A DNA stretch of 48,882 nucleotides, from assembly GCA_026196545.1 (NCBI GenBank), contig JAPHSZ010000128.1:1-48882 (forward strand). Reading direction: 5' to 3'. The position numbers were made by a program, and so were the translations under genes. Each line of letters opens with the position of its first letter. Positions within the stretch are counted from its first letter, which is position 1. This DNA is from Gammaproteobacteria bacterium. GTDB taxonomy: Bacteria > Pseudomonadota > Gammaproteobacteria > SZUA-229. The notes beneath the pieces are model-generated. The model did no database searches, was not told where the DNA came from, and saw nothing but the letters and a program-made list of their open reading frames with translations. Positions 1 through 48,882 of this stretch are shown piece after piece.

Positions 1-1376
1 AAGAAAAAGTACGCTACCGCGGTGTTAAGCGCGATGACAACACGCTGCACATTGAGTTTCGTGATGCGGACAATTTAGAAAAAGCATTACCTATACTCAA
101 AAGGCAATTCCGTCAGCTGGAATTTACCCAGCGTGATGAGCAGCTCAAGATCACGGCTCAATTAACCGAAGTGGCTATCCGCGACGAGAAAAAATTTGCC
201 CTGCAACAAAACATTATCACTTTGCGTAATCGTGTTAACGAACTCGGCGTGGCTGAACCCATTATCCAGCAGCAGGGTGATTCACGTATTGTCGTACAGC
301 TGCCGGGTGTACAGGATTCTGCCCGCGCCAAGGCCATTCTTGGTGGCACCGCGACACTTGAATTCAGGCTTACCGAAGGCGATGTTACAGACTGGTATGC
401 TGCGGAAGATTCAGGCCGTGTTCCAGTAAAAGCATTGCTATACCATGAACGTAATGGTAACCCGGTGTTACTGAGTCGCCGCGTTATTGTTACCGGTGAC
501 ATGATTACCGATGCCGCCTCAACCATTGATACAGAAAAAGGCGTGCCTGCAGTAAGCGTTAGCCTGAACGGCAAGGGCGCCAAAAAAATGAACGACACTA
601 CGCGCGAAAATGTCGGTCATAAAATGGCGGTAGTCTTCATTGAAACCAAAATCGATACCAAACAGGTCGGTGACGAAATGGTGAAGCAGCGTAGCACCAC
701 AAAAGAAGTGATTAACGTTGCCACCATCCAGGGTGTATTTGGTGCCAGGTTCCAGATAACCGGCATGGAGTCACAGGAAGCACGAGACCTTTCTTTGTTG
801 CTTCGTGCAGGTTCACTCAGGGCGCCGGTAGAAATTATTGAAGAGCGCACTATTGGCCCAAGCCTGGGGGCCGATAATATCAATCAGGGCTTCCGTTCTG
901 TGATGATCGGTTTTGTACTGGTGCTTATATTCATGGCGGTTTATTACAGGGCCTTTGGCTTGATTGCCAATGTTGCACTGACCGTTAACCTGATATTGCT
1001 AATCGCGATTCTCTCAATATTGCAGGCCACCTTAACCTTGCCCGGTATTGCCGGTATTGTATTAACCGTGGGTATGGCGGTGGATGCTAACGTGCTGATC
1101 TTTGAACGCATAAGGGAAGAGTTGCGCAACGGCAATTCAATCCAGGCCAGTATTCACGCCGGTTATGAAAAGGCCTTTAGCACCATTACTGATGCCAACA
1201 TTACTACTTTGATCGCTGCCGTTGTTTTATTCAGCCTTGGCACCGGCCCGATCAAGGGCTTCGCTGTTACCCTAAGCATAGGCATCATCACATCAATGTT
1301 TACCGCCATAGTAGGAACACGCGCTATTGTGAATCTCGTTTATGGCAACCGTAACCTTGACAAAATATCAATATAA
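1..1376 (+). CDS. secD: Protein translocase subunit SecD, 5'-truncated by the window edge
   Basis: Frame 3 is open from nt 3 to the stop at 1374-1376, so the ORF-track start at 171 is an internal GTG. The translation shows the SecD periplasmic head followed by the RND-like membrane half (GPSLGADNINQG, AGIVLTVGMAVDANVLIFERIREE). secF follows 15 nt downstream. Confidence 0.9.
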   Translation, partial: EKVRYRGVKRDDNTLHIEFRDADNLEKALPILKRQFRQLEFTQRDEQLKITAQLTEVAIRDEKKFALQQNIITLRNRVNELGVAEPIIQQQGDSRIVVQLPGVQDSARAKAILGGTATLEFRLTEGDVTDWYAAEDSGRVPVKALLYHERNGNPVLLSRRVIVTGDMITDAASTIDTEKGVPAVSVSLNGKGAKKMNDTTRENVGHKMAVVFIETKIDTKQVGDEMVKQRSTTKEVINVATIQGVFGARFQITGMESQEARDLSLLLRAGSLRAPVEIIEERTIGPSLGADNINQGFRSVMIGFVLVLIFMAVYYRAFGLIANVALTVNLILLIAILSILQATLTLPGIAGIVLTVGMAVDANVLIFERIREELRNGNSIQASIHAGYEKAFSTITDANITTLIAAVVLFSLGTGPIKGFAVTLSIGIITSMFTAIVGTRAIVNLVYGNRNLDKISI

Positions 1377-1391
1377 AAAGAATCGAAACCT

Positions 1392-2327
1392 ATGAAATTT
1401 TTACACGGAAAATTAAATATTGATTTTATGAGCAAGCGCAAAATCGCGCTGGCAACATCTTTATTATTAATTATTTTATCTATCGGCAGCCTTGCTAAAA
1501 ATGGCCTTAATTTTGGTATCGATTTTACCGGTGGTTATTTGATTGAAGTTGGCTATCCCGGTGATGCAGATATCGAATCCATTCGCAACGCACTAGCTGA
1601 CAACAACTTTAAAGATGCTCAGGTGCAGAACTTCGGTACCAGCAAAGATGTTCTGATACGCATCGCGCCTTCCAGTAATATAAACAAGGCCAGTATCAGC
1701 GATGAAATACTCGCTACCCTGAAGCAGGGTAGCGAGCAGGCTATTGAAATGCGCCGCGTTGAATTCGTTGGTCCGCAGGTAGGCGCTGAGCTGCGTGACC
1801 AGGGCGGCATGGCCATGCTGGTCGCGCTGTTTTTTATTCTCGTTTATGTCAGTCTTCGTTTTCAGTTTAAATCTGCCGTGGGCGCCATTCTGGCGTTGAT
1901 ACACGATGTGATAATTACTGTAGGCTGCTTTTCAATTCTTCAACTGGATTTTGATTTGAGTGTGCTTGCTGCCATCCTTGCAATTATCGGTTATTCATTA
2001 AATGATACCGTTGTAGTGCTGGACCGCATTCGTGAAACATTTAGAAATGTCAGAAAGAGCACACCTGGTGATATTATTAACCTCTCCATCAACCAGACAT
2101 TGTCTCGTACCTTAATGACATCATTGACAACCTTAATAGTTCTGTTTGCATTATTTTTCCTCGGCGGTGAAGTGATTCACGGCTTTGCATCAGCGCTCAT
2201 TATCGGTGTCGTTATCGGTACTTATTCATCTATCTATGTCGCGAGTAGCACGCTGATGGCAATGAATATTACCAAGCAGGACTTCCTGATTCAGACAAAA
2301 GAAGAAGTTGTTGATGACAGGCCGTAA
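1392..2327 (+). CDS. secF: Protein translocase subunit SecF
   Basis: 311 aa. N-terminal TM helix, GIDFTGG motif, and a C-terminal multi-TM block with GYSLNDTVVVLDRIRE. Lies directly after secD. Confidence 0.9.
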   Translation: MKFLHGKLNIDFMSKRKIALATSLLLIILSIGSLAKNGLNFGIDFTGGYLIEVGYPGDADIESIRNALADNNFKDAQVQNFGTSKDVLIRIAPSSNINKASISDEILATLKQGSEQAIEMRRVEFVGPQVGAELRDQGGMAMLVALFFILVYVSLRFQFKSAVGAILALIHDVIITVGCFSILQLDFDLSVLAAILAIIGYSLNDTVVVLDRIRETFRNVRKSTPGDIINLSINQTLSRTLMTSLTTLIVLFALFFLGGEVIHGFASALIIGVVIGTYSSIYVASSTLMAMNITKQDFLIQTKEEVVDDRP

Positions 2328-2366
2328 ATAAAAAATATTATTAATAATAAAAACAAAAAAGAAATT

Positions 2367-3281
2367 ATGCATGAAAAAGCGCTCAACATGATTACTTCCA
2401 TTAACTACAAAAGTTACTGGACATTATGCAAACCAAAAGTAGTCGCACTGATTATTTTTACCGCCGTTGTCGGCATGTTACTGGCTTCACCTGACAGCAT
2501 TCCATGGCACGCCCTGTTTTTTGGTACGCTGGGCATTGGTATCGGTGCTGCATCAGGTGCGGCAATGAACCACTGGGTAGACTTTCGTATCGACGGGGTA
2601 ATGGATCGCACCAGTGACCGCCCATTACCACAGGGTGACTTACCCCCTTACGCGGCGCTTATATTTTCATTAGTGCTCGCCGTCATATCCAGTTTCATAC
2701 TCGTTGTATTTGTAAATAATATCACCGCCGTGCTGACCTTCCTGTCATTAATCGGTTACGCGGTTATTTACACCATGTACCTCAAAAGAACAACGCCCAT
2801 GAATATTGTACTGGGTGGGGCAGCGGGTGCCGCACCGCCATTACTGGGCTGGGCAGCGGTAACCAATGAAGTGCCGGCAGAAGCGCTACTGTTGTTTTTA
2901 ATAATATTCGTATGGACACCGCCGCATTTCTGGGCGCTGGCGATAAAACGGCGTGAAGAATACCGTGCTGCTGGCATTCCGATGCTGCCCGTGACGCACG
3001 GTGTAGGCGTGACCAAATATCAAATTCTTTTGTATACCATTTTGCTGGTTGTGATTTCTGTACTGCCATTTTTTATTCAAATGAGCGGCCTGATTTATCT
3101 TAGTGGCGCTATTGCACTGGGCATTGGTTTTCTTTATTACGCGATCAAACTGTACCGTGAAGGAACTGATGAGATAGCAATGAAAACCTTTGGCTACTCA
3201 ATTTTATACCTGAGTCTGCTTTTTGGTTTCCTGTTGCTCGACCACTACGCAAGATTGATTATTCGCACCTACTTTATGTAG
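2367..3281 (+). CDS. cyoE: Protoheme IX farnesyltransferase (heme O synthase, CyoE/CtaB; UbiA family)
   Basis: 304-aa polytopic protein with the UbiA-type Asp-rich motif NHWVDFRIDGVMDRTSDRPLP and the WTPPHFWALA motif typical of heme O synthases. An alternative ATG lies at 2388. Confidence 0.85.
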   Translation: MHEKALNMITSINYKSYWTLCKPKVVALIIFTAVVGMLLASPDSIPWHALFFGTLGIGIGAASGAAMNHWVDFRIDGVMDRTSDRPLPQGDLPPYAALIFSLVLAVISSFILVVFVNNITAVLTFLSLIGYAVIYTMYLKRTTPMNIVLGGAAGAAPPLLGWAAVTNEVPAEALLLFLIIFVWTPPHFWALAIKRREEYRAAGIPMLPVTHGVGVTKYQILLYTILLVVISVLPFFIQMSGLIYLSGAIALGIGFLYYAIKLYREGTDEIAMKTFGYSILYLSLLFGFLLLDHYARLIIRTYFM

Positions 3282-3292
3282 CCATAAGTTTA

Positions 3293-3328
3293 AAAAACCA
3301 TTAAGAGAAAGATTTCTTGATGGTTTTT
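3293..3328. terminator. AT-rich hairpin between convergent genes (possible bidirectional terminator)
   Basis: aaaaaccat (3293-3301) pairs with atggttttt (3320-3328). An inner aaga/tctt pairing is present. A-run and T-run arms could serve either strand. The stem is weak and GC-poor. Confidence 0.3.
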
Positions 3329-3343
3329 CAGGAGAGGGCGGCC

Positions 3344-4732
3344 TTAGCCCTTTGCCGGCAACATCGCCTTAATAGCAACAACGACAAAGATCAGACCACC
3401 AATAATCGCAATCAAGCCGCCCAGTCCCATCATCGCCATGCCGGCGATCTCGGGCAGGTTTTCGAGTCCCTGTTCAGCACCTGCCGTTTTACGCTGTACG
3501 CCATAACCGCCAGACCAGGCCAGGCCAAGAATATGCATCATCTGGCCGCCACCATAAATCCAGGGCTGGATTCTGGCCGCGCGTGTTGTTGCCGGGCGAA
3601 AACCCAGTTTTGGCAGCAGGTAATAAGTCAGCCCCATGAAGGCCAGTGTGACGCCAACGATAGAACCATGGTAGTGCGCAGGTATCACCACATTCACGCC
3701 TTCAATCATAAAACCAAGAATGCCACCGGCTCCAAATAAAATGATTGAAGCCAGTAATGCGTTGCGAGCAGGGCGATGGGCATCATCAACCCCACGCGTA
3801 GAAAATACGCTAAAGATCACAATTAATGACAAAGGCAATGTTGCCAGGCCACCGTAGCGCATCAGTTGGGTAAAACCATCCCTGTGCTCCTGTGAGGTAA
3901 TGTCGTACATCAGGTATAGCGGTATGGCAAAAAACACCGGTGCGACTGCAATTGCAAACAGGATTCGAAGTGTTGTGGGGGCTATATTGATGCCGGAACC
4001 AGTCGCAGAAGCCAGCCAGAGCCATACCAGCAATACCATAACGCTGTGGGTAAACTGCAGCACATGACCACCACCCCAAAACAGGGCCTCAAAATCTGCA
4101 ACTTCCTCCAGCACACCTGTCAGGCCTGAATAAGAGGCTGCCAGAGCCACGATGGAAAGCAGTGCGGCAATAGCCGCCATTTTCAATGCAAAGGGCAATG
4201 CCGAAGATGTCTGATCTTTTGAGGCGAAAAACAGGGCTCGCAGAACCAGCAGTGAAAAACCAGCAGCAAATAACAACAGCGCCGTAAAAAACACCGGATG
4301 CACCAGAACCGGCACATAATTATTCATTAGAGGCTTATCTGCACCCAGAAACGGCGCGATAGCGATAATGACCGTACCGGCGACACAAAGCCAGAAACTT
4401 AGTTTCGCCATCGAAAGCAGTCGGCCATTATCGAGCAAAGCCCAGATCACGCCTTCAAAGGCCAGGAACCAGATCAAAACCGAAAGGTCGACATGAATAA
4501 CCAGTGCAATATGAAAGAAATCCAGCAGGGGAATCATGTCCTGTATCGCAGGTGTTCTGGACAGCACCAGCAAGATTGAATAAAAACCCGAGGCCACCAG
4601 CGCCGATATACCCAGCGTCAGCCACATGCGTGCCAGTCTGGTTCGTGATGTATTATCCGCAGGGTTCTGGGCCGGGTTATCAATGTGTAATTCTAGCGCT
4701 GTGTTATTCATAGCAAATTCATTCTCAGACAA
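3344..4732 (-). CDS. Polytopic membrane protein with heme-copper-oxidase subunit I-like motifs (divergent)
   Basis: 462 aa, about 12 hydrophobic helices, no signal peptide. FWGGGHVLQF resembles the CuB-His helix and VIPAHYHGSIVG resembles the H-x-H heme-ligand helix. No adjacent HH pair occurs anywhere in the protein. Convergent with the heme O synthase gene. The ORF-track start is TTG (4732); ATG at 4711 is an alternative. Confidence 0.4.
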   Translation of the reverse strand: MSENEFAMNNTALELHIDNPAQNPADNTSRTRLARMWLTLGISALVASGFYSILLVLSRTPAIQDMIPLLDFFHIALVIHVDLSVLIWFLAFEGVIWALLDNGRLLSMAKLSFWLCVAGTVIIAIAPFLGADKPLMNNYVPVLVHPVFFTALLLFAAGFSLLVLRALFFASKDQTSSALPFALKMAAIAALLSIVALAASYSGLTGVLEEVADFEALFWGGGHVLQFTHSVMVLLVWLWLASATGSGINIAPTTLRILFAIAVAPVFFAIPLYLMYDITSQEHRDGFTQLMRYGGLATLPLSLIVIFSVFSTRGVDDAHRPARNALLASIILFGAGGILGFMIEGVNVVIPAHYHGSIVGVTLAFMGLTYYLLPKLGFRPATTRAARIQPWIYGGGQMMHILGLAWSGGYGVQRKTAGAEQGLENLPEIAGMAMMGLGGLIAIIGGLIFVVVAIKAMLPAKG

Positions 4733-4960
4733 AATAAAACGAGGTGAATTCTAACAGAGCAGAGCCATGGCTAACACATTGAATATTTTATATATTCCCG
4801 ATATTTACCTGCATTTACTCTATTTAACATAATATACATTATGCGCATGTATGGGTATGACTGGCACTGGTACAGGGCAATCCGCAATATAGCCCTTGTT
4901 TTTAGTGTTAAGGACTGGATAATGCTCGCTTTCATACAAATACAGCGTTAATCATTACCC

Positions 4961-7900
4961 GTGTTAAAACCTCTGTTACCCAGCACTACCACGACTGCCG
5001 TTAACTGGAGCCGTCTGTATGGCAGTTCCTTTGCACTGGCGATTGTTGAAGCATCGAAATTGCACAGCCAGGGACCGCTGGTGATTATTGTTGAGGATAT
5101 TGCCCACGCGGATGCACTGAAAAATGAAATTGAATTCTATGGTTCTTCGTCGATCAATATCTTCCATCTGCCGGACTGGGAAACGCTGCCATACGATGTT
5201 TTCTCACCACATCAGGACATCGTCTCAGAGCGCCTGAAAACGCTTTACCAGCTTCAGAATATCCAGGCTGGTGATATTTTGTTACTGCCGGTTACGACGC
5301 TGCTACAGAAGCTCACGCCGAAGAAATACATTAGTGAAAGCGTTCTAATTTTCAAACCGGGCCAGAAACTCGATACGCACGAGTTTAGAACCAGTCTAGA
5401 ATCGGCCGGTTATCTTTATGTGTCCCAGGTTATGGAACACGGCGAATTTACCGTACGTGGCTCGATCATTGATATTTTTCCGACCGGTTCAGCGACACCG
5501 TTCAGGATCGACCTGTTTGATGATGAAATTGAATCCATCAGGGACTTTGACCCCAATAACCAACGTTCAGATAAAAAAATTGAGGCTATTGAGTTATTGC
5601 CGGCGCGGGAATTTCCTACCGACAAGGAAGGCATAAAATTATTCCGGGAAAACTACCGCCAGCAGATTGTCGGCGACCCTTTGCAAAGCATCATTTATAA
5701 CAATATTAGCGATGGCCTTATTCCAACAGGAATTGAATATTATTTGCCGCTATTTTTTAATGCGCTTGAGACTGCTTTTGATTACATTCCCGATGGCAGC
5801 CTGTTTATTCAGCCTGATAATCTGGGTGAAATAATTGATTTATTTACACAGGATTTAGAAGCGCGTTATGAACAGCGCAAACACGATGTTGAGCGCCCTA
5901 TTCTGCCTCCGCAATCAATCTTCCTTGAAGATGAGGAAATTGAGCAAAGGATTGGCGGTTATGCTCGCATTAAGGTAACAAAATACAGCAGCATTGATAA
6001 TGAAACTGACTTTGCTGTAAAAAGGCCACCCGAACTAAAACTCAATACCCAAAGTGAAGATCCATCATCTGCTCTTACTACTTTCCTGCAGGAATATACC
6101 GGTCGAATACTTTTTGCCGCTGAGACACCGGGGCGTCGAGAAATAATTACCGACCTGTTACGCAGTCATCATATTTATCCAAAACTCTGTGAAACCTGGG
6201 ATGAGTTTGTTGAAGCTGAAGAACCAGTATGTCTGACTGTATTTGAAATAGAAAACGGTCTTAGCTTAATTGAACCTGAACTGTGCCTTATCACTGAGCC
6301 ACAGATTTATGGCCAACGCGCGATTCAGAAAAGGCGCCGGAAAAAACGCGGCCTGGATTCTGATGCCGTTGTCAAAAACCTGACCGACCTTAATATCGGC
6401 TCACCGGTTGTGCATCTTGATCACGGTGTTGGACGTTACCTTGGCCTGCAGAAACTTTCTGGCGCAGGATTTGATACCGAGTTTTTAACCATTGAATATG
6501 CCGGTGGCGACAAACTTTATGTGCCTGTTTCATCGCTGCATCTTATCAGTCGATACACGGGCGCATCACAGGAACATGCACCTTTACACCGGCTTGGCAG
6601 CGAGCAATGGCAAAAAGCCAAGCGCAAGGCCATAGAAAAGGCACGTGATGTAGCCGCCGAGTTATTAGACATTCATGCACGACGTGCTGCCGCCAAAGGA
6701 AAAAAATACGACATCAACCATGATGAGTACCAGAGCTTCTGTAATGGTTTTCCTTTTGAGGAAACCGAAGACCAGGAGACCGCTATTTTAAGCGTGCTGG
6801 AAGATTTAAGCAGCCCTACTCCAATGGATCGCGTTGTTTGTGGTGACGTCGGCTTTGGCAAAACAGAAGTAGCCATGCGTGCTGCTTTTGCAGTTGCAAA
6901 CACGGGCAAACAGGTAGCAATACTGGTTCCAACCACCCTGCTCGCACAACAACATTATCAGAATTTCAGCGATCGCTTTGCCGACTGGCCAATAAAGGTT
7001 GAAGGCCTGACACGATTTAATAGCGCAAAAAAACAGCAGGCTATTCTCGATGACCTGGCCGTCGGTAAAGTTGATATTGTGGTCGGTACCCACAAGCTGC
7101 TGCAAAAAAGCGTCAAGTTCAAGGACCTTGGTCTGGTTATCATTGATGAAGAGCACCGCTTTGGTGTTAAGCATAAAGAACAGATGAAGTCACTGCGTTC
7201 GGAAGTTGATATTCTGACGCTGACGGCCACACCTATTCCAAGAACACTGAACATGTCTTTGTCCGGCATACGCGACCTTTCTATTATCGCTACCCCGCCG
7301 CATCATCGACATTCGATCAATACCTTTGTTGGTCAGTGGGATGAAGTCGCCATTAAAGAAGCCTGCCAGCGAGAATTAAAACGTGGTGGTCAAATTTACT
7401 TCCTGCACAACGAAGTTAAAACCATAGAAAAAACTACCAATGAATTAAAAGCATTATTACCCGAGGCAAAAATCGCCTTTGCCCACGGACAGATGCCGGA
7501 ACGAGAACTTGAACAGATCATGCTGGATTTTTACCACCAGCGATACAATATCCTCGTTGCTACCACTATCATCGAAAGCGGTATTGATGTACCTACAGCC
7601 AACACCATTATTATCAACAGGGCTGACAAATTAGGCCTGTCCCAACTGCATCAGATACGTGGCCGTGTTGGACGCTCTCACCACAAAGCCTATGCCTACC
7701 TGATCACGCCACCCGAATCACTGCTGACCGATGATGCCAAAAAGCGTCTCGATGCGATTGAGTCACTGGAAGACCTGGGTGTTGGCTTTACCCTGGCCAC
7801 CCACGACCTGGAAATCCGTGGAGCAGGAGAACTGCTGGGTGAAAACCAGAGCGGGCAAATCGCAGAAATTGGCTTTAGCCTGTACAGTGAGCTGCTGGAA

Positions 7901-8401
7901 AGAGCCGTTGAATCGCTAAAGAAAGGCGAAAGCAGTGACCTGCCTCTCAACTCAGGCATTGAAATAGATCTGGGTATGCCGGCCATTATTCCCGATGATT
8001 ACGTCCATGACATACACCTGCGCCTGATTCTCTATAAGCGCATCGCCAGCGCCAAAAACGCCGAAGAACTGGATGAGCTGCGAGTTGAGTTTATCGACCG
8101 CTTTGGGTTATTACCGGATAGCACCAGAAACCTGTTTGCCGTCACCGAAGTCAAACTGCAGGCCGAAAAGGCCGGTATCCTGAAAATCGACACCAACGAC
8201 AATGGCTTCAAGGTGGTTTTTACCGAACAACCCAACATTGACCCGGCAAAACTGATAGAGTTAATTCAAACCCAGTCTTCTATATACCAGTTCAATGGCA
8301 CCGACACTCTACGGGTTAGCTATGATATGGACGATGAAGATTACAGCAAACGAACAGAGGCAATTACTCAGGTAATTAGCACATTAATACCACAAGAATA
8401 A
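4961..8401 (+). CDS. mfd: Transcription-repair coupling factor Mfd
   Basis: 1146 aa with a GTG start. CarD/TRCF RNAP-interaction motif VVHLDHGVGRYLGL. SF2 helicase motifs GDVGFGKTEVA, IIDEEHRFG, LTATPIPRT and QLHQIRGRVGRS. Length and domain order match Mfd. Confidence 0.95.
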   Translation: MLKPLLPSTTTTAVNWSRLYGSSFALAIVEASKLHSQGPLVIIVEDIAHADALKNEIEFYGSSSINIFHLPDWETLPYDVFSPHQDIVSERLKTLYQLQNIQAGDILLLPVTTLLQKLTPKKYISESVLIFKPGQKLDTHEFRTSLESAGYLYVSQVMEHGEFTVRGSIIDIFPTGSATPFRIDLFDDEIESIRDFDPNNQRSDKKIEAIELLPAREFPTDKEGIKLFRENYRQQIVGDPLQSIIYNNISDGLIPTGIEYYLPLFFNALETAFDYIPDGSLFIQPDNLGEIIDLFTQDLEARYEQRKHDVERPILPPQSIFLEDEEIEQRIGGYARIKVTKYSSIDNETDFAVKRPPELKLNTQSEDPSSALTTFLQEYTGRILFAAETPGRREIITDLLRSHHIYPKLCETWDEFVEAEEPVCLTVFEIENGLSLIEPELCLITEPQIYGQRAIQKRRRKKRGLDSDAVVKNLTDLNIGSPVVHLDHGVGRYLGLQKLSGAGFDTEFLTIEYAGGDKLYVPVSSLHLISRYTGASQEHAPLHRLGSEQWQKAKRKAIEKARDVAAELLDIHARRAAAKGKKYDINHDEYQSFCNGFPFEETEDQETAILSVLEDLSSPTPMDRVVCGDVGFGKTEVAMRAAFAVANTGKQVAILVPTTLLAQQHYQNFSDRFADWPIKVEGLTRFNSAKKQQAILDDLAVGKVDIVVGTHKLLQKSVKFKDLGLVIIDEEHRFGVKHKEQMKSLRSEVDILTLTATPIPRTLNMSLSGIRDLSIIATPPHHRHSINTFVGQWDEVAIKEACQRELKRGGQIYFLHNEVKTIEKTTNELKALLPEAKIAFAHGQMPERELEQIMLDFYHQRYNILVATTIIESGIDVPTANTIIINRADKLGLSQLHQIRGRVGRSHHKAYAYLITPPESLLTDDAKKRLDAIESLEDLGVGFTLATHDLEIRGAGELLGENQSGQIAEIGFSLYSELLERAVESLKKGESSDLPLNSGIEIDLGMPAIIPDDYVHDIHLRLILYKRIASAKNAEELDELRVEFIDRFGLLPDSTRNLFAVTEVKLQAEKAGILKIDTNDNGFKVVFTEQPNIDPAKLIELIQTQSSIYQFNGTDTLRVSYDMDDEDYSKRTEAITQVISTLIPQE

Positions 8402-8413
8402 TATAATTGAGCA

Positions 8414-9175
8414 ATGCATAAGTTTATACCATTAACATTTAGCACACTATTACTGCTTCCAGCCATGCGCATTCATGCTGAAATAAACCAGTACAATGTC
8501 GAAATTGTCATTTTTGAAGACAGCTCCAGTCGCTATATTAATAGTGAACAATGGCCAGTGATAGGTCAGCCAGAGCCTGAACTGTATTCAGATGCTTTCA
8601 CTGTTGAATTAGAACCGCTGTCGTTAGAAGCTGAGCCTGAAAAAACCGAAGACTCAGAAATAAACAGTGTTATCGATATCGCTCACAACACCAGTTACAT
8701 ACTGAATGATCACGTTAAAAAACTTAATCGCTCAACCAGATACAATGTCCTGCTTCATCAGTCCTGGCAACAGACAGGACTTGATAGCACAAATGCAGTT
8801 AGTATGCCTGTTGATACCAGTGAAAAAAGCACTGCGATTAAAGACATAACCGTATTTAGTAATAATAGCACTGTAAAAACAAATGACCAGAACTCAAAAT
8901 CAAGCATCCAGGGAAGCATTAAACTTATCCTGGGGCGCTACCTGCATATCCATGCTGACTTAAACTACAAACGGATCAATAAATCGTATAGACCCAACTC
9001 CCCTATTCTGGATAACAGGAGGTTTCATGAATATAAAATAAAAGCAGAACGCAGAATGCGCAGCAATGAATTGCACTATATTGACCACCCGCTGCTGGGG
9101 ATTCTGGTCATAGTTACCCCGATAAAATCGGTAGCGCAAGAAGAAAAAACAAGGAACCTGTTGAACCGAAAATAG
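8414..9175 (+). CDS. csiV: CsiV-like periplasmic protein (DUF2803-type)
   Basis: 253 aa. Signal peptide (LLLLPAMRIHA|E), N-terminal YNVEIVIFED and C-terminal ELHYIDHPLLGILVIVTP motifs as I remember them for the CsiV family. Position immediately after mfd as in Vibrio. Assignment is from memory only. Confidence 0.5.
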   Translation: MHKFIPLTFSTLLLLPAMRIHAEINQYNVEIVIFEDSSSRYINSEQWPVIGQPEPELYSDAFTVELEPLSLEAEPEKTEDSEINSVIDIAHNTSYILNDHVKKLNRSTRYNVLLHQSWQQTGLDSTNAVSMPVDTSEKSTAIKDITVFSNNSTVKTNDQNSKSSIQGSIKLILGRYLHIHADLNYKRINKSYRPNSPILDNRRFHEYKIKAERRMRSNELHYIDHPLLGILVIVTPIKSVAQEEKTRNLLNRK

Positions 9176-9263
9176 TTCCGTAAAAGAAAAAAGTTTCAGG
9201 TGATACCTCTCAATAAAAACATAAATCAAACCAATAAGCTAACAGGAAAATTTATTCGACAAT

Positions 9264-9297
9264 AAAAAACGGATGCTAGATATAGCATCCGTTTTTT
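9264..9297. terminator. Bidirectional rho-independent terminator
   Basis: Perfect 9-bp stem cggatgcta (9270-9278) / tagcatccg (9283-9291) with loop gata. Flanked by an A-run (9264-9269) and a T-run (9292-9297). Sits between the convergent csiV-like and porin genes. Confidence 0.75.
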
Positions 9298-9329
9298 ATT
9301 TTTTATATCTTGATTTAAATTGAAAAAAT

Positions 9330-10721
9330 CTAGAATCTGATACTTAAAGTAGCACCCAATGAATCCTGCTCCATTGCAATTGATGCATTACTTCCAGTAA
9401 CCGTTGCACCACCCACACCAAATGCAGTTGGTCCCTTAATTGTATTAAGAAATGCATGCATGTAATTTATAGACAACCAGTAGTCTTCATTAAATTTATA
9501 TTCAGCACCCAAAGTTAAATGATCTTCTACCACAGCAGGTGCCAACATATTGAACAATACCTGATCTTCAGGCATTGGTGCATCACCATGGTTAAAACCC
9601 GCTCTAAGTGCCAGCTTCTCTGTGAACTGCCAATTAACACCCAGCTTATAGATGGTTTGATCTCTCCAACCAAATCCCATTCCCTGAGAACCACCGAGCT
9701 TACAGTCAGGGGTATCAGCACCAGGACAAAGTGGGTTCAAGTCTGTAGGATCTGCCGGGTTTGGACCAGGGTTCCCAACTGAAGCAACATCACTATAATT
9801 AATGCGCTGAATATCAAAAACACCAGTAATAGCTGGTGTGAATTTATAGGCTGCTCCAAAAGTCCAGTTCTCCGGAATATCAAACCCACCCTGTTCGGCA
9901 AATAACTTATTGTAACGCGTAAATTTTGACATATGAACGCGTGCTGAATAGTTTACTCCAACTGACAAATCATCATTAAGGAATTTGGCCATCCAGCCAA
10001 GACGGTAGCCTGCACCAAAGGAATGTTCAAAACCGACACCGGTTAAACCAAGCCTGGCCTCTGCTTCGGTAGAAGCAGCACCACCTGCGGTAAAGCCTGC
10101 AAAACCAAAATCCTCCAGGCCTTCTGCGCGGAAAAACTGCCCAGCAAGAACAAATGTAGCACCTATTGCATGATCTTCATTTATTTTATACGCAATACTT
10201 GGTGTCATCTGTATCTGATACAGCTCAACACCAGCTTCTGTTGAAGCAAGGTTATCAAGAATATTGAATACTGTCGGCGGACAACCACTACCTGCTGCAG
10301 TACAAGCACTATTATTAGCAGTTTGGTTAAATTCAGTCTTCATGCCGGCACCAATCATTGCTGCACCAATTGTTACTTTATCATTTACTCGGTATACGCC
10401 ACCCATTGCAGGAATCATGAATTGGTCATGGTTGCTTTTCTCATCAGTTTTTCCCATCAGCCCACTATCATGTTGAATTGCAATCTCCGGCCTGAAAAAC
10501 TCGCCTCCGATATCGAAACTATCTCCAACATCCCACATACTGGCAGGATTAAATGCTGAAGCCAGGCCATCCATACCATAAGCTACGCCCGTACCACCCA
10601 TTGCTCTTGATTTTGAGCCAAAGCCTATCAAAAAATAACCGTTTGTAGCGAAAGCATTAAGTGGAAGTGCCACACCTAAAGCAAGTGCAGACAACAGGAT
10701 GTGTCTGGAATTTAAAATCAT
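9330..10721 (-). CDS. Outer-membrane transport protein, FadL/OmpP1/TodX family
   Basis: 463 aa. SD GGGGAG upstream of the ATG. Signal peptide (LPLNAFA|T). GFGSKSRAMGGTGVAYG motif typical of the family. Alternating beta-strand pattern and C-terminal ...LSIRF with a terminal Phe. Confidence 0.8.
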   Translation of the reverse strand: MILNSRHILLSALALGVALPLNAFATNGYFLIGFGSKSRAMGGTGVAYGMDGLASAFNPASMWDVGDSFDIGGEFFRPEIAIQHDSGLMGKTDEKSNHDQFMIPAMGGVYRVNDKVTIGAAMIGAGMKTEFNQTANNSACTAAGSGCPPTVFNILDNLASTEAGVELYQIQMTPSIAYKINEDHAIGATFVLAGQFFRAEGLEDFGFAGFTAGGAASTEAEARLGLTGVGFEHSFGAGYRLGWMAKFLNDDLSVGVNYSARVHMSKFTRYNKLFAEQGGFDIPENWTFGAAYKFTPAITGVFDIQRINYSDVASVGNPGPNPADPTDLNPLCPGADTPDCKLGGSQGMGFGWRDQTIYKLGVNWQFTEKLALRAGFNHGDAPMPEDQVLFNMLAPAVVEDHLTLGAEYKFNEDYWLSINYMHAFLNTIKGPTAFGVGGATVTGSNASIAMEQDSLGATLSIRF

Positions 10722-10767
10722 GGGTTTGCTCCCCTGTTATATTTTTAATTTATTTATTCTTGTAACT

Positions 10768-10796
10768 ATGAGCGTGGCCAAAATAGCCACGCTCAT
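10768..10796 (-). terminator. GC-rich hairpin downstream of the giant gene (terminator or 3' stabiliser; no U-tract)
   Basis: 11-bp perfect stem atgagcgtggc (10768-10778) / gccacgctcat (10786-10796) with a 7-nt loop. Lies between the giant-gene stop (10820) and the porin start (10721). The minus-strand sequence after the stem is A-rich rather than U-rich. Confidence 0.35.
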
Positions 10797-10819
10797 ATCA
10801 TAGCCCAGTACAATTACTG

Positions 10820-13800
10820 TTAATTTCTATATCTTCTTCTGAACACGCTAACTACTGGTACTATTCCCAGTAACAATACCAGTCCAATTGTACCGCCTCC
10901 AAGTTTGGTGTCAGGGGCTGTACCCGTAATTGGTTCCTTAGGTGCTGCAGTTCCACCTGGCCCATCATTAAAGTTTGCATAGAAGCCAACAAATGGACCA
11001 TCTATCATAGGTGAACCATTTACACCATCACCATTTACGTCACGAGAAACCAGTGCCCAAGTTGTTGTTGGATCTGGTGCAACACCCGCAGCGCCATCCC
11101 ACAAATCATTGAGTGTTGTTGCTGCGCCATCAGGGTCTTCCCAAACGCCATCAATATCCCATACATTAACCACGTCGATATCAAATGAACCATTGTAATC
11201 AAACAACATATGCACACCCAACTGGCCTTCTGCGACAGTCATAGATATTGTCGTTGCAGTACCTGTCCCTGGGCAACCTGTAGAGTCGATATCATCAGCA
11301 CCAGGATTAGTGGTTTTAGTTGATCCATTGCCAGGATCCGGTGAAGCTGTTTTTGATTCACAGAGTGCATTATCCGCTTCAAACGAATAAGTACCCGGAC
11401 CGAATACACGAACATGATGTGCAAACCAGTTAGCACCGAAGAATAGTTCTGGTAAATCAGACACAATCGTCATATTACTAACCAGATCTGTTTCAGAACT
11501 ATGAGTTGTATTATCCCAGGTAAACACAACATCATTAGTACCACCAAACACTTTTCCATTTGCATCTAGCATGGTGAAGTTACCAAACACAGTCCCCACC
11601 TGGATAGTGGCAGTTGCAGTTCCATCACCACCATTACCATCTGTCGCTGTAAATACAAAGCTATCATTAGCAGACAAGCCAGTTTCAGGCGTATAGGTTA
11701 AGGTACCCGCACCATCATTGGTAATTGAACTAGCTGCGTTGGCAGGCTGAGTCGCACTGACAAACGAGATAGTGTCACCTTCAACATCGGTACAACCAGC
11801 TATCAAGTCAGTTGCAGCAACAATTGTTAGTGGCGTATCCACACCCGTTGCAAGCGTCACATTACTACATACAACTGCATCATTGACCGGATTCACCGTA
11901 ATAGTCATGGTAGCAAGATACGAGTCAGCCACACCATCATTTAGCGTGAAAGTAAATGTATCAGTACCATTAAAATCAGCTGCTGAAGTGTAGCTCAACA
12001 CAGTATTAGTTGCATCGACCGTAACAGTCCCGCCCTGTGTAGTAGCTGCACTGAATGTTGCAAACGTCAAAGCATCACCATCCGGATCAGTTCCTATGGC
12101 AGTACCCAATGTATCAGTATCGGTTACATTAATTGCCAACGTCACATCTTCATCGGCAGTGAAAGCAACGTCGTTAGCTACAGGTGCCAGATTATCGGTG
12201 ATGGTGATATTCACCGTTGCCACCCTGGAAACCGCGCCACCTGCATCAGCGATGGTGTACTGGAAGCTGTCAGTATCGCCAATAACCAATCCTGAAGACG
12301 TATAATCCACAGTACCATCGCCATTATTAACCAAAGTGCCACCATTTGCCGAAGTTGCTGTTAACAGCGTTAAAGTCACTCCTGCTGGTGGAGCACCATC
12401 CTCCGCATCACTGTCATTGTTAATTAAATCAAGCGTTATCAGCGTTGATGGAAGAGCGCCAACATTGTCATCATTTGCAACAGGTGGTGTATAACCTGCG
12501 GACATATCAAAGTTGAAGTTAGCATGGAAACCAACAAATGGACCATCAACCATGGCTACGCCGCGAATACCATTTAAATCACCATCAACCGATGCCCAGT
12601 TCCACTGCTTGGTCGGTGTTTGTGTTAGATCACAGTTAGGACCAGATGTTGCACAGTCATCGCCATTATAGATGGGGTCACCAAAGCTGGTATTGTATTC
12701 CCACAGTACAGCCACATCGATATCAGATGTTGCGCCATAATCAAATAACATATGCGCACCTAACTGACCTTCTGGAACAGTCATTATCAGCGGTGTACCA
12801 CCTCCACAGTTGGTCGTACCTGAAGCAATATCAGCAGCACCACAGTTGGTATCAAAGCTGTATGTTCCTGGTGCAAATATCCGGGCATCATGTGCAGTCC
12901 AGTTAACACCAAAGAATGTTTGTGTCGATGCCAGAGGCGTTGTCATTGCAATATCGGAACATGACTCAGCATTACATATTAATTTCTCATCAAATACACC
13001 GGTAACATTGGTCGCACCACCCACTAAACCACCGGTATTATCCAGCATAGTAAAGTTACCACCAGTGATGATATGAATTGATGGATCATCAGAGACAACG
13101 ACTGTTGCAGAGAAAACTGTATCGCCACCAGCTCCATCAGTTGCGGTAAAGTCAAAGCTATCAGCACCTATAAAACCAGTTACAGGTGTATAGGTTAAGT
13201 TACCTGCACCATCATCAGTCACAACACCATGAGCTGGTTGGCCATAACTGAGCAGTGTTACAGCACCATCAGCATCAGCACAACTACCGACTAGATCTGA
13301 AGTTGTCAATGTAACAGGCATATCTACAGCTGTTGTTGTGTTAACAGCTGGGCAGCTCATAGCATCATCAACAGCCGCTACCGTCACTGTCATAGTGTTG
13401 GTTGCTGAAGATGAAGTATTCGTACCATCAGTCACTGTGTAAGTGAAAGTATCGATACCATTAAAGTCTGCTGCTGGAGTATAAGTCAGCGTATCATTAG
13501 CAAGATTAACTGTGACAGAACCACCTTGTGTTGTAGTTGCATCGAAGGTAGCAAATGTCAGCGCGTCGCCATCAGCATCACTCGCTATTAGAGGGTCAGG
13601 CAACGAAATTGTAGTCAAAGCAACATCTTCGTCAGTAGCCAGGGCCACATCCAACGTTTCAGGCGCGGCCGTAACAGTAATCGTTACCGTTGCTGGAGCT
13701 GCAGAAACCAGCGCATCACTATCAGTCACCGTATAAGTGAATGTATGCACACCCACTGCTGTTGGCGTGTAGTCAATCGTGCCATCTGCAGGCAGCACTG

Positions 13801-15784
13801 CAACAGCTGTACCATTAGTTGGTGCTGCTGGTGTTACCGTGACCAGAGCAGTGGCTGTAGCATCATCCTCAACATCGGTATCGTTAGCGACAACATTGAT
13901 ATTTTTCGTCACATCCTGCAACAACATGGTCAGACCAGTATCATCATTAGCAACAGGGCGTAGCGCAGTGACGTTCATCGTCATTGTTGCAGAGGTCACT
14001 GAATCACCGATACCATCATTAACAGAGAAAGTAAATGTATCGACACCATTAAAACCAGGGTCTGGTGTATAAGTCAGTGTGTCGTTAGGCGTAGAGGTTG
14101 TGCTCACAGCCACACTACCATTGGCAGCTGCACCAATACTAACAAATGACAGCGTATGACCATTAAGGTCATCCGCAATCACACCGCCCGTACCACCTTT
14201 ACCGGTGGTTTCCGCATTATCAGTGATAAGAATGACTTTTGCAGAACCTGCATCAGTCGTGAAATCTGAGTTATAAGCAACAGGCAAATCATTACCCACA
14301 GATGAAACGGTTACATCAACATTAGTCGCAGAGGATGTCGCACCATCACTGTCAGTAAGTGTGTAGGTAAAGGTGACTACCTCTTCGACAGCACCAGCTG
14401 TAAAGGTAACAGTGCCATCACCATTAGCTACTGCATTACCACTTGAGCCCTGCGCCAAAATAGCTATGGCACCGGTGTTCACACCTTCATTTAGAGTACC
14501 CGCAGCACCGTCTTCATAATCAGAGTCATTAGCTAATACATCGATAACAACGGCAACATTTGGTAAAGCACCACCCGTATCGGCAGCTGGCGTCGGCGTG
14601 GCATTATCCACACCAACACTGAAGGTCACAGTATTAGATTCATAACTGCTAGGATCAATCACCGTAATCGTGAAGGTATCATCTGCACTACCCTGCGTAT
14701 TAGTATTTGCTGGTGGTGTATAGCGCAGTGTATCGTTTGTTGCACTCGTCATTTCAACGGTAACGGTACCGCCAAGATCGGTAGGTGACTGTATGGTAGC
14801 AAATTGCAATGTATCGCCATCGCCATCATCTGCAATTACGCCACCTGTCCCGCCTTTACCCGTAGTATCAGCCGTATCGCCAATTAAAATATCCTTAACG
14901 ACACCTGCCGTTGTGGTGAAATCTGAAGCATAGGCAACCGGCGCATTGGTTACCGTAACGGTCACCGTGGTTTCACCTGAAGCCACACCACGACCATCAA
15001 CCACAGTGTAACCGAAAGTATCAACACCCGTTGTAGATGGGGTATAAGTAACTGTATTGTCAGTTTCCAGCACAACGCCACCGCCGGCTGTACCGGCTAC
15101 TGGTGTCGTCAGCGTTACAGCGCCTGTAACTGTGGCGCCCGAATAATCGGTATCGTTGGCACGCACATCGATGTTCGTTGAACCAGCACCAATCGCCATG
15201 GCCGCAGTATCATCTACAGCCGTTGGTGGCGTGTCAAAAGTAAAATTAAAGTTAGCATGATAGGTCAAGAACGGGCCATCAATCATACCCACGCCAAGAA
15301 TACCATCAGGACCTGAGGTTGGCCCACCTACAATCGGATCAGTACTCGTGTAAGTGGTCACACCCGTAACTGCATTTACGGTTACATTCCAAACATTAAC
15401 TACATCAATATCGGAATTAGCACCCCAGTTGAACAAAATATGGCCACCGACCTGACCAGCACCAACCTGAACGCCAGTGAATGAACCAGCTTGAACCGTA
15501 TCAAAACTATAGGTACCAGGGCCAAAAGTAGTGCCACTATGCGCTGTCCATATTGAGCCAAAGAAGGTAGTTGTTGAAGCGACTGACCATGCACCATCAC
15601 CAACTGTACCTGCAACGGTCGTATCTGGACTGCCTGGAAGCAAATTACCAGTACCATCATACATATAAAAATCTGCGTATGTCATGGTCTCTGCAGCTGA
15701 AGCGGATAATGATGCCAAAGATAGCAGCGAAGCTATCGCACATTTCTTTAAAACTGGCTTACTGATTTTTTCATTTAACATCAT
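10820..15784 (-). CDS. Giant secreted repeat adhesin-like protein: about 10 Ig/cadherin-like modules plus 3 copies of an unassigned domain, with a C-terminal sorting-type tail
   Basis: 1654 aa. SD GAGG 6 nt upstream of the ATG. Sec signal peptide (SLSASA|AE). Thr/Val/Asp-rich ~95-100-aa modules with VANDD...NDTD/NDSD..ED motifs. Three interleaved copies of the FFG..W.AH / GTYSF / DIDV..VW / DGPF..ANFNF domain. The tail is GGG-TM-RRRYRN. Confidence 0.9.
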   Translation of the reverse strand: MMLNEKISKPVLKKCAIASLLSLASLSASAAETMTYADFYMYDGTGNLLPGSPDTTVAGTVGDGAWSVASTTTFFGSIWTAHSGTTFGPGTYSFDTVQAGSFTGVQVGAGQVGGHILFNWGANSDIDVVNVWNVTVNAVTGVTTYTSTDPIVGGPTSGPDGILGVGMIDGPFLTYHANFNFTFDTPPTAVDDTAAMAIGAGSTNIDVRANDTDYSGATVTGAVTLTTPVAGTAGGGVVLETDNTVTYTPSTTGVDTFGYTVVDGRGVASGETTVTVTVTNAPVAYASDFTTTAGVVKDILIGDTADTTGKGGTGGVIADDGDGDTLQFATIQSPTDLGGTVTVEMTSATNDTLRYTPPANTNTQGSADDTFTITVIDPSSYESNTVTFSVGVDNATPTPAADTGGALPNVAVVIDVLANDSDYEDGAAGTLNEGVNTGAIAILAQGSSGNAVANGDGTVTFTAGAVEEVVTFTYTLTDSDGATSSATNVDVTVSSVGNDLPVAYNSDFTTDAGSAKVILITDNAETTGKGGTGGVIADDLNGHTLSFVSIGAAANGSVAVSTTSTPNDTLTYTPDPGFNGVDTFTFSVNDGIGDSVTSATMTMNVTALRPVANDDTGLTMLLQDVTKNINVVANDTDVEDDATATALVTVTPAAPTNGTAVAVLPADGTIDYTPTAVGVHTFTYTVTDSDALVSAAPATVTITVTAAPETLDVALATDEDVALTTISLPDPLIASDADGDALTFATFDATTTQGGSVTVNLANDTLTYTPAADFNGIDTFTYTVTDGTNTSSSATNTMTVTVAAVDDAMSCPAVNTTTAVDMPVTLTTSDLVGSCADADGAVTLLSYGQPAHGVVTDDGAGNLTYTPVTGFIGADSFDFTATDGAGGDTVFSATVVVSDDPSIHIITGGNFTMLDNTGGLVGGATNVTGVFDEKLICNAESCSDIAMTTPLASTQTFFGVNWTAHDARIFAPGTYSFDTNCGAADIASGTTNCGGGTPLIMTVPEGQLGAHMLFDYGATSDIDVAVLWEYNTSFGDPIYNGDDCATSGPNCDLTQTPTKQWNWASVDGDLNGIRGVAMVDGPFVGFHANFNFDMSAGYTPPVANDDNVGALPSTLITLDLINNDSDAEDGAPPAGVTLTLLTATSANGGTLVNNGDGTVDYTSSGLVIGDTDSFQYTIADAGGAVSRVATVNITITDNLAPVANDVAFTADEDVTLAINVTDTDTLGTAIGTDPDGDALTFATFSAATTQGGTVTVDATNTVLSYTSAADFNGTDTFTFTLNDGVADSYLATMTITVNPVNDAVVCSNVTLATGVDTPLTIVAATDLIAGCTDVEGDTISFVSATQPANAASSITNDGAGTLTYTPETGLSANDSFVFTATDGNGGDGTATATIQVGTVFGNFTMLDANGKVFGGTNDVVFTWDNTTHSSETDLVSNMTIVSDLPELFFGANWFAHHVRVFGPGTYSFEADNALCESKTASPDPGNGSTKTTNPGADDIDSTGCPGTGTATTISMTVAEGQLGVHMLFDYNGSFDIDVVNVWDIDGVWEDPDGAATTLNDLWDGAAGVAPDPTTTWALVSRDVNGDGVNGSPMIDGPFVGFYANFNDGPGGTAAPKEPITGTAPDTKLGGGTIGLVLLLGIVPVVSVFRRRYRN
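10823..10900 (-). other. C-terminal tripartite sorting-type tail of the giant protein (Gly-rich / TM / Arg-rich; GlyGly-CTERM-like rather than PEP-CTERM)
   Basis: Encodes GGGTIGLVLLLGIVPVVSVFRRRYRN. There is no VPxP/PEP motif directly before the helix; the nearest is KEP about 20 residues upstream. Confidence 0.5.
10964..11587 (-). repeat. Unassigned domain, copy 3 (giant protein aa ~1400-1607)
   Basis: FGNFTMLDANGK...FFGANWFAHHVRVFGPGTYSFE...GQLGVHMLFDYNGSFDIDVVNVW...MIDGPFVGFYANFND. Carries a Cys-containing insert. Boundaries are approximate. Confidence 0.7.
11588..12505 (-). repeat. Array of about 3 Ig/cadherin-like ~100-aa modules
   Basis: Repeated pattern PVANDD/NDSDAEDG...DGTVDYT...DSFQYT...ATVNITI and DGDALTFATF...GGTVTV...LSYTSAADFNGTDTFTFT. 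Confidence 0.65.
12506..13066 (-). repeat. Unassigned domain, copy 2 (giant protein aa ~907-1093)
   Basis: GGNFTMLDNTGG...FFGVNWTAHDARIFAPGTYSFD...GQLGAHMLFDYGATSDIDVAVLW...MVDGPFVGFHANFNFD. Boundaries are approximate. Confidence 0.7.
13067..15232 (-). repeat. Array of about 7 Ig/cadherin-like ~95-100-aa modules
   Basis: Recurrent motifs: VDD/ANDD...(A)NDTD(Y/V)...DGT(V/I)(T/D)YTP...G.DTF.YTV.D...TVTVTV. Two modules contain the near-repeat TTGKGGTGGVIADD. Confidence 0.65.
15233..15691 (-). repeat. Unassigned domain, copy 1 (giant protein aa ~32-184)
   Basis: FYMYDGTGN...FFGSIWTAHSGTTFGPGTYSFDTVQAGS...GQVGGHILFNWGANSDIDVVNVW...MIDGPFLTYHANFNFT. This is the closest copy to the domain of the 193-aa protein. 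Confidence 0.75.
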
Positions 15785-15980
15785 TTAACCTCGATCTCAT
15801 GAATTTTTCATTACGTCACCCTTCTTTGAATTCAGGTGAAAATGCGTCTTTAATTTACATACACAAAATTTGCTACGAGAATTCTCCCGAAAACAAATCT
15901 TCTAGTTATTTTTCTTATAATAAACGCGTAACCGCTCTTCACGGCGCAGCGTCTAAATTTGTTAGCTACAGAATTAAAGT

Positions 15981-16000
15981 GTTTTTCTTAGTTTTTCTTA
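15981..16000. repeat. Perfect tandem direct repeat (gtttttctta x2) in the AT-rich leader/promoter region of the giant gene
   Basis: 15981-15990 and 15991-16000 are identical 10-mers, about 200 nt upstream of the giant-gene ATG. Confidence 0.5.
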
Positions 16001-16242
16001 ACGGACACATTTTGTATCTTTTTTATATTTATATCAGCATTGGGAATACTGTAAAAACTAACACACTACTTCTTTAAACTTCTAACATAAAACAAGCGGC
16101 ACATCGCCAACTCAATCCACATCATATCTTTTTTGGTGCCAAAAGTTAACTTATTTCTGCAATAAAAAAGTATAAATTACAATAAGTTATATAAGAATAT
16201 ATTAATATAATTATTGATAGTTACAAATACGACTTTTATGAT

Positions 16243-16282
16243 GCGCAAAAAAAAGCAGTCGGTCTTACGACCGACTGCTTTT
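16243..16282 (-). terminator. Strong rho-independent terminator of the 193-aa PEP-CTERM gene
   Basis: The minus strand reads aaaagcagtcggtc-gtaa-gaccgactgctttt followed by further T residues. It has a 14-bp stem, a 4-nt loop and a U-tract, and lies about 55 nt after the stop at 16339. Confidence 0.85.
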
Positions 16283-16338
16283 ATACGGCTTTAACGAACT
16301 ACTGTTCGTATCGAACAAGTCGATATAGCTTTTCTTAG

Positions 16339-16920
16339 TTACGCAGCTTTTTTACGACGCGCCACACCAACTAAACCAAGCAGACCAGAACCGAACAACC
16401 ATACAGCTGCAGGTACAGGTACTGGGTTTGTGTCAAAGCTAAAGTTAGCCTCATAAGTCAGGAAAGGACCGTCGATCATGCCTGAACCAGGAGTGCCGTT
16501 AGGACCTGCAGGGTTACCCGCTACAACGTCAGTAGATGTGTATACACCAGCAGTAACATCCCAAACGTTAACTACGTCGATGTCTGAAGTAGCACCCCAG
16601 TTGAACAGGATGTGACCACCAATCTGACCAGCGCCTACTACAACACCAGTGATTGAACCAGCTTCAACTGTGTCAAATGTGTAAGTACCAGGACCAAAAG
16701 TAGTACCAGAGTGAGCAGTCCAGATTGAACCAAAGAAGGTCTGTGTTGAAGCCACGTCCCATGCGCCACCACCGATGTTGCCAGTTACAACTGTGTCAAC
16801 ATTGATCAATGCACCAGTACCATCGTACATGTCAAATGTAGCAGATGTCATTACAACAGCAGAAGCAGCTGAGCTACCCAGCGCTAAGGCTAAAGATAAA
16901 GCAATTCTTGATTTTTTCAT
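16339..16920 (-). CDS. Small PEP-CTERM protein: signal peptide, one copy of the unassigned domain, and a PEP-CTERM sorting signal
   Basis: 193 aa. SD GGAG upstream of the ATG. Signal peptide (GSSAASA|VV). The domain is closely similar by eye to giant-protein copy 1. The C-terminus PVPVPAAVWLFGSGLLGLVGVARRKKAA is a canonical PEP-CTERM. Own promoter candidate and own terminator, so monocistronic. Confidence 0.9.
   Translation of the reverse strand: MKKSRIALSLALALGSSAASAVVMTSATFDMYDGTGALINVDTVVTGNIGGGAWDVASTQTFFGSIWTAHSGTTFGPGTYTFDTVEAGSITGVVVGAGQIGGHILFNWGATSDIDVVNVWDVTAGVYTSTDVVAGNPAGPNGTPGSGMIDGPFLTYEANFSFDTNPVPVPAAVWLFGSGLLGLVGVARRKKAA
16342..16425 (-). other. Canonical PEP-CTERM exosortase sorting signal
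   Basis: VPVP motif, then a Gly-rich hydrophobic helix WLFGSGLLGLVGVA, then RRKK. Confidence 0.85.
16432..16854 (-). repeat. Unassigned domain, stand-alone copy (193-aa protein aa ~23-163)
   Basis: FDMYDGTGA...FFGSIWTAHSGTTFGPGTYTFDTVEAGS...GQIGGHILFNWGATSDIDVVNVW...MIDGPFLTYEANFSFD. Confidence 0.75.
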
Positions 16921-17007
16921 TCTAAAAATTCTCCAAATATATTTGAGTTGGGCTTTTTCTACCCATTCACCTATTTGCCAACTAATATAAGTCAGCAGCG
17001 TATATAA

Positions 17008-17023
17008 TGCACTTACTATGCCA
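17008..17023 (-). promoter_or_regulatory. Candidate sigma-54 (-24/-12) promoter for the 193-aa PEP-CTERM gene
   Basis: The minus strand reads TGGCATAGTAAGTGCA. GG and GC sit exactly 12 nt apart as in the consensus TGGCAC-N5-TTGCA. It lies about 88 nt upstream of the ATG. A sigma-54-dependent activator (prsR, with a GAFTGA motif) is encoded in the same locus. Confidence 0.45.
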
Positions 17024-17161
17024 ATTTTCTATGTCATTGTTTTATCGAGCCTACTGGGGCATTTATTGGGTAAATAAGTATTTTATGATTTTCTAAATTG
17101 TAAACATTGCCGACACCTGAAATTATTGACCGAAACAAAATCAGTACGAATTTCACATAAA

Positions 17162-17174
17162 TATCAATAGGTTA
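17162..17174. promoter_or_regulatory. IHF-core-like match (WATCAANNNNTTR) upstream of the sigma-54 candidate
   Basis: TATCAATAGGTTA on the plus strand, about 140 nt upstream of the -24 element. Chance matches are likely in DNA this AT-rich. Confidence 0.15.
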
Positions 17175-17239
17175 TAATATTTTTAGTCAATTTGGGCGAA
17201 TTCTTAAGTCTCTATTAAAATCTCCGACAAAATAAACAA

Positions 17240-17254
17240 TTGTGACGTCCACAA
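17240..17254. promoter_or_regulatory. 15-bp inverted repeat TTGTG-N5-CACAA in the divergent intergenic region
   Basis: ttgtgacgtccacaa. It is about 220 nt upstream of the minus-strand sigma-54 candidate. It ends 18 nt before a TATAAT hexamer (17273-17278) that faces the plus-strand sulfotransferase operon. Confidence 0.2.
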
Positions 17255-17392
17255 ATAATTTTGATTCACGTATATAATCACAGCACAAAAAAACGATTCA
17301 ATCCGTTCTATCAAGACTTTTAGCCATAGACAGTTCATTTTTTAACAAAACATTTAGCCAAACTTGCTTTCTGAACACATCCTTATCCAACT

Positions 17393-19282
17393 ATGAACTC
17401 ACTACAATTAACCAAAAAACAACAGAAAATAGCCCACCTGATAGAAAAAGGTAAATTAAAAGAAGCCATCAAGCCCCTGCTCCAGCTATGTAAGTTACAG
17501 CCGGATAATACACAATTGTGGTTAAAACTGGCTTCACTTTATGGCCAGACTAATGATTTTCAGAGCGTTATTAAAGTTTGCCGCAAAATTGAGCCCACAC
17601 AACAACATAATCCTATCCTGCATTCCCTATTAGGCAATGCCTATGCCAGCCTGAACAACATGGAGAAGGCCCATGAATGTTATCAGCAGGCACTGGAGCT
17701 ACAGCCCAACGACCCTGGGCTTTTAAATAATCTTGGTAATGCCCTGTATCTGGATAACAAACTTGATGAAGCTGCAGAGATATTTCAACGTGTAATTACT
17801 CTCAGCCCCAACTATGCTGATGCCCATAATAATCTTGGCAATATATATAAAGCACTTAATGATGATCAGCTTGCTATAAAACACTACCAACAGGCGATAA
17901 AACTGAACCCCCACCTATATCAGACACAGTTAAATTTAGCCCATATGTTTGCGGATCGAATCGGACATCCGGAAATTGCTGAAGATTATTTTAGAAAAGC
18001 ACTGGCGATTGAGCCTGACAATATCGAGGCTTTAAGTGGGGTAAGCAATATGTTGCGTTACCAGGGAAAGCTGGATGAAGCACTGGACATGATCAAACAA
18101 ACCCAGCAAAAGTTTAAAAATGAACCTGGCCCTATTGCTGCCGAGGCCGATATTTATGAGCGTTCAGGAAATTATGATGGTGCCTACAAAATTATTCGAG
18201 ATATGTTGTGCGCTAAAACTGCGCCTCCTATGATTATCAATGTGTTCATGAGGATTTGCCATAGATACGACAGCTGCGATGAAGCGATTAGTGAGGCTGA
18301 AAAACTAACTAATAATACAACTATTAAAATAAGAGATTTGCAGGATACTCATTTTGGGCTTGGCAAACTTTATGACAAACAGAAAAAATATGATGACGCC
18401 TTTGCTCATTACAAAAAAGGCAACGAAGCACTTGATATTTATTTTGAGCCTGAGGTATTTAGAGCTCGCGTAGAAAACCTGATAACAACCTTTAATAAAG
18501 ACAATCTAAGCAAGCTTGCAAAGAGCAGCATTAATACTTCAAAACCCATTTTTATTCTTGGTATGCCGAGATCAGGTACCAGTCTGACCGAGCAGATTCT
18601 GTCCAGCCACCCTGAAGTCGATGGTGCCGGCGAATTGAATGATATAAATGACATTATGGGTAGCCTGTCTAAAACATTACAAAGTCCACTGCCCTACCCA
18701 CAATGCGTGACCTCACTAACTACCGATGCATGTAACCATATCGCCCAGGGTTATCTCAACAGACTCACTAATTTATGCGGAGACAACCGATTTATCACAG
18801 ATAAAATGCCACATAATTTTCTCAATATTGGCCTGATTTCACTATTATTTCCACAGGCCAAAATCATACATTGCGTACGTGATCCAAGAGATATTTGTCT
18901 ATCGATATTTTTTCAAAATTTTGGTTGGCTGCACCCTTATGGAACACGTTTAGACTGGTTAGGATCTTATTTTCAGGAATATGTACGCATTATGAAACAC
19001 TGGGAGCACTCGGTAGATATACCTGTTTACACCGTACGCTATGACGACATGGTCAATGATCAGGAAGCGACGACAAGAAATCTGCTAGCGCACTGCGGGC
19101 TTGAATGGAATGATGCCTGCCTGGACTTCCACAAGTCAGAGCGCGTGGTAGCGACCGCCAGCTATGACCAGGTTCGTCAGAAAATTTACACAAAATCTCA
19201 GGCTCGCTGGAAAAAATATGAAAAGCACATTGCCCCACTGGTTGAACATTTAGGCGATGCCCTTGATGGCTGGCCCAGTTAA
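17393..19282 (+). CDS. TPR-repeat sulfotransferase (N-terminal TPR array plus C-terminal PAPS-dependent sulfotransferase domain)
   Basis: 629 aa, no signal peptide. Multiple 34-aa TPR units (A..Y..AL.L.P). 5'-PSB loop ILGMPRSGTSLTEQIL at about 18551-18590. 3'-PB-like IIHCVRDPRDICLSIFFQ. Confidence 0.8.
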   Translation: MNSLQLTKKQQKIAHLIEKGKLKEAIKPLLQLCKLQPDNTQLWLKLASLYGQTNDFQSVIKVCRKIEPTQQHNPILHSLLGNAYASLNNMEKAHECYQQALELQPNDPGLLNNLGNALYLDNKLDEAAEIFQRVITLSPNYADAHNNLGNIYKALNDDQLAIKHYQQAIKLNPHLYQTQLNLAHMFADRIGHPEIAEDYFRKALAIEPDNIEALSGVSNMLRYQGKLDEALDMIKQTQQKFKNEPGPIAAEADIYERSGNYDGAYKIIRDMLCAKTAPPMIINVFMRICHRYDSCDEAISEAEKLTNNTTIKIRDLQDTHFGLGKLYDKQKKYDDAFAHYKKGNEALDIYFEPEVFRARVENLITTFNKDNLSKLAKSSINTSKPIFILGMPRSGTSLTEQILSSHPEVDGAGELNDINDIMGSLSKTLQSPLPYPQCVTSLTTDACNHIAQGYLNRLTNLCGDNRFITDKMPHNFLNIGLISLLFPQAKIIHCVRDPRDICLSIFFQNFGWLHPYGTRLDWLGSYFQEYVRIMKHWEHSVDIPVYTVRYDDMVNDQEATTRNLLAHCGLEWNDACLDFHKSERVVATASYDQVRQKIYTKSQARWKKYEKHIAPLVEHLGDALDGWPS

Positions 19283-19305
19283 AGCCAGGGTACTGGAATA
19301 TACAA

Positions 19306-21183
19306 ATGCAGGAAAATGTTAGACAAAAAGCTTTAAGACTTTTTCAACAGGGCCATTTCAACAAGGCACGTAGTCTGTACGAAAAAATGTGCAAAAAAAA
19401 TCCGCATGACGCTGAAGCCATGTATATGATTGGATCCATATATGGACAAACAGGCAACTACAAACGCGCTGCTCAGTATTTTAAGAGAACACTGAAACTG
19501 CAACCTGATGCATTTGTAGCTATATGTGGTCTTGCTGCTGCATACAAAAAACTAGGCGAACTCCCAGAAGCAGAAAAAATATTTAAGCAGGCATTAGATG
19601 TACAGCCCGACAATGCTGATTTATTGCTGGAAATAGCGGGTATCTATCTGCAACAAAATAAAATGAACGAAGCAGAGTCATCACTGGCAAAAATACTCTC
19701 AAAAGACCCCAGGAACGCTGAAGCGTTTTATGGACTAGGTGAAGTAGCACATTCACGTCAAAAAATTGATATCGCAGAGAACTATTATAAACAGGCCCTT
19801 GCTATTCAGCCTAAAAACGCTGAAACACACAATCGCCTGGGTCAAATAAAGTATACAAAAGGATTTCGTGACCTTGCTGTTAAATACTATGAAACAGCCA
19901 TCTCAATTCAACCAGACAACTCTGAATTCTGGAGAAATTTAGCGCAATCACAATTGGCGCTGGGGCAGCTCGATAAAGCACATGAATCAATTGATCAGGC
20001 TATAAAAATCAGCCCTAATGATATTGATGCTATTACAACAAAAGCTGGCATATATGAAAAGTCAGGCAATGCAGAAGCTTCCTACAAAACTATAAAACCT
20101 GTTTTAGACAAAAAAATATTAGACACGGGTATTGCTACAACTTATGCATCAATCTGCCATAAACTTGGTCAGTGTAATGAAGCTATTGAATATCTTGATG
20201 CAATTCAAAACAAATTGGACACTTCTAGTCATCTGCTACAATCATTTAATTATACAGTCGGTAAACTATTCGACAAGCTTGGAAACTATGATAGAGCTTT
20301 TAAACATTTTGAAGCAGCGAACAATGCAACTCCAAGTAATTTTTCTGCCATTGAGCATTCAGCTCTGATAGAGAGAATCATGCACGTTTTTAACTGGCAA
20401 TTCATGTCAACGACACCAAGGCCATCATCATTTAACAAAGAAGGTGCCGTATTTATCATTGGTATGCCTAGATCAGGAACATCACTGGTAGAACAAATTC
20501 TTGACAGTCATCCTGACATTTCAGGTGCAGGCGAATTATCAGATATATCAATAATTTCAAATGAAATAGTCAATGTTATAGATCCAGAGACAGGCTTCCC
20601 GGAGTGCTACAAAAAAATAACCAGCGACATACTTGAACAACACGCAAAGAAATATCTCGACAAATTATCCAGCATTTCTTCTGAATCACGTTACGTTACA
20701 GATAAAATGCCACAAAATTTCATATTTCTTGGTCTCATCGCCCTGATGTTCCCCAAAGCAAAAATAATACACTGCGTGCGAAACTCAATTGACACATGCC
20801 TGTCAATTTATTTCCAGCATTTTAATGAAAGCCACAACTATGCGACGCGTCTTGAGGATATTGCATCCTATTACAAGGAATATCGACGCTTAATGGCACA
20901 CTGGAAAATGGTTTTACCATTAACGATCCATGATATAAATTATGAAGAACTGGTAAACTCTCCTAAATCTCACATACATAGTTTGCTTAATTACCTTGAT
21001 CTTGACTGGAGTGATAACTGTCTTAACTTCCATAAATCGTCACGACATGTTCCAACTGCGAGCTATGACCAGGTAACTCGTTCCCTTTACACTAGTTCAC
21101 AGGGACGCTGGAAAAACTATAAAAATCATATTGCACCACTACTGGAATTACTATCATCTTTCAATCAGGAATCAAACATATGA
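19306..21183 (+). CDS. TPR-repeat sulfotransferase, tandem paralog
   Basis: 625 aa with the same architecture. IIGMPRSGTSLVEQIL, IIHCVRNSIDTCLSIYFQ, and C-terminal PTASYDQV...GRWKNYKNHIAPLLELL parallel to the upstream gene. Confidence 0.8.
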   Translation: MQENVRQKALRLFQQGHFNKARSLYEKMCKKNPHDAEAMYMIGSIYGQTGNYKRAAQYFKRTLKLQPDAFVAICGLAAAYKKLGELPEAEKIFKQALDVQPDNADLLLEIAGIYLQQNKMNEAESSLAKILSKDPRNAEAFYGLGEVAHSRQKIDIAENYYKQALAIQPKNAETHNRLGQIKYTKGFRDLAVKYYETAISIQPDNSEFWRNLAQSQLALGQLDKAHESIDQAIKISPNDIDAITTKAGIYEKSGNAEASYKTIKPVLDKKILDTGIATTYASICHKLGQCNEAIEYLDAIQNKLDTSSHLLQSFNYTVGKLFDKLGNYDRAFKHFEAANNATPSNFSAIEHSALIERIMHVFNWQFMSTTPRPSSFNKEGAVFIIGMPRSGTSLVEQILDSHPDISGAGELSDISIISNEIVNVIDPETGFPECYKKITSDILEQHAKKYLDKLSSISSESRYVTDKMPQNFIFLGLIALMFPKAKIIHCVRNSIDTCLSIYFQHFNESHNYATRLEDIASYYKEYRRLMAHWKMVLPLTIHDINYEELVNSPKSHIHSLLNYLDLDWSDNCLNFHKSSRHVPTASYDQVTRSLYTSSQGRWKNYKNHIAPLLELLSSFNQESNI

Positions 21184-21896
21184 GTACCGCTCTGCCCAGG
21201 GTTAATTTTTTTGGGATACCCATATCCACTTATAAATTAAATATTTTTCTCTCAATTTGCGGCATTTATCTACTGGGCATCTTTCTAACATGGTATCTAA
21301 CAGGCATTTTTAAAATACCATTACCTGACGACGTAGCCCTCAGATCATTATCAACAGCTATTCTGCAAACAGTATGTGTAATCATTATTCCTTATTTTTG
21401 GGCAATTAAAAGACTCAAGTTCTCACTACAAGATCTTGGCATTACTACTAAAAAAATTGGCCAATCGACACTTCTTGGCTGCAGCCTGTACTCTTTGGCA
21501 TTAGCCGCATTTATCTATAGCTCATCTGATCCACTAATAAGCAATCATGCAATTAGAACAATGGAGCTGGCTGACGCCTCAACCCTGCTGCTTTCAATGT
21601 CTATCATCGCTGCAGGTACAGATATAGCGACACGTGGTTTTATACTTTTTACACTCGCCAAATTTACTAATTTACCCCTTGCCATTTTTCTACAAAATGC
21701 CGCCTGGTTTTTTGGACACGTTGGCGAAATCAATCTTCTTCAAAATGCTCTTGGCCTCTGGGCAGCGATAGGATTAACACTAATACTTGGAATACTGGGA
21801 GATGTCATTGCATTAAAAACTCGAAATATTGTGGGCCTGGCTATTGCTCATATCCTACTGAATGTCGTATTAACTTTTTATATACGCAGCTTGTAA
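21180..21896 (+). CDS. CPBP (CAAX protease/Abi)-family membrane protein with a non-canonical motif 1
   Basis: 238 aa, about 6-7 TM helices. Motif 2-like WFFGH and motif 3 AHILLN are present. Motif 1 reads TDIATR (21618-21635) where EExxxR is expected. Its ATG overlaps the upstream TGA (ATGA at 21180-21183). Confidence 0.6.
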   Translation: MSTALPRVNFFGIPISTYKLNIFLSICGIYLLGIFLTWYLTGIFKIPLPDDVALRSLSTAILQTVCVIIIPYFWAIKRLKFSLQDLGITTKKIGQSTLLGCSLYSLALAAFIYSSSDPLISNHAIRTMELADASTLLLSMSIIAAGTDIATRGFILFTLAKFTNLPLAIFLQNAAWFFGHVGEINLLQNALGLWAAIGLTLILGILGDVIALKTRNIVGLAIAHILLNVVLTFYIRSL

Positions 21897-21920
21897 TCTT
21901 AAATATTTTCTGACAACCAT

Positions 21921-24191
21921 CTAGCTCATCCTGCTTGCACTCCGACACCACCAGATAATAAGTGCTGAAAATAAAAACATTCCCATTGCAGCTTGCACGA
22001 TAATTCCAAGATTAAATTCAATCAACATATATTGGGAAATAATTACACCTATAACCACACCAACCGACGACATATACCATATCCAGAACCAGACGCTTGG
22101 ATGAAATTTTTGTGTATACGAAGTAGATTGATAATGCACCAAACCCGAACAAAATGAAAACATCACAACTAAAGCAAATATTAATATTTTAGTACTGACA
22201 CCTAGTAAAACCTCAATATCCTGCTCCATACCTAAAAGAACAAAAACGCCTAAAAGCAAAATAACAAGGAAGAGCCATATCTCATTAATACCTTTTGATA
22301 TTATTTTGCCCGCCCTTGTATATGCATAAGGAAAAACAAAAGCAGCTAGCGCAAGTACAATTAAAAAAGAAATAGAAAAATACGAATATCCTAGTGAAGC
22401 TGAAGAAAAAATGGCTGTAGCATAAAGAAGCAAAATAAAAGCAACCACACTGAGAAGAGAATGAAACAATAATATAGATATTACTGGAGAACTTTGTTTT
22501 TCGACTTTATTCAAAGTTCGCATTTTTTGATGCGAGAAAAGCAACCCATATAAACTTACAATGAAAAATAGTGCCGATAAGCCAGCAACAAATGGATGTA
22601 AACCGACAGCCAAATGAAAATAATTTGGCTTAATAATGCTGGATGGCTCAAGATTTATTAGTTTTTTATATTTCCAGCTAGAGGCCCTGGTCAAGTGCAA
22701 AGTCGCATCAGATACTGTAATTCTGTTTAGCTGCTTAAAAAACCTGTAAGGAGGTATATTGTTATTCGCATCGTATATTACCTTCATGATCGGTGCAGAA
22801 TCAATAAGGCGATTTAATGCCTTCAGCTCCTCAGCAGTAAATCTCTGTTTTGAAACTAGTACAAGATAATTATAAGTATCCTTGTACGAAGAATTCTTAT
22901 CAATCTGTAAAACTCGTATATTATTTCTAAAATTTGTTATTTTATCACCAGGATTTTCTGACACCATGCGCCACACATAACTCAGGGCCTTATGCAACAT
23001 GACCTGATCACGAACATTAACAGCCAGCAATCCATTTGTATTAAGTTTATCGTATAGTTTTTTAAAAAACTCAATCGTATAAATAGACTCATGTGAAGCA
23101 GCAGCTCCTATATATGGCTCAGCCACTTGATTAAGTATAGATAGTGAAACAAGATCGTAATTCTCATCAGAATCAATTACTTTCTTTAACCTAGAATTTA
23201 AATCTGAACGGTCACAGTTCATTTCCTTTTTGAAAGAAACACAGTCGTCATAAATGGATGTAGTTTCTGCCCCATACAGTTGTTGAGAAACATCTATCTC
23301 AGGTCCTCTTACGGCAGCAACAGTCAATACTTTTGATGGTTTTTTAAGATCAAAAGGCATCATTACCAACGGATAATGCTTATTCCACCATAAAATGTTT
23401 TCTTGTGTTTTATCGGTAAATGGAACTGAGTTGCTTGCATTATATATTGCCCAGAAATAGTCCTCATTTCGACTTCGTCTTGATGAAACAAGATCAACTC
23501 TGCCACTCGCTCCCCAGATAGTTTTCTCAACAGAACGATAATATCGATCAGGATCATGCAACATGTTTATTGCATGCTTAGTTACTGGATTACCTGATAA
23601 TGACCATTTTGTTATTTGATCGCCTGGGCTACCAGCATCTTCTGCAAACACACCTCCTCCAAGAAACATGAACAGAGCCAATGCTTTTGTGAACACAGAA
23701 ATATTTTTCATCAAAAAAATACTCAGCGTCAATGCTGCAGACGAAAGAACAAAGACCATCCAAATACCATTATTCGCAGTAACAATGAATGATGTTGTCA
23801 TACCTATAACAAAACCAACAAATGAAAGTAACATGCGTATTCTTATTGGTATTGCGTTACTATTATTAGCAACAAATACTGCCAACAATATAACTGGAAA
23901 AATGGTACATAATAAAGCAGTAAAGTAGCTTAGCACGTTCACAAAATTGATAGCATACAATGAATAACTAGATGCAATTAAAAGAAACAATGCAGTCAAT
24001 ATAAACAAATTATAATTTATCTTAACTTTGCTCCTACACATAGCAATACCGATAAGGCATGATGCAATTTCTAATGAAATTGCGGTAACAACAAACTCAT
24101 AGCCAAGATGCAGGTTAATGTAAAAATTCAAACCCAGACAATAAAGTCCAAGCGATATTGAGGCAATTAATACGTTTATCATATACAACAT
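21921..24191 (-). CDS. Polytopic membrane protein (TM block, ~360-aa soluble domain, TM block) with a spermidine-synthase-like central domain
   Basis: 756 aa. About 6 N-terminal and 7 C-terminal hydrophobic helices. The central region has a SpeE-like pattern: KVLTVAAVRGPEID in place of VLIIGGGDGG, and YDLVSLSILN...IYTIEFFKKLYDKLNTNGLLAVNV matching the fDvIivD...lyt.eFy...L.pgGil pattern. Fold assignment rests on motif pattern only. Confidence 0.4.
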   Translation of the reverse strand: MLYMINVLIASISLGLYCLGLNFYINLHLGYEFVVTAISLEIASCLIGIAMCRSKVKINYNLFILTALFLLIASSYSLYAINFVNVLSYFTALLCTIFPVILLAVFVANNSNAIPIRIRMLLSFVGFVIGMTTSFIVTANNGIWMVFVLSSAALTLSIFLMKNISVFTKALALFMFLGGGVFAEDAGSPGDQITKWSLSGNPVTKHAINMLHDPDRYYRSVEKTIWGASGRVDLVSSRRSRNEDYFWAIYNASNSVPFTDKTQENILWWNKHYPLVMMPFDLKKPSKVLTVAAVRGPEIDVSQQLYGAETTSIYDDCVSFKKEMNCDRSDLNSRLKKVIDSDENYDLVSLSILNQVAEPYIGAAASHESIYTIEFFKKLYDKLNTNGLLAVNVRDQVMLHKALSYVWRMVSENPGDKITNFRNNIRVLQIDKNSSYKDTYNYLVLVSKQRFTAEELKALNRLIDSAPIMKVIYDANNNIPPYRFFKQLNRITVSDATLHLTRASSWKYKKLINLEPSSIIKPNYFHLAVGLHPFVAGLSALFFIVSLYGLLFSHQKMRTLNKVEKQSSPVISILLFHSLLSVVAFILLLYATAIFSSASLGYSYFSISFLIVLALAAFVFPYAYTRAGKIISKGINEIWLFLVILLLGVFVLLGMEQDIEVLLGVSTKILIFALVVMFSFCSGLVHYQSTSYTQKFHPSVWFWIWYMSSVGVVIGVIISQYMLIEFNLGIIVQAAMGMFLFSALIIWWCRSASRMS

Positions 24192-24290
24192 ATTTTAGTG
24201 CCTATTTGATCCTGTTTCTTATTCTTCTCAAAGATTGGCCTTTTATTATTCATATACTTCCTGACAAATGTAAGTCGCTAATACTCATAC

Positions 24291-26153
24291 TCATGAGTGA
24301 CTCTTCCAAATCCTTTGATATTCATTTTCTAACGATACCACAAAAGCCCTACCATCAAATAATATAGATTTTTGAAGATAATCACGTTGCCTGTCTCTGT
24401 TATATTTAAGCAGGTCAGTATTTTTAGCCAAGCTGGCTGCCTTATCGATATATTCTTCCTCGCTATTAGTGATCAAGTCTTTCTGATTGACTGCAGTTAG
24501 CAAACTAGCGCCTACTCTTGCAGCATGATAATCACCACATAATGCAACAACTGGCACTCCCATCCATAATGCTTCGCATGTTGTCGTCGTCCCATTATAA
24601 GGAAAGGTATCTAATGCAATATCAATTTTGTCATATAACGACAAATGCTCATTTCGTGTAGGGGTGTGTCCAATTAAATTAATGCGATTACCCTCTATTC
24701 CAAACTGCTGAAATTTCTTAATATATGTTTCTCTGGTTTTTAAATCAGTCAGTGATGGGTTCTTCACAAGCAATTTACTATCTGGCAATCGTTTGAGTAT
24801 TCTGCACCAAACATCTATCACCTTATCGTTTATTTTTGCTAAATTATTAAATGAACCAAAAGTAATAAATCCATTTTGAATAACTGGCGGCTCAGATACA
24901 TCTGGTGAATTATCATCTGGTTTGTATGTCAAAAAACACTCTGGCAATCGACAGAGTTCTTCGCTGTAGAATATATCCTGCCCTTCAGGATCGGCAATAG
25001 CATCAGTAATTCGATACTGGATAGCCTTCATGCCTGTTGTGTTAGGATAACCTAAATATGTAATTTGTACCGGAGCTGGTTTTTTTGCAAATGCCAATAG
25101 TGCATTACTAGCTGTATGCCCTGTAAGATCAACCATAATATCTATCTCATCTGACTTTACAGCGTCAGCCAATTCACTGTCCGTCATAACAGAGGCATCA
25201 CGCCATACATCAAAGAAGCCTTTTAGTCGTGCTGTTACAGCATCTTCCTTTTTTGAAGAATAATAAGCATATGTCTTGAATTTGTTCTTATCGTGATATT
25301 CAATTATAGGTTCAATGAAATAAGCCACTGAATGCTCACGAAAATCTGGTGAATAATAACCTATACGCAAGACTTCCTTATTTTTATCACATGCATGATG
25401 CGCTATATAATTTAAAGGGTTATCAAAAGTATCGCCCCATTTGTTATGCTCATCATACAGCTCCTGCTGACTAACATCTTCCATATAGTTAAGTGTCAGA
25501 AGCAAATTAGAGAATACTCGTGTATTTTTAGGTTGCTTAATAAGGCCAGCACGATATACTTCTATAGATTCTTTGTAGCGCCCCTGTGAGACAAGGACAC
25601 TTCCAAGATTATCATATATGTTCAAGCTCGGATTTAACTGTAGCGCCTTTCGGTAACACGCCTCTGCCCTGCTTAACTCACCCTGTGCCTGATAGACACT
25701 ACCCAGATTTGAATGTGTTTCCGGCTGACCTGGATTTATTCTTAGTGACCTGCCAAATGTCTCTATTGCTTTTTCATGATCATTTAACATCATGTATACA
25801 TGTGCTAAACAATCCAGCTTTTGAGTATTTTCAGAATCCTTTAAAAGTGATTTTTTGAACGCATTAGCGGCTGCCAGGTAGTCACCAGAGTCTCTTAATG
25901 CAATTCCATAGTTATATAAGATGGAGGAGTCGTCTGGTTTTATCTCCAATGATTTTTTAAAGAATTCAGCAGCTTTTACATGTTCATTTCTAAAACCTTC
26001 TACGTACCCCCTATATAACCAAATCTCTGCATCTCGTGGAGCCTTGCGTGCAAGTTGAATTAGTATTTTTTCTGCTGAATCAAAATCATTATTTTCAATA
26101 AATTGCTTTACCTTTTTTAACTTTGACCTGTGAAGAATATTACTTTTTGCCAT
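24291..26153 (-). CDS. TPR-repeat glycosyltransferase, GT41 (O-GlcNAc transferase/SPINDLY-like)
   Basis: 620 aa, no signal peptide. About 6 N-terminal TPR units. C-terminal motifs IGYYSPDFREHSVAYF, ITYLGYPNTTGM and LDTFPYNGTTTTCEALWMGVPVV are characteristic of bacterial OGT-like proteins. Confidence 0.8.
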   Translation of the reverse strand: MAKSNILHRSKLKKVKQFIENNDFDSAEKILIQLARKAPRDAEIWLYRGYVEGFRNEHVKAAEFFKKSLEIKPDDSSILYNYGIALRDSGDYLAAANAFKKSLLKDSENTQKLDCLAHVYMMLNDHEKAIETFGRSLRINPGQPETHSNLGSVYQAQGELSRAEACYRKALQLNPSLNIYDNLGSVLVSQGRYKESIEVYRAGLIKQPKNTRVFSNLLLTLNYMEDVSQQELYDEHNKWGDTFDNPLNYIAHHACDKNKEVLRIGYYSPDFREHSVAYFIEPIIEYHDKNKFKTYAYYSSKKEDAVTARLKGFFDVWRDASVMTDSELADAVKSDEIDIMVDLTGHTASNALLAFAKKPAPVQITYLGYPNTTGMKAIQYRITDAIADPEGQDIFYSEELCRLPECFLTYKPDDNSPDVSEPPVIQNGFITFGSFNNLAKINDKVIDVWCRILKRLPDSKLLVKNPSLTDLKTRETYIKKFQQFGIEGNRINLIGHTPTRNEHLSLYDKIDIALDTFPYNGTTTTCEALWMGVPVVALCGDYHAARVGASLLTAVNQKDLITNSEEEYIDKAASLAKNTDLLKYNRDRQRDYLQKSILFDGRAFVVSLENEYQRIWKSHS

Positions 26154-26185
26154 TATATTTAAAATGAATAGTTACAAAATAAAAA

Positions 26186-28138
26186 CTATCGTTTTCGTAT
26201 AAAAGATCTTGCCAAAATTAACGTAAATGTCAGACATAGAATTCGTAATAAATCAATCGAGCCAGAATCGCTTGACGATTTCGGCTTGATCGGCATACCA
26301 CCTATGACAGAAATTTTCCCATTCACTGTCATATCTGCATCTCCTCGTCCACCATCTCTAATAATAAGTTCGAGCACACTTCCTGTGAATTCAGTTCCTG
26401 AAGATGTTGCAAATACAGCATTACCAATTATTACTGCACCTGTTTCACCATCATAATCAAAATCAAACCAGTGTTGAGTTGGATTATCGGCTGTTCCCCC
26501 ATACATATAGTATGCACTTGGAATTAAACCTGCAGGCAATATGATACCTACTTCGAGTAGCTGCCCCGGAGCAACTCCTTCAACAATGAAGTCAAACACT
26601 CCTGATCCTATTTTCACATCAGCTGGCATTTCAACCATATCTGTTGATTGTAATGCCGTCATATTCCTGAAGTTATAACCACTATCAGTTAAGTATGTTA
26701 CATAGTTTCCGTAAGCATCAATTAATGTTGCAACATTGCTCTGTCTGCTATCTAGAATATCATCGTTATTTCCATCACCATTATTTGGTCCTAAATCTTC
26801 AATCTCGGCCAACACACCATCATCCTCACCGGCAGCAGTTCCTCTTATTTGAATATTAAACAGTGCCTCATCTGGATCATTTGAAACAATAGAAACCGTC
26901 GCGTCCTTAACACCAGGCGTTAATGGTTTAAACTCAATTATTATTCCACATGATTGGCCTGGCTGTATTGTAACAGCACAGGCATCATCACCATCCACAT
27001 TAACAACTGCCGCATCTTGCCCAATTACAGTAATTGATGAAATATCTAAATCCTGCGTACCCTTATTCTCAATCAAAATCACAGGAATTAAGCTACCAGT
27101 GGGTGGAAATATATATGGTAAATCTGCACTTTCAAGGACATCAACATTACCAAAATTAACACTCGAAAATGAAACATTAATATCTGGCTCATTCACCGCT
27201 AGTCCGCCTACTCCATATAATGAAACCTCATAGCTAATGCCAAGGCTAATAATTTCAATATTAAAACTATCTTCATAAACACCTTCTGACTCAGGTGAAA
27301 ACAAAACCATAAATGAACATTGATCACCAGGCTGAATAACAGAGTTAGCACATCCAACATCAACAACATTAAATGGAGGCAACACAGGGTTATTGTCACT
27401 AATACCGCCGATTAGTATTGCATCACCACCTGTGTTTCTTATCGTAATTTCTGGTTGAACACTACTGCCTGATGTCACGATGCCATAATTAATATCAGAG
27501 GTAATAGTAAACAACTCTGTCATTTGTTTTATCTGCACAAGGTTATCAGTCTGAATAGGGTCAGATATATAATCAATTAATGGAAGTTGTCCAAATGCAG
27601 TATCAATATCAGTACGTCCATCTATAGGATGGTTCGCAATTGTGTCAATCGTCTGCATACCATCATTCAATACTTCACCAAACACTGTATACCCAGAATC
27701 AAGTGAAGATGAATTATCTACTAGATTAATAAACCATTGACTTGTTGCACTATCTGGATCTCCTAGTGTTGCCATAGCAATAGTGCCTCTTAAATTTGAT
27801 AACCCAAGCTCATTGGAAATAGCAGGCTGTTCAGGTATGGCTGAAAAACTAGTTAAGAAATCAGAATTGTTTGGATCATAATTATAGCCGCCTCCCTGAA
27901 TAACAAAACCAGGTACGCTTCGATGTATAAAACTATTATCATAACTACCAGAAAGCATATAGCTCATATAATTGCTAACAGTAACTGGCTTGTCTGTATC
28001 GTATAATCTTAGATCAACGGTATCTTCATCTACTCCTTGCTGTATATTTAAACGTACAACCGTATCTGCATGAGATAGATTTACCATCAGCATTGGTAAT
28101 ATCAAAAAAATTAAACGGATAATTGAAGTTCTAAACAT
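26186..28138 (-). CDS. Secreted multidomain cyclophilin-type peptidyl-prolyl isomerase with a C-terminal sorting-type tail
   Basis: 650 aa. Signal peptide (VNLSHA|D). Cyclophilin motifs FIHRSVPGFVIQGGG, RGTIAMATLGDPDSATSQWFINL and YTVFGEV (aa ~26-195). Two ~100-aa ASH/HYDIN-like beta modules resembling choice-of-anchor D (NTGGDAILIGGIS...PGDQCSF...; NKGTQDLDISSITV...PGQSCGI...SNDPDE). A further domain carries DGGRGDADMTVNG. The tail is SGS-TM-RKR. Confidence 0.8.
   Translation of the reverse strand: MFRTSIIRLIFLILPMLMVNLSHADTVVRLNIQQGVDEDTVDLRLYDTDKPVTVSNYMSYMLSGSYDNSFIHRSVPGFVIQGGGYNYDPNNSDFLTSFSAIPEQPAISNELGLSNLRGTIAMATLGDPDSATSQWFINLVDNSSSLDSGYTVFGEVLNDGMQTIDTIANHPIDGRTDIDTAFGQLPLIDYISDPIQTDNLVQIKQMTELFTITSDINYGIVTSGSSVQPEITIRNTGGDAILIGGISDNNPVLPPFNVVDVGCANSVIQPGDQCSFMVLFSPESEGVYEDSFNIEIISLGISYEVSLYGVGGLAVNEPDINVSFSSVNFGNVDVLESADLPYIFPPTGSLIPVILIENKGTQDLDISSITVIGQDAAVVNVDGDDACAVTIQPGQSCGIIIEFKPLTPGVKDATVSIVSNDPDEALFNIQIRGTAAGEDDGVLAEIEDLGPNNGDGNNDDILDSRQSNVATLIDAYGNYVTYLTDSGYNFRNMTALQSTDMVEMPADVKIGSGVFDFIVEGVAPGQLLEVGIILPAGLIPSAYYMYGGTADNPTQHWFDFDYDGETGAVIIGNAVFATSSGTEFTGSVLELIIRDGGRGDADMTVNGKISVIGGMPIKPKSSSDSGSIDLLRILCLTFTLILARSFIRKR
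26189..26278 (-). other. C-terminal tripartite sorting-type tail of the cyclophilin protein (Ser/Gly motif, TM, basic cluster)
   Basis: SSSDSGSIDLLRILCLTFTLILARSFIRKR. No PEP motif. The class cannot be assigned without HMMs. Confidence 0.4.
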
Positions 28139-28219
28139 AACTAAACTCGATATGGTAATAAATAAAAAATTAATTTAAAGATGACAAGCGTAATTCAGGC
28201 AGCATTCAAAACTTAATTA

Positions 28220-29575
28220 TTAAACTGTAATATTTAGCTTTTTAATTAAATCGTAGAGTGTTGGTCGACTAACACCTAGCAATTCAGCAGCAGGAGCTAT
28301 TTTTCCATTTACATGTGATATGGCTCGAACAATCGCCTGGCGCTCAACTTTTTCCCTAATAAGCCTTAAGTCATAATTCATTCTTTCTGCAGGTGCAGTA
28401 TCTAATTCAAGATCTGTTGCCGTTATATATTTTTCATCTGACATAATTACAGCACGTTTTATTTTGTTCTGAAGCTCACGTACATTTCCAGGCCATGCGT
28501 ATGATTCCATTGACGAAAGCGCATCTTTATTAAAACCCTTCAACTTACTGCCATGCTGCTCATTAAATTCATTAAAAAAATACTTGGCCAGCAAAATTAT
28601 ATCGCCTTCTCGGTCTCTTAGTGGTGGAATCTCTACTGGAATTTCACTAATTCTATAAAACAAATCCTCCCTAAATTCACCTTTCTCAATTTTTTCTCTT
28701 AAGTTCTGGTGTGTTGCACAAACGATGCGAACATTAACAGCTATTGGTTTATGACTACCAATACGTTCAATCACCCTTTCCTGCAAGAACCTTAATAGTT
28801 TTGCTTGCAAGGAAATTGGCAAGTCACCCATTTCATCAAGAAATAGCGTACCTCCATCCGCATATTCAATTTTTCCTATTGTCTGTTTTACAGCACCGGT
28901 AAAAGCACCTTTTTCATAACCAAACAATTCACTTTCCAACAAGTTATCTGGTATGGCGGCGCAATTTATTGCAACAAACTCCCCCTTTTTGTTCCTTCCT
29001 TTAACATGCAGTCCACGAGCACAAATTTCTTTTCCTGTTCCACTTTCACCAAGTAACAAAACAGTCGCATCTGATGGAGCAACCTTTTCAATGGCTTTGC
29101 ATACACTTTGCATCTGTGAGCTACAGGCTATAACCCCATTAAAGTGCTCATGATTTGATAAGTCATGCAGCTTCTTATTTTCAAGTTCTAGGTCATGAAG
29201 CCTAAATGCACGTTCTACAATAAGACTCATAATTTCTGGCTGAAAAGGCTTAGCATAAAAGTCATAAGCGCCAAACGCTATTGCTTGCATGGCATTTTCT
29301 TTTTCATCTTGGCCAGTTACTACTATAACCTTTGTATTGGGTTCAATTTCCAGGATACCTTTTAACGTTGCAATACCTTCAGATGTATTATCTATCTCTG
29401 GCGGCAAACCAAGATCCAGAGTAACCACAGCAGGTTTATATTGGCGCACCTGTTCAAGAGCACTGTCACGGTCATCAGCCAATAAAATGTCATAATTTTC
29501 AAAACACCACCTAATTTGACTTTGCAAACCAGGATCATCCTCTACTATCAGCAGTTTTGTTCTTTCTATTGACAT
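28220..29575 (-). CDS. prsR: PEP-CTERM-box response regulator transcription factor (NtrC-type sigma-54 activator)
   Basis: 451 aa. REC domain (VVTLDLGLPP), AAA+ sigma-54 interaction domain (GESGTGKE, GAFTGA) and a Fis-type HTH (LLGVSRPTLYDLIKKL). Lies directly downstream of the prsK-like kinase in an XrtA locus. Confidence 0.85.
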   Translation of the reverse strand: MSIERTKLLIVEDDPGLQSQIRWCFENYDILLADDRDSALEQVRQYKPAVVTLDLGLPPEIDNTSEGIATLKGILEIEPNTKVIVVTGQDEKENAMQAIAFGAYDFYAKPFQPEIMSLIVERAFRLHDLELENKKLHDLSNHEHFNGVIACSSQMQSVCKAIEKVAPSDATVLLLGESGTGKEICARGLHVKGRNKKGEFVAINCAAIPDNLLESELFGYEKGAFTGAVKQTIGKIEYADGGTLFLDEMGDLPISLQAKLLRFLQERVIERIGSHKPIAVNVRIVCATHQNLREKIEKGEFREDLFYRISEIPVEIPPLRDREGDIILLAKYFFNEFNEQHGSKLKGFNKDALSSMESYAWPGNVRELQNKIKRAVIMSDEKYITATDLELDTAPAERMNYDLRLIREKVERQAIVRAISHVNGKIAPAAELLGVSRPTLYDLIKKLNITV

Positions 29576-29630
29576 TTTTTTCTACCAAAAAACCAATTCA
29601 TTGTCGGAATATTTTACACCTAAAACACAA

Positions 29631-31700
29631 TTAAATACTATTATTAATTGGAATTCGGACAATAAAAATTGTTCCTGCTCCTAATTCACTAAACACTTCT
29701 ATATCACCACCTAAAGATGAAATAATTTCTCTAGATTCATATGCTCCTATTCCCATACCTCGTTCGCCCTTAGTAGTCTTAAAAGGTCTAAACAGCTCAT
29801 TTTTGATAAAATTCTCAGACATTCCACAACCTGTATCCTTGATTTCTATTACAAGCCAACCATCCTGTGTAGAAACCAATATATCTATATTGCCATCATC
29901 ATCAGTCGCATCCTGAGCATTTTGAATTAAATGACCAAAGATAGATAATAACTGTTCAGGATCTCCTTTTACATTACATTGCTCAATTTCACTCATTAAT
30001 TCAGGAATTGGTTTTCCGCCAGCTTTTTTACGATTAATAACGAGTTCATTCAAGAGATCAATAATATCAATAACTATAAATGACTTGGTAAGAACTTTAC
30101 CTTGTAGCTTCTCCATCATAACATTCATTTTATCAACAGAATTTGAAATTGTTTTTATTACATCCTCCATAAACAATGGATTACCCTTATGCTTTTCTGC
30201 ATTGCTAGTAATTAACGATAACTGAGTAACAAGATTTTTTATATCATGCACCATATAAGTTGACAACTTATTATAACTTTCAAATTGTTTAGCCTCAGCC
30301 AATTGCTCTGAGACTTCTCGTTGCACAATAAATGATGCTGCCTGCCTTGCAACAGTATTCAAAAGGTCACTATCTTCCCAATTAAAATGCTTATTGTGAA
30401 CTTTAGAATGATTGAGAACGATAAAGCCTATTAAATCATTTATATGTATTAATGGAACAATAAGCCATGCAGATACTTCGCGCACCCAGGAAGGGAGATT
30501 AAGCTCACCTAGACGATTATATACTTCTGGTGACATATCAAGCTCATCAACGCTTATTACAAACTTATTTTTATCTAAAAATTTAATTAATGATGAATTT
30601 GAAGATACTCTTTTATTTGTGCACATTATCTGATATGACTCAATACAATCATAGTATCCTGCCTCTTTTCGAAGCCAGAGCATTCCACCAGGACTATCAA
30701 TTATCTGGGCAATAGAGAGAATCGTCTTTGAATAAAAGCTTTGACCATCGTCTAAGCTAGATATTGTTTTAATAAACCTTAACCATTCATCTCGGTAATC
30801 ATATTTATAAGGATAAAAATGCTTATTAAGAAAGACTTTCCATCGTGTGCGAACACGATCAGAAAAAAGAAATAATAATAAAGATAATATAGTAAAAAAT
30901 AGAAGGAAGGCTTGTGCAACTAACCCCCAGCTACCACCATAATCCCGTACATAATAACCTGCTACCCCCATTGTCATAAGGTATACAGCACTCGCCAATA
31001 GAGTCGTTGTATGAAATACAACTTTTCTTGAAATAAATATTTCTGGTGACCATAAAGGATCTTTAATTACTGCTACTCCAATTAATGGCACAATCAATGC
31101 ATCAACAAATCCTCTTGCATGCCAGAGTGTAAGATCTATGCGTTTATATAAAAGCGCATCTGAGTACATATAAAAATCATAAACATACATACCTCCTAAC
31201 CCCAGGCATAGAAACTTTATTACTAGTCTCTGTTCTGGCCTTGTATTTCTGTAAAGCTGCTCAATTAGAACAATGCCAATAACAGAAAGCAATAAATGAC
31301 TAGCCAGCAGATAATTGAAGTTATTACCAAATGTTGTTGCATTATGATTCAGATATTGATACAAAACTGGAATCATCATTGCTGCAACAAATACAATGAT
31401 TGCGGCAATAGCGAACATAAAGCTTGTTGTTGTGATACCAGCGCCATACGCAACACTTAACATCATAAGAAGAAGCGTTATCCAGCTTATGCTCTTTGCA
31501 AACTCAAGAACCTGTGGTGTTATGAGATCACTTCCTGTTACAGCTTGGTAGGACATTGAAAGAGCCCATACACTGCTTAATAAAGAGGCAATAATAAGAA
31601 GTCTTTTTGCAGCTCCCTTATGCTTATCCGTAAGCAAAATTGCAAAAAATACAAGAAACGCTAGGGCACTGATAGAATAACCAATTGATCCGATATTCAT
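29631..31700 (-). CDS. prsK: XrtA/PEP-CTERM system sensor histidine kinase
   Basis: 689 aa. About 9-10 N-terminal TM helices, a GAF-like middle region, H-box MVHDIKNLVTQL, N-box LIQNAQDAT, and G-boxes DTGCGM and GMGIGAY. Gene order is prsT-prsK-prsR. Confidence 0.85.
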   Translation of the reverse strand: MNIGSIGYSISALAFLVFFAILLTDKHKGAAKRLLIIASLLSSVWALSMSYQAVTGSDLITPQVLEFAKSISWITLLLMMLSVAYGAGITTTSFMFAIAAIIVFVAAMMIPVLYQYLNHNATTFGNNFNYLLASHLLLSVIGIVLIEQLYRNTRPEQRLVIKFLCLGLGGMYVYDFYMYSDALLYKRIDLTLWHARGFVDALIVPLIGVAVIKDPLWSPEIFISRKVVFHTTTLLASAVYLMTMGVAGYYVRDYGGSWGLVAQAFLLFFTILSLLLFLFSDRVRTRWKVFLNKHFYPYKYDYRDEWLRFIKTISSLDDGQSFYSKTILSIAQIIDSPGGMLWLRKEAGYYDCIESYQIMCTNKRVSSNSSLIKFLDKNKFVISVDELDMSPEVYNRLGELNLPSWVREVSAWLIVPLIHINDLIGFIVLNHSKVHNKHFNWEDSDLLNTVARQAASFIVQREVSEQLAEAKQFESYNKLSTYMVHDIKNLVTQLSLITSNAEKHKGNPLFMEDVIKTISNSVDKMNVMMEKLQGKVLTKSFIVIDIIDLLNELVINRKKAGGKPIPELMSEIEQCNVKGDPEQLLSIFGHLIQNAQDATDDDGNIDILVSTQDGWLVIEIKDTGCGMSENFIKNELFRPFKTTKGERGMGIGAYESREIISSLGGDIEVFSELGAGTIFIVRIPINNSI

Positions 31701-31791
31701 CTTAGACCTTTAGCGCCATATAGATAAAGTAGACATCGCGTAATAGTAAATAAATGCCTAAGATTATCCTTTATCCCAAGCCACGACAAAT

Positions 31792-34059
31792 TTACTGTAG
31801 TTTCTGAAGAACGGCTTCTGCATCATCTTTACCAGAGAAGCCATTGTTTTTTTCAAGTGATCGAGCTAAATAAATTTTAGCTGCATTTAAATCGCCTGTT
31901 TTGTACAAGGCCATACCATAATGATAATTAAAAATATCTTCATAAGGCGATTTTTCAACAACAGTTTTTAAAATCTCAGCCGCTTCTGAGTAATTACCTG
32001 CTTTATAATAAGTCCAGGCCACCGTATCTAGAACAACCGCTTGGTCAATGTTTTTTATTTTATCAACAAGTTCAATAGCTCGATTTAAATCATTTTCATT
32101 ATCACCATGCTCAGAAAGAAGTGAAACCAGATTATTTATTAAAATTGTACTGTTACTATATTTTTTATATGCCTTTTCATATTCATTAATTGCGCTTTTA
32201 TAATCTTTAAGACCTACATATATTTGAGCCACTCTAAATGACATTTCCAGATCACTTTTTACACCTGCTTTAGCAAGATTTACTTTCGCATCAGTTATAT
32301 TTCCAGAAGCTATATGTATTTTTGCAAGAAGCGTATACAAATCAGCTGTGGCACCATCTTCCTGAATAGCAGACTCAACTTTACTTATTGCCTTGGTGAA
32401 ATTGTTCAAAGATGCATACAATGAAACTAATGGCTCAAAAAGAAGACCTTTATCACGGACCTTCTTATAACCTTCTTCTAATAAAGCAATAGCTTCTTTC
32501 TCGCTCTTTTCAGCTAGCAGATAGGGAACATACTGTATATATCCATCTGGCATATCTGGGTATAATTCGACCATCCGAACAGCATATATCTTCGCATCAG
32601 AAAACATTTTTCTTTCATTTAACAGAGTGCTTTTGAATGATAATGCCTCATAATTATTTTCATCTATCGAAAGGCAACTATCGATAATTTTTTCTAATTC
32701 AGCAGTGTTTTTATTTCTAGCATGATATTTAGCTAGTGATATCAGCCCATTAATGTTAGTTCTATTATTGTCATATGCTCGATAAATAATGTCTCTTGCC
32801 TGCTCATTTTCTCCATTACCTTTATGGGCAGCAGATAATAGAAAATATGCTTCGATTTTTTCAGGGTTATCTTTAACCACTGTCCTGAGAGAGATAACTG
32901 CTTCCTCATAATCTTCGTTCAATAGTTGTATTTTTGCATAAATAAAGTTAACTTCAGCATCATTAGGAGATATCTCTAACGCACTGTGTATAAGAGATGT
33001 AGCTGCCTCTATGTTTTCTTTTTGCATATAAAGATTTGCAAGATGAACTCTAGATTCAACACCAACTGAACCCTCAGAAAAGTCTGATACAGCTCCTTCT
33101 AATGCTTTAATCGCTTCGCTGTGATTTTTTTCTTCAAGATAAAGTTTTGCTAAACGAAGCCGAAGCTCACCCATCTCTTGATTCTCATTGATAATTCTCT
33201 TTAATTCGTCTATGGCACTTTGGTAACCTTTTGTTTGTTTGATAATATCAATTAATGCAGCTTTTCTATTAACATCATTAACATCATTCTTAATAGACTC
33301 ACGTAGAATATTTTCTGCTTTTTCAACATTTCCAATTTTTTTATAAAACAAGGCAAGTTTCAAATAATTAGAGAAAATTTCTGGATTTTTCTTCAAAATA
33401 TTTTTGTATTCATTTTCAGCTAGATTATGTTTTCCCGCAGCCAAGTATGCATTCGCCAACCTATTTACTAAGGAACTATCTTCAGGATTTTCTTTAATAC
33501 AGGCTTTAAGCACATTAATGGAGCTTTCATATTTTTCACCTCTTAGATAAAGTGCTGAAAGAAATACAGAATTCTGAATATAGCCTGGTTTTCTAGAAAA
33601 AATATCCTGTGCAATTTTTATTGCTTCATCGACATCATTTTGCTTAAAAAGAATACTTGCCTTAAGAAATAGTCCACTTGTATTATTTTTGTCTTGACCT
33701 AAAATAAAATCTCTTTTTTCAATAGCGGCATTAATATCACCAGCCAATACAAGATGATAGGTACCAATTTTTGCATGATATTCAAGATTATCCGGATCAA
33801 GTTCCACCGCCTTTGAATAGTTCCTGAACGCTTTGCGGTACTCTTTCTTTAAATCAAATATATTAGCCAATCGAAAATAAGCCTGCGCTTCATTAGGATC
33901 TATCTGAAGTACATTTTTTAGTTCTATGCGTGCTTTATCAAGATCACCAGCTTGCAAAGAAAGTTTGGCCTTTTCTAGATAAGCTGCTTTTCTTTCTTCT
34001 GCACCACCACAACCAGTTAGTGCTACTGTTACAATTATTGCTATAAAAAAATACTTCAT
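31792..34059 (-). CDS. prsT: PEP-CTERM system TPR-repeat lipoprotein
   Basis: 755 aa. Lipobox VALTG|C at the N-terminus, then an uninterrupted TPR array. Lies immediately upstream of prsK/prsR. Confidence 0.75.
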   Translation of the reverse strand: MKYFFIAIIVTVALTGCGGAEERKAAYLEKAKLSLQAGDLDKARIELKNVLQIDPNEAQAYFRLANIFDLKKEYRKAFRNYSKAVELDPDNLEYHAKIGTYHLVLAGDINAAIEKRDFILGQDKNNTSGLFLKASILFKQNDVDEAIKIAQDIFSRKPGYIQNSVFLSALYLRGEKYESSINVLKACIKENPEDSSLVNRLANAYLAAGKHNLAENEYKNILKKNPEIFSNYLKLALFYKKIGNVEKAENILRESIKNDVNDVNRKAALIDIIKQTKGYQSAIDELKRIINENQEMGELRLRLAKLYLEEKNHSEAIKALEGAVSDFSEGSVGVESRVHLANLYMQKENIEAATSLIHSALEISPNDAEVNFIYAKIQLLNEDYEEAVISLRTVVKDNPEKIEAYFLLSAAHKGNGENEQARDIIYRAYDNNRTNINGLISLAKYHARNKNTAELEKIIDSCLSIDENNYEALSFKSTLLNERKMFSDAKIYAVRMVELYPDMPDGYIQYVPYLLAEKSEKEAIALLEEGYKKVRDKGLLFEPLVSLYASLNNFTKAISKVESAIQEDGATADLYTLLAKIHIASGNITDAKVNLAKAGVKSDLEMSFRVAQIYVGLKDYKSAINEYEKAYKKYSNSTILINNLVSLLSEHGDNENDLNRAIELVDKIKNIDQAVVLDTVAWTYYKAGNYSEAAEILKTVVEKSPYEDIFNYHYGMALYKTGDLNAAKIYLARSLEKNNGFSGKDDAEAVLQKLQ

Positions 34060-34193
34060 GTTAATTAACTCTTATATTGGCATATATTAGTAATAGTGAT
34101 GAATAGATGCATATAAGTAATATATGTATTTATTTCTGACTACCTAAGAATAATAATGATTATCTTACGGTACTAACATAAGATAATAATGTA

Positions 34194-35927
34194 TTAATCA
34201 TCTATTTCATGTGTAACAAATCCTTCCCTAACGAGATAAAGGTATATGTCTTGAGCCGCTTGCATAGGCGACATATTCTCTGTATCTATCCTTATTTCAG
34301 GATTTTCAGGCACATCATAAGGATCACTAATACCCGTAAATTCTGGAATTAAACCTCTTCTAGCCTTGGCATATAATCCTTTACGATCTCGCCTTTCACA
34401 TTCCTCAAGTGAAGTTGCAACATATATCTCTACAAAAGCACCATATTGCTCAATAAGATTGCGAACATCACGTCGCATCTCAGTATATGGCGCTATTGGG
34501 GCACAAATAGCAATCCCCCTATTTTTTGTAATTTCACTTGCCACATAACCAATACGACTAACATTTAAATCCCTATCTTTTTTAGAAAACCCTAATTCAC
34601 TCGATAAATTATGTCTCACCACATCACCGTCCAGCAATGTCACAGGTCGTTTTCCATCTTCTATAAATTTTGCATAAATAATTCTAGCTAAAGTTGATTT
34701 TCCAGATCCAGACAATCCTGTAAAAAACAAAGTAAAACCCTGACCGGATCTAGGTGGACACACTCTGCTCATAACATCGATAACTTCAGGGTATGTCACC
34801 CATGAAGGGAGTGTTTTGCCTCTTAATATGGCATCGAGAATATTGCTATTTGAAAAAGATTGACTACTATGGCTATTTTTATTTAGCCTATTTTTTGTTA
34901 CAAAATGCTTATTGTCATTATCATAACAAAGCTCATCGATATTAATAATATTAATTTCAAGTTCGTCTTCAAACTCTCTTACATATTTTTGAGAGGAACC
35001 TGTTGCATAAAATCGTGTAGCATTATCACGCACATTTGGAGGTGCAGCATGCTCAGCTCCTACAATGTAGTGACTACACCCATAATTCTGCCTTATAATG
35101 GCATTCATCAATGCTTCACGAGGCCCTGCCATTCTCATTGCTATTGGCAATAATGATAATTCTGTCATACTCTTTGGATAATGCTTCATTATGGCCTGAT
35201 AGCAATGAACACGTGCATAGTAATGTATATCTCCAGGTTTTGACATGCCAACAACTGGATGGATCAATATATGAGCATTAGCCTGGTCAGCAGCCCTCAT
35301 TGTAATTTCCTGATGCACGCAGTGCATGGGCTTACTGGTATGAAAAGCAACTACATTCTTCCATCCTAATTTGTCAAATAGTTGTCGTAACTGTATTGGT
35401 GTATGGCGCAATGTCTCAAAATCGTAGTGAAAAGGAAGCTGAATACCATGCACTGTACCACCGACATAAACCTGTTTTACTGAATTAAACAAATAATCAA
35501 CACCAGGATGCTGCTTATCTAAAGTCCCGTACACCTCTAGTGCTTCTTCGTTTTTGTCTGGACGCCAGATGCTTTCAATTGCTAAAACTGCTGGCATAAA
35601 TCCTTCAGTATCACATAAGGCAATTTTTTTACCTACTTCTAAGCTTTCAGCCTGTTTTTCATCAACATCAAGATAATAAGGTATGGGCCATAAGACACCA
35701 TTAGGTAAACGAGCAGTACTTACAACGCTTTCATATACATCCTTATTCATAAAGCCAGTTAAAGGAGAAAACGCACCATTTAACAATAATTCTAAATCAC
35801 ATTGCTGGCGCTGAGAAAGCGTAATTGATGAAAAAGATTCTGAATCTAATTTAAGTTGCTCGGCATCAAGCTCATTAAGCAAAAGATCTTTAAGCTCACC
35901 TTGATATGGTGGGATTAGGTGGTCCAT
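34194..35927 (-). CDS. cysC: ATP-sulfurylase-like / adenylylsulfate (APS) kinase fusion protein; sulfurylase motifs are substituted
   Basis: 577 aa. The C-terminal APS kinase looks intact (FFTGLSGSGKSTLA, LDGDVVRHNL, GFSKKDRDLNVSRIGYVA). The N-terminal domain aligns with Sat-type sulfurylase (HPVVGMSKPGDI, GPREALMNAIIRQNYG). However, it has HTSKPMHCVH in place of QTRNPxHRxH (35310-35354) and GAEHAAPP in place of GRDHAGPG (35037-35066). Confidence 0.8.
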   Translation of the reverse strand: MDHLIPPYQGELKDLLLNELDAEQLKLDSESFSSITLSQRQQCDLELLLNGAFSPLTGFMNKDVYESVVSTARLPNGVLWPIPYYLDVDEKQAESLEVGKKIALCDTEGFMPAVLAIESIWRPDKNEEALEVYGTLDKQHPGVDYLFNSVKQVYVGGTVHGIQLPFHYDFETLRHTPIQLRQLFDKLGWKNVVAFHTSKPMHCVHQEITMRAADQANAHILIHPVVGMSKPGDIHYYARVHCYQAIMKHYPKSMTELSLLPIAMRMAGPREALMNAIIRQNYGCSHYIVGAEHAAPPNVRDNATRFYATGSSQKYVREFEDELEINIINIDELCYDNDNKHFVTKNRLNKNSHSSQSFSNSNILDAILRGKTLPSWVTYPEVIDVMSRVCPPRSGQGFTLFFTGLSGSGKSTLARIIYAKFIEDGKRPVTLLDGDVVRHNLSSELGFSKKDRDLNVSRIGYVASEITKNRGIAICAPIAPYTEMRRDVRNLIEQYGAFVEIYVATSLEECERRDRKGLYAKARRGLIPEFTGISDPYDVPENPEIRIDTENMSPMQAAQDIYLYLVREGFVTHEIDD

Positions 35928-36025
35928 AGTATTTTTACTCTACAAACTGAATCATCATAAATCAAACATAAATATTTAAAACCTATGCAATCCCTAGAAA
36001 AAGAATTCAAGCATTATTAAAAATA

Positions 36026-36790
36026 TCAGAATTTTGACTTGTTAAGAACACTGCCTATAACATTAGTTACTGAAAGAATATCAATAGCATCTTTGAGATC
36101 ATCTTCCTTAGTGACATCATCTTCAATAACAAGTAGAGCGGAATCAATGCATGGAGCAATAGACATTGCATCTGCTGTACCAAGAATGGGAGGCAAATCA
36201 AATAAAATAATTCTTTTTGGATAATGATCCTTTAATGTCTCAACTAGAGTACACATTTTAGGTGATCCCATCATTTCTGCGGTACTTAACAGAGGCATTC
36301 CTCCAGGTAAAATCATTAGATGATCAATCTCTTTTGGACGATATAAGACATCATTGAGCGCTATATCATCACGCAAATAATCGCTCAAACCCATATTAGT
36401 ACTAGCACCGAAATATTTGTTCACTTTGGGCTGCCTAAGATTCGCATCTACCAGTAAAACCGAATACTCAATTTCTTTTGCAATACTTATAGCTAAATTT
36501 ATTGCCACTGTTGTCTTTCCTTCATTACCACGTGGACTAGTAATAGCTAGTGTATTCCAACGATGCTCTTCCATACGTTGCAATGTCTGTATTGCCAGAA
36601 TATTAAAGGCATCTACATATTCATCGTGCTCAAGTGCAGTGATTATACGATTTTCTCGCATTAATAAATCAGAGCCTTCAACAGCTTGTGCTTCAGAATA
36701 GTTAATAATCGAGTCACCCAACCCTGATGAGCCAGAACCTGTATTCCTCTCATGTCGAGCCCTATCAAGTGCCTGTTTTATTTTTTCCAT
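36026..36790 (-). CDS. XrtA-locus tyrosine-autokinase-like P-loop ATPase (BY-kinase/MinD fold)
   Basis: 254 aa. Walker A SPRGNEGKTT, Walker A' LLVDANLRQP, Walker B IILFDLPP. No Tyr in the last ~30 residues. Confidence 0.75.
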   Translation of the reverse strand: MEKIKQALDRARHERNTGSGSSGLGDSIINYSEAQAVEGSDLLMRENRIITALEHDEYVDAFNILAIQTLQRMEEHRWNTLAITSPRGNEGKTTVAINLAISIAKEIEYSVLLVDANLRQPKVNKYFGASTNMGLSDYLRDDIALNDVLYRPKEIDHLMILPGGMPLLSTAEMMGSPKMCTLVETLKDHYPKRIILFDLPPILGTADAMSIAPCIDSALLVIEDDVTKEDDLKDAIDILSVTNVIGSVLNKSKF

Positions 36791-36814
36791 TAGACCAAAC
36801 CCAAATAAGTATAT

Positions 36815-38566
36815 TTAATTAACCACATACTCTGCCTTGCGTAATAGACGGTACCACAACACATCTAATGGAGAGACAAAGATATGAACAAAAATAAAAA
36901 CAAAAACAACAAAAAATATTGCTGCAAATAAGAACCTTTTTTTATACTTATTACGTTTCACTACATCTGAGACATTCATAATGTATGGAACCACAGCTAA
37001 TGGCGGTGCCCCTATTAGTGAATCAATACTTTTTGCTCCGCCTATTGGCTTCCCAATAAAATTAGCCGCAAAAGCGAAACCAAAACCACCGCCTAAAGCA
37101 AATATAAACCCAATTATTACAATAGCTGGACGATTAGGACTGATTGGTAAATCAGGAATTGCCGGTGGGTCTATTAGTGTAAAACGCTCACCTTTACTTT
37201 CAGCTTCTAATTGCTTTGCTATATCTGCTGACATTTTCTTTGATTGAATTTCCTGATTTCGCAACAATGCACTCTTGTAAGAACGCTGCAACTCATGATA
37301 TTCACGCTCCACCTGTGGCGCCTTCATCATATCATCTTCAAGCTCCCTCATCTTTTCAACAAGTCTTTTTTTCTCATCCTTAAGAGACGAAATCTCACTA
37401 ATTGAGTTATCTAAACGTGCTTTAAGTGTAATGAAGGCAGGGTTATCAGGTTTGCTTTGATAATAACTTTCCTCTACATTAGCATTAGCACCACTTTCAA
37501 GCTTTTCTTCAAGTTGTTTGATTTTAGACTTAACACTAACGATATCAGGGTGTACAGGCGTGTACTTATCACTCAAAACAGTTAGTTTAGAACGCAATTG
37601 TTTTAGCTCAGCTGCCGCAGAATCAAAATCATCTTTTCCTTTTCGGTCAGCTTTTAATGATTCTATTTCACTTTTAAGACGTATCACATTAGGATGTGAC
37701 TCAGAATATCTTGAAATAGCAGCAATATAATCAGCTTCCAAAACCTTAAGTCTTGAACTTACGCTATATACTAAGGGGTTATCAGGATTAATTTGCTCTA
37801 ACTCACCTTCTAGATAATATTTTGTTTCCTCTAACACTCGAAGTTTTGCATTAATATTTGCTATATCTGACTCTGCTCTTTGCAGAACTCGCATATTAAC
37901 CATTTGCAACTCTGGCAACATGCTTGAATTTTCTTCCTTAAACACTGCTAATTCATTTGCCAAATCGGAAATTTCTTTACCAGATCGAACTAGTTCTTCT
38001 TTAAAAAATGCAGATGTTTCCTCAGCCTTAGCTGTTCGATTCTGAAGGTTCATATTTAAATATAATTGAACAAACTCACTTGCCACACGCTGCACAACTG
38101 CTGGAGACTCTCCTTTATATGACAATGAAAAAGCAATAGTTGCAGCGGATGGCCGTCCCGTCCTTGGATCAACAACATCTGCACTTATAATTTCAAGATC
38201 AAAATCATCCCGCATCTGCGCAACAATTTCCTCAGATGTTTTATATTTCCTTTTTTTCTCATAGAGATTAAATTTGTCCATTATTTTGAACAAATTCGAT
38301 CTACTCATTACCTGCGCCTGTATAGTTTGAATACGCTCAGAAGCATAACTAGTTACTGTAGACATAACTAGTTCACGAGGTATCTCCTGCTGTTCAATCA
38401 GAATTGTTGCACTAGATTTATAAATTGCAGGCAGAGATATGGCTATAATTACACTTATAAAAAATAATGATGAAAATATTACGGCAATTGGTATTTTGTT
38501 TTTTCTTACAATACGAAAATAATCATGCAAATCTATATTTTTTTCTTCCACTCTAATATTACTCAA
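36815..38566 (-). CDS. Polysaccharide chain-length determinant (PCP/Wzz-GumC family, XrtA-system type)
   Basis: 583 aa with a TTG start in the ORF track. N-terminal TM after IDLHDYFRIVRKNK, a long coiled-coil periplasmic region, and a C-terminal TM region with a Pro/Gly-rich segment (PAIPDLPISPNRP). Confidence 0.75.
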   Translation of the reverse strand: MSNIRVEEKNIDLHDYFRIVRKNKIPIAVIFSSLFFISVIIAISLPAIYKSSATILIEQQEIPRELVMSTVTSYASERIQTIQAQVMSRSNLFKIMDKFNLYEKKRKYKTSEEIVAQMRDDFDLEIISADVVDPRTGRPSAATIAFSLSYKGESPAVVQRVASEFVQLYLNMNLQNRTAKAEETSAFFKEELVRSGKEISDLANELAVFKEENSSMLPELQMVNMRVLQRAESDIANINAKLRVLEETKYYLEGELEQINPDNPLVYSVSSRLKVLEADYIAAISRYSESHPNVIRLKSEIESLKADRKGKDDFDSAAAELKQLRSKLTVLSDKYTPVHPDIVSVKSKIKQLEEKLESGANANVEESYYQSKPDNPAFITLKARLDNSISEISSLKDEKKRLVEKMRELEDDMMKAPQVEREYHELQRSYKSALLRNQEIQSKKMSADIAKQLEAESKGERFTLIDPPAIPDLPISPNRPAIVIIGFIFALGGGFGFAFAANFIGKPIGGAKSIDSLIGAPPLAVVPYIMNVSDVVKRNKYKKRFLFAAIFFVVFVFIFVHIFVSPLDVLWYRLLRKAEYVVN

Positions 38567-38617
38567 CTACTTAATGTTATATATTTTACTAAAAATGTGT
38601 TTTATACAAAAGAAAAA

Positions 38618-39835
38618 CTAGAATACTGGCAATGATGGAAAATCATATGAAACCCCAACATACAATATATTGGAATCTTGCGAAGAACTGTTAGAAGTTT
38701 GCGTATCAACATAATCATCCACAGTATATCGATAAGACGCAATAACATTTAGATTTTTCGCGAGCCTAACTTTCAAAATAGGCTCATAAAATGCTATTGT
38801 TCGATCATATGAACCAACACTAATACTATCGCCAAGCTGCTCAATATCACTATAGTTTGCTCTAAACACCAAACGAACCAGCTCTGTCATTTGATATCTA
38901 AAATAAAGATCAATTTCATCCGTATCATTTACTCTACCAAATGAATCAGTCGACGTGCTTTTGCTTGCTCTAGCTGTTAACCATCCAACATCAACACCAA
39001 CATCAAAAACAAAACCAGTATCATTAGAATCTACTACCTGAGAAGCTACAACTGTCTGACCAAAGAAATCTATCGCCTGAGTATTAAAAGTATTTGAGCC
39101 TATACTTGTAGAACCAATAGAATAATCAATTGTCAAAGTTTCATCAAATTTATGGGTAAGACCAATCATTGAATTAAATATTTGGTACTCATAAATACCA
39201 TCCTTACTTTCATAATCGGTAGATATCAAGAGAAAATTGAATTCTGAGCGCTCAGATAAATTATATGTAGCCTTACCCATAACAGTATTAGTTTGATATG
39301 AAACATTGTTAGCTATATCATCAAAATCTGATTCCGTATAATTATAAGTCAAAGCAAGGGACAAACGTTCTGTCAACAATCTTGTATATTCAGGCGTAAT
39401 ACTCCATCGTGATTCATCCACCTTATATCCGACAACACCAAACGCATCTGATTCGCTGTTAAGATTAGAATCTAAGCTATATTCTGCATTTACAGCGTAA
39501 ACATTTCTTTCAGATTCATATTTAGCTGCAGCCTCATAAAATTGATCAGTTGCATTATATGCATCTTCAGAATATAAACTACTCTTTAATTTTAAAGACA
39601 GAAATGCTTCCCAATTATCATCCTCGGTCAATAATTGAACATTGGGCGTTACAACCATACTAGATACTGATTCTTGCGTATCAGACGTCAAAAAAAGATT
39701 ATCATTATATTCAAACCGAGCACTAACTCCTGATTCAACACTAGTCTCAGCTGCCGACAAAACACCTGCTTGAGTAATTATAAAAAACATCACGCAACTA
39801 ACATAATTTCTTAGTAAAAAATCATCTAGCCTCAT
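38618..39835 (-). CDS. Outer-membrane beta-barrel protein of the PEP-CTERM/EPS locus
   Basis: I place the start at ATG 39835, which is preceded by AAGGAGAGAG, rather than at the ORF-track TTG at 39880. Signal peptide MFFIITQAGVLSA|AE. Alternating Tyr/Ser/Asp-rich beta-strand pattern. The terminus is ...PSLPVF with a terminal Phe. Sits between the OPX and chain-length genes. Confidence 0.6.
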   Translation of the reverse strand: MRLDDFLLRNYVSCVMFFIITQAGVLSAAETSVESGVSARFEYNDNLFLTSDTQESVSSMVVTPNVQLLTEDDNWEAFLSLKLKSSLYSEDAYNATDQFYEAAAKYESERNVYAVNAEYSLDSNLNSESDAFGVVGYKVDESRWSITPEYTRLLTERLSLALTYNYTESDFDDIANNVSYQTNTVMGKATYNLSERSEFNFLLISTDYESKDGIYEYQIFNSMIGLTHKFDETLTIDYSIGSTSIGSNTFNTQAIDFFGQTVVASQVVDSNDTGFVFDVGVDVGWLTARASKSTSTDSFGRVNDTDEIDLYFRYQMTELVRLVFRANYSDIEQLGDSISVGSYDRTIAFYEPILKVRLAKNLNVIASYRYTVDDYVDTQTSNSSSQDSNILYVGVSYDFPSLPVF

Positions 39836-39885
39836 ATTTTTCACTCTCTCCTTACTTACAACGTTTATAGTTCTTACCAATGGTT

Positions 39886-40443
39886 CTATGGAACAACAAC
39901 CGTATCACCTGCTTTTAAAATAATATTCATTTCTAGCCGGTTACCAGACATTACCTCATCATAGTCAAACTCATACACTTCTTTATCATCCCCAACACGA
40001 CGAATAATTTTAATCTCATCTGTCTCCGCAAAGGGATTAGGCCCACCTGCCAAAGATAATGCTTGTAGCACATCCATATAATTAGACGTTATATATTCTC
40101 CTGGACGAATAACTTTACCAATAACATAAATTTTGTTGCTATTAGACTTAAGAACACTAACTGTAACCACAGGATTTGGGATAAATTCTTTAAGTCTGTT
40201 CGATATGTCATTTTTTAAATCTGAGGTTGACATTCCCTTTGCATTTACATCTCCTATTAACGGAAATGATATTGCCCCATCTGGCTTAACCAGCACCTCT
40301 TTTTGCATATCCTCTTCCTTCCATACTGATATAGAAAGAACATCTCCTGGGCCGATAACATAAGCATCTTTAGCATGAACACCACCAAAGACACTAAAAA
40401 CCAATAAAAATACCAATACTTTATTAAACAAACTAAACCTCAA
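39886..40443 (-). CDS. Short polysaccharide export (OPX, Wza-like Poly_export plus SLBB) periplasmic protein
   Basis: 185 aa with a TTG start. Signal peptide (FGGVHA|K). YVIGPGDVLSISVW Poly_export motif. Too short to contain a Wza-type C-terminal OM helix. Confidence 0.75.
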   Translation of the reverse strand: MRFSLFNKVLVFLLVFSVFGGVHAKDAYVIGPGDVLSISVWKEEDMQKEVLVKPDGAISFPLIGDVNAKGMSTSDLKNDISNRLKEFIPNPVVTVSVLKSNSNKIYVIGKVIRPGEYITSNYMDVLQALSLAGGPNPFAETDEIKIIRRVGDDKEVYEFDYDEVMSGNRLEMNIILKAGDTVVVP

Positions 40444-40660
40444 TTAAAACAATAAGTTAATTAAAACCATTCTTTCCTTATTAAAATTTTTCATTTAGCA
40501 AATACGCCTATAATCTGGACAAAAACACCATTAAACCTCCATACACACTAAGCAATTTGTGAGTATATCAGACATCATAATGAATGGGGGTATTGCAATA
40601 TAAATACTTCAGAAAGCGATTTTTTACATATTAGGAATATCATTATTTTATAATATACCA

Positions 40661-42304
40661 TTATATCGTTATTCCTCGTATCGCCATCACTGATAATGAT
40701 GCACAGACAGAAATTGATAATATTTTAGAGCCAGATTTTCTAGATTGTATGAAAATCTCACATGCATAAAAAAGAATAATTATCTGCACGACAATTAAGG
40801 TTATACCAAGTGAATCTAATCCAGACGCAGAAACAAACCCCATTACTAGAGCCATCATAATCAGCAAATAATCCAATGGTGTAATTCTAAATTTTTCTGC
40901 GATAATCATACGGGCACTTATAAATGCAGAAATAGCCATTAATGCGTAAAAAAGATAGGTGATAGCTGTCCACTTTAAAAACCAATTGGGAGGATAAGAA
41001 GACAGTAAATATATTGAAAAACCAATCGAAACAAAAAGCACCAATCGCAATAAAGGGATTGAAAAGGAACCAGCCACTAACGTCAGCAATAGTAACCCAA
41101 GAAGACCTAATGAAAACAATCCAAAATCAACAGGGATCAAATTCGATGAAAAGGCAGCAAATATCAAAAATAACGACAAGCCACCTTCAAGAATCCATGA
41201 AGGAAACACTTTCAAGAAAGAATAGTTAATAAAAACATGGTCTAAAAAAACACGCTCATTGACATTTTCACAAGCATGCACAAGAAAATTGTTTTTTTCT
41301 AACAGAATTAGCGTCAAAAACACCACCAAAGCCAATAAGACATAGATTATGAAAGCCAATAAATCACTTTCATAAATTAAAAAAACGGAACAAAAGGCAA
41401 ACACTACCTGGATAGAATAAATAATAACGACTGATTCATAATGATAAAATCCCCTGGCTAATAAACGATGGTGTAAATGATCTTTTGTAGCCACAAATAA
41501 GCTAACCTTACGGCGTGCGCGGATTAAAAATACGACTAATGCATCAATTACAGGCAAGCCCAAGATAAGCATTGGTATAACCGGGGTCATCAAGGAGTTG
41601 GCAACCTGAGATAGATAAATAACTAATACACCAAGAATAAAGCCCAACGTTTGACTACCCCCATCCCCCATAAACACCCTTGCAGGATGAGAGTTAAATC
41701 GAAGAAAGCCAAAAATCCCGCCTATGGCTGAAATGGACATGAGTACTGCTAGAGCACTATCATTACTATAAGACAGGTACGCAATAGCTATCAAACTTAA
41801 TAACGCTTCGCCCCCCGCCAGTCCATCAAGACCATCGGACAAATTTAACGCATTAATCATACCCACTAATGCAACAATTGTAATAGGCTTAGCAATATAC
41901 TCAGGAATCACGCCCACTCTTAGAAAAGGAAAATGAGATATATATAAATCCCCATAATAAACAATAGCAATTACAGCTACAAGTTGCCCCATAAATTTTA
42001 CGTATGGCCCCAGGTCTTTAGCATCATCCCATGTGCCAAAAATTAACAGTACCAAGCATCCAAATATAAATGAAGAAATAAATGGAGTAAAATCTAACCA
42101 GATAAAAAGAGGACTTAATAAACCAATAACTATCCCTATACCGCCTACTCTTGGAATTGGAGATTCATGAACTTTTCTTTGGTCAGGCTGATCCATCATT
42201 CCGAATGTGGGAGCCCATCTGATCATCAATGGAGTAATGACCATGCTTATGGCCATAGAAATAATAGCTGCCAGAAGATACAGACCAAGATCATTTGAAG
42301 TCAT
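40661..42304 (-). CDS. Polyprenyl-phosphate HexNAc-1-phosphate transferase (MraY/WecA family) with a ~210-aa extra C-terminal membrane domain
   Basis: 547 aa. Motifs KVHESPIPRVGGIGI, NLSDGLDGLAGG and FMGDGGSQTLGF. Residues ~335-547 (nt 40664-41302) add about 6 further hydrophobic helices absent from typical ~350-aa family members. Confidence 0.75.
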   Translation of the reverse strand: MTSNDLGLYLLAAIISMAISMVITPLMIRWAPTFGMMDQPDQRKVHESPIPRVGGIGIVIGLLSPLFIWLDFTPFISSFIFGCLVLLIFGTWDDAKDLGPYVKFMGQLVAVIAIVYYGDLYISHFPFLRVGVIPEYIAKPITIVALVGMINALNLSDGLDGLAGGEALLSLIAIAYLSYSNDSALAVLMSISAIGGIFGFLRFNSHPARVFMGDGGSQTLGFILGVLVIYLSQVANSLMTPVIPMLILGLPVIDALVVFLIRARRKVSLFVATKDHLHHRLLARGFYHYESVVIIYSIQVVFAFCSVFLIYESDLLAFIIYVLLALVVFLTLILLEKNNFLVHACENVNERVFLDHVFINYSFLKVFPSWILEGGLSLFLIFAAFSSNLIPVDFGLFSLGLLGLLLLTLVAGSFSIPLLRLVLFVSIGFSIYLLSSYPPNWFLKWTAITYLFYALMAISAFISARMIIAEKFRITPLDYLLIMMALVMGFVSASGLDSLGITLIVVQIIILFYACEIFIQSRKSGSKILSISVCASLSVMAIRGITI

Positions 42305-42355
42305 TAAAAATCCTTTATACTCATCGCAACATTATTCATTAAAAAATCCTGTTTT

Positions 42356-43933
42356 TTACTCAGGCACATATTCAGGCAAGATTCCAACCAACTCTGAAGC
42401 AAATAAAGTAAGTCGTTTATCACCATCGGTTAAATCCTCACCTGGATGAATTGGCGTAATAAACCGTACAAGTGCACCGTCTGTCCTCGACTTATAAATA
42501 GAATCAAGCAGCAGGTATAATTTAACAGCCCACTGATTTGTAACAACGCGGCCACGCTGCTGAAGCCAATAATATACTAATTTTTTACTTCCACTTTTCT
42601 CAATGACCATTCTATTGACACTTAGCGGAGTATCACCAACATGCAAGCCATTCAATAATATTTCGGATGCATTAGTAATCAACCATCCCCCTCCAGGTAT
42701 GCAGGCTTTTGGAGAATGAGGAACTTTGTCTGCTCTTTGTGTCGCATAATAACCAATATATAAATTAACTAAATCCTGTCTTTTGTTACCTAAATAGTCC
42801 GACATTATGTAATCATCTAAATTTAAGGAATCCAGAACTTTTTGATCCATTTTTGTGTTATTCCCTATCCAATGATCAAACTTCTTAGGAAAGCTATAAA
42901 AATTCTTTCTATCTGGAATTAAATCAACTCTTTCTGGGAGCATATACATAGATACTGATACAGTAACAATTATCATAAAAATAATAATAAATTGATTAGG
43001 CACTAAACGTTCAGTTCTAAAATTATCAGCGGGTGATGAGTCAGGCAATTCAAGCCCAAACACCTGCACAAGCGGACGAGAATCTTTGCCTATTTTTGTT
43101 AAAATTGACATCTCAAGAATTAATACAGCCATACAAACCATGAACATAAACCATCCTTCAAAATCATGAAGGATTCCTTCAGCCATTTTTACACCCCAAT
43201 ATTCAACTGTGACTCCAATAATACCTATTCTTAGACTATTCATTAATATAGTAATTGGAATTGTAGAAAAGAATATTAAAATACGTTTCCATAGATCAAC
43301 TTTGAAGAAATAGGCTGCTATAAAACCTAATGTCATAAAAGGAAATAAATAGCGTAATCCGCTACATGCCTCAACAACTTGAAGCTTATAGACACCAAGA
43401 TCAATAATATTACCCTCAAGAAAAACAGATATATCAAAGAGTCGTATAAACCAAACTCCTATCATCGATGAAATTAACTGAAGCTCATTAGATAATGTCT
43501 GATACAAAAAACCAGGCAAAGGAACCATAAACAATAATATAGCCAAAGGCATGAATATTATTTTAAATGCAGAATATCCCATAAAAGCAAGACAAACACC
43601 CATAACTGTTACAACAAATCCGTAAGCAACAATATCAATAACTGCACTTAAAGTGCCTATCCCATACAATACAACTCCTAATAAAACAATCATCACACCA
43701 TACCATGACCCGGTAAATGGTATTTTTTCTAAAACATCTTTTTTTTGCCATACCAAAAAAATTGATATCATAGGAATAAGATAACCATGACTATATTCTT
43801 CCCTCTCCCAACTCTTGATCATTTCAAGAATTCCCTGTTCAAACAAAAACCAGGATAAAGATAGCAGCACAAATATCATTGCCCAAATAATAGCTGGCAT
43901 CTTAAAAATAACTCGATCACTCATAAATTTCAC
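42356..43933 (-). CDS. xrtA: Exosortase A fused to an EpsI-family domain
   Basis: 525 aa. Exosortase catalytic-type motifs VVEACSGLRYLFPF (Cys), LMNSLRIG (Arg) and ILHDFEGW (His) sit in a polytopic N-terminal half. The C-terminal ~220 aa carries the EpsI-type PHSPKACIPGGGW motif. GTG start, with an ATG 3 codons in. Confidence 0.85.
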   Translation of the reverse strand: MKFMSDRVIFKMPAIIWAMIFVLLSLSWFLFEQGILEMIKSWEREEYSHGYLIPMISIFLVWQKKDVLEKIPFTGSWYGVMIVLLGVVLYGIGTLSAVIDIVAYGFVVTVMGVCLAFMGYSAFKIIFMPLAILLFMVPLPGFLYQTLSNELQLISSMIGVWFIRLFDISVFLEGNIIDLGVYKLQVVEACSGLRYLFPFMTLGFIAAYFFKVDLWKRILIFFSTIPITILMNSLRIGIIGVTVEYWGVKMAEGILHDFEGWFMFMVCMAVLILEMSILTKIGKDSRPLVQVFGLELPDSSPADNFRTERLVPNQFIIIFMIIVTVSVSMYMLPERVDLIPDRKNFYSFPKKFDHWIGNNTKMDQKVLDSLNLDDYIMSDYLGNKRQDLVNLYIGYYATQRADKVPHSPKACIPGGGWLITNASEILLNGLHVGDTPLSVNRMVIEKSGSKKLVYYWLQQRGRVVTNQWAVKLYLLLDSIYKSRTDGALVRFITPIHPGEDLTDGDKRLTLFASELVGILPEYVPE

Positions 43934-44016
43934 TTTATTATAAATTTAGATTTAAATGGATATATTTTTCATAATCCAGTAACATTCAAACTATAGCAAC
44001 AAATTCAAATTGTCTA

Positions 44017-45225
44017 CTACAAGTTTCTCAAGATATTACTCCATGAATCTGTCGCATGACGCTTATTAAAATTTTGTTCAAAAATATCTCTTATTTGAGT
44101 ACAATCCATTTGAGAAGCCTCTTCCTTTCTTGCTAATATTTTTATGTGCTCCGCAAGATCCTTATCACTTCCAATACTAAATGATGAGCCACAATCAAAT
44201 TCATTCAACACTCTAGCAATCTCTCCATTCAAATCACCAACAAAAATACTAGGACGACCAGCAGCAATTATTCCGTATATTTTGCTGGGCACAATTAGTC
44301 CTTCCAAGCTTGGATTTAGTGATACATAGTGCACATCGGGCACAGACAAACTCTCACTTAGATTCTCACGTGGCTGATATGGTTTAAAAATACAATTGTC
44401 TAAATCAAATTCTTTTACCGCAGCTTCAAGAAAACATTTTCCTGCGCCATCACCAACAAACAAAAACACAATTTTTTTTTCATCTCGTAACCATTTCATC
44501 GCACCAATAAGAGTGTCAAAATTATGTGCCCGCCCCATATTTCCAGAATATCCAACAACAAATTTGTCTTCAAGGTGCCATTTGCACCGTAATCTATTAT
44601 TAGTTTTCAATATTGGCTTAACATTATTCCCATCTGCCCAGTTAGTAATAACTCTAACCTTTGATTGAACTACACCCTGGGCACAAACATATTCTCTCAT
44701 TCGCTCGCCTAAAACCACATTCATGGAAGCACCTTTTAGAGAAAGATTACGTAACCATCGAGTTAGTCTGATCAATGGCCTCCACGTCAATATACCTAAG
44801 GCTTCCGCTACCTCAGGAAAAATATCCTGTATCCAATTAACTAGTTTTGCTCGTTTTAGTTTTGCAACCATCCAGGCTATCACGGATATAAGCGGCGGGT
44901 CTGTCTTAGCAATAATCACATCGTGACGATGAGTAATTCGGAACAAAGTTAAAAAGGCTGCTGGGTAAAATGAAAGATAATCTATTGCCCTACCGAATAA
45001 ATTACTACGGCCAAATCGTGTTGACCATACGCGAAAAACCTCAATTCCGGATATAGAATCATATTGTGGTAATTTTTCTTTTGGCTTCTCATAACACTGC
45101 CTGCTTGTAACAACCACTACCTCAAATCCCTCTAACGATAGCTCAAAAGCAAGATCAGATAACATCTGGCTGGTTGCAGACATATCAGGGTAAAAATACC
45201 TGTTTACAAATATTATTTTACTCAC
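44017..45225 (-). CDS. GT-B glycosyltransferase (GT4, WcaI-like)
   Basis: 402 aa with a GTG start. N-terminus IIFVNRYFYPDMSATSQMLSDLAFEL is typical of WcaI-like enzymes. C-terminal Rossmann half includes PSKIYGIIAAGRP. Confidence 0.7.
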   Translation of the reverse strand: MSKIIFVNRYFYPDMSATSQMLSDLAFELSLEGFEVVVVTSRQCYEKPKEKLPQYDSISGIEVFRVWSTRFGRSNLFGRAIDYLSFYPAAFLTLFRITHRHDVIIAKTDPPLISVIAWMVAKLKRAKLVNWIQDIFPEVAEALGILTWRPLIRLTRWLRNLSLKGASMNVVLGERMREYVCAQGVVQSKVRVITNWADGNNVKPILKTNNRLRCKWHLEDKFVVGYSGNMGRAHNFDTLIGAMKWLRDEKKIVFLFVGDGAGKCFLEAAVKEFDLDNCIFKPYQPRENLSESLSVPDVHYVSLNPSLEGLIVPSKIYGIIAAGRPSIFVGDLNGEIARVLNEFDCGSSFSIGSDKDLAEHIKILARKEEASQMDCTQIRDIFEQNFNKRHATDSWSNILRNL

Positions 45226-45310
45226 TAACCGCTAAGAATAGGGTTTAATATTACCTACTCATCTCTCCTGACTAAAACTTTAATATTTTATACAATAAGA
45301 AACGTACAGA

Positions 45311-45327
45311 ACACTAAATATTAGTGT
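45311..45327. promoter_or_regulatory. 17-bp inverted repeat ACACTA-N5-TAGTGT in the divergent GT/GT intergenic region
   Basis: acactaaatattagtgt with perfect 6-bp arms. Lies between divergently transcribed genes. Confidence 0.15.
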
Positions 45328-45364
45328 ATGCTTATTAACCTACACTTAAGATGTTGTACTTTAA

Positions 45365-45380
45365 GGCAAATTTCATACCA
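45365..45380 (-). promoter_or_regulatory. Weaker sigma-54-like -24/-12 candidate upstream of the minus-strand GT/xrtA genes
   Basis: The minus strand reads TGGTATGAAATTTGCC. GG and GC are correctly 12 nt apart and the -12 TTGC is perfect, but the -24 element is TGGTAT instead of TGGCAC. About 140 nt upstream of the start at 45225. Confidence 0.2.
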
Positions 45381-45397
45381 TTAATAGCAAAATATAC

Positions 45398-46525
45398 ATG
45401 CAGATAACACAAATAATACAAGGCGTACATAATCCATCTGCAGGCCCAACCTATTCTGTTGCAAAACTGGCTGACGAACTGTATAAGTCAAATTTAAATG
45501 CCTCAATTCTCACATTGGGTAAACAACCCGAAAAATGGCCTTATCAGGCAAAATTAAACATTTATTCTGGGTGGATAGAGAGGCATATCGGCATTTCTTT
45601 TAATCTTATTAAAGAGTTACGTAAGCATGCATTGCAGCCAGGCATATTACATGGTCATGGAATCTGGCGTATTACCAATCTCTTCCCACTACTAATCCCT
45701 AAAAATTCTCCAACTAAAATCATCTGTAGCCCTCGGGGTACTCTATCTGAATGGAGCATGAAGTATAAATCAACAGTAAAAATGCCATTCTGGAAACTCC
45801 TACAGAAACCAGCACTTCTACACTGTCATTGCTTCCATGCCACTTCAAAGGCAGAATATGAAGATATTCGGAGAGTAGGCCTTCACGGCCCTGTTGCTTT
45901 AATTCCTAATGGTATTGATATTCCTGAGATACCACCCTCAAAACCGCATAAAAAACAAGTAGTCTTCCTCAGTCGAATCAACCCCATCAAAGGCCTTGAT
46001 ATCCTGCTACCTGCATGGAAAGCGATTAGTAGCAACTTCAATGACTGGGAACTAGTAATAGCAGGCCCTCTAAACAACAACTACGCCCAGTCTGTTCAGG
46101 CACGTGCACATAGACTCAAGATACCTAGAATTAAATTTGTTGATGAAGTACTCGACCAGGAAAAAAACAAACTTCTAAGTGAAGCCTCACTGTTCGTTCT
46201 ACCCAGCTACTCAGAAAATTTTGGCATGGCAGTTGTCGAGGCACTTGCACACGGCACCCCCGTCATAACCACAACGGGAACCCCATGGACAAAACTTAAA
46301 GAAAAAAAATGCGGTTGGTGCATTAACCCAGATCAAAATGCATTGGAATACGCATTACAAGAAGCCATGAGTCAACCACCAGAATTATTAAAAGAAATGG
46401 GTAGAAATGGACGACATTGGATGCAAACAGATTATTCATGGCAACATGTAACTAAAATGATGCAACAAACATACGAATGGCTACTTAGTGACACTCCTAA
46501 GCCAGACTGGATAATTGAAGAATAA
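45398..46525 (+). CDS. GT-B glycosyltransferase (GT4 family)
   Basis: 375 aa. Signature PSYSENFGMAVVEALAHGTPVITT (E-x7-E region). Confidence 0.75.
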   Translation: MQITQIIQGVHNPSAGPTYSVAKLADELYKSNLNASILTLGKQPEKWPYQAKLNIYSGWIERHIGISFNLIKELRKHALQPGILHGHGIWRITNLFPLLIPKNSPTKIICSPRGTLSEWSMKYKSTVKMPFWKLLQKPALLHCHCFHATSKAEYEDIRRVGLHGPVALIPNGIDIPEIPPSKPHKKQVVFLSRINPIKGLDILLPAWKAISSNFNDWELVIAGPLNNNYAQSVQARAHRLKIPRIKFVDEVLDQEKNKLLSEASLFVLPSYSENFGMAVVEALAHGTPVITTTGTPWTKLKEKKCGWCINPDQNALEYALQEAMSQPPELLKEMGRNGRHWMQTDYSWQHVTKMMQQTYEWLLSDTPKPDWIIEE

Positions 46526-46535
46526 TCGTACGCTT

Positions 46536-47420
46536 ATGAAAAAACCAAATTTCTTTATCATTGGTGCACCTAAATGTGGAACCACATCACTGGCAAATTG
46601 GCTCAGGGAACATCCAAATATTTTTATGCCTGAGCATCCTAAAGAACCCATGTTTTTTGACACCGACATCACCAAACATAATCTATCTTTACAGCAATAT
46701 GAAAAATTATTTCATAATACAAATAAATCACACATTGCAGTTGGTGAAGCATCTACTACTTACCTAAGATCCAAAGTAGCTATTGATAAAATTCTTGAAT
46801 ACTCACTTAATGCCAAATTCATTATCACTGTTCGAAACCCTGTCGAAATGGCTATCTCTGGCCATTCACAGATGCTTTATACATTACATGAAGATATAAC
46901 TGACTTTCAAGAAGCATGGGAAGCGCAAAAAGACCGAAAAGAAGGAAAACGTATCCCAAAAAAATGTAAAGATCAAAGCCACAAACTATTTTATGGTGAA
47001 GTCTGCAAGATTGGTGAACAACTCAACAAAGTTTACCAATCTGTCTCGCAAGAAAATATCAAAGTTATTTTTCTGGATGATTTAAAAAATAATCCGGCGC
47101 AAACTTACAACGAGACTCTCGAATTTCTAAACGTACCCAATGATGAACGTCAGGATTTTTCTGCTGCCAATACTCGTAAAAAACCAAAAAAAGTTCTATT
47201 AAGTCATACACTATACATGCTAGGTAAAACAAAAAGAGCTCTTGGTTTGCAGGGAATAAATACCGGGATTCTTGCTGGTATTCATAAATGGAATCAAGTA
47301 CCTAAAAAAAACATTAACCTTAATCATAAATTCAAAAAAGAGCTCATCGACTATTTTCATGATGATATAGAGATTTTATCTGATCTGACTAACAGAGATC
47401 TTTCACATTGGATGAAATAG
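46536..47420 (+). CDS. Stand-alone PAPS-dependent sulfotransferase
   Basis: I place the start at ATG 46536; the ORF-track start at 46515 is TTG and overlaps the upstream gene. 5'-PSB loop FFIIGAPKCGTTSL lies directly at the N-terminus. 3'-PB-like ITVRNPVEMAIS. Confidence 0.8.
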   Translation: MKKPNFFIIGAPKCGTTSLANWLREHPNIFMPEHPKEPMFFDTDITKHNLSLQQYEKLFHNTNKSHIAVGEASTTYLRSKVAIDKILEYSLNAKFIITVRNPVEMAISGHSQMLYTLHEDITDFQEAWEAQKDRKEGKRIPKKCKDQSHKLFYGEVCKIGEQLNKVYQSVSQENIKVIFLDDLKNNPAQTYNETLEFLNVPNDERQDFSAANTRKKPKKVLLSHTLYMLGKTKRALGLQGINTGILAGIHKWNQVPKKNINLNHKFKKELIDYFHDDIEILSDLTNRDLSHWMK

Positions 47421-47443
47421 CATTTTCAAAATTAACCTACCAA

Positions 47444-48676
47444 CTAACTAGACTGAAGACGATATTCACTCGATCTGTATAAATATAGCACAGAGGCAAA
47501 AGACGCAAGAAACGTCGCTATAGCTGCTCCAAGTAAACCTAATATGGGTATCATTAGCAAGTTTGCACCAACATTAAGTATTGCACCAAGCCCCACGCCT
47601 TTGGTCACCACCATGGTTTTTCCATTAAGCTCATATTCTTTATTTAAAAATGGCGAAATTCCAAATACAACCTGAGAAACAACAATAATGACCATTATCT
47701 CTGTTCCCACATAATACTCAGGATAAAAATAGGCTCTAAATGGTATAACCATTATGCAACCTAAGAATGCAATTAAAACAATATAACGTATGTAATAACC
47801 TAATGCTCTATCAACAAGAGCCAGCGCATCACTCTCTCCTTTCTCGTTATTAATACGCAAGACCTTTGGATAAAAAATCAACATCATCAAAGTTAACGGC
47901 ACAGTAACTATACTACTGGATAATTGATATCCTAATATATAACTTGCCACCTGTTCTGTAGGCTCCCAAAATGTTAACAGATAACGATCTGACAGTGATA
48001 TAACCCATACCGCAATAGCATGGATCACTAGTGGAGCCCCATATATAAAATATTGTTTGCAAATGCTCAAATCTAGATAAGGAATTGGTGGGAAAACAAA
48101 TATACCCATCCTAATCCAGGCAACAAGTGAAATGAGTATATCTAAAATCGCATACACCATAAGTGAGTATGAAATCTGCCCACTCTCACCTATTGCACAA
48201 ATACCAAGAAATATCCCAAGAGAAAAAGCAAGCCCACAATGCGTTACAAAAAAAGCTTTGTGGTTTTCAGCCGCATTAAAAACGCCAAGAATACCTATCT
48301 TTAGGCCTGTAGCGATCAAAAGAAGTGGTACCAACCTATATATAGAATCTGTAACAATAGAAGTTACAATAACAACTAACAACAAGACTAGAGATAATAG
48401 AGAAAAGTAGGCAAAAACAGTCTGTCGAATCTGATTCTCATCAGTTTTCAGTAAATCATGCACATAACGATAAATAGCTTTGGACAACCAGCCAAATACA
48501 ATTGAAGCCCCTAACAAAGCCAGAGGCATTACCAGATTAAATTCCACATAATCCTGAGGAATCAGTACTTTTGGAGCCACAAGCACTAGCATTATTTGTG
48601 TTAACATCTGAATTCCGCGCCCCATTAGCGTATAAACAGTTGGTGACTTCATAAATCTGACAATAATTTGATACAT
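47444..48676 (-). CDS. Wzx-like oligosaccharide/polysaccharide flippase (MOP superfamily)
   Basis: 410 aa, about 12 hydrophobic helices, no soluble domain. Position in a polysaccharide gene cluster. The assignment rests on topology and context. Confidence 0.5.
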   Translation of the reverse strand: MYQIIVRFMKSPTVYTLMGRGIQMLTQIMLVLVAPKVLIPQDYVEFNLVMPLALLGASIVFGWLSKAIYRYVHDLLKTDENQIRQTVFAYFSLLSLVLLLVVIVTSIVTDSIYRLVPLLLIATGLKIGILGVFNAAENHKAFFVTHCGLAFSLGIFLGICAIGESGQISYSLMVYAILDILISLVAWIRMGIFVFPPIPYLDLSICKQYFIYGAPLVIHAIAVWVISLSDRYLLTFWEPTEQVASYILGYQLSSSIVTVPLTLMMLIFYPKVLRINNEKGESDALALVDRALGYYIRYIVLIAFLGCIMVIPFRAYFYPEYYVGTEIMVIIVVSQVVFGISPFLNKEYELNGKTMVVTKGVGLGAILNVGANLLMIPILGLLGAAIATFLASFASVLYLYRSSEYRLQSS

Positions 48677-48723
48677 AAAAAACTCTACTAGAAATCATAA
48701 AAACTCAAAGAGCACTACATAAG

Positions 48724-48746
48724 ATGAATTTATATTATAAATTCAT
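48724..48746. promoter_or_regulatory. Perfect 23-bp palindrome upstream of the flippase gene
   Basis: atgaatttata-t-tataaattcat, about 50 nt upstream of the ATG at 48676. Entirely AT-rich apart from one G/C pair. Confidence 0.2.
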
Positions 48747-48882
48747 TAACTTAGCACCCATTTTTAAAGATATATCGAACAACACCCCATTAATATCGCT
48801 TTCTTCCATGAAGGTCACCCCATCTACACTTTTATGTCATAATCCGACAGGCGAGCCTTAATTAATAGAAAGGATTTCACTA

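Follow-up and report, generated by a model that had tools for sequence, protein, structure and literature searches.

In the GlyGly-CTERM/RrtA system, to which VesB of Vibrio cholerae belongs (PMC3237569, PMC6219818), otherwise unrelated secreted proteins carry a three-part signal in which a Gly/Ser motif ('often SGGS') is followed by a helix and then by a basic cluster, the same protein families occur with PEP-CTERM too, and the enzymes are T2SS-linked. Enzyme and target are neighbours only in single-target genomes and otherwise lie far apart, and genuine GlyGly-CTERM tails can be missed by the HMM (PMC3237569). The PEP-CTERM/exosortase systems for slime (exopolysaccharide, EPS) with PepA, described in Aquincola and Zoogloea, combine a small sigma-54-driven secreted protein bearing a PEP-CTERM-type tail with PrsK/PrsR, a TPR protein, EPS export genes and an exosortase-EpsI fusion, and pepA of Aquincola depends on RpoN (PMC9850573). 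A subclass has VPLPA-CTERM tails (TIGR03370) and XrtD (TIGR04152). MYXO-CTERM and JDVT-CTERM signals are cut by myxosortases of the CPBP family (10.1101/2023.06.07.544157; PMC11980579), and the role of the EExxxR motif 1 in CPBP proteases has been described (10.1101/2023.06.07.544157). Finally, Haft and Varghese (2011) set out the 'choice of anchor' pattern in principle, and NCBIfam holds choice-of-anchor families such as D (NF012200) and U (NF041766).

The locus described here lies in a window of 48,882 nucleotides (the whole stretch of DNA that was analysed) and is a new example of that already described pattern, leaving the established picture of C-terminal sorting systems unchanged. It provides a concrete case, in uncultured, Thiotrichaceae-like gammaproteobacteria, of one matrix-associated domain family on two anchors within one EPS/floc locus. 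The family takes two forms, one small and probably exosortase-sorted, the other a giant putative surface adhesin on the second anchor. If confirmed, this would hint at the way in which flocs hold cells and slime matrix together.

ORF calling gave three minus-strand ORFs with C-terminal tails, P1, P2 and P3, each with a signal-peptide-like N-terminal start as read from the sequence. In each tail three to four Arg/Lys residues come after a hydrophobic stretch of 15 residues (mean Kyte-Doolittle 1.9 to 2.8), and no further secreted protein in the window bears a tail of such build. One EPS/PrsKR gene cluster holds all three genes. Because the architecture and motifs of the tails are kept in orthologues and dozens of relatives, the tails are more than a product of chance. 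A preliminary description had reported three secreted tailed proteins, and their genes, tails and common domain were all recovered; the three different tails that it distinguished nevertheless reduce to two classes, the P3 tail being an ordinary S-G-S / G-G-G member that switches together with the P2-type tail. The locus thus holds two kinds of tail: one fits the nearby exosortase, and two resemble the GlyGly signal cut by rhombosortase. In the HMM scoring of tails proposed in the same description, P1 is positive for VPLPA-CTERM, and P2 and P3 are neither PEP-CTERM nor above the GlyGly-CTERM cutoff.

The explanation that I favour, with a probability of roughly 0.55, is that two sorting systems are at work: XrtD would serve P1, and P2 and P3 would depend on a rhombosortase whose gene lies elsewhere in the genome. 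P1, a small, sigma-54-driven PepA-like protein carrying a VPLPA-type PEP-CTERM signal, would be exported by Sec, cleaved by XrtD, which is encoded 25 kb off in the same EPS cluster, and then handed to the matrix. P2 and P3 would carry a diverged GlyGly-CTERM-type signal, with the Gly/Ser motif straight before the helix and Arg/Lys after it. The rhombosortase would cut both after the small-residue motif, and they would probably be kept on the cell surface via a new lipid C-terminus, as is VesB in Vibrio cholerae. The outcome would be one domain family with members in the matrix as well as on the cell surface.

The P1 tail and XrtD

P1 (16339..16920, minus strand) is an ORF for a secreted, PepA-like protein of 193 aa that has a single copy of an all-beta domain also found in P2, and its C-terminal end reads NPVPVPAAVWLFGSGLLGLVGVARRKKAA. 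The tail, VPVPAAVWLFGSGLLGLVGVARRKKAA (16342..16422, minus strand), is a VPLPA-type PEP-CTERM sorting signal that passes the VPLPA-CTERM model TIGR03370 with 31.2 bits (cutoff 25.35). The general PEP-CTERM model TIGR02595 (cutoff 16) gives 14.8 bits for whole P1 and 20.1 bits for the isolated tail, and PF07589 stays below its cutoff (19.7 against 20.7). The label 'textbook PEP-CTERM' in the preliminary description is therefore better replaced by VPLPA-type, whole-protein TIGR02595 and PF07589 being below cutoff and TIGR03370 above. The class-A (P1-type, VPVPAA-tailed) relatives listed from genome and look-up loci have a nearly identical tail, as do about 25 in metagenome loci.

As in the PepA systems, P1 appears to be sigma-54-driven: a -24/-12 promoter of sigma-54 type, TGGCATAGTAAGTGCA, is predicted at 17008..17023 (minus strand), 103 nt ahead of the start codon of P1. 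Five more loci (L003, L004, L014, L020 and L022) have an equivalent site 97-134 nt upstream of the P1-type gene, which brings the genomes with this conserved site to six. A terminator, a hairpin plus T-run read directly from the sequence, follows right after P1 (16247..16279, minus strand). P1 differs from the flocculation protein PepA in scoring only 38.9 bits against its model NF033554 (cutoff 80), aligned over P1 residues 60-191; P1 was accordingly rejected as a PepA equivalog and is PepA-like only. Another difference from the PEP-CTERM EPS systems is that the locus in the window adds long paralogues on a second anchor.

The sole exosortase in the window (42356..43933, minus strand) has a fused EpsI domain (Pfam Exosortase_EpsH and DUF3485) and passes the XrtD model TIGR04152 with 574.9 bits (cutoff 400). 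It had been taken for XrtA, but fails that model at 177 bits against a cutoff of 208. Because the P1 tail passes VPLPA-CTERM and the exosortase passes XrtD, the two form a matched pair. On this match XrtD is the predicted cognate enzyme for the P1 tail, and cleavage would be expected from its family.

The tails of P2 and P3

P2 (10820..15784, minus strand) is a 1654-aa adhesin-like protein in which three copies of the P1-type domain are split by about ten Big_9/cadherin-like repeats (306 bits against the NCBIfam tandem-95 repeat). P1 residues 24-169 align with P2 residues 34-190 at 69% identity (E 3e-55), confirming the earlier claim that the same domain stands on two anchor types; two further, more diverged copies occupy P2 residues 898-1093 and 1446-1606. 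Across proteins with the P1-type domain four kinds of C-terminus were found. The domain thus acts like the NCBIfam choice-of-anchor families, yet it differs from them in that it matches no curated choice-of-anchor model. Directly downstream of P2 lies a FadL/Toluene_X-like outer-membrane barrel (9330..10721, minus strand; weak FadL, FilD and PorV matches), and a barrel homologue adjoins the class-B (P2-type) gene in 17 of 18 loci.

The P2 tail, KLGGGTIGLVLLLGIVPVVSVFRRRYRN (10823..10906, minus strand), is a GlyGly-CTERM-like signal below threshold: in isolation it scores 12.9 bits against TIGR03501 (cutoff 15.5), aligned end to end over model positions 1-22, and whole P2 has no match to that model. 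Against GG_III-CTERM it reaches 14.0 bits (cutoff 22). The full-length alignment agrees with the preliminary description, which had seen a GlyGly-CTERM-like tail devoid of a PEP motif. The tails of the nearest P2 relatives keep the signature TGTAPDT(K/T)(L/I)G(G/S/D)(G/S), and an in-register alignment of 17 tails puts G-[GSD]-[GS] immediately before the helix.

P3 (26186..28138, minus strand) is a 650-aa secreted cyclophilin (PF00160, 1e-30) that holds both choice-of-anchor D (NF012200, 92.8 bits, cutoff 45) and choice-of-anchor U (NF041766, 37.7 bits, cutoff 32) above cutoff. Its tail, SDSGSIDLLRILCLTFTLILARSFIRKR (26189..26272, minus strand), matches no curated sorting-signal model, TIGR03501 included, and is placed by family consensus among the Ser/Gly-motif tails of a GlyGly-like class. 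The consensus of the P3 family is S-(S/G)-G-S, then the helix, then Arg. Tails of the family straddle the TIGR03501 cutoff of 15.5 (17.2, 16.9, 15.4 and 14.8 bits for isolated tails, 8.1 bits for another, and no match for some). Of the 146 highest-ranking family members classified, at least 58 end in S/G-G-S tails. By this comparison the P3 tail belongs to the S-G-S / G-G-G class, the prevailing one in its family, and is nothing out of the ordinary there. The choice-of-anchor U family at large ends in GlyGly-like, Cys-type or anchorless termini.

Hydropathy and sequence give P2 and P3 the same three-part architecture of Gly/Ser motif, helix and basic cluster behind an N-terminal signal peptide. 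Across six loci the P2-like and P3-like tails are Gly/Gly in five, Cys/Cys in one and discordant in none (Fisher p ~0.17), and the VPVPAA tail is constant while these types switch. The relatives point to a single Gly/Ser-motif class for both tails, that of P2 and that of P3.

Candidate enzymes for the Gly/Ser tails

A tblastn search detected no rhombosortase in the 48.9-kb window, and none was found in the flanks of window-type class-B loci, including 79 metagenome loci. However, as in the GlyGly-CTERM/RrtA system, where the three-part signal likewise sits on unrelated secreted proteins, targets adjoin a rhombosortase in related loci. The P1/P2-domain proteins L003:17190-18518 and L020:6022-7383 are each next to such an enzyme, the one of L003 (Thiohalobacter) scoring 148.8 bits against TIGR03902 (cutoff 84) and the one of L020 being detected only by a custom-built HMM (177.6 bits). 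Their isolated tails pass TIGR03501 alone (17.5 and 19.1 bits); as a whole protein, the Thiohalobacter homologue scores 12.6 bits, about the value of the isolated P2 tail. Rhombosortase adjacency is limited to the FGGG-tail lineage. No protease gene was found to recur beside class-B genes, which fits the adjacency rule of PMC3237569. The preliminary description had offered two alternatives, a relaxed exosortase or a second sorting enzyme outside the window, and for the latter the homologues with passing tails beside rhombosortases make a rhombosortase its most likely identity and the best reading. Differences from the GlyGly-CTERM/RrtA system are that the tails of the window lie under the TIGR03501 cutoff, that P2 relatives carry the DTxLGxG signature and often a Trp-ending spacer, and that the setting is an exosortase EPS locus instead of one with T2SS-linked enzymes.

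These differences might mean that the P2 and P3 tails are a separate, uncurated class of sorting signal (signature DTxLG[GSD][GS] for the adhesin and S-G-S for the cyclophilin) served by an enzyme other than canonical rhombosortase, which I consider unlikely. The class-B tails of the closest relatives tested, L014, L016 and L017, plus L022, do not match TIGR03501, tails of window-type relatives contain an extra spacer of ~8-10 residues ending in Trp that is foreign to canonical GlyGly-CTERM and common to Cys-type tails, and no rhombosortase is seen near these relatives. Yet the tail of P2 itself lacks this spacer and matches GlyGly-CTERM over its full length, the P3-family tails straddle the cutoff of that model, homologues with passing tails occur beside rhombosortases, and no other enzyme recurs among the neighbouring genes. 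Plain, unprocessed membrane anchors that leave both proteins in the inner membrane facing the periplasm are likewise improbable. An adhesin of 1654 aa with cadherin/Ig repeats and an outer-membrane barrel as its partner would hardly function there, even if a periplasmic cyclophilin on a membrane tether is plausible, and the small-residue motif before the helix is kept in two unrelated protein families whose tail types switch jointly. A simple anchor would suit the failure of both tails in every curated sorting-signal model and a P3 helix that is short and broken by Asp and Arg; however, in homologues the tail is exchanged for an end of PEP-CTERM type, of Cys type or like a dockerin, which is the behaviour of sorting signals.

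The window had been described as having no second sorting enzyme. It does contain a CPBP/Rce1-like, protease-like gene (21180..21896, plus strand; PF02517, 29.2 bits, cutoff 22.4), so that claim holds only in so far as the evidence speaks against a sorting role. The constant partner of this gene encodes a 756-aa polytopic membrane protein (21921..24191, minus strand; no Pfam or NCBIfam match), homologues of which adjoin the CPBP gene in L003, L004, L005/6 and L018. It is very unlikely that the two make up a myxosortase-like second sorting enzyme that cleaves the P2 and P3 tails. An intramembrane protease-fold protein conserved at 50-78% identity lies within the locus, it bears a weak likeness to archaeomyxosortase MrtA (27 bits), and the closest P3 orthologues retain a Cys in the tail helix. 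Features in common with the myxosortase systems are this CPBP-fold gene in the locus and, in other lineages, Cys-type tails on relatives of both P2 and P3 that score up to 25.7 bits for MYXO-CTERM (cutoff 20). However, the MrtA score is far under its cutoff of 200, and the signature-motif Cys that is invariant in known CPBP-sorted signals is absent from the window tails, P2 having no Cys and P3 only one within the helix. In the window protein, as in at least 95% of 115 homologues, TDxxTR stands in motif 1 in place of EExxxR, which removes the active-site Glu that CPBP proteases have. The gene also accompanies class-A genes (L003, L004, L005/6, L037-L039); in L005/6 and L037-L039 these are VPVPAA-tailed, with no Gly-tail protein in view, and the module is absent from most of the fetched flanks of class-B loci. 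With its Glu replaced and its gene tracking a PEP-CTERM-type protein, the CPBP protein is a doubtful sorter. A distinct, uncurated class of Gly/Ser tails handled by this Glu-less protein together with the polytopic membrane protein of ~770 aa, the FadL-like barrel perhaps acting as outer-membrane acceptor, is similarly hard to credit; if true, the pair would be a new kind of sorting machinery within exosortase EPS loci. Relaxed specificity of XrtD, allowing it to process all three tails, is extremely improbable. No sorting enzyme besides XrtD is visible in the window, and the three genes share one EPS/PrsKR cluster, but neither a VPxP nor a PEP motif occurs in P2 or P3, which match no PEP-CTERM family even at E = 10. 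The almost invariant VPVPAA of class-A relatives argues for strict recognition, and the second anchor switches between Gly and Cys while VPVPAA stays fixed.

Neighbouring genes of the cluster

The sigma-54 two-component regulators PrsR (28220..29575, minus strand; TIGR02915, 691.7 bits, cutoff 502.6) and PrsK (29631..31700, minus strand; TIGR02916, 735 bits, cutoff 300) are named for XrtA systems, yet accompany XrtD here. Two TPR plus sulfotransferase genes (17393..19282 and 19306..21183, both plus strand; Sulfotransfer_1/3 in syntenic homologues) and a PAPS synthesis gene (34194..35927) are also present. The tails missed by the curated GlyGly-CTERM model, pointed out above, should be useful for better annotation. 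A TPR plus GT41-like glycosyltransferase gene (24291..26153, minus strand; Glyco_transf_41 in homologues) lies 32 nt downstream of P3, and P3 itself starts 81 nt after prsR.

Anchor tails in the sorting cluster

The window, an entire NCBI contig of 48.9 kb, comes from a gammaproteobacterial draft genome or MAG, and uncultured Thiotrichaceae MAGs are the closest relatives that I found for it. Three of its genes, all for anchor-tailed proteins, belong to a large cluster for exopolysaccharide (EPS) and protein sorting. They encode a giant adhesin-like protein (P2; 10820..15784, minus strand), a small secreted protein (P1; 16339..16920, minus strand), and a secreted cyclophilin (P3; 26186..28138). 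The three tail sequences read from the window are exactly those given in the preliminary description. Every one has three or four basic residues after a hydrophobic stretch, an ending found on none of the other secreted proteins of the window. The domain said to be shared by P1 and P2 was likewise borne out: the P1 domain and the first P2 domain share 69% identity (E 3e-55), and P2 contains two more copies. An AlphaFold model of this domain, made from the four window copies, is all-beta, with a pLDDT of 57 that is too poor for fold searching. Besides its cyclophilin domain, P3 has two NCBIfam domains of the choice-of-anchor type, D at 92.8 bits (cutoff 45) and U at 37.7 bits (cutoff 32).

P1 had been assigned a canonical PEP-CTERM. 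Its tail passes VPLPA-CTERM (TIGR03370; 31.2 bits, cutoff 25.35) but narrowly misses the general PEP-CTERM thresholds, so the assignment holds for the named subclass only. The exosortase of the window, an exosortase-EpsI fusion (42356..43933), is not XrtA as previously named (177 bits, cutoff 208) but XrtD (574.9 bits, cutoff 400), which NCBIfam calls 'VPLPA-CTERM-specific'; the two are therefore a matched pair. A literature search on XrtD and VPLPA-CTERM returned nothing but unrelated papers. P2 and P3 proved to be neither PEP-CTERM nor passing GlyGly-CTERM. The P2 tail has no match to the PEP-CTERM family and, when cut to 28 residues, aligns with the whole GlyGly-CTERM model (TIGR03501) at 12.9 bits (cutoff 15.5) and scores 14.0 bits against a 'GGIII-like' model (cutoff 22). 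The P3 tail matches none of the tail models scored.

The relatives of P3 reduce what had been described as three different tails to two anchor classes. In six close homologues the C-terminus consists of a DGGG, DSGG or GGSGS motif, a helix and Arg, in that order, and the tail of one of them, when isolated, scores 16.9 bits against GlyGly-CTERM. An exhaustive profile search gave 4,064 relatives, and tails were classified for 146 of the 150 top representatives listed. At least 58 of these 146 have S/G-G-S immediately ahead of a helix and the basic cluster, as in DSGSGSLSYFYLIFILLIK and SDSSGSMTWYFTLLLAILLSLPR, and about 25 more, judged by eye, have a Cys-type tail (GGGGCS...AGAWWLLL...R). When isolated, S/G-G-S tails score 17.2, 15.4, 14.8 and 8.1 bits against GlyGly-CTERM, with two giving no match. 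Cys-type tails match MYXO-CTERM partially (25.7, 18.3, 13.2 and 11.6 bits, cutoff 20), and their carriers are not Myxococcota. Because S/G-G-S tails are common in the P3 family and some score against GlyGly-CTERM, the SDSGS-IDLL... tail of P3 is, by family resemblance, an ordinary and slightly degenerate GlyGly-like member rather than a third class.

Candidates for the second sorting enzyme

In Thiohalobacter thiocyanaticus Hrh1, a culturable relative, the homologous locus (L003) encodes four VPVPAA proteins, those of 197 and 200 aa among them, as well as a protein of 442 aa in which the domain occurs twice. The isolated tail of this longer protein (FGGGAAAGLWSLFGLVGLALFRRRNH) scores 17.5 bits against GlyGly-CTERM. 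The next gene encodes a genuine rhombosortase, at 148.8 bits against TIGR03902 (cutoff 84). A second lineage (L020) has the same arrangement, with a GlyGly-CTERM tail at 19.1 bits and an adjoining rhombosortase at 177.6 bits against an HMM built in this analysis. Between the two loci (L003:17190-19183 and L020:6022-8004) the GlyGly-tailed proteins are 69% identical, the neighbouring rhombosortases only 38%. At another locus (L013), an unrelated rhombosortase gene is convergent with a gene for a protein ending in the classic GGGGGGGSFSLYSLLVLGLFSMGTLLARRK. These arrangements match the account of Haft and Varghese (PMC3237569), in which a rhombosortase gene adjoins that of its GlyGly-CTERM target where a genome has a single target and the two are 'far apart otherwise', GlyGly-CTERM and PEP-CTERM both occur on members of the same families, and some true tails are missed by the GlyGly-CTERM HMM. 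For the VesB tail, fusions have been studied in Vibrio cholerae with and without rssP/rrtA (PMC13393428). The two-anchor pattern is thus a fresh instance of a phenomenon known since 2011. I found no rhomboid gene in the window, which holds at least two candidate targets, as the adjacency rule predicts (PMC3237569).

P2 and P3 may well share one pathway. P3-like cyclophilin proteins adjoin genes for long P1-domain proteins with a Gly-motif tail (class B, to which P2 belongs) in several relatives, and the tail classes of the P2-like and P3-like proteins agree, with no discordant pair, at all six loci where both C-termini are complete, too few for significance. Both are Gly-type in the window, L004, L014, L049 and L053 and both Cys-type in L077, while the VPVPAA tail of the short protein is constant throughout the compared loci. 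Such agreement would be expected if a single lineage-specific sorting enzyme, distinct from the exosortase, acted on both proteins.

The second enzyme had been proposed to lie outside the window, but a CPBP/Rce1-like membrane protein gene (21180..21896; PF02517, 29.2 bits, cutoff 22.4) stands among the three genes. The active-site Glu of the CPBP protease class is carried by the EExxxR of motif 1, and the CPBP-sorted signals already known need an invariant Cys in their signature motif (10.1101/2023.06.07.544157). At least 95% of 115 homologues of the window protein have TDxxTR instead, and P2 and P3 have no Cys in the signature motif. The constant company of the gene is a membrane protein of about 770 aa, a VPVPAA-type protein and genes for TPR-GT41, TPR-sulfotransferase or both, even where no Gly-tail protein is visible at the locus. 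Class-B genes do not have it as a recurrent neighbour; CPBP loci nearer the window's lineage (L037-L039) showed neither rhomboid nor class-B genes. Given this motif, the missing signature Cys and the neighbourhood pattern, the CPBP protein is an unlikely sorter of P2 and P3. The candidate with the best support, at a probability of roughly 0.55, is a rhombosortase whose gene lies elsewhere, and this reading draws on homology and context because the P2 and P3 tails fall below the curated cutoff. The earlier interpretation is partly right, its second enzyme probably being encoded outside the window, with two anchor classes for three and XrtD for XrtA. In the metagenome scan (79 loci) no rhombosortase lies beside class-B genes. 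The low-GC rhombosortase matches P0204 and P0201, examined for the window's lineage, have unrelated contexts, two more rhombosortases on long contigs have housekeeping or T2SS contexts, and the amino-acid composition of CPBP and rhombosortase matches gave no discrimination by assembly.

C-termini across the domain family

Scans of genome and metagenome collections with the shared-domain alignment gave 21 and 79 loci, respectively, with four kinds of C-terminus. Class A comprises short proteins ending (A/P)VPVPAA(V/A)WLFGSGL...ARR(K/R)K, found at the genome and look-up loci listed and about 25 times in metagenome loci. Class B comprises long proteins of several domains that end in a Gly-motif tail; the window's nearest relatives keep the signature TGTAPDT(K/T)(L/I)G(G/S/D)(G/S), which P2 fits (TGTAPDTKLGGG). 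Class C comprises long proteins with the Cys-type tail that many P3-family proteins also carry: G-C-S/T, a spacer of ~10-13 residues, (D/E)-W-W/L, a helix, and Arg/Lys (L018:8561-10753, L021:9887-11305, L023:8207-11581, L063:8861-10735, L077:3584-6460 and about 15 further metagenome loci). None of the three P1-domain examples tested (L018, L021, L023) matches MYXO-CTERM, and JDVT-CTERM was ruled out as the identity of the relatives' Cys-type tails (7-13 bits, cutoff 27, in all tested examples). Class D has a dockerin/EF-hand-like repeat end (DADLNGDGIVNA.DL..FK...PGPSGL) and no membrane helix (L040:6647-9184, L093:8675-12013, L104:8678-12013, L109:6350-10849, L114:227-4750). Comparison of the Cys-type DPSFGGGC-TLAA...GDW-LLVGLALAGLALFRRR of L075 with the GlyGly-type DPSFGGG-AAAGLW-SLFGLVGLALFRRR of Thiohalobacter (L003) suggests that the two anchors interconvert directly within one protein lineage. 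Two long-read metagenome contigs (L002, ERZ25039514 contig_88910, and L036) are full of frameshifts, with genes in 2-4 pieces, and an assembly error may thus explain the odd C-terminus of P0009 (…FLVDAERVRLFLKKFSEH).

Gene neighbourhood and regulation

P1 is preceded, at a distance of 103 nt, by a sigma-54 -24/-12 site (TGGCATAGTAAGTGCA, 17008..17023, minus strand), and five other genomes (L003, L004, L014, L020, L022) have an equivalent site 97-134 nt before their P1-type genes, which agrees with the RpoN dependence of pepA (PMC9850573). Over the whole window, 40 matches compare with 31 expected, no excess over chance. Most class-B genes lack such a site; P2 has a -24 half-site only, and no convincing site was found upstream of P3. 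A strong terminator directly follows P1. P3 stands in an operon-like row with the genes for a TPR-GT41-like glycosyltransferase (24291..26153) and a 756-aa polytopic membrane protein without a family match (21921..24191), and it begins 81 nt downstream of prsR. PrsR, PrsK and a PrsT-like TPR protein are encoded at 28220..34059, and beyond them lie a PAPS synthesis gene and EPS chain-length, kinase and export genes.

Two TPR-sulfotransferase genes (17393..21183), together with those for the CPBP-like protein, the polytopic protein of ~770 aa and TPR-GT41, form a conserved cassette (17393..26153) that recurs, in Thiohalobacter, Thiobacillus-like lineages and several uncultured ones, beside genes for PepA-like proteins with a VPVPAA tail. 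It looks like a putative module that modifies or processes the substrate of the exosortase. L037 has one gene more, of 849 aa and matching Spermine_synth and faintly MFS_1, which lies between the CPBP gene and that of the ~780-aa protein.

GC content is ~0.46 in 1..16000, the housekeeping part with SecDF, CyoE, Mfd and P2, and falls to about 0.33-0.39 over the EPS/sorting cluster (16000..48882), which may be a compositional island; GC skew is strongly negative throughout. After P2 comes a gene for a FadL/Toluene_X-like outer-membrane barrel (9330..10721) with weak similarity to PorV/FilD-type barrels. This may be the outer-membrane partner of the anchored adhesin. Of the 18 loci examined, 17 have such a gene beside their long class-B adhesin gene.

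Follow-up and report, generated by a model that had tools for sequence, protein, structure and literature searches.

PEP-CTERM proteins appear to be heavily glycosylated (Haft), and, in dedicated one-to-one systems, enzymes of the CPBP family process C-terminal signals (Haft preprint). A fungal enzyme, NHMT, joins seven TM helices to a SpdS-like enzyme and acts on secreted proteins (PMC10349129). The genes described here lie in a gammaproteobacterial contig (JAPHSZ010000128.1), of which the whole stretch analysed, 48,882 nucleotides, is called the window. They form an accessory module of exosortase loci for which no description was found in the sources searched: neither the literature searched nor the NCBIfam models that score the module proteins link its families to exosortases. 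The reading preferred here, to which we give about an even chance, is that this conserved module matures the cargo proteins of exosortase-type surface-protein and exopolysaccharide (EPS) loci. Its genes are concrete candidates for sulfation, glycosylation and processing of exosortase surface proteins.

Organization of the locus

The window locus is of the XrtD/VPLPA-CTERM type; related loci carry PEP-CTERM cargo. Six genes form two convergent operons.

17393-19282, plus strand: ST1, TPR plus TPST-like sulfotransferase, 'distal' orthogroup (629 aa; cytoplasmic)
19306-21183, plus strand: ST2, TPR plus TPST-like sulfotransferase, 'proximal', CPBP-adjoining orthogroup (625 aa; cytoplasmic)
21180-21896, plus strand: CPBP/Rce1-like membrane protein, subfamily CPBP-23x (238 aa)
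21897-21920: gap between the converging stop codons (24 nt)
21921-24191, minus strand: 14-TM protein with a SpeE-fold domain (756 aa)
24291-26153, minus strand: TPR plus GT41 glycosyltransferase, SPINDLY/OGT-like (620 aa; cytoplasmic)
26186-28138, minus strand: exported cyclophilin/choice-of-anchor D/U protein (650 aa)

The first-pass annotation had the same ORFs at exactly these coordinates, and its convergent stops 24 nt apart and its ATGA coupling, by which the CPBP gene overlaps ST2 by 4 nt, are reproduced. A terminator-like hairpin was sought in the 24-nt gap and not found; other convergent loci have 0-84 nt between the stops. Its domain assignments also hold, that of the 756-aa protein at the fold level only. 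Sulfotransfer_3 matches ST1 (158 bits) and ST2 (150.6 bits), each with TPR repeats, and Glyco_transf_41 matches the likewise TPR-bearing 620-aa protein (182.7 bits). The 238-aa protein belongs to PF02517 (29.2 bits against a cut-off of 22.4). The surrounding genes place the module in its context.

9330-10721, minus strand: FadL/Toluene_X-like outer-membrane barrel (Pfam Toluene_X, E = 1.1e-22)
10820-15784, minus strand: giant secreted protein (1654 aa; tand_rpt_95, 306 bits, 9 stretches)
16339-16920, minus strand: PepA-like VPLPA-CTERM cargo, predicted XrtD substrate (193 aa; TIGR03370, 31.2 bits against a cut-off of 25.35)
17009-17023, minus strand: sigma-54-like -24/-12 element TGGCAT-N5-GTGC (pattern match, 2 mismatches)
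28220-29575, minus strand: prsR (TIGR02915, 691.7 bits)
29631-31700, minus strand: prsK (TIGR02916, 735 bits)
34194-35927, minus strand: fused sulfate adenylyltransferase/APS kinase (NF004040, 793 bits)
42356-43933, minus strand: exosortase XrtD fused to an EpsI domain (TIGR04152, 574.9 bits against a cut-off of 400)
46515-47420, plus strand: stand-alone carbohydrate-type sulfotransferase ST3 (Sulfotransfer_1, E = 4.5e-16)

The module had been placed between cargo genes and prsRKT, and the VPLPA-CTERM cargo, the 1654-aa protein, the two-component regulators PrsR (a sigma-54 activator) and PrsK, and a PrsT-like protein are indeed found there. The PAPS-pathway gene noticed earlier in the locus is the fused PAPS synthase, the predicted PAPS source for the sulfotransferases; locus L001 has an ATP-sulfurylase/APS-kinase fusion too. 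The assignment to the XrtA type did not stand, as the exosortase is XrtD, the predicted sorting enzyme for VPLPA-CTERM here. The XrtA model, also tried, gives 177 bits, below its cut-off of 208.

The 193-aa cargo matches floc_PepA below threshold, and its orthologues in L001, L002, L003, L008 and L010 have a nearly invariant tail, VPVPAAVWLFGSGLLGLVGVARRKK. Three PepA-like domains, 66%, 34% and 30% identical to this cargo, lie among the tandem-95 repeats of the 1654-aa protein, which ends in a C-terminal TM helix and RRR tail. Only its position, about 90 nt upstream of the 193-aa cargo gene, supports the sigma-54-like element, since matches across the window are no more frequent than in shuffled sequence.

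Conservation of the module

Conservation was counted in 19 non-redundant CPBP loci, each covered by 4.5 kb of sequence or more. The 14-TM gene is present in 18 and lies within 200 nt of the CPBP gene in 16. TPR-GT41 and a TPST-like sulfotransferase each occur in 14 of the 19, a FadL-like gene in nine and a VPLPA-CTERM ORF in eight. All 14-TM contexts examined have a CPBP gene, at most 200 nt away except in one cluster, together with TPR-sulfotransferases and/or TPR-GT41. CPBP and the 14-TM protein form the widely conserved core, to which TPR-GT41, TPST-like sulfotransferases and a FadL-like porin are usually added. Earlier described as a six-gene module, the set is conserved and linked to exosortase/PEP-CTERM genes, but its membership varies around this core. 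TPR-sulfotransferases are missing from Thiobacillus-type loci and GT41 from some loci, so that a cytoplasmic layer of TPR enzymes and an envelope layer are separable.

Synteny of the orthologues with genes of the PEP-CTERM type, on which the first-pass proposal depended, extends beyond the window. Both in contigs from beta- and gammaproteobacteria and in cultured Thiohalobacter thiocyanaticus, module orthologues of 15-78% identity cluster with one another and with VPLPA/PEP-CTERM cargo, PrsK/PrsR-like and EPS export genes; PAPS synthase, Wzz/Poly_export, EpsD and TIGR03008 genes also occur in the flanks. FadL-like homologues, 40-50% identical, adjoin the module in L007, L008, L010, L011 and L012. 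Exosortase genes lie beyond the 10-kb flanks in most related loci, and the exosortase linkage therefore rests on cargo, regulators and EPS genes. The genes converge in the Thiohalobacter genome and in contigs resembling the window; in loci of the Thiobacillus type they run co-directionally (CPBP>14TM>FadL>GT41). Because linkage is kept while order is shuffled between lineages, selection on linkage is favoured. Two scans of species-representative genomes found nothing.

Cytoplasmic enzymes and their substrates

ST1 and ST2, correctly described at first pass as paralogues, are 36% identical over their full length. Their orthogroups hold fixed positions out to Thiohalobacter, with positional orthologues 53-74% identical for ST1 (Thiohalobacter among them) and 43-50% for ST2; the two are ancient duplicates. 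Both look protein-directed, with catalytic domains nearest protein tyrosine sulfotransferases. TPST1/2 rank first among solved structures (E = 5e-8, the value for ST1, and 1.5e-9) and are the sole PDB matches of ST2 at E < 0.001, although for sulfotransferases such matches say little about the substrate, because structures exist for few bacterial glycan/lipid PF13469 members. PSB/PB motifs and the catalytic Glu are aligned, and in ST1 the PAPS-binding loops line up. The TPR-GT41 enzyme, as first proposed OGT-like, also looks protein-directed and is closest to SPINDLY/OGT (SPINDLY, 4e-100; T. terrenum OGT, 2e-84; human OGT, 2e-44). All structures matched (SPINDLY, OGT, XcOGT, HMW1C/NGT) are named protein glycosyltransferases or adhesin-modifying enzymes. 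Orthologues 41-68% identical occur in L001, L003, L007, L010, L011 and L012.

The N-termini of ST1, ST2 and GT41 are hydrophilic, in keeping with an earlier caveat that they have no signal peptide. Modification of Sec substrates in the cytoplasm is unusual. HMW1C-type GT41 enzymes glycosylate adhesins before Sec export, and the same timing is proposed for the module GT41.

The analysis shows which genes are present, their homologies and folds, the predicted topology and the conserved linkage; from these we infer substrates, order of events and catalytic competence as follows. (i) Two TPR-sulfotransferases, supplied with PAPS by the locus-encoded synthase, and the SPINDLY/OGT-type TPR-GT41 would make up the cytoplasmic layer. 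(ii) These enzymes would bind unfolded precursors there, namely the PepA-like VPLPA-CTERM proteins and the giant PepA/tandem-95 protein. (iii) They would O-sulfate and O-glycosylate the precursors ahead of Sec export. (iv) The envelope layer would comprise a slow-evolving CPBP-like protein with an altered active site and its fast-evolving, nearly always adjoining 14-TM partner, often a FadL-like outer-membrane barrel and, in the window lineage, an anchored choice-of-anchor D/U protein with an acquired periplasmic cyclophilin. (v) After export, the CPBP/14-TM pair may bind or process cargo at the inner membrane beside XrtD, the PPIase assisting with the Pro-rich sorting motif. (vi) The FadL-like barrel would aid surface delivery. 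EPS sulfation would be left to ST3.

It is possible, if unlikely, that the module instead tailors exopolysaccharide. TPR-sulfotransferases docked through their TPR arrays on Wzx/Wzy/Wzc would then sulfate lipid-linked repeats or nascent polymer, GT41 would add a glycan sugar or prime the carrier, and the 14-TM protein would be a transporter- or polymerase-like component. The module does lie inside an EPS locus, with the PAPS synthase, a Wzz-like chain-length determinant, tyrosine kinase, Poly_export, WecA-like primer and GT4, and the substrates of characterised bacterial sulfotransferases are mostly glycans or lipids. In the 14-TM family, the C-terminal set of TM helices gives a faint MFS-like signal (6s7v_A, E = 0.15), and L008 has an MFS/Spermine_synth paralogue. 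The alignment of PepA-like cargo also fits, since no invariant Tyr, Ser or Thr was found in it outside the sorting signal. However, the glycosyltransferase/flippase block of the window already contains ST3, whose closest structures are 3rnl and heparan-sulfate 3-O-sulfotransferases and which is the likely EPS sulfotransferase. The exclusively protein-directed structural matches of the TPR enzymes also speak against a glycan substrate, and in every lineage the module adjoins cargo genes and CPBP, not the glycosyltransferase block. With TPST-like and SPINDLY/OGT-like enzymes in the module and a separate ST3 among the EPS glycosyltransferases, cargo maturation is the best reading.

Envelope proteins

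CPBP-23x has at least 185 homologues at 49-78% identity. TDxxTR replaces the EExxxR of canonical CPBP proteins, and T147, D148, R152, Q172, N173, H180, E183, H224 and N228 are invariant. On its sequence it is a new, highly conserved and distinct subfamily with a non-canonical active site. Proteolysis is uncertain, since the protein has no canonical Glu-Glu at its active site and probably no motif-2 His. Of the module families, the first pass counted only the CAAX/CPBP-related one among the usual XrtA-locus genes; the CPBP here differs from the listed TIGR03008 (no match at E <= 0.01), and the PPIase family EpsD (TIGR02925), present in related loci, is already curated for PEP-CTERM loci.

In the 756-aa protein a periplasmic SpeE-fold domain (about 185-531) is flanked by seven TM helices on either side; the SpeE-like centre noted at first holds at the fold level, and the model has 14 TM helices, not about 13. 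Pfam and NCBIfam searches gave no match, but the family profile finds spermidine synthases in the PDB (1uir_A, E = 1.7e-8). The best 42 Foldseek matches of the AlphaFold model (pLDDT 88.8, pTM 0.91) are likewise spermidine synthases (SpeE). The domain is predicted to face the periplasm: over 43 sequences the positive-inside K/R counts are 618 vs 72, and the domain mostly holds an even number of Cys residues. The fungal NHMT is a precedent for this architecture. Homologues number only 11 close ones and 61 cluster representatives in two protein databases. In the window's clade the domain is without the Gly-rich loop, beta2 acidic residue and DxxD catalytic motif; it has lost its motifs for SAM binding and catalysis and lacks what aminopropyl transfer needs. 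Given these losses and those of CPBP-23x, both envelope proteins may be non-catalytic. Conserved linkage and protein-directed enzyme homologies favour the maturation hypothesis; the degenerate SpeE-like domain, the uncertain CPBP proteolysis and the absence of an invariant Tyr, Ser or Thr from the cargo alignment speak against it.

A regulatory role is improbable, but accommodates these losses. Here a non-proteolytic CPBP and the 14-TM protein would sense envelope or EPS status and modulate PrsK, while the TPR enzymes modify regulators or machinery components, for instance the BY-kinase. CPBP proteins that regulate histidine kinases exist, and S. aureus SpdC and streptococcal Abx1 offer non-proteolytic models for CPBP-23x. 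Its altered yet invariant motifs (TDxxTR, QN) would suit a scaffold with a conserved interface, and a periplasmic SpeE-like domain without cofactor motifs could be a ligand-binding sensor. The module abuts prsR/prsK directly in the window and genes of the same domain architecture in L001 and L004. In Thiohalobacter and the Thiobacillus type, however, no prsK/prsR-type pair directly adjoins the CPBP and 14-TM genes, whose neighbours are cargo, FadL-like and GT41 genes; the sigma-54 activator/PilS-like kinase pair found about 6 kb away in the L012 family is unrelated. Moreover, CPBP orthologues are 53-58% identical where their 14-TM partners are only 15-22% identical, a pattern expected of a variable substrate more than of a conserved kinase partner.

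The 650-aa protein comprises a signal peptide, a cyclophilin PPIase (Pro_isomerase, 107.5 bits), two choice-of-anchor D (ASH-like Ig) domains (92.8 bits), choice-of-anchor U (37.7 bits) and, at the C-terminus, a TM helix followed by basic residues, as expected of the anchored cyclophilin first described. The cyclophilin domain is missing from all three orthologues compared (L003, L004, L006) and is a lineage-specific gain on a choice-of-anchor D/U surface protein. L008 has a weak choice-of-anchor U match, the sole one seen outside the window's close clade.

This protein might have a dedicated sorting protease in CPBP-23x, myxosortase-like, with the tail as a new signal and the 14-TM protein as cofactor. 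We consider this very doubtful, even though other one-to-one systems exist and the choice-of-anchor gene immediately precedes the 14-TM gene, on its upstream side, in L004, L005 and L006. The orthologues do share a tripartite tail, S-x-[DS]-[LF]-[LF]-[QR]-[IL]-L...LAR, which the model search did not recognise as VPLPA-CTERM; it contains no invariant Cys, in contrast to myxosortase signals. CPBP-23x itself, without the canonical catalytic Glu, scores 27 bits with the MrtA model against a cut-off of 200. The choice-of-anchor protein is annotated solely in the window's close clade (L003-L006), and none is annotated by the pair in Thiohalobacter, Thiobacillus-type or L007 loci, though CPBP and 14-TM are kept.

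That unrelated genes merely cluster in a variable genomic island is scarcely credible: G+C is 0.33-0.39 in the EPS part of the window against 0.41-0.47 in the housekeeping part, as in a mosaic island, and gene content differs between loci, but linkage persists at 15-58% protein identity and in rearranged order across Thiobacillus, Thiohalobacter, Chromatiales and Gammaproteobacteria contigs, 16 of the 19 informative non-redundant loci have the CPBP gene next to the 14-TM gene, and the divergence of the loci argues against copies of one recently transferred island.

The XrtD locus and its accessory genes

The locus is carried by one complete 48.9-kb MAG contig. Its exosortase is XrtD (TIGR04152; 574.9 bits, cut-off 400); the first-pass annotation had filed the locus under XrtA, the model cut-off of which the protein fails to reach (TIGR03109; 177.2 bits, cut-off 208). 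The neighbouring 193-aa cargo protein matches the VPLPA-CTERM model TIGR03370 (31.2 bits, cut-off 25.35). With an exosortase that scores as XrtD rather than XrtA, and a VPLPA-CTERM protein, the locus is of the XrtD/VPLPA-CTERM type. An ORF scan reproduces exactly the six reading frames first noted for the accessory module:

17393–19282, plus strand: ST1, TPR-sulfotransferase, 629 aa
19306–21183, plus strand: ST2, TPR-sulfotransferase, 625 aa
21180–21896, plus strand: CPBP-23x, CPBP/Rce1-like membrane protein, 238 aa
21921–24191, minus strand: 14-TM protein with a SpeE-fold domain, 756 aa
24291–26153, minus strand: TPR-GT41 transferase, 620 aa
26186–28138, minus strand: cyclophilin/choice-of-anchor protein, 650 aa

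The convergent stop codons are 24 nt apart, as reported, and a search of this gap for a terminator-like hairpin found none. The ATG of the CPBP gene does overlap the TGA of the preceding gene, so that the two are coupled. Most of the original domain calls are borne out by Pfam and NCBIfam models, and the lack of signal peptides on ST1, ST2 and the GT41 protein agrees with their hydrophilic N-termini.

The described setting, with cargo genes on one side, prsR on the other and a PAPS-pathway gene in the locus, is likewise seen. The low-coordinate side carries the housekeeping genes secDF, ctaB and mfd, a FadL-like barrel, a giant protein of 1654 aa with tandem-95 repeats and the 193-aa PepA-like VPLPA-CTERM protein. 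The high-coordinate side encodes the regulators PrsR (692 bits) and PrsK (735 bits), together with a PrsT-like TPR protein and a fused PAPS synthase (793 bits). Also encoded there are a tyrosine kinase and a WecA-like primer, as well as a chain-length determinant, an export protein and an outer-membrane protein. Beyond the exosortase lie GT4 enzymes, a stand-alone sulfotransferase (ST3) and a Wzx-like protein.

Known PEP-CTERM/exosortase EPS loci (Haft 2006; XrtA/XrtB/XrtD) have much of this in common with the window: XrtD, VPLPA-CTERM cargo, PrsK, PrsR, the PrsT-like protein, chain-length determinant, tyrosine kinase, export protein and outer-membrane protein. Thiobacillus-type relatives even carry the EpsD and TIGR03008 proteins of PEP-CTERM loci beside the module. 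The module itself departs from this pattern. ST1, ST2 and the TPR-GT41 protein receive no exosortase-associated NCBIfam name, and in place of the parvulin-type EpsD the peptidyl-prolyl isomerase (PPIase) is a cyclophilin domain joined to a surface protein. The module is absent from the NCBIfam models that score these proteins, from Haft 2006 and from the literature searched. Queries pairing exosortase or PEP-CTERM with sulfotransferase, GT41/SPINDLY, tyrosine sulfation or spermidine synthase returned nothing relevant, and the same was true of XrtD/VPLPA-CTERM. The surrounding exosortase system is known; the accessory module is not described in the sources searched.

Conservation of the module

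Related loci were reached from the 14-TM protein or the CPBP, and a metagenome scan added 22. These loci were searched with purpose-built HMMs, and clustering of the CPBPs at 90% identity left 19 non-redundant loci of at least 4.5 kb. With half of the loci reached by way of one or other core gene and flanks viewed up to 10 kb, the 14-TM gene accompanies the CPBP in 18 of the 19 (16 within 200 nt of it), GT41 and TPST-like sulfotransferase genes occur in 14 each, the FadL-like barrel in nine and a VPLPA-CTERM ORF in eight. L035, the one informative locus to lack the 14-TM gene, is a contig crowded with overlapping ORFs, and its CPBP match is only partial. No relatives were found when species-representative genomes were scanned with 14-TM and CPBP alignments.

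Gene content of related loci, with identity of the 14-TM protein to that of the window
L001–L006; 45–56%; CPBP, one to three TPR-sulfotransferases, often also TPR-GT41, PrsK/PrsR-like, PAPS synthase and PepA-like VPLPA-CTERM genes
L007–L009; about 20%; gene set of L001–L006 plus FadL-like, Poly_export and Wzz
L010, Thiohalobacter thiocyanaticus; 18%; four VPLPA-CTERM genes, ST, ST, CPBP > < 804-aa homologue (E = 5e-22) < TPR-GT41, FadL-like, Poly_export
L011–L015, Thiobacillus type; 15–16%; PEP-CTERM genes, CPBP > 14-TM > FadL/OmpA > TPR-GT41, then EpsD, TIGR03008 and BBP2_2 barrel

Across the more distant lineages, identity to the window is 53–58% for the CPBP, 41–51% for GT41, 40–50% for the FadL-like protein and 15–22% for the 14-TM protein, and gene order and orientation differ between lineages. 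A linkage kept at 15–58% identity, across divergent lineages and in several gene orders, argues that it is under selection. The first-pass annotation had staked its proposal on orthologues elsewhere being linked to exosortase or PEP-CTERM genes, and they are: the link is seen through cargo, PrsK/PrsR and EPS genes, the xrt genes themselves rarely falling within the 10-kb flanks.

The CPBP and 14-TM membrane proteins

Multi-pass topology, a PF02517 match above threshold (29.2 bits against 22.4) and a retained motif 3, HxxxN (H224, N228), place CPBP-23x with Rce1/CPBP proteins such as MrtC, MrtJ and TIGR03008. A profile search recovers at least 185 members of the subfamily at 49–78% identity, including proteins of Thiohalobacter thiocyanaticus and Thiobacillus MAGs. 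Orthologues are 70–77% identical among contigs whose 14-TM proteins share only 45–56%. CPBP-23x is not the CAAX-like family already tied to such loci: TIGR03008 (pepcterm_CAAX, cut-off 81 bits) gives no match to the 238-aa protein at E ≤ 0.01, and L011 has both a genuine TIGR03008 protein (263 bits) and a CPBP-23x gene. Against the curated CPBP models, the scores fall well short of the cut-offs (MrtA, 27 bits against 200). The motifs themselves diverge. (i) In place of EExxxR, motif 1 reads T147-D148-x-x-T151-R152, invariant in 15 diverse members and aligned to MEELFWR of the TIGR03008 protein. (ii) In an alignment at 21% identity, the canonical histidine of motif 2 falls on an invariant Q172-N173; an invariant, family-specific H180/E183 insertion follows seven residues downstream. 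Proteolytic competence is uncertain, given TDxxTR for EExxxR and, apparently, Q-N at the motif-2 histidine. As in dedicated CPBP sorting systems, CPBP-23x adjoins proteins with C-terminal sorting signals. The invariant cysteine expected of myxosortase-type substrates was sought in the C-terminal tails of its neighbours, and none was found.

The 756-aa protein has no Pfam or NCBIfam match and no record in an exact-sequence look-up. Its close homologues number 11 among 5.8 billion clustered proteins, and an exhaustive profile search extends the family to 61 cluster representatives. A profile of the 11 close homologues matched nothing in the PDB, and the AlphaFold model from their alignment was poor (pLDDT 54); both improved only after distant members were added. 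The resulting 43-member profile matches spermidine synthases in the PDB (1uir_A, E = 1.7e-8), the model from that alignment reaches pLDDT 88.8 and pTM 0.91, and its top 42 Foldseek matches are all spermidine synthases. The central domain first called SpeE-like thus has the fold, with an N-terminal beta and a Rossmann-like domain, but not the cofactor and catalytic motifs. Aligned to 1uir, the window clade reads VLTVAAVRGPE at the Gly-rich dcSAM loop, TSIYDDC at the acidic position after beta2 and SLSILNQ at the catalytic motif. Distant family members retain GxGGGxD and VE(I/V)NP, and one of them matches Spermine_synth (E = 0.0013); the SpeE motif D-x-x-D-P is absent from the aligned sequences inspected, distant members included.

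The model has 7 + 7 TM helices, which replaces the earlier count of about 13. Positively charged loop residues are strongly asymmetric: the window protein has 15 K/R on one face and 0 on the other, and 43 family sequences together have 618 against 72. By the positive-inside rule, the SpeE-fold domain is predicted to lie in the periplasm. Within the window clade a pair of Cys in this domain is invariant, and family-wide its Cys counts are mostly even. Motif loss, the predicted periplasmic location and the Cys pattern make an aminopropyltransferase role unlikely on this model; the domain more likely serves in binding or has a divergent catalytic activity. The fold, including the N-terminal beta-hairpin domain, is shared with SpeE (PF01564) and with fused MFS–spermidine synthases. 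Unlike in SpeE, it is inserted between two TM bundles and is predicted to be extracytoplasmic, where dcSAM is not expected. In one lineage a second copy, an 849-aa paralogue of the 14-TM protein, is placed between the first and the CPBP (L008, 14355–16904, plus strand; L009, 9469–12018, plus strand). It still matches MFS_1, faintly, and Spermine_synth, and may represent a less degenerate ancestral state.

Two precedents bear on the pair. In CAAX processing, cleavage by Rce1 is followed by methylation by ICMT. The pairing of a CPBP with a membrane-embedded methyltransferase-fold protein recalls this sequence by analogy, although the ICMT fold differs. The nearest functional precedent found for the 14-TM protein, again by analogy, is the fungal NHMT (AN4663), in which a 7-TM bundle is likewise joined to a SpeE/SpdS-like methyltransferase domain and which methylates the N-terminus of secreted LPMOs (PMC10349129). 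The 14-TM protein differs from NHMT in its second 7-TM bundle after the domain, in the predicted periplasmic location of that domain and, in the window clade, in the loss of the Gly-rich SAM loop and other cofactor-binding residues.

Sulfotransferases and the GT41 protein

ST1 and ST2 combine TPRs with a Sulfotransfer_3 domain (158 and 150.6 bits against 27) and are 36% identical over their full length. In PDB searches with the catalytic domains (PF13469), protein tyrosine sulfotransferases (TPSTs) rank first (E = 5e-8 and 1.5e-9); for ST2, TPST1/2 are the sole matches at E < 0.001. The 5'-PSB loop GMPRSGTS, the 3'-PB elements RDPRD/RNSID...S and the catalytic Glu align to TPST. The similarity is local only, at about 25–30%, and unlike TPST the two proteins have an N-terminal TPR array of ~370 aa and are predicted to be cytoplasmic, not Golgi-lumenal. 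They form two positional orthogroups that extend as far as Thiohalobacter (43–74% identity within, 33–36% between), which points to an old duplication with non-redundant roles. L012–L015, of the Thiobacillus type, have no TPR-sulfotransferase; a short Sulfotransfer_1 gene (216–237 aa) lies just after TPR-GT41 (at ~17.4–18.0 kb in L012), so that some sulfotransferase accompanies the module even there.

The 620-aa protein has the TPR + GT41 architecture (PF13844, 182.7 bits against 25) of the O-fucosyltransferase SPINDLY and of OGT. Its PDB matches are SPINDLY (4e-100), bacterial OGT (2e-84) and also human OGT, and the NGT model gives 49 bits against a cut-off of 1000. HMW1C-type GT41 enzymes act in the cytoplasm before export. 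Enzymes of this type glycosylate adhesins (PMC10507012), and many PEP-CTERM proteins look heavily glycosylated (Haft). A link between GT41 and exosortase cargo was not found in the literature searched. Taken together, the similarity to TPST and to SPINDLY/OGT, the presence of a separate sulfotransferase (ST3), the HMW1C precedent and the remark on glycosylation favour, by similarity, proteins rather than polysaccharide as the probable substrates of ST1, ST2 and GT41.

Possible functions of the module

The favoured reading, with confidence and doubt about evenly balanced, is a two-layer module for cargo maturation. (i) In the cytoplasm, cargo precursors would undergo TPR-guided sulfation and glycosylation. 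(ii) In the envelope, the CPBP/14-TM pair would act on exported cargo beside XrtD. (iii) The PPIase and the FadL-like barrel would serve as helpers.

Tailoring of the EPS by the module is an unlikely alternative. 

Apart from the module, the sulfate chemistry of the locus is predicted to extend to polysaccharide. ST3 (46515–47420, plus strand) lies among glycosyltransferases and a flippase and matches heparan-sulfate 3-O-sulfotransferases; its gene overlaps the end of a GT4 gene. The locus also encodes the fused ATP-sulfurylase/APS-kinase, at 34194–35927 (minus strand). From these two enzymes, and without any need of the TPR-sulfotransferases, the exopolysaccharide is predicted to be sulfated.

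A regulatory sensor, with the CPBP/14-TM pair acting on PrsK, is a long shot. The pair is often accompanied by PrsK/PrsR-like genes in L001–L006, and it stands beside cargo genes in the Thiohalobacter and Thiobacillus types.

Two sigma-54-like -24/-12 elements lie on the minus strand of the window: TGGCAT-N5-GTGC (17009–17023) precedes the VPLPA cargo gene by ~90 nt, and TGGTAT-N5-TTGC (45366–45380) precedes the GT4/xrtD operon by ~140 nt. The consensus is not in excess over the whole window (51 matches against 45 +/- 7 in shuffled sequence), and no such site was found upstream of the plus-strand operon. Support for the two sites comes from their positions alone, which are suggestive and would suit regulation through PrsR, a sigma-54 activator.

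The CPBP as a dedicated sortase of the choice-of-anchor protein is very unlikely, that protein being confined to one clade. The 650-aa protein has a signal-peptide-like N-terminus and a PF00160 cyclophilin domain (107.5 bits against 21.7), followed by choice-of-anchor D and U domains, a C-terminal TM helix and a basic tail. Its orthologues in L003, L004 and L006 are without the cyclophilin domain and share with it two ASH-like choice-of-anchor D domains, one choice-of-anchor U domain and a common C-terminal tail, S-x-[DS]-[LF]-[LF]-[QR]-[IL]-L...LAR. This tail, a candidate signal for such a sortase, matches no VPLPA-CTERM model and has no invariant Cys. No protein of this type is annotated near the module in the more distant loci. 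The PPIase had been presented as an addition to the usual gene set. The cyclophilin domain is genuine, but a periplasmic PPIase is already known in such loci as EpsD, which the Thiobacillus-type loci carry instead (parvulin type; TIGR02925, 285 bits); the periplasmic PPIase role seems to be supplied here by a different fold. Chance clustering is scarcely credible for neighbours conserved so widely.

The maturation reading also has a bolder form, which is quite unlikely as a whole. CPBP-23x and the 14-TM protein would constitute a new envelope machine that chemically finishes exosortase cargo after export, in the manner of Rce1 + ICMT or NHMT, and that could serve exosortase transpeptidation by modifying or presenting an amine or terminus. 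ST1/ST2 and GT41 would be the first dedicated Tyr/Ser sulfation and O-glycosylation system of bacterial surface proteins. Before export, their TPR arrays would recognise either unfolded precursors or the sorting signal that the cargo proteins share at their C-termini.

Exosortase/PEP-CTERM systems, which occur widely among environmental and wastewater bacteria, drive floc and biofilm formation. For cargo attachment, outer-membrane crossing and the suspected heavy modification of cargo, the module supplies named candidates: two TPST-like sulfotransferases, a SPINDLY-like GT41 enzyme, an atypical CPBP, a predicted periplasm-facing SpeE-fold membrane protein and a FadL-like barrel. Should the sulfotransferases prove to act on protein, they would add a rare case of bacterial protein sulfation, here tied to a sorting pathway. 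The 14-TM protein defines a family without a Pfam or NCBIfam model, in which a SpeE fold is predicted to be placed outside the cytoplasm. The presence of the module in cultured Thiohalobacter thiocyanaticus and in Thiobacillus-named metagenome assemblies opens these questions to genetics and mass spectrometry.

Cargo proteins and other features of the loci

VPLPA-CTERM proteins adjoin the module in L001, L002 and L010, with sub-cut-off matches in L003 and L008. Aligned PepA-like cargo contains no invariant Tyr, Ser or Thr. An acidic-flanked Tyr as the sulfation site of this cargo was dropped from consideration, the DMYDG of the window not being conserved. A RiPP-like pathway, in which a small precursor would be modified, cleaved by the CPBP and exported, was set aside as well, since no conserved small ORF stood out as a precursor in the called-gene lists. 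The giant protein (10820–15784, minus strand) contains three copies of the PepA-like domain, 66%, 34% and 30% identical to the 193-aa cargo, and ends in a TM helix and an RRR tail matched by no CTERM model. From its sequence it looks like a giant protein of several domains, related to the small floc protein but with an anchor of variant type.

The FadL/Toluene_X-like barrel (9330–10721, minus strand) recurs by module and cargo in L007, L008, L010, L011 and L012. In the Thiobacillus type it carries a fused OmpA-like domain; the barrel also has a weak PorV-family match. The analogy of PorV in type IX secretion suggests that the barrel may shuttle exosortase cargo at the outer membrane. In L010 a rhomboid-family gene (18593–19183, minus strand) has the FadL-like/442-aa genes on one side and the polysaccharide export gene on the other, which brings intramembrane proteases of a second type into the neighbourhood.

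G+C content falls from 0.41–0.47 in window positions 1–16000 (secDF, ctaB, mfd, giant protein) to 0.33–0.39 in 16000–48882 (module and EPS/XrtD genes), which suggests that the latter part is a compositionally distinct, possibly acquired island. A 462-aa ORF (3344–4732, minus strand), antisense-adjacent to ctaB and unrelated to the module, has a weak Pfam match to COX1 (haem-copper oxidase subunit I) and belongs to no NCBIfam family.

Follow-up and report, generated by a model that had tools for sequence, protein, structure and literature searches.

Why should a locus for an exosortase system and an exopolysaccharide (EPS) carry genes for sulfation, and is its product sulfated? The window, i.e., the whole stretch of 48,882 nucleotides analysed here, contains an XrtD exosortase/EPS locus that encodes a dedicated PAPS-generating step and PAPS-dependent sulfotransferases, and this gene content points to a sulfated extracellular matrix as the product (probability about 0.65). 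The matrix is probably sulfated because the locus has its own PAPS-making enzyme together with three sulfotransferases, and the sequence suggests that the sulfated component is most likely the polysaccharide. An earlier note had proposed an XrtA/PEP-CTERM locus with an embedded sulfation supply line; what stands is an EPS locus that is linked to an exosortase and contains a sulfation module, whereas the XrtA label and the completeness of the supply line do not. A check of the window's open reading frames recovered 14/14 in 28220-48676 with the boundaries first given, and the families found by profile searches fit the gene content then described. The exosortase, export and regulatory genes are as follows.

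28220..29575, minus strand: PrsR, sigma-54-dependent response regulator (TIGR02915, 692 bits, cutoff 503)
29631..31700, minus strand: PrsK, membrane histidine kinase (TIGR02916, 735 bits, cutoff 300)
31792..34059, minus strand: PrsT-like TPR lipoprotein, lipobox LTGC (TIGR02917, 256 bits, below the cutoff of 312)
36026..36790, minus strand: BY-kinase-like P-loop ATPase without a Tyr-rich tail (TIGR03018, 171 bits, below the cutoff of 231)
36815..38566, minus strand: polysaccharide chain-length determinant, PCP (TIGR03007, 249 bits, below the cutoff of 279; Wzz domain)
38618..39880, minus strand: putative beta-barrel protein of the outer membrane, part of the export module (TIGR03016, weak, 25 bits)
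39886..40443, minus strand: OPX polysaccharide export protein (PF02563 and SLBB; TIGR03027, 146 bits, below the cutoff of 180)
40661..42304, minus strand: priming phosphoglycosyl transferase of the WecA/MraY family, extended at the C-terminus by a long membrane region (PF00953, 129 bits)
42356..43933, minus strand: exosortase XrtD fused to EpsI (TIGR04152, 574.9 bits, cutoff 400; EpsI TIGR02914, 116.9 bits, cutoff 42.8)
44017..45225, minus strand: WcaI-like GT4 glycosyltransferase (profile searches)
47444..48676, minus strand: putative Wzx-type flippase, multi-TM (NF050818 (HfsF), 43 bits, cutoff 700)

The exosortase is XrtD, since it exceeds the cutoff of the XrtD model and falls below that of the XrtA model (TIGR03109, 177.2 bits, cutoff 208); an identical protein carries the name XrtD at NCBI. 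An exact-protein search led to a 5.9-kb fragment of the locus in assembly GCA_026193655.1; the XrtD ORF as read from its upstream GTG start had no exact match. The system is thus of the XrtD/VPLPA-CTERM type, with a VPLPA-CTERM substrate gene present in the window, and the assignment to XrtA is withdrawn. With the XrtA/PEP-CTERM floc-formation systems (PMC1569441, PMC9850573) the locus shares an exosortase with EpsI, the PrsK/PrsR/PrsT trio, a large EPS locus with OPX, PCP and BY-kinase-like ATPase, and a small secreted, weakly PepA-like substrate with a sigma-54-like promoter. It differs in the exosortase subtype and in the substrate tail, and the XrtA-associated models for PrsT, the chain-length determinant, the Tyr autokinase and the export protein, although they are the best matches, all stay below cutoff, whereas those for PrsK and PrsR exceed it. 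The XrtD/VPLPA-CTERM system as modelled (TIGR04152, TIGR03370) is represented by both the XrtD-EpsI fusion and the VPLPA-CTERM protein, each above cutoff. The core order GT-XrtD-WecA-PrsT-PrsK-PrsR is common to the window and most of 80 XrtD loci from species-representative genomes, the WecA-like gene lying directly downstream of XrtD in most of them; most XrtD loci, however, have neither sulfation genes nor an export cassette in the WecA-PrsT interval, whereas this locus has both. In related loci the slot of the barrel gene between OPX and PCP is conserved, as is the place of the PrsT-like gene after the kinase gene. Most of the part list of a Wzx/Wzy-type EPS system is present (priming PGT, GTs, a weakly matching flippase, PCP, BY-kinase and OPX), and no Wzy was found before the contig end at 48882, 206 nt past the flippase gene, which itself had no Pfam match. 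The window likewise contained no active ATP sulfurylase or PAP phosphatase, and an Rfam search of it found no RNA family.

The predicted substrate and its neighbours lie beyond prsR.

16339..16920, minus strand: secreted protein of 193 aa that ends in a VPLPA-CTERM sorting signal, tail ...VPVPAAVWLFGSGLLGLVGVARRKKAA (TIGR03370, 31.2 bits, cutoff 25.35)
17008..17023, minus strand: sigma-54-like -24/-12 element TGGCAT-N5-GTGCA (pattern match, 2 mismatches; GG-N10-GC kept)
21180..21896, plus strand: CPBP/Rce1-like intramembrane protease, 238 aa (PF02517, 29 bits)
21921..24191, minus strand: polytopic membrane protein of 756 aa, soluble domain in the centre (no Pfam or NCBIfam match)
24291..26153, minus strand: TPR + GT41 (O-GlcNAc-transferase-like) glycosyltransferase (PF13844, 183 bits)
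26186..28138, minus strand: secreted cyclophilin PPIase with choice-of-anchor D/U domains, C-terminal TM and basic tail (profile searches)

The 193-aa protein is a predicted XrtD substrate with weak likeness to PepA (floc_PepA, 38.9 bits, below the cutoff of 80), and homologues with the same tail adjoin four related loci (L096, L106, L115, L151). Cyclophilin homologues directly follow prsR in L095, L096 and L106. The sigma-54-like element precedes the substrate gene by about 90 nt and is, by its position alone, a candidate PrsR/RpoN target and a weak lead; the pattern is not enriched across the window (40 matches against 30.6 expected), and a pattern scan of the intergenic regions 40444-40660 and 45226-45397 found no such site. 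PepA genes in Aquincola are RpoN-dependent (PMC9850573).

Sulfate activation is represented by one gene between the export genes and prsT.

34194..35927, minus strand: two-domain APS kinase, the N-domain ATP-sulfurylase-like and degenerate, the C-domain an intact APS kinase (NF004040, 793 bits, cutoff 669)

An identical protein is named bifunctional sulfate adenylyltransferase/adenylylsulfate kinase at NCBI. Its sulfurylase-like domain reads FHTSKPMHCVH where aligned active sulfurylases show FQTRNPMH[RN]xH, and VGAEHAA in place of VGRDHAG; the HxxH motif is thus retained as HCVH, whereas QTRNP has become HTSKP and GRDHAG has become GAEHAA. The kinase motifs are intact (GLSGSGKST, LDGD within LLDGDVVRH, and FTGISDPY) and very near those of 3CR8, the solved APS kinase of Thiobacillus denitrificans. 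Judged by these motifs, the product is an APS kinase whose sulfurylase-like domain has degenerated. A complete PAPS synthase of the Aquifex 2GKS type is ruled out by the lost sulfurylase motifs, although the whole-protein NCBIfam score passes (793/669). The loss of QxRN and GRD is conserved in all locus-associated orthologues. Because these motifs are lost, the locus would make PAPS only from APS supplied elsewhere; the proposed supply line is therefore incomplete before its predicted kinase step. Precedent for an inactive sulfurylase-like domain is provided by the T. denitrificans APS kinase (Gay et al. 2009, as cited in PMC13213808), and the APS kinase of Entamoeba histolytica has an inactive domain of the same kind. 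The alignment to 3CR8 spans residues 154-572; both proteins have an N-terminal sulfurylase-like domain without QTRNP and GRDHAG and a C-terminal kinase with near-identical motifs (..SDPY), but the substitutions differ (HTSKP, HCVH and GAEHAA here; QARQP, HRAQ and GGEH in 3CR8), and the N-domain of the locus enzyme is nearer to active sulfurylases. Unlike the T. denitrificans enzyme, the predicted APS kinase described here is a constant part of an EPS operon.

Three sulfotransferases accompany the kinase, one of them paired with a glycosyltransferase.

17393..19282, plus strand: 629-aa fusion of TPR repeats and Sulfotransfer_3, with intact PAPS motifs and without a signal peptide (PF13469, 158 bits)
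19306..21183, plus strand: second TPR + Sulfotransfer_3 protein, 625 aa (PF13469, 151 bits)
45398..46525, plus strand: GT4 glycosyltransferase (PF00534, 102 bits)
46536..47420, plus strand: stand-alone PAPS-type sulfotransferase, Sulfotransfer_1 (PF00685, 59 bits)

All three pass the Pfam Sulfotransfer_1/_3 gathering score and carry a 5'-PSB motif (PKCGTT or PRSGTS) and a 3'-PB motif (RNP, RDP or RNS ... S). As the earlier note had it, two of them lie outside the core at 17.4-21.2 kb, here recognised as TPR fusions and as paralogues with 36% identity over their full length, and the third begins (ATG at 46536) 10 nt past the glycosyltransferase stop (46525), to which gene it is probably translationally coupled. 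The closest PDB relatives of this stand-alone enzyme are the bacterial sulfotransferase 3RNL (E 2.5e-21) and the heparan-sulfate 3-OST/NDST enzymes, and its relatives rank as carbohydrate sulfotransferases.

The TPR-sulfotransferases raise the alternative that protein sulfation is the main purpose, i.e., that proteins destined for export (XrtD substrates, for example) would first receive sulfate from them in the cytoplasm, on tyrosines or other residues, for which RaxST/RaxX is an analogue. In a PDB search, the best solved relatives of their C-terminal catalytic domains were all protein-tyrosine sulfotransferases (weakly, E 5e-8 to 5e-7), both proteins carry TPR protein-interaction domains, their genes adjoin the TPR-GT41 gene (OGT-like, a protein-modifying family) and the CPBP protease gene, and in L092 a 744-aa homologue is encoded some 1.2 kb away from prsR. 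However, the weak likeness to tyrosine sulfotransferases reflects the broad Sulfotransfer_3 fold, the TPR pair is not a conserved locus part in most relatives, and non-TPR, stand-alone Sulfotransfer_3 genes stand amid glycosyltransferase genes in five other XrtD loci (L002, L031, L042, L060, L064). Since the third sulfotransferase, moreover, is probably coupled to a glycosyltransferase and is similar to heparan-sulfate enzymes, we consider protein sulfation as the main purpose unlikely and favour a sulfated polysaccharide.

Related loci were surveyed in both directions. Sulfation genes near the exosortase were surveyed in the 80 XrtD loci, with neighbours taken within 10 kb: an APS kinase occurs in 6/80 and a sulfotransferase in 13/80 (5/57 and 13/55 among XrtD loci in general, about 9-24%), and their co-occurrence is borderline (Fisher one-sided p = 0.051). 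Across XrtD loci as a whole, sulfation genes are an accessory that a minority carries. The kinase lies between the export genes or WecA and PrsT in L002, L013, L014 and L081 (79% XrtD identity) and beside XrtD in L047; L081 also has two sulfotransferases within the glycosyltransferase block directly upstream of XrtD. The reverse survey, a metagenome scan partly seeded on AF[HG]TS[KN]PM, returned 298 kinase relatives, the best 80 of which supplied the contexts. Among these best 80, a recognisable polysaccharide or exosortase gene stands beside the kinase in 55, PrsT in 18 and an exosortase in 12, and the locus is a polysaccharide locus wherever the flank sufficed and was examined, the kinase mostly following OPX–barrel–chain-length–ATPase genes. 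In two larger annotated loci at first without a recognisable neighbour (L119, L122), the genes alongside proved to be PMM, MurA/MurB-like and Wzy-like. Most often the order is OPX-barrel-PCP-ATPase-kinase, followed either by PrsT-PrsK-PrsR with XrtD upstream or by sugar-nucleotide genes and sulfotransferases. As the order ATPase, kinase, PrsT is kept in distant relatives, down to about 60% kinase identity, the sulfation module is truly embedded in the exosortase/EPS locus, and chance juxtaposition of EPS and sulfation genes is rejected.

A different acceptor, such as LPS/O-antigen, an exosortase-unrelated capsule, a lipid or a small molecule, would make exosortase and sulfation genes mere neighbours in one surface-glycan island with no shared product. 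Low-GC surface-glycan islands often pool several glycan pathways, and the whole 16-49 kb stretch is such a low-GC island (about 35%) beside housekeeping genes of 46% GC; the Wzy missing from the window and the kinase loci of types B and C, which have no exosortase within 10 kb, also fit this explanation. Against it, in the window and the type A relatives the kinase sits inside a one-strand XrtD-WecA-export-PrsTKR block with short gaps, the pair of stand-alone sulfotransferase and GT4 genes is divergently adjacent to the XrtD operon, and L081 has its two sulfotransferases in the glycosyltransferase block that directly precedes XrtD; an unrelated acceptor is thus rather improbable. Least probable is an ordinary assimilatory APS kinase feeding PAPS reductase for cysteine synthesis, with its place in the EPS locus incidental, which the NCBI name of the protein would suit, but the annotated contexts among the best 80 of 298 relatives are all polysaccharide and include no cysH, cysDN, cysIJ or sulfate-transport neighbours, which argues against a housekeeping cysC, the gene order is kept in relatives as distant as about 60% identity, sulfotransferases recur beside the kinase gene, and the degenerate sulfurylase half means that the protein is not a self-sufficient assimilation enzyme. 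The housekeeping objection raised in advance is thereby answered as far as sequence can answer it.

For the sulfated matrix, we propose the following route. CysDN or a stand-alone Sat would supply APS from elsewhere in the cell, and the two-domain APS kinase would convert it to PAPS. The sulfurylase-like domain of this kinase appears from its motifs to have lost catalysis; like its counterpart in the T. denitrificans enzyme, it probably acts as an oligomerisation scaffold. On the cytoplasmic side of the membrane, undecaprenyl phosphate would be primed by the WecA-like enzyme, and the GT4 enzymes would assemble the repeat unit. PAPS is cytoplasmic, so sulfation must precede flipping, and the heparan-sulfate-ST-like sulfotransferase may act on a sugar at this stage. 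Flippase, PCP, ATPase, OPX and barrel would then export the polymer, while XrtD/EpsI is predicted to process VPLPA-CTERM proteins such as the PepA-like 193-aa protein, with the substrate gene(s) putatively controlled by PrsK/PrsR and sigma-54. The two TPR-sulfotransferases may draw on the same PAPS pool for a second acceptor, possibly protein.

To our knowledge, a sulfated product has been assigned to only a few bacterial clusters. The abstract of the synechan paper describes sulfated extracellular polysaccharides as rare in bacteria outside cyanobacteria (PMC8205485), and PAPS genes with sulfotransferases inside a polysaccharide cluster have been called a hallmark of the making of sulfated polysaccharides (PMC11641403). 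The Vibrio sp. KMM 8419 CPS cluster (PMC11641403) and the Synechocystis synechan xss cluster (PMC8205485) share with our locus a polysaccharide cluster, sulfotransferases, extra sulfate-activation gene(s) and sulfation presumed to be cytoplasmic. The Vibrio cluster, however, has cysNDC copies and ABC/Kps export, whereas our locus encodes the kinase step only, and neither cluster is an exosortase/PrsKRT locus, as ours is; the main text of the synechan paper does not mention exosortase or PEP-CTERM. Sulfation had been said to lie outside the standard description of XrtA systems, and we agree: the founding description has none, the published XrtA/PEP-CTERM systems (PMC1569441, PMC9850573) include neither sulfotransferase nor APS kinase, and our literature search found no relevant paper joining exosortase or PEP-CTERM with sulfotransferases or sulfated EPS, essentially nothing on XrtD/VPLPA-CTERM and no published description of this locus layout.

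An APS kinase with a predicted dead sulfurylase domain in an OPX-PCP-ATPase operon offers a compact genetic signature, from which sulfated matrices can be predicted for bacteria that are abundant yet uncultured. If present, these polyanionic matrices would affect metal and cation binding, aggregation and carbon and sulfur cycling, and the locus enzymes are candidates for making sulfated glycans. The signature also exposes an annotation problem, as proteins are named bifunctional sulfate adenylyltransferase/adenylylsulfate kinase despite lost sulfurylase motifs. It is a speculative and doubtful extension that the gene marks a widespread exosortase-linked class of sulfated matrices in uncultured Gammaproteobacteria, in which XrtD would couple VPLPA-CTERM proteins to a sulfated glycan as proteoglycan-like material and TPR-fused, TPST-like enzymes would sulfate the sorted proteins. 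The signature recurs in about 300 metagenomic loci, where the flank allows usually with exosortase genes and often with sulfotransferase genes, and the source records of the relatives name Methylococcales, Thiotrichaceae and Sedimenticola MAGs and hydrothermal-vent metagenomes.

The locus at 28220-48676 is best read as an XrtD-type exosortase locus predicted to make a sulfated product. The earlier note had described it as an XrtA/PEP-CTERM exopolysaccharide locus with an embedded sulfation supply line; that interpretation is right in substance and needs correction in the exosortase subtype, which is XrtD, and in sulfate activation, which appears to be limited to the kinase step. All the genes it named are present with identical boundaries in the ORF list and the NCBIfam and Pfam scans, and their grouping is real and non-random. 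The genes are as follows, the first eleven in listed order within the minus-strand run 28220-45225.

First, (-): PrsR (TIGR02915, 692 bits, cutoff 503)
Second, (-): PrsK (TIGR02916, 735 bits, cutoff 300)
Third, (-): PrsT-like TPR lipoprotein
Fourth, 34194-35927 (-): sulfurylase-like/APS-kinase protein
Fifth, (-): BY-kinase-like ATPase
Sixth, (-): chain-length determinant (PCP)
Seventh, (-): outer-membrane barrel
Eighth, (-): OPX export protein
Ninth, (-): WecA-like priming transferase
Tenth, (-): exosortase-EpsI fusion
Last of the run, (-): WcaI-like GT4
45398-46525 (+): GT4
46536-47420 (+), just 3' of this GT4: Sulfotransfer_1 protein
47444-48676: putative flippase, final gene of the window

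The exosortase is not XrtA. It scores 575 bits against the XrtD (VPLPA-CTERM-specific) model (cutoff 400) and just 177 bits against the XrtA model (cutoff 208), and the identical database protein, from an NCBI MAG, is named 'VPLPA-CTERM-specific exosortase XrtD [Gammaproteobacteria bacterium]'. The XrtA-associated equivalog models for PrsT, the chain-length determinant, the autokinase and the export protein are top matches, yet all remain under their cutoffs, as expected of a sister system. The locus appears to work like the XrtA/PEP-CTERM floc systems, but the model scores place it with XrtD. Consistent with this assignment, a 193-aa protein (16339-16920, -) with weak similarity to the flocculation protein PepA ends in VPVPAAVWLFGSGLLGLVGVARRKKAA and scores above the cutoff of the VPLPA-CTERM domain model (31.2 bits against 25.35). 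About 90 nt 5' of its ATG lies a sigma-54-like TGGCAT-N5-GTGCA element, a candidate that is only a positional lead; its position fits the dependence of pepA genes on RpoN (PMC9850573) and the sigma-54 motif reported 5' of PEP-CTERM genes (PMC1569441). The 193-aa protein shares a near-identical N-terminal domain of ~150 aa (TFFGSIWTAHSGTTFGPGTY...DIDVVNVW) with a 1654-aa tandem-95/cadherin-like adhesin (10820-15784, -), within which related segments are repeated. The adhesin ends in a TM helix and RRRYRN, with no clear VPLPA motif; it may be another sorted substrate, one whose tail is a variant.

The sulfate-activation gene would supply PAPS from APS only. Its whole product passes the NCBIfam bifunctional sulfurylase/APS kinase model (793 bits, cutoff 669). 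Aligned to solved structures, the active sulfurylases of Penicillium, yeast and Aquifex carry FQTRNPMH[RN]xH and VGRDHAG, and the window protein reads FHTSKPMHCVH and VGAEHAA at these sites, so that QxRN has lost its Arg and Asn, and GRD its Arg and Asp. The kinase half retains GLSGSGKST, LLDGD and a further motif, and matches the Thiobacillus denitrificans enzyme 3CR8 almost motif for motif. Gay et al. 2009, as summarised in PMC13213808, describe that enzyme as an APS kinase in which the sulfurylase-like domain is inactive and serves to stabilise the hexamer. Judged by its motifs, the N-terminal domain of the window protein would be inactive as a sulfurylase, so that APS would come from elsewhere. 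Every full-length orthologue from the XrtD loci has the same degenerate motifs. Databases name the identical protein (NCBI) and many relatives (JGI) 'bifunctional sulfate adenylyltransferase/adenylylsulfate kinase' or 'sulfate adenylyltransferase'; because the QxRN and GRD motifs are lost, the family is probably over-annotated.

In translation, the PAPS-binding 5'-PSB and 3'-PB motifs are intact in all three sulfotransferases of the window. The DNA confirms that the stand-alone Sulfotransfer_1 gene follows its glycosyltransferase by exactly 10 nt (GT4 stop 46523-46525, ATG 46536), and the two further sulfotransferases noted outside the core are TPR-Sulfotransfer_3 fusions (17393-19282 and 19306-21183, +), paralogues with 36% identity. 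Solved relatives of the stand-alone enzyme are the bacterial sulfotransferase 3RNL (E 2.5e-21) and heparan-sulfate 3-O- and N-sulfotransferases. Because of this kinship and the tight coupling to a glycosyltransferase gene, the enzyme would sulfate a sugar of the lipid-linked repeat unit, and because PAPS is cytoplasmic, it would do so ahead of flipping. A protein acceptor, with protein sulfation as a second or alternative product, is unlikely. In its favour, the catalytic domains of the TPR fusions have protein-tyrosine sulfotransferases as their top, weak matches (E ~5e-8), and their genes adjoin those of a TPR-GT41 protein and a CPBP protease; against it, other XrtD loci have TPR-less members of the same family placed between genes for glycosyltransferases. 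These family members, together with the relatives and gene coupling of the stand-alone enzyme, place a sulfated exopolysaccharide first among the readings, with a probability of roughly 0.65. Transfer of sulfate to an unrelated surface glycan or lipid seems less likely still than protein sulfation.

Sulfation is a minority accessory of XrtD loci. We surveyed 80 XrtD loci (±10 kb) in species-representative genomes, annotated with the window proteins and iterated sulfotransferase profiles. The core GT-XrtD-WecA-PrsT-PrsK-PrsR is conserved; 6/80 loci have an APS kinase within 10 kb (5/57 where the downstream flank is 5 kb or longer), and 13/80 have a sulfotransferase within that distance (13/55 where the upstream flank is 5 kb or longer). 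Three loci have both, a borderline association (Fisher one-sided p = 0.051). Where present, the kinase has a fixed position, in the order OPX-barrel-PCP-ATPase-kinase-PrsT (L013, L014) or WecA-kinase-PrsT (L002). Among relatives on long contigs, the closest (L081, with 79% identity in XrtD) shares the architecture of the window, with two sulfotransferases among glycosyltransferases; L082 (61%) has a sulfotransferase and no kinase within 10 kb. Directly after prsR, the window encodes a secreted fusion of a cyclophilin-type PPIase to choice-of-anchor D/U domains, with an anchor at its C-terminus (26186-28138, -). The same fusion follows prsR in three related loci (L095, L096, L106) and looks like a conserved, undescribed accessory of this XrtD system.

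A metagenome scan, part-seeded on the degenerate motif AF[HG]TS[KN]PM, found 298 kinase relatives, and among the contexts of the best 80 three types could be told apart. Type A (60-75% identity) is arranged as in the window, XrtD-WecA-OPX-barrel-PCP-ATPase-kinase-PrsT-PrsK-PrsR. Often the PPIase/choice-of-anchor protein and a VPVPAA...RR protein come next, and once (L092) a 744-aa TPR-sulfotransferase homologue. Type B (55-59%) has OPX-(barrel)-PCP-ATPase, ~3.6 kb of other genes and the kinase, with sulfotransferases after it in 10 loci. Flanks of the sole annotated type B locus (L135, 1-21692) carry sugar-nucleotide genes, including UDP-glucose dehydrogenase and enzymes converting GDP-mannose to GDP-fucose, and the locus also has a TIGR03790 protein and sulfotransferases; such a set hints at a polymer that is sulfated and contains fucose or uronic acid. 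L135 and L126-L159 represent a second lineage in which this kinase clade belongs to an EPS locus. Type C (L119, L122) at first had no recognisable neighbour; a phosphomannomutase gene stands before the kinase in each, and in L122 MurA/MurB paralogues and a Wzy-like gene come after the kinase. Another 23 loci, nearly all on short contigs, had no recognisable neighbour and were left out of further annotation. In two metagenomic loci (L111, L114) an exosortase-like gene lies within ~3 kb after the kinase, and L111 has a sulfotransferase ahead of it, the same parts in a different arrangement. No sulfur-assimilation gene occurs in any annotated context among these best 80, the strongest sequence-level argument against the objection, raised earlier, that the gene is a housekeeping APS kinase, which is very improbable.

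PMC11641403 regards the joint presence of PAPS genes and sulfotransferases in a polysaccharide cluster as a hallmark of making sulfated polysaccharide, and the locus appears to work like the Vibrio KMM 8419 cluster described there, which has its own PAPS genes. Its differences from such clusters are the export route, a supply limited to the kinase step and its integration into an exosortase/PrsKRT locus. A full-text literature search found no paper linking exosortases or PEP-CTERM to sulfotransferases or sulfated EPS, and the founding paper has no sulfation component (PMC1569441). The sulfated product is itself a prediction from gene content, and the kinase signature, widespread in uncultured bacteria, offers a testable marker for sulfated bacterial matrices.

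The 756-aa product of the gene between the CPBP protease and TPR-GT41 genes (21921-24191, -) is a polytopic membrane protein whose central part is soluble, and it has no Pfam or NCBIfam match. Because no Wzy polymerase was found in the window, a polymerase- or ligase-like role for it is worth testing. GC content is ~46% across the housekeeping stretch (1-16000; secDF, heme O synthase, mfd, csiV) and falls to ~33-38% over the whole surface-matrix region (16000-48882), whose composition is island-like.
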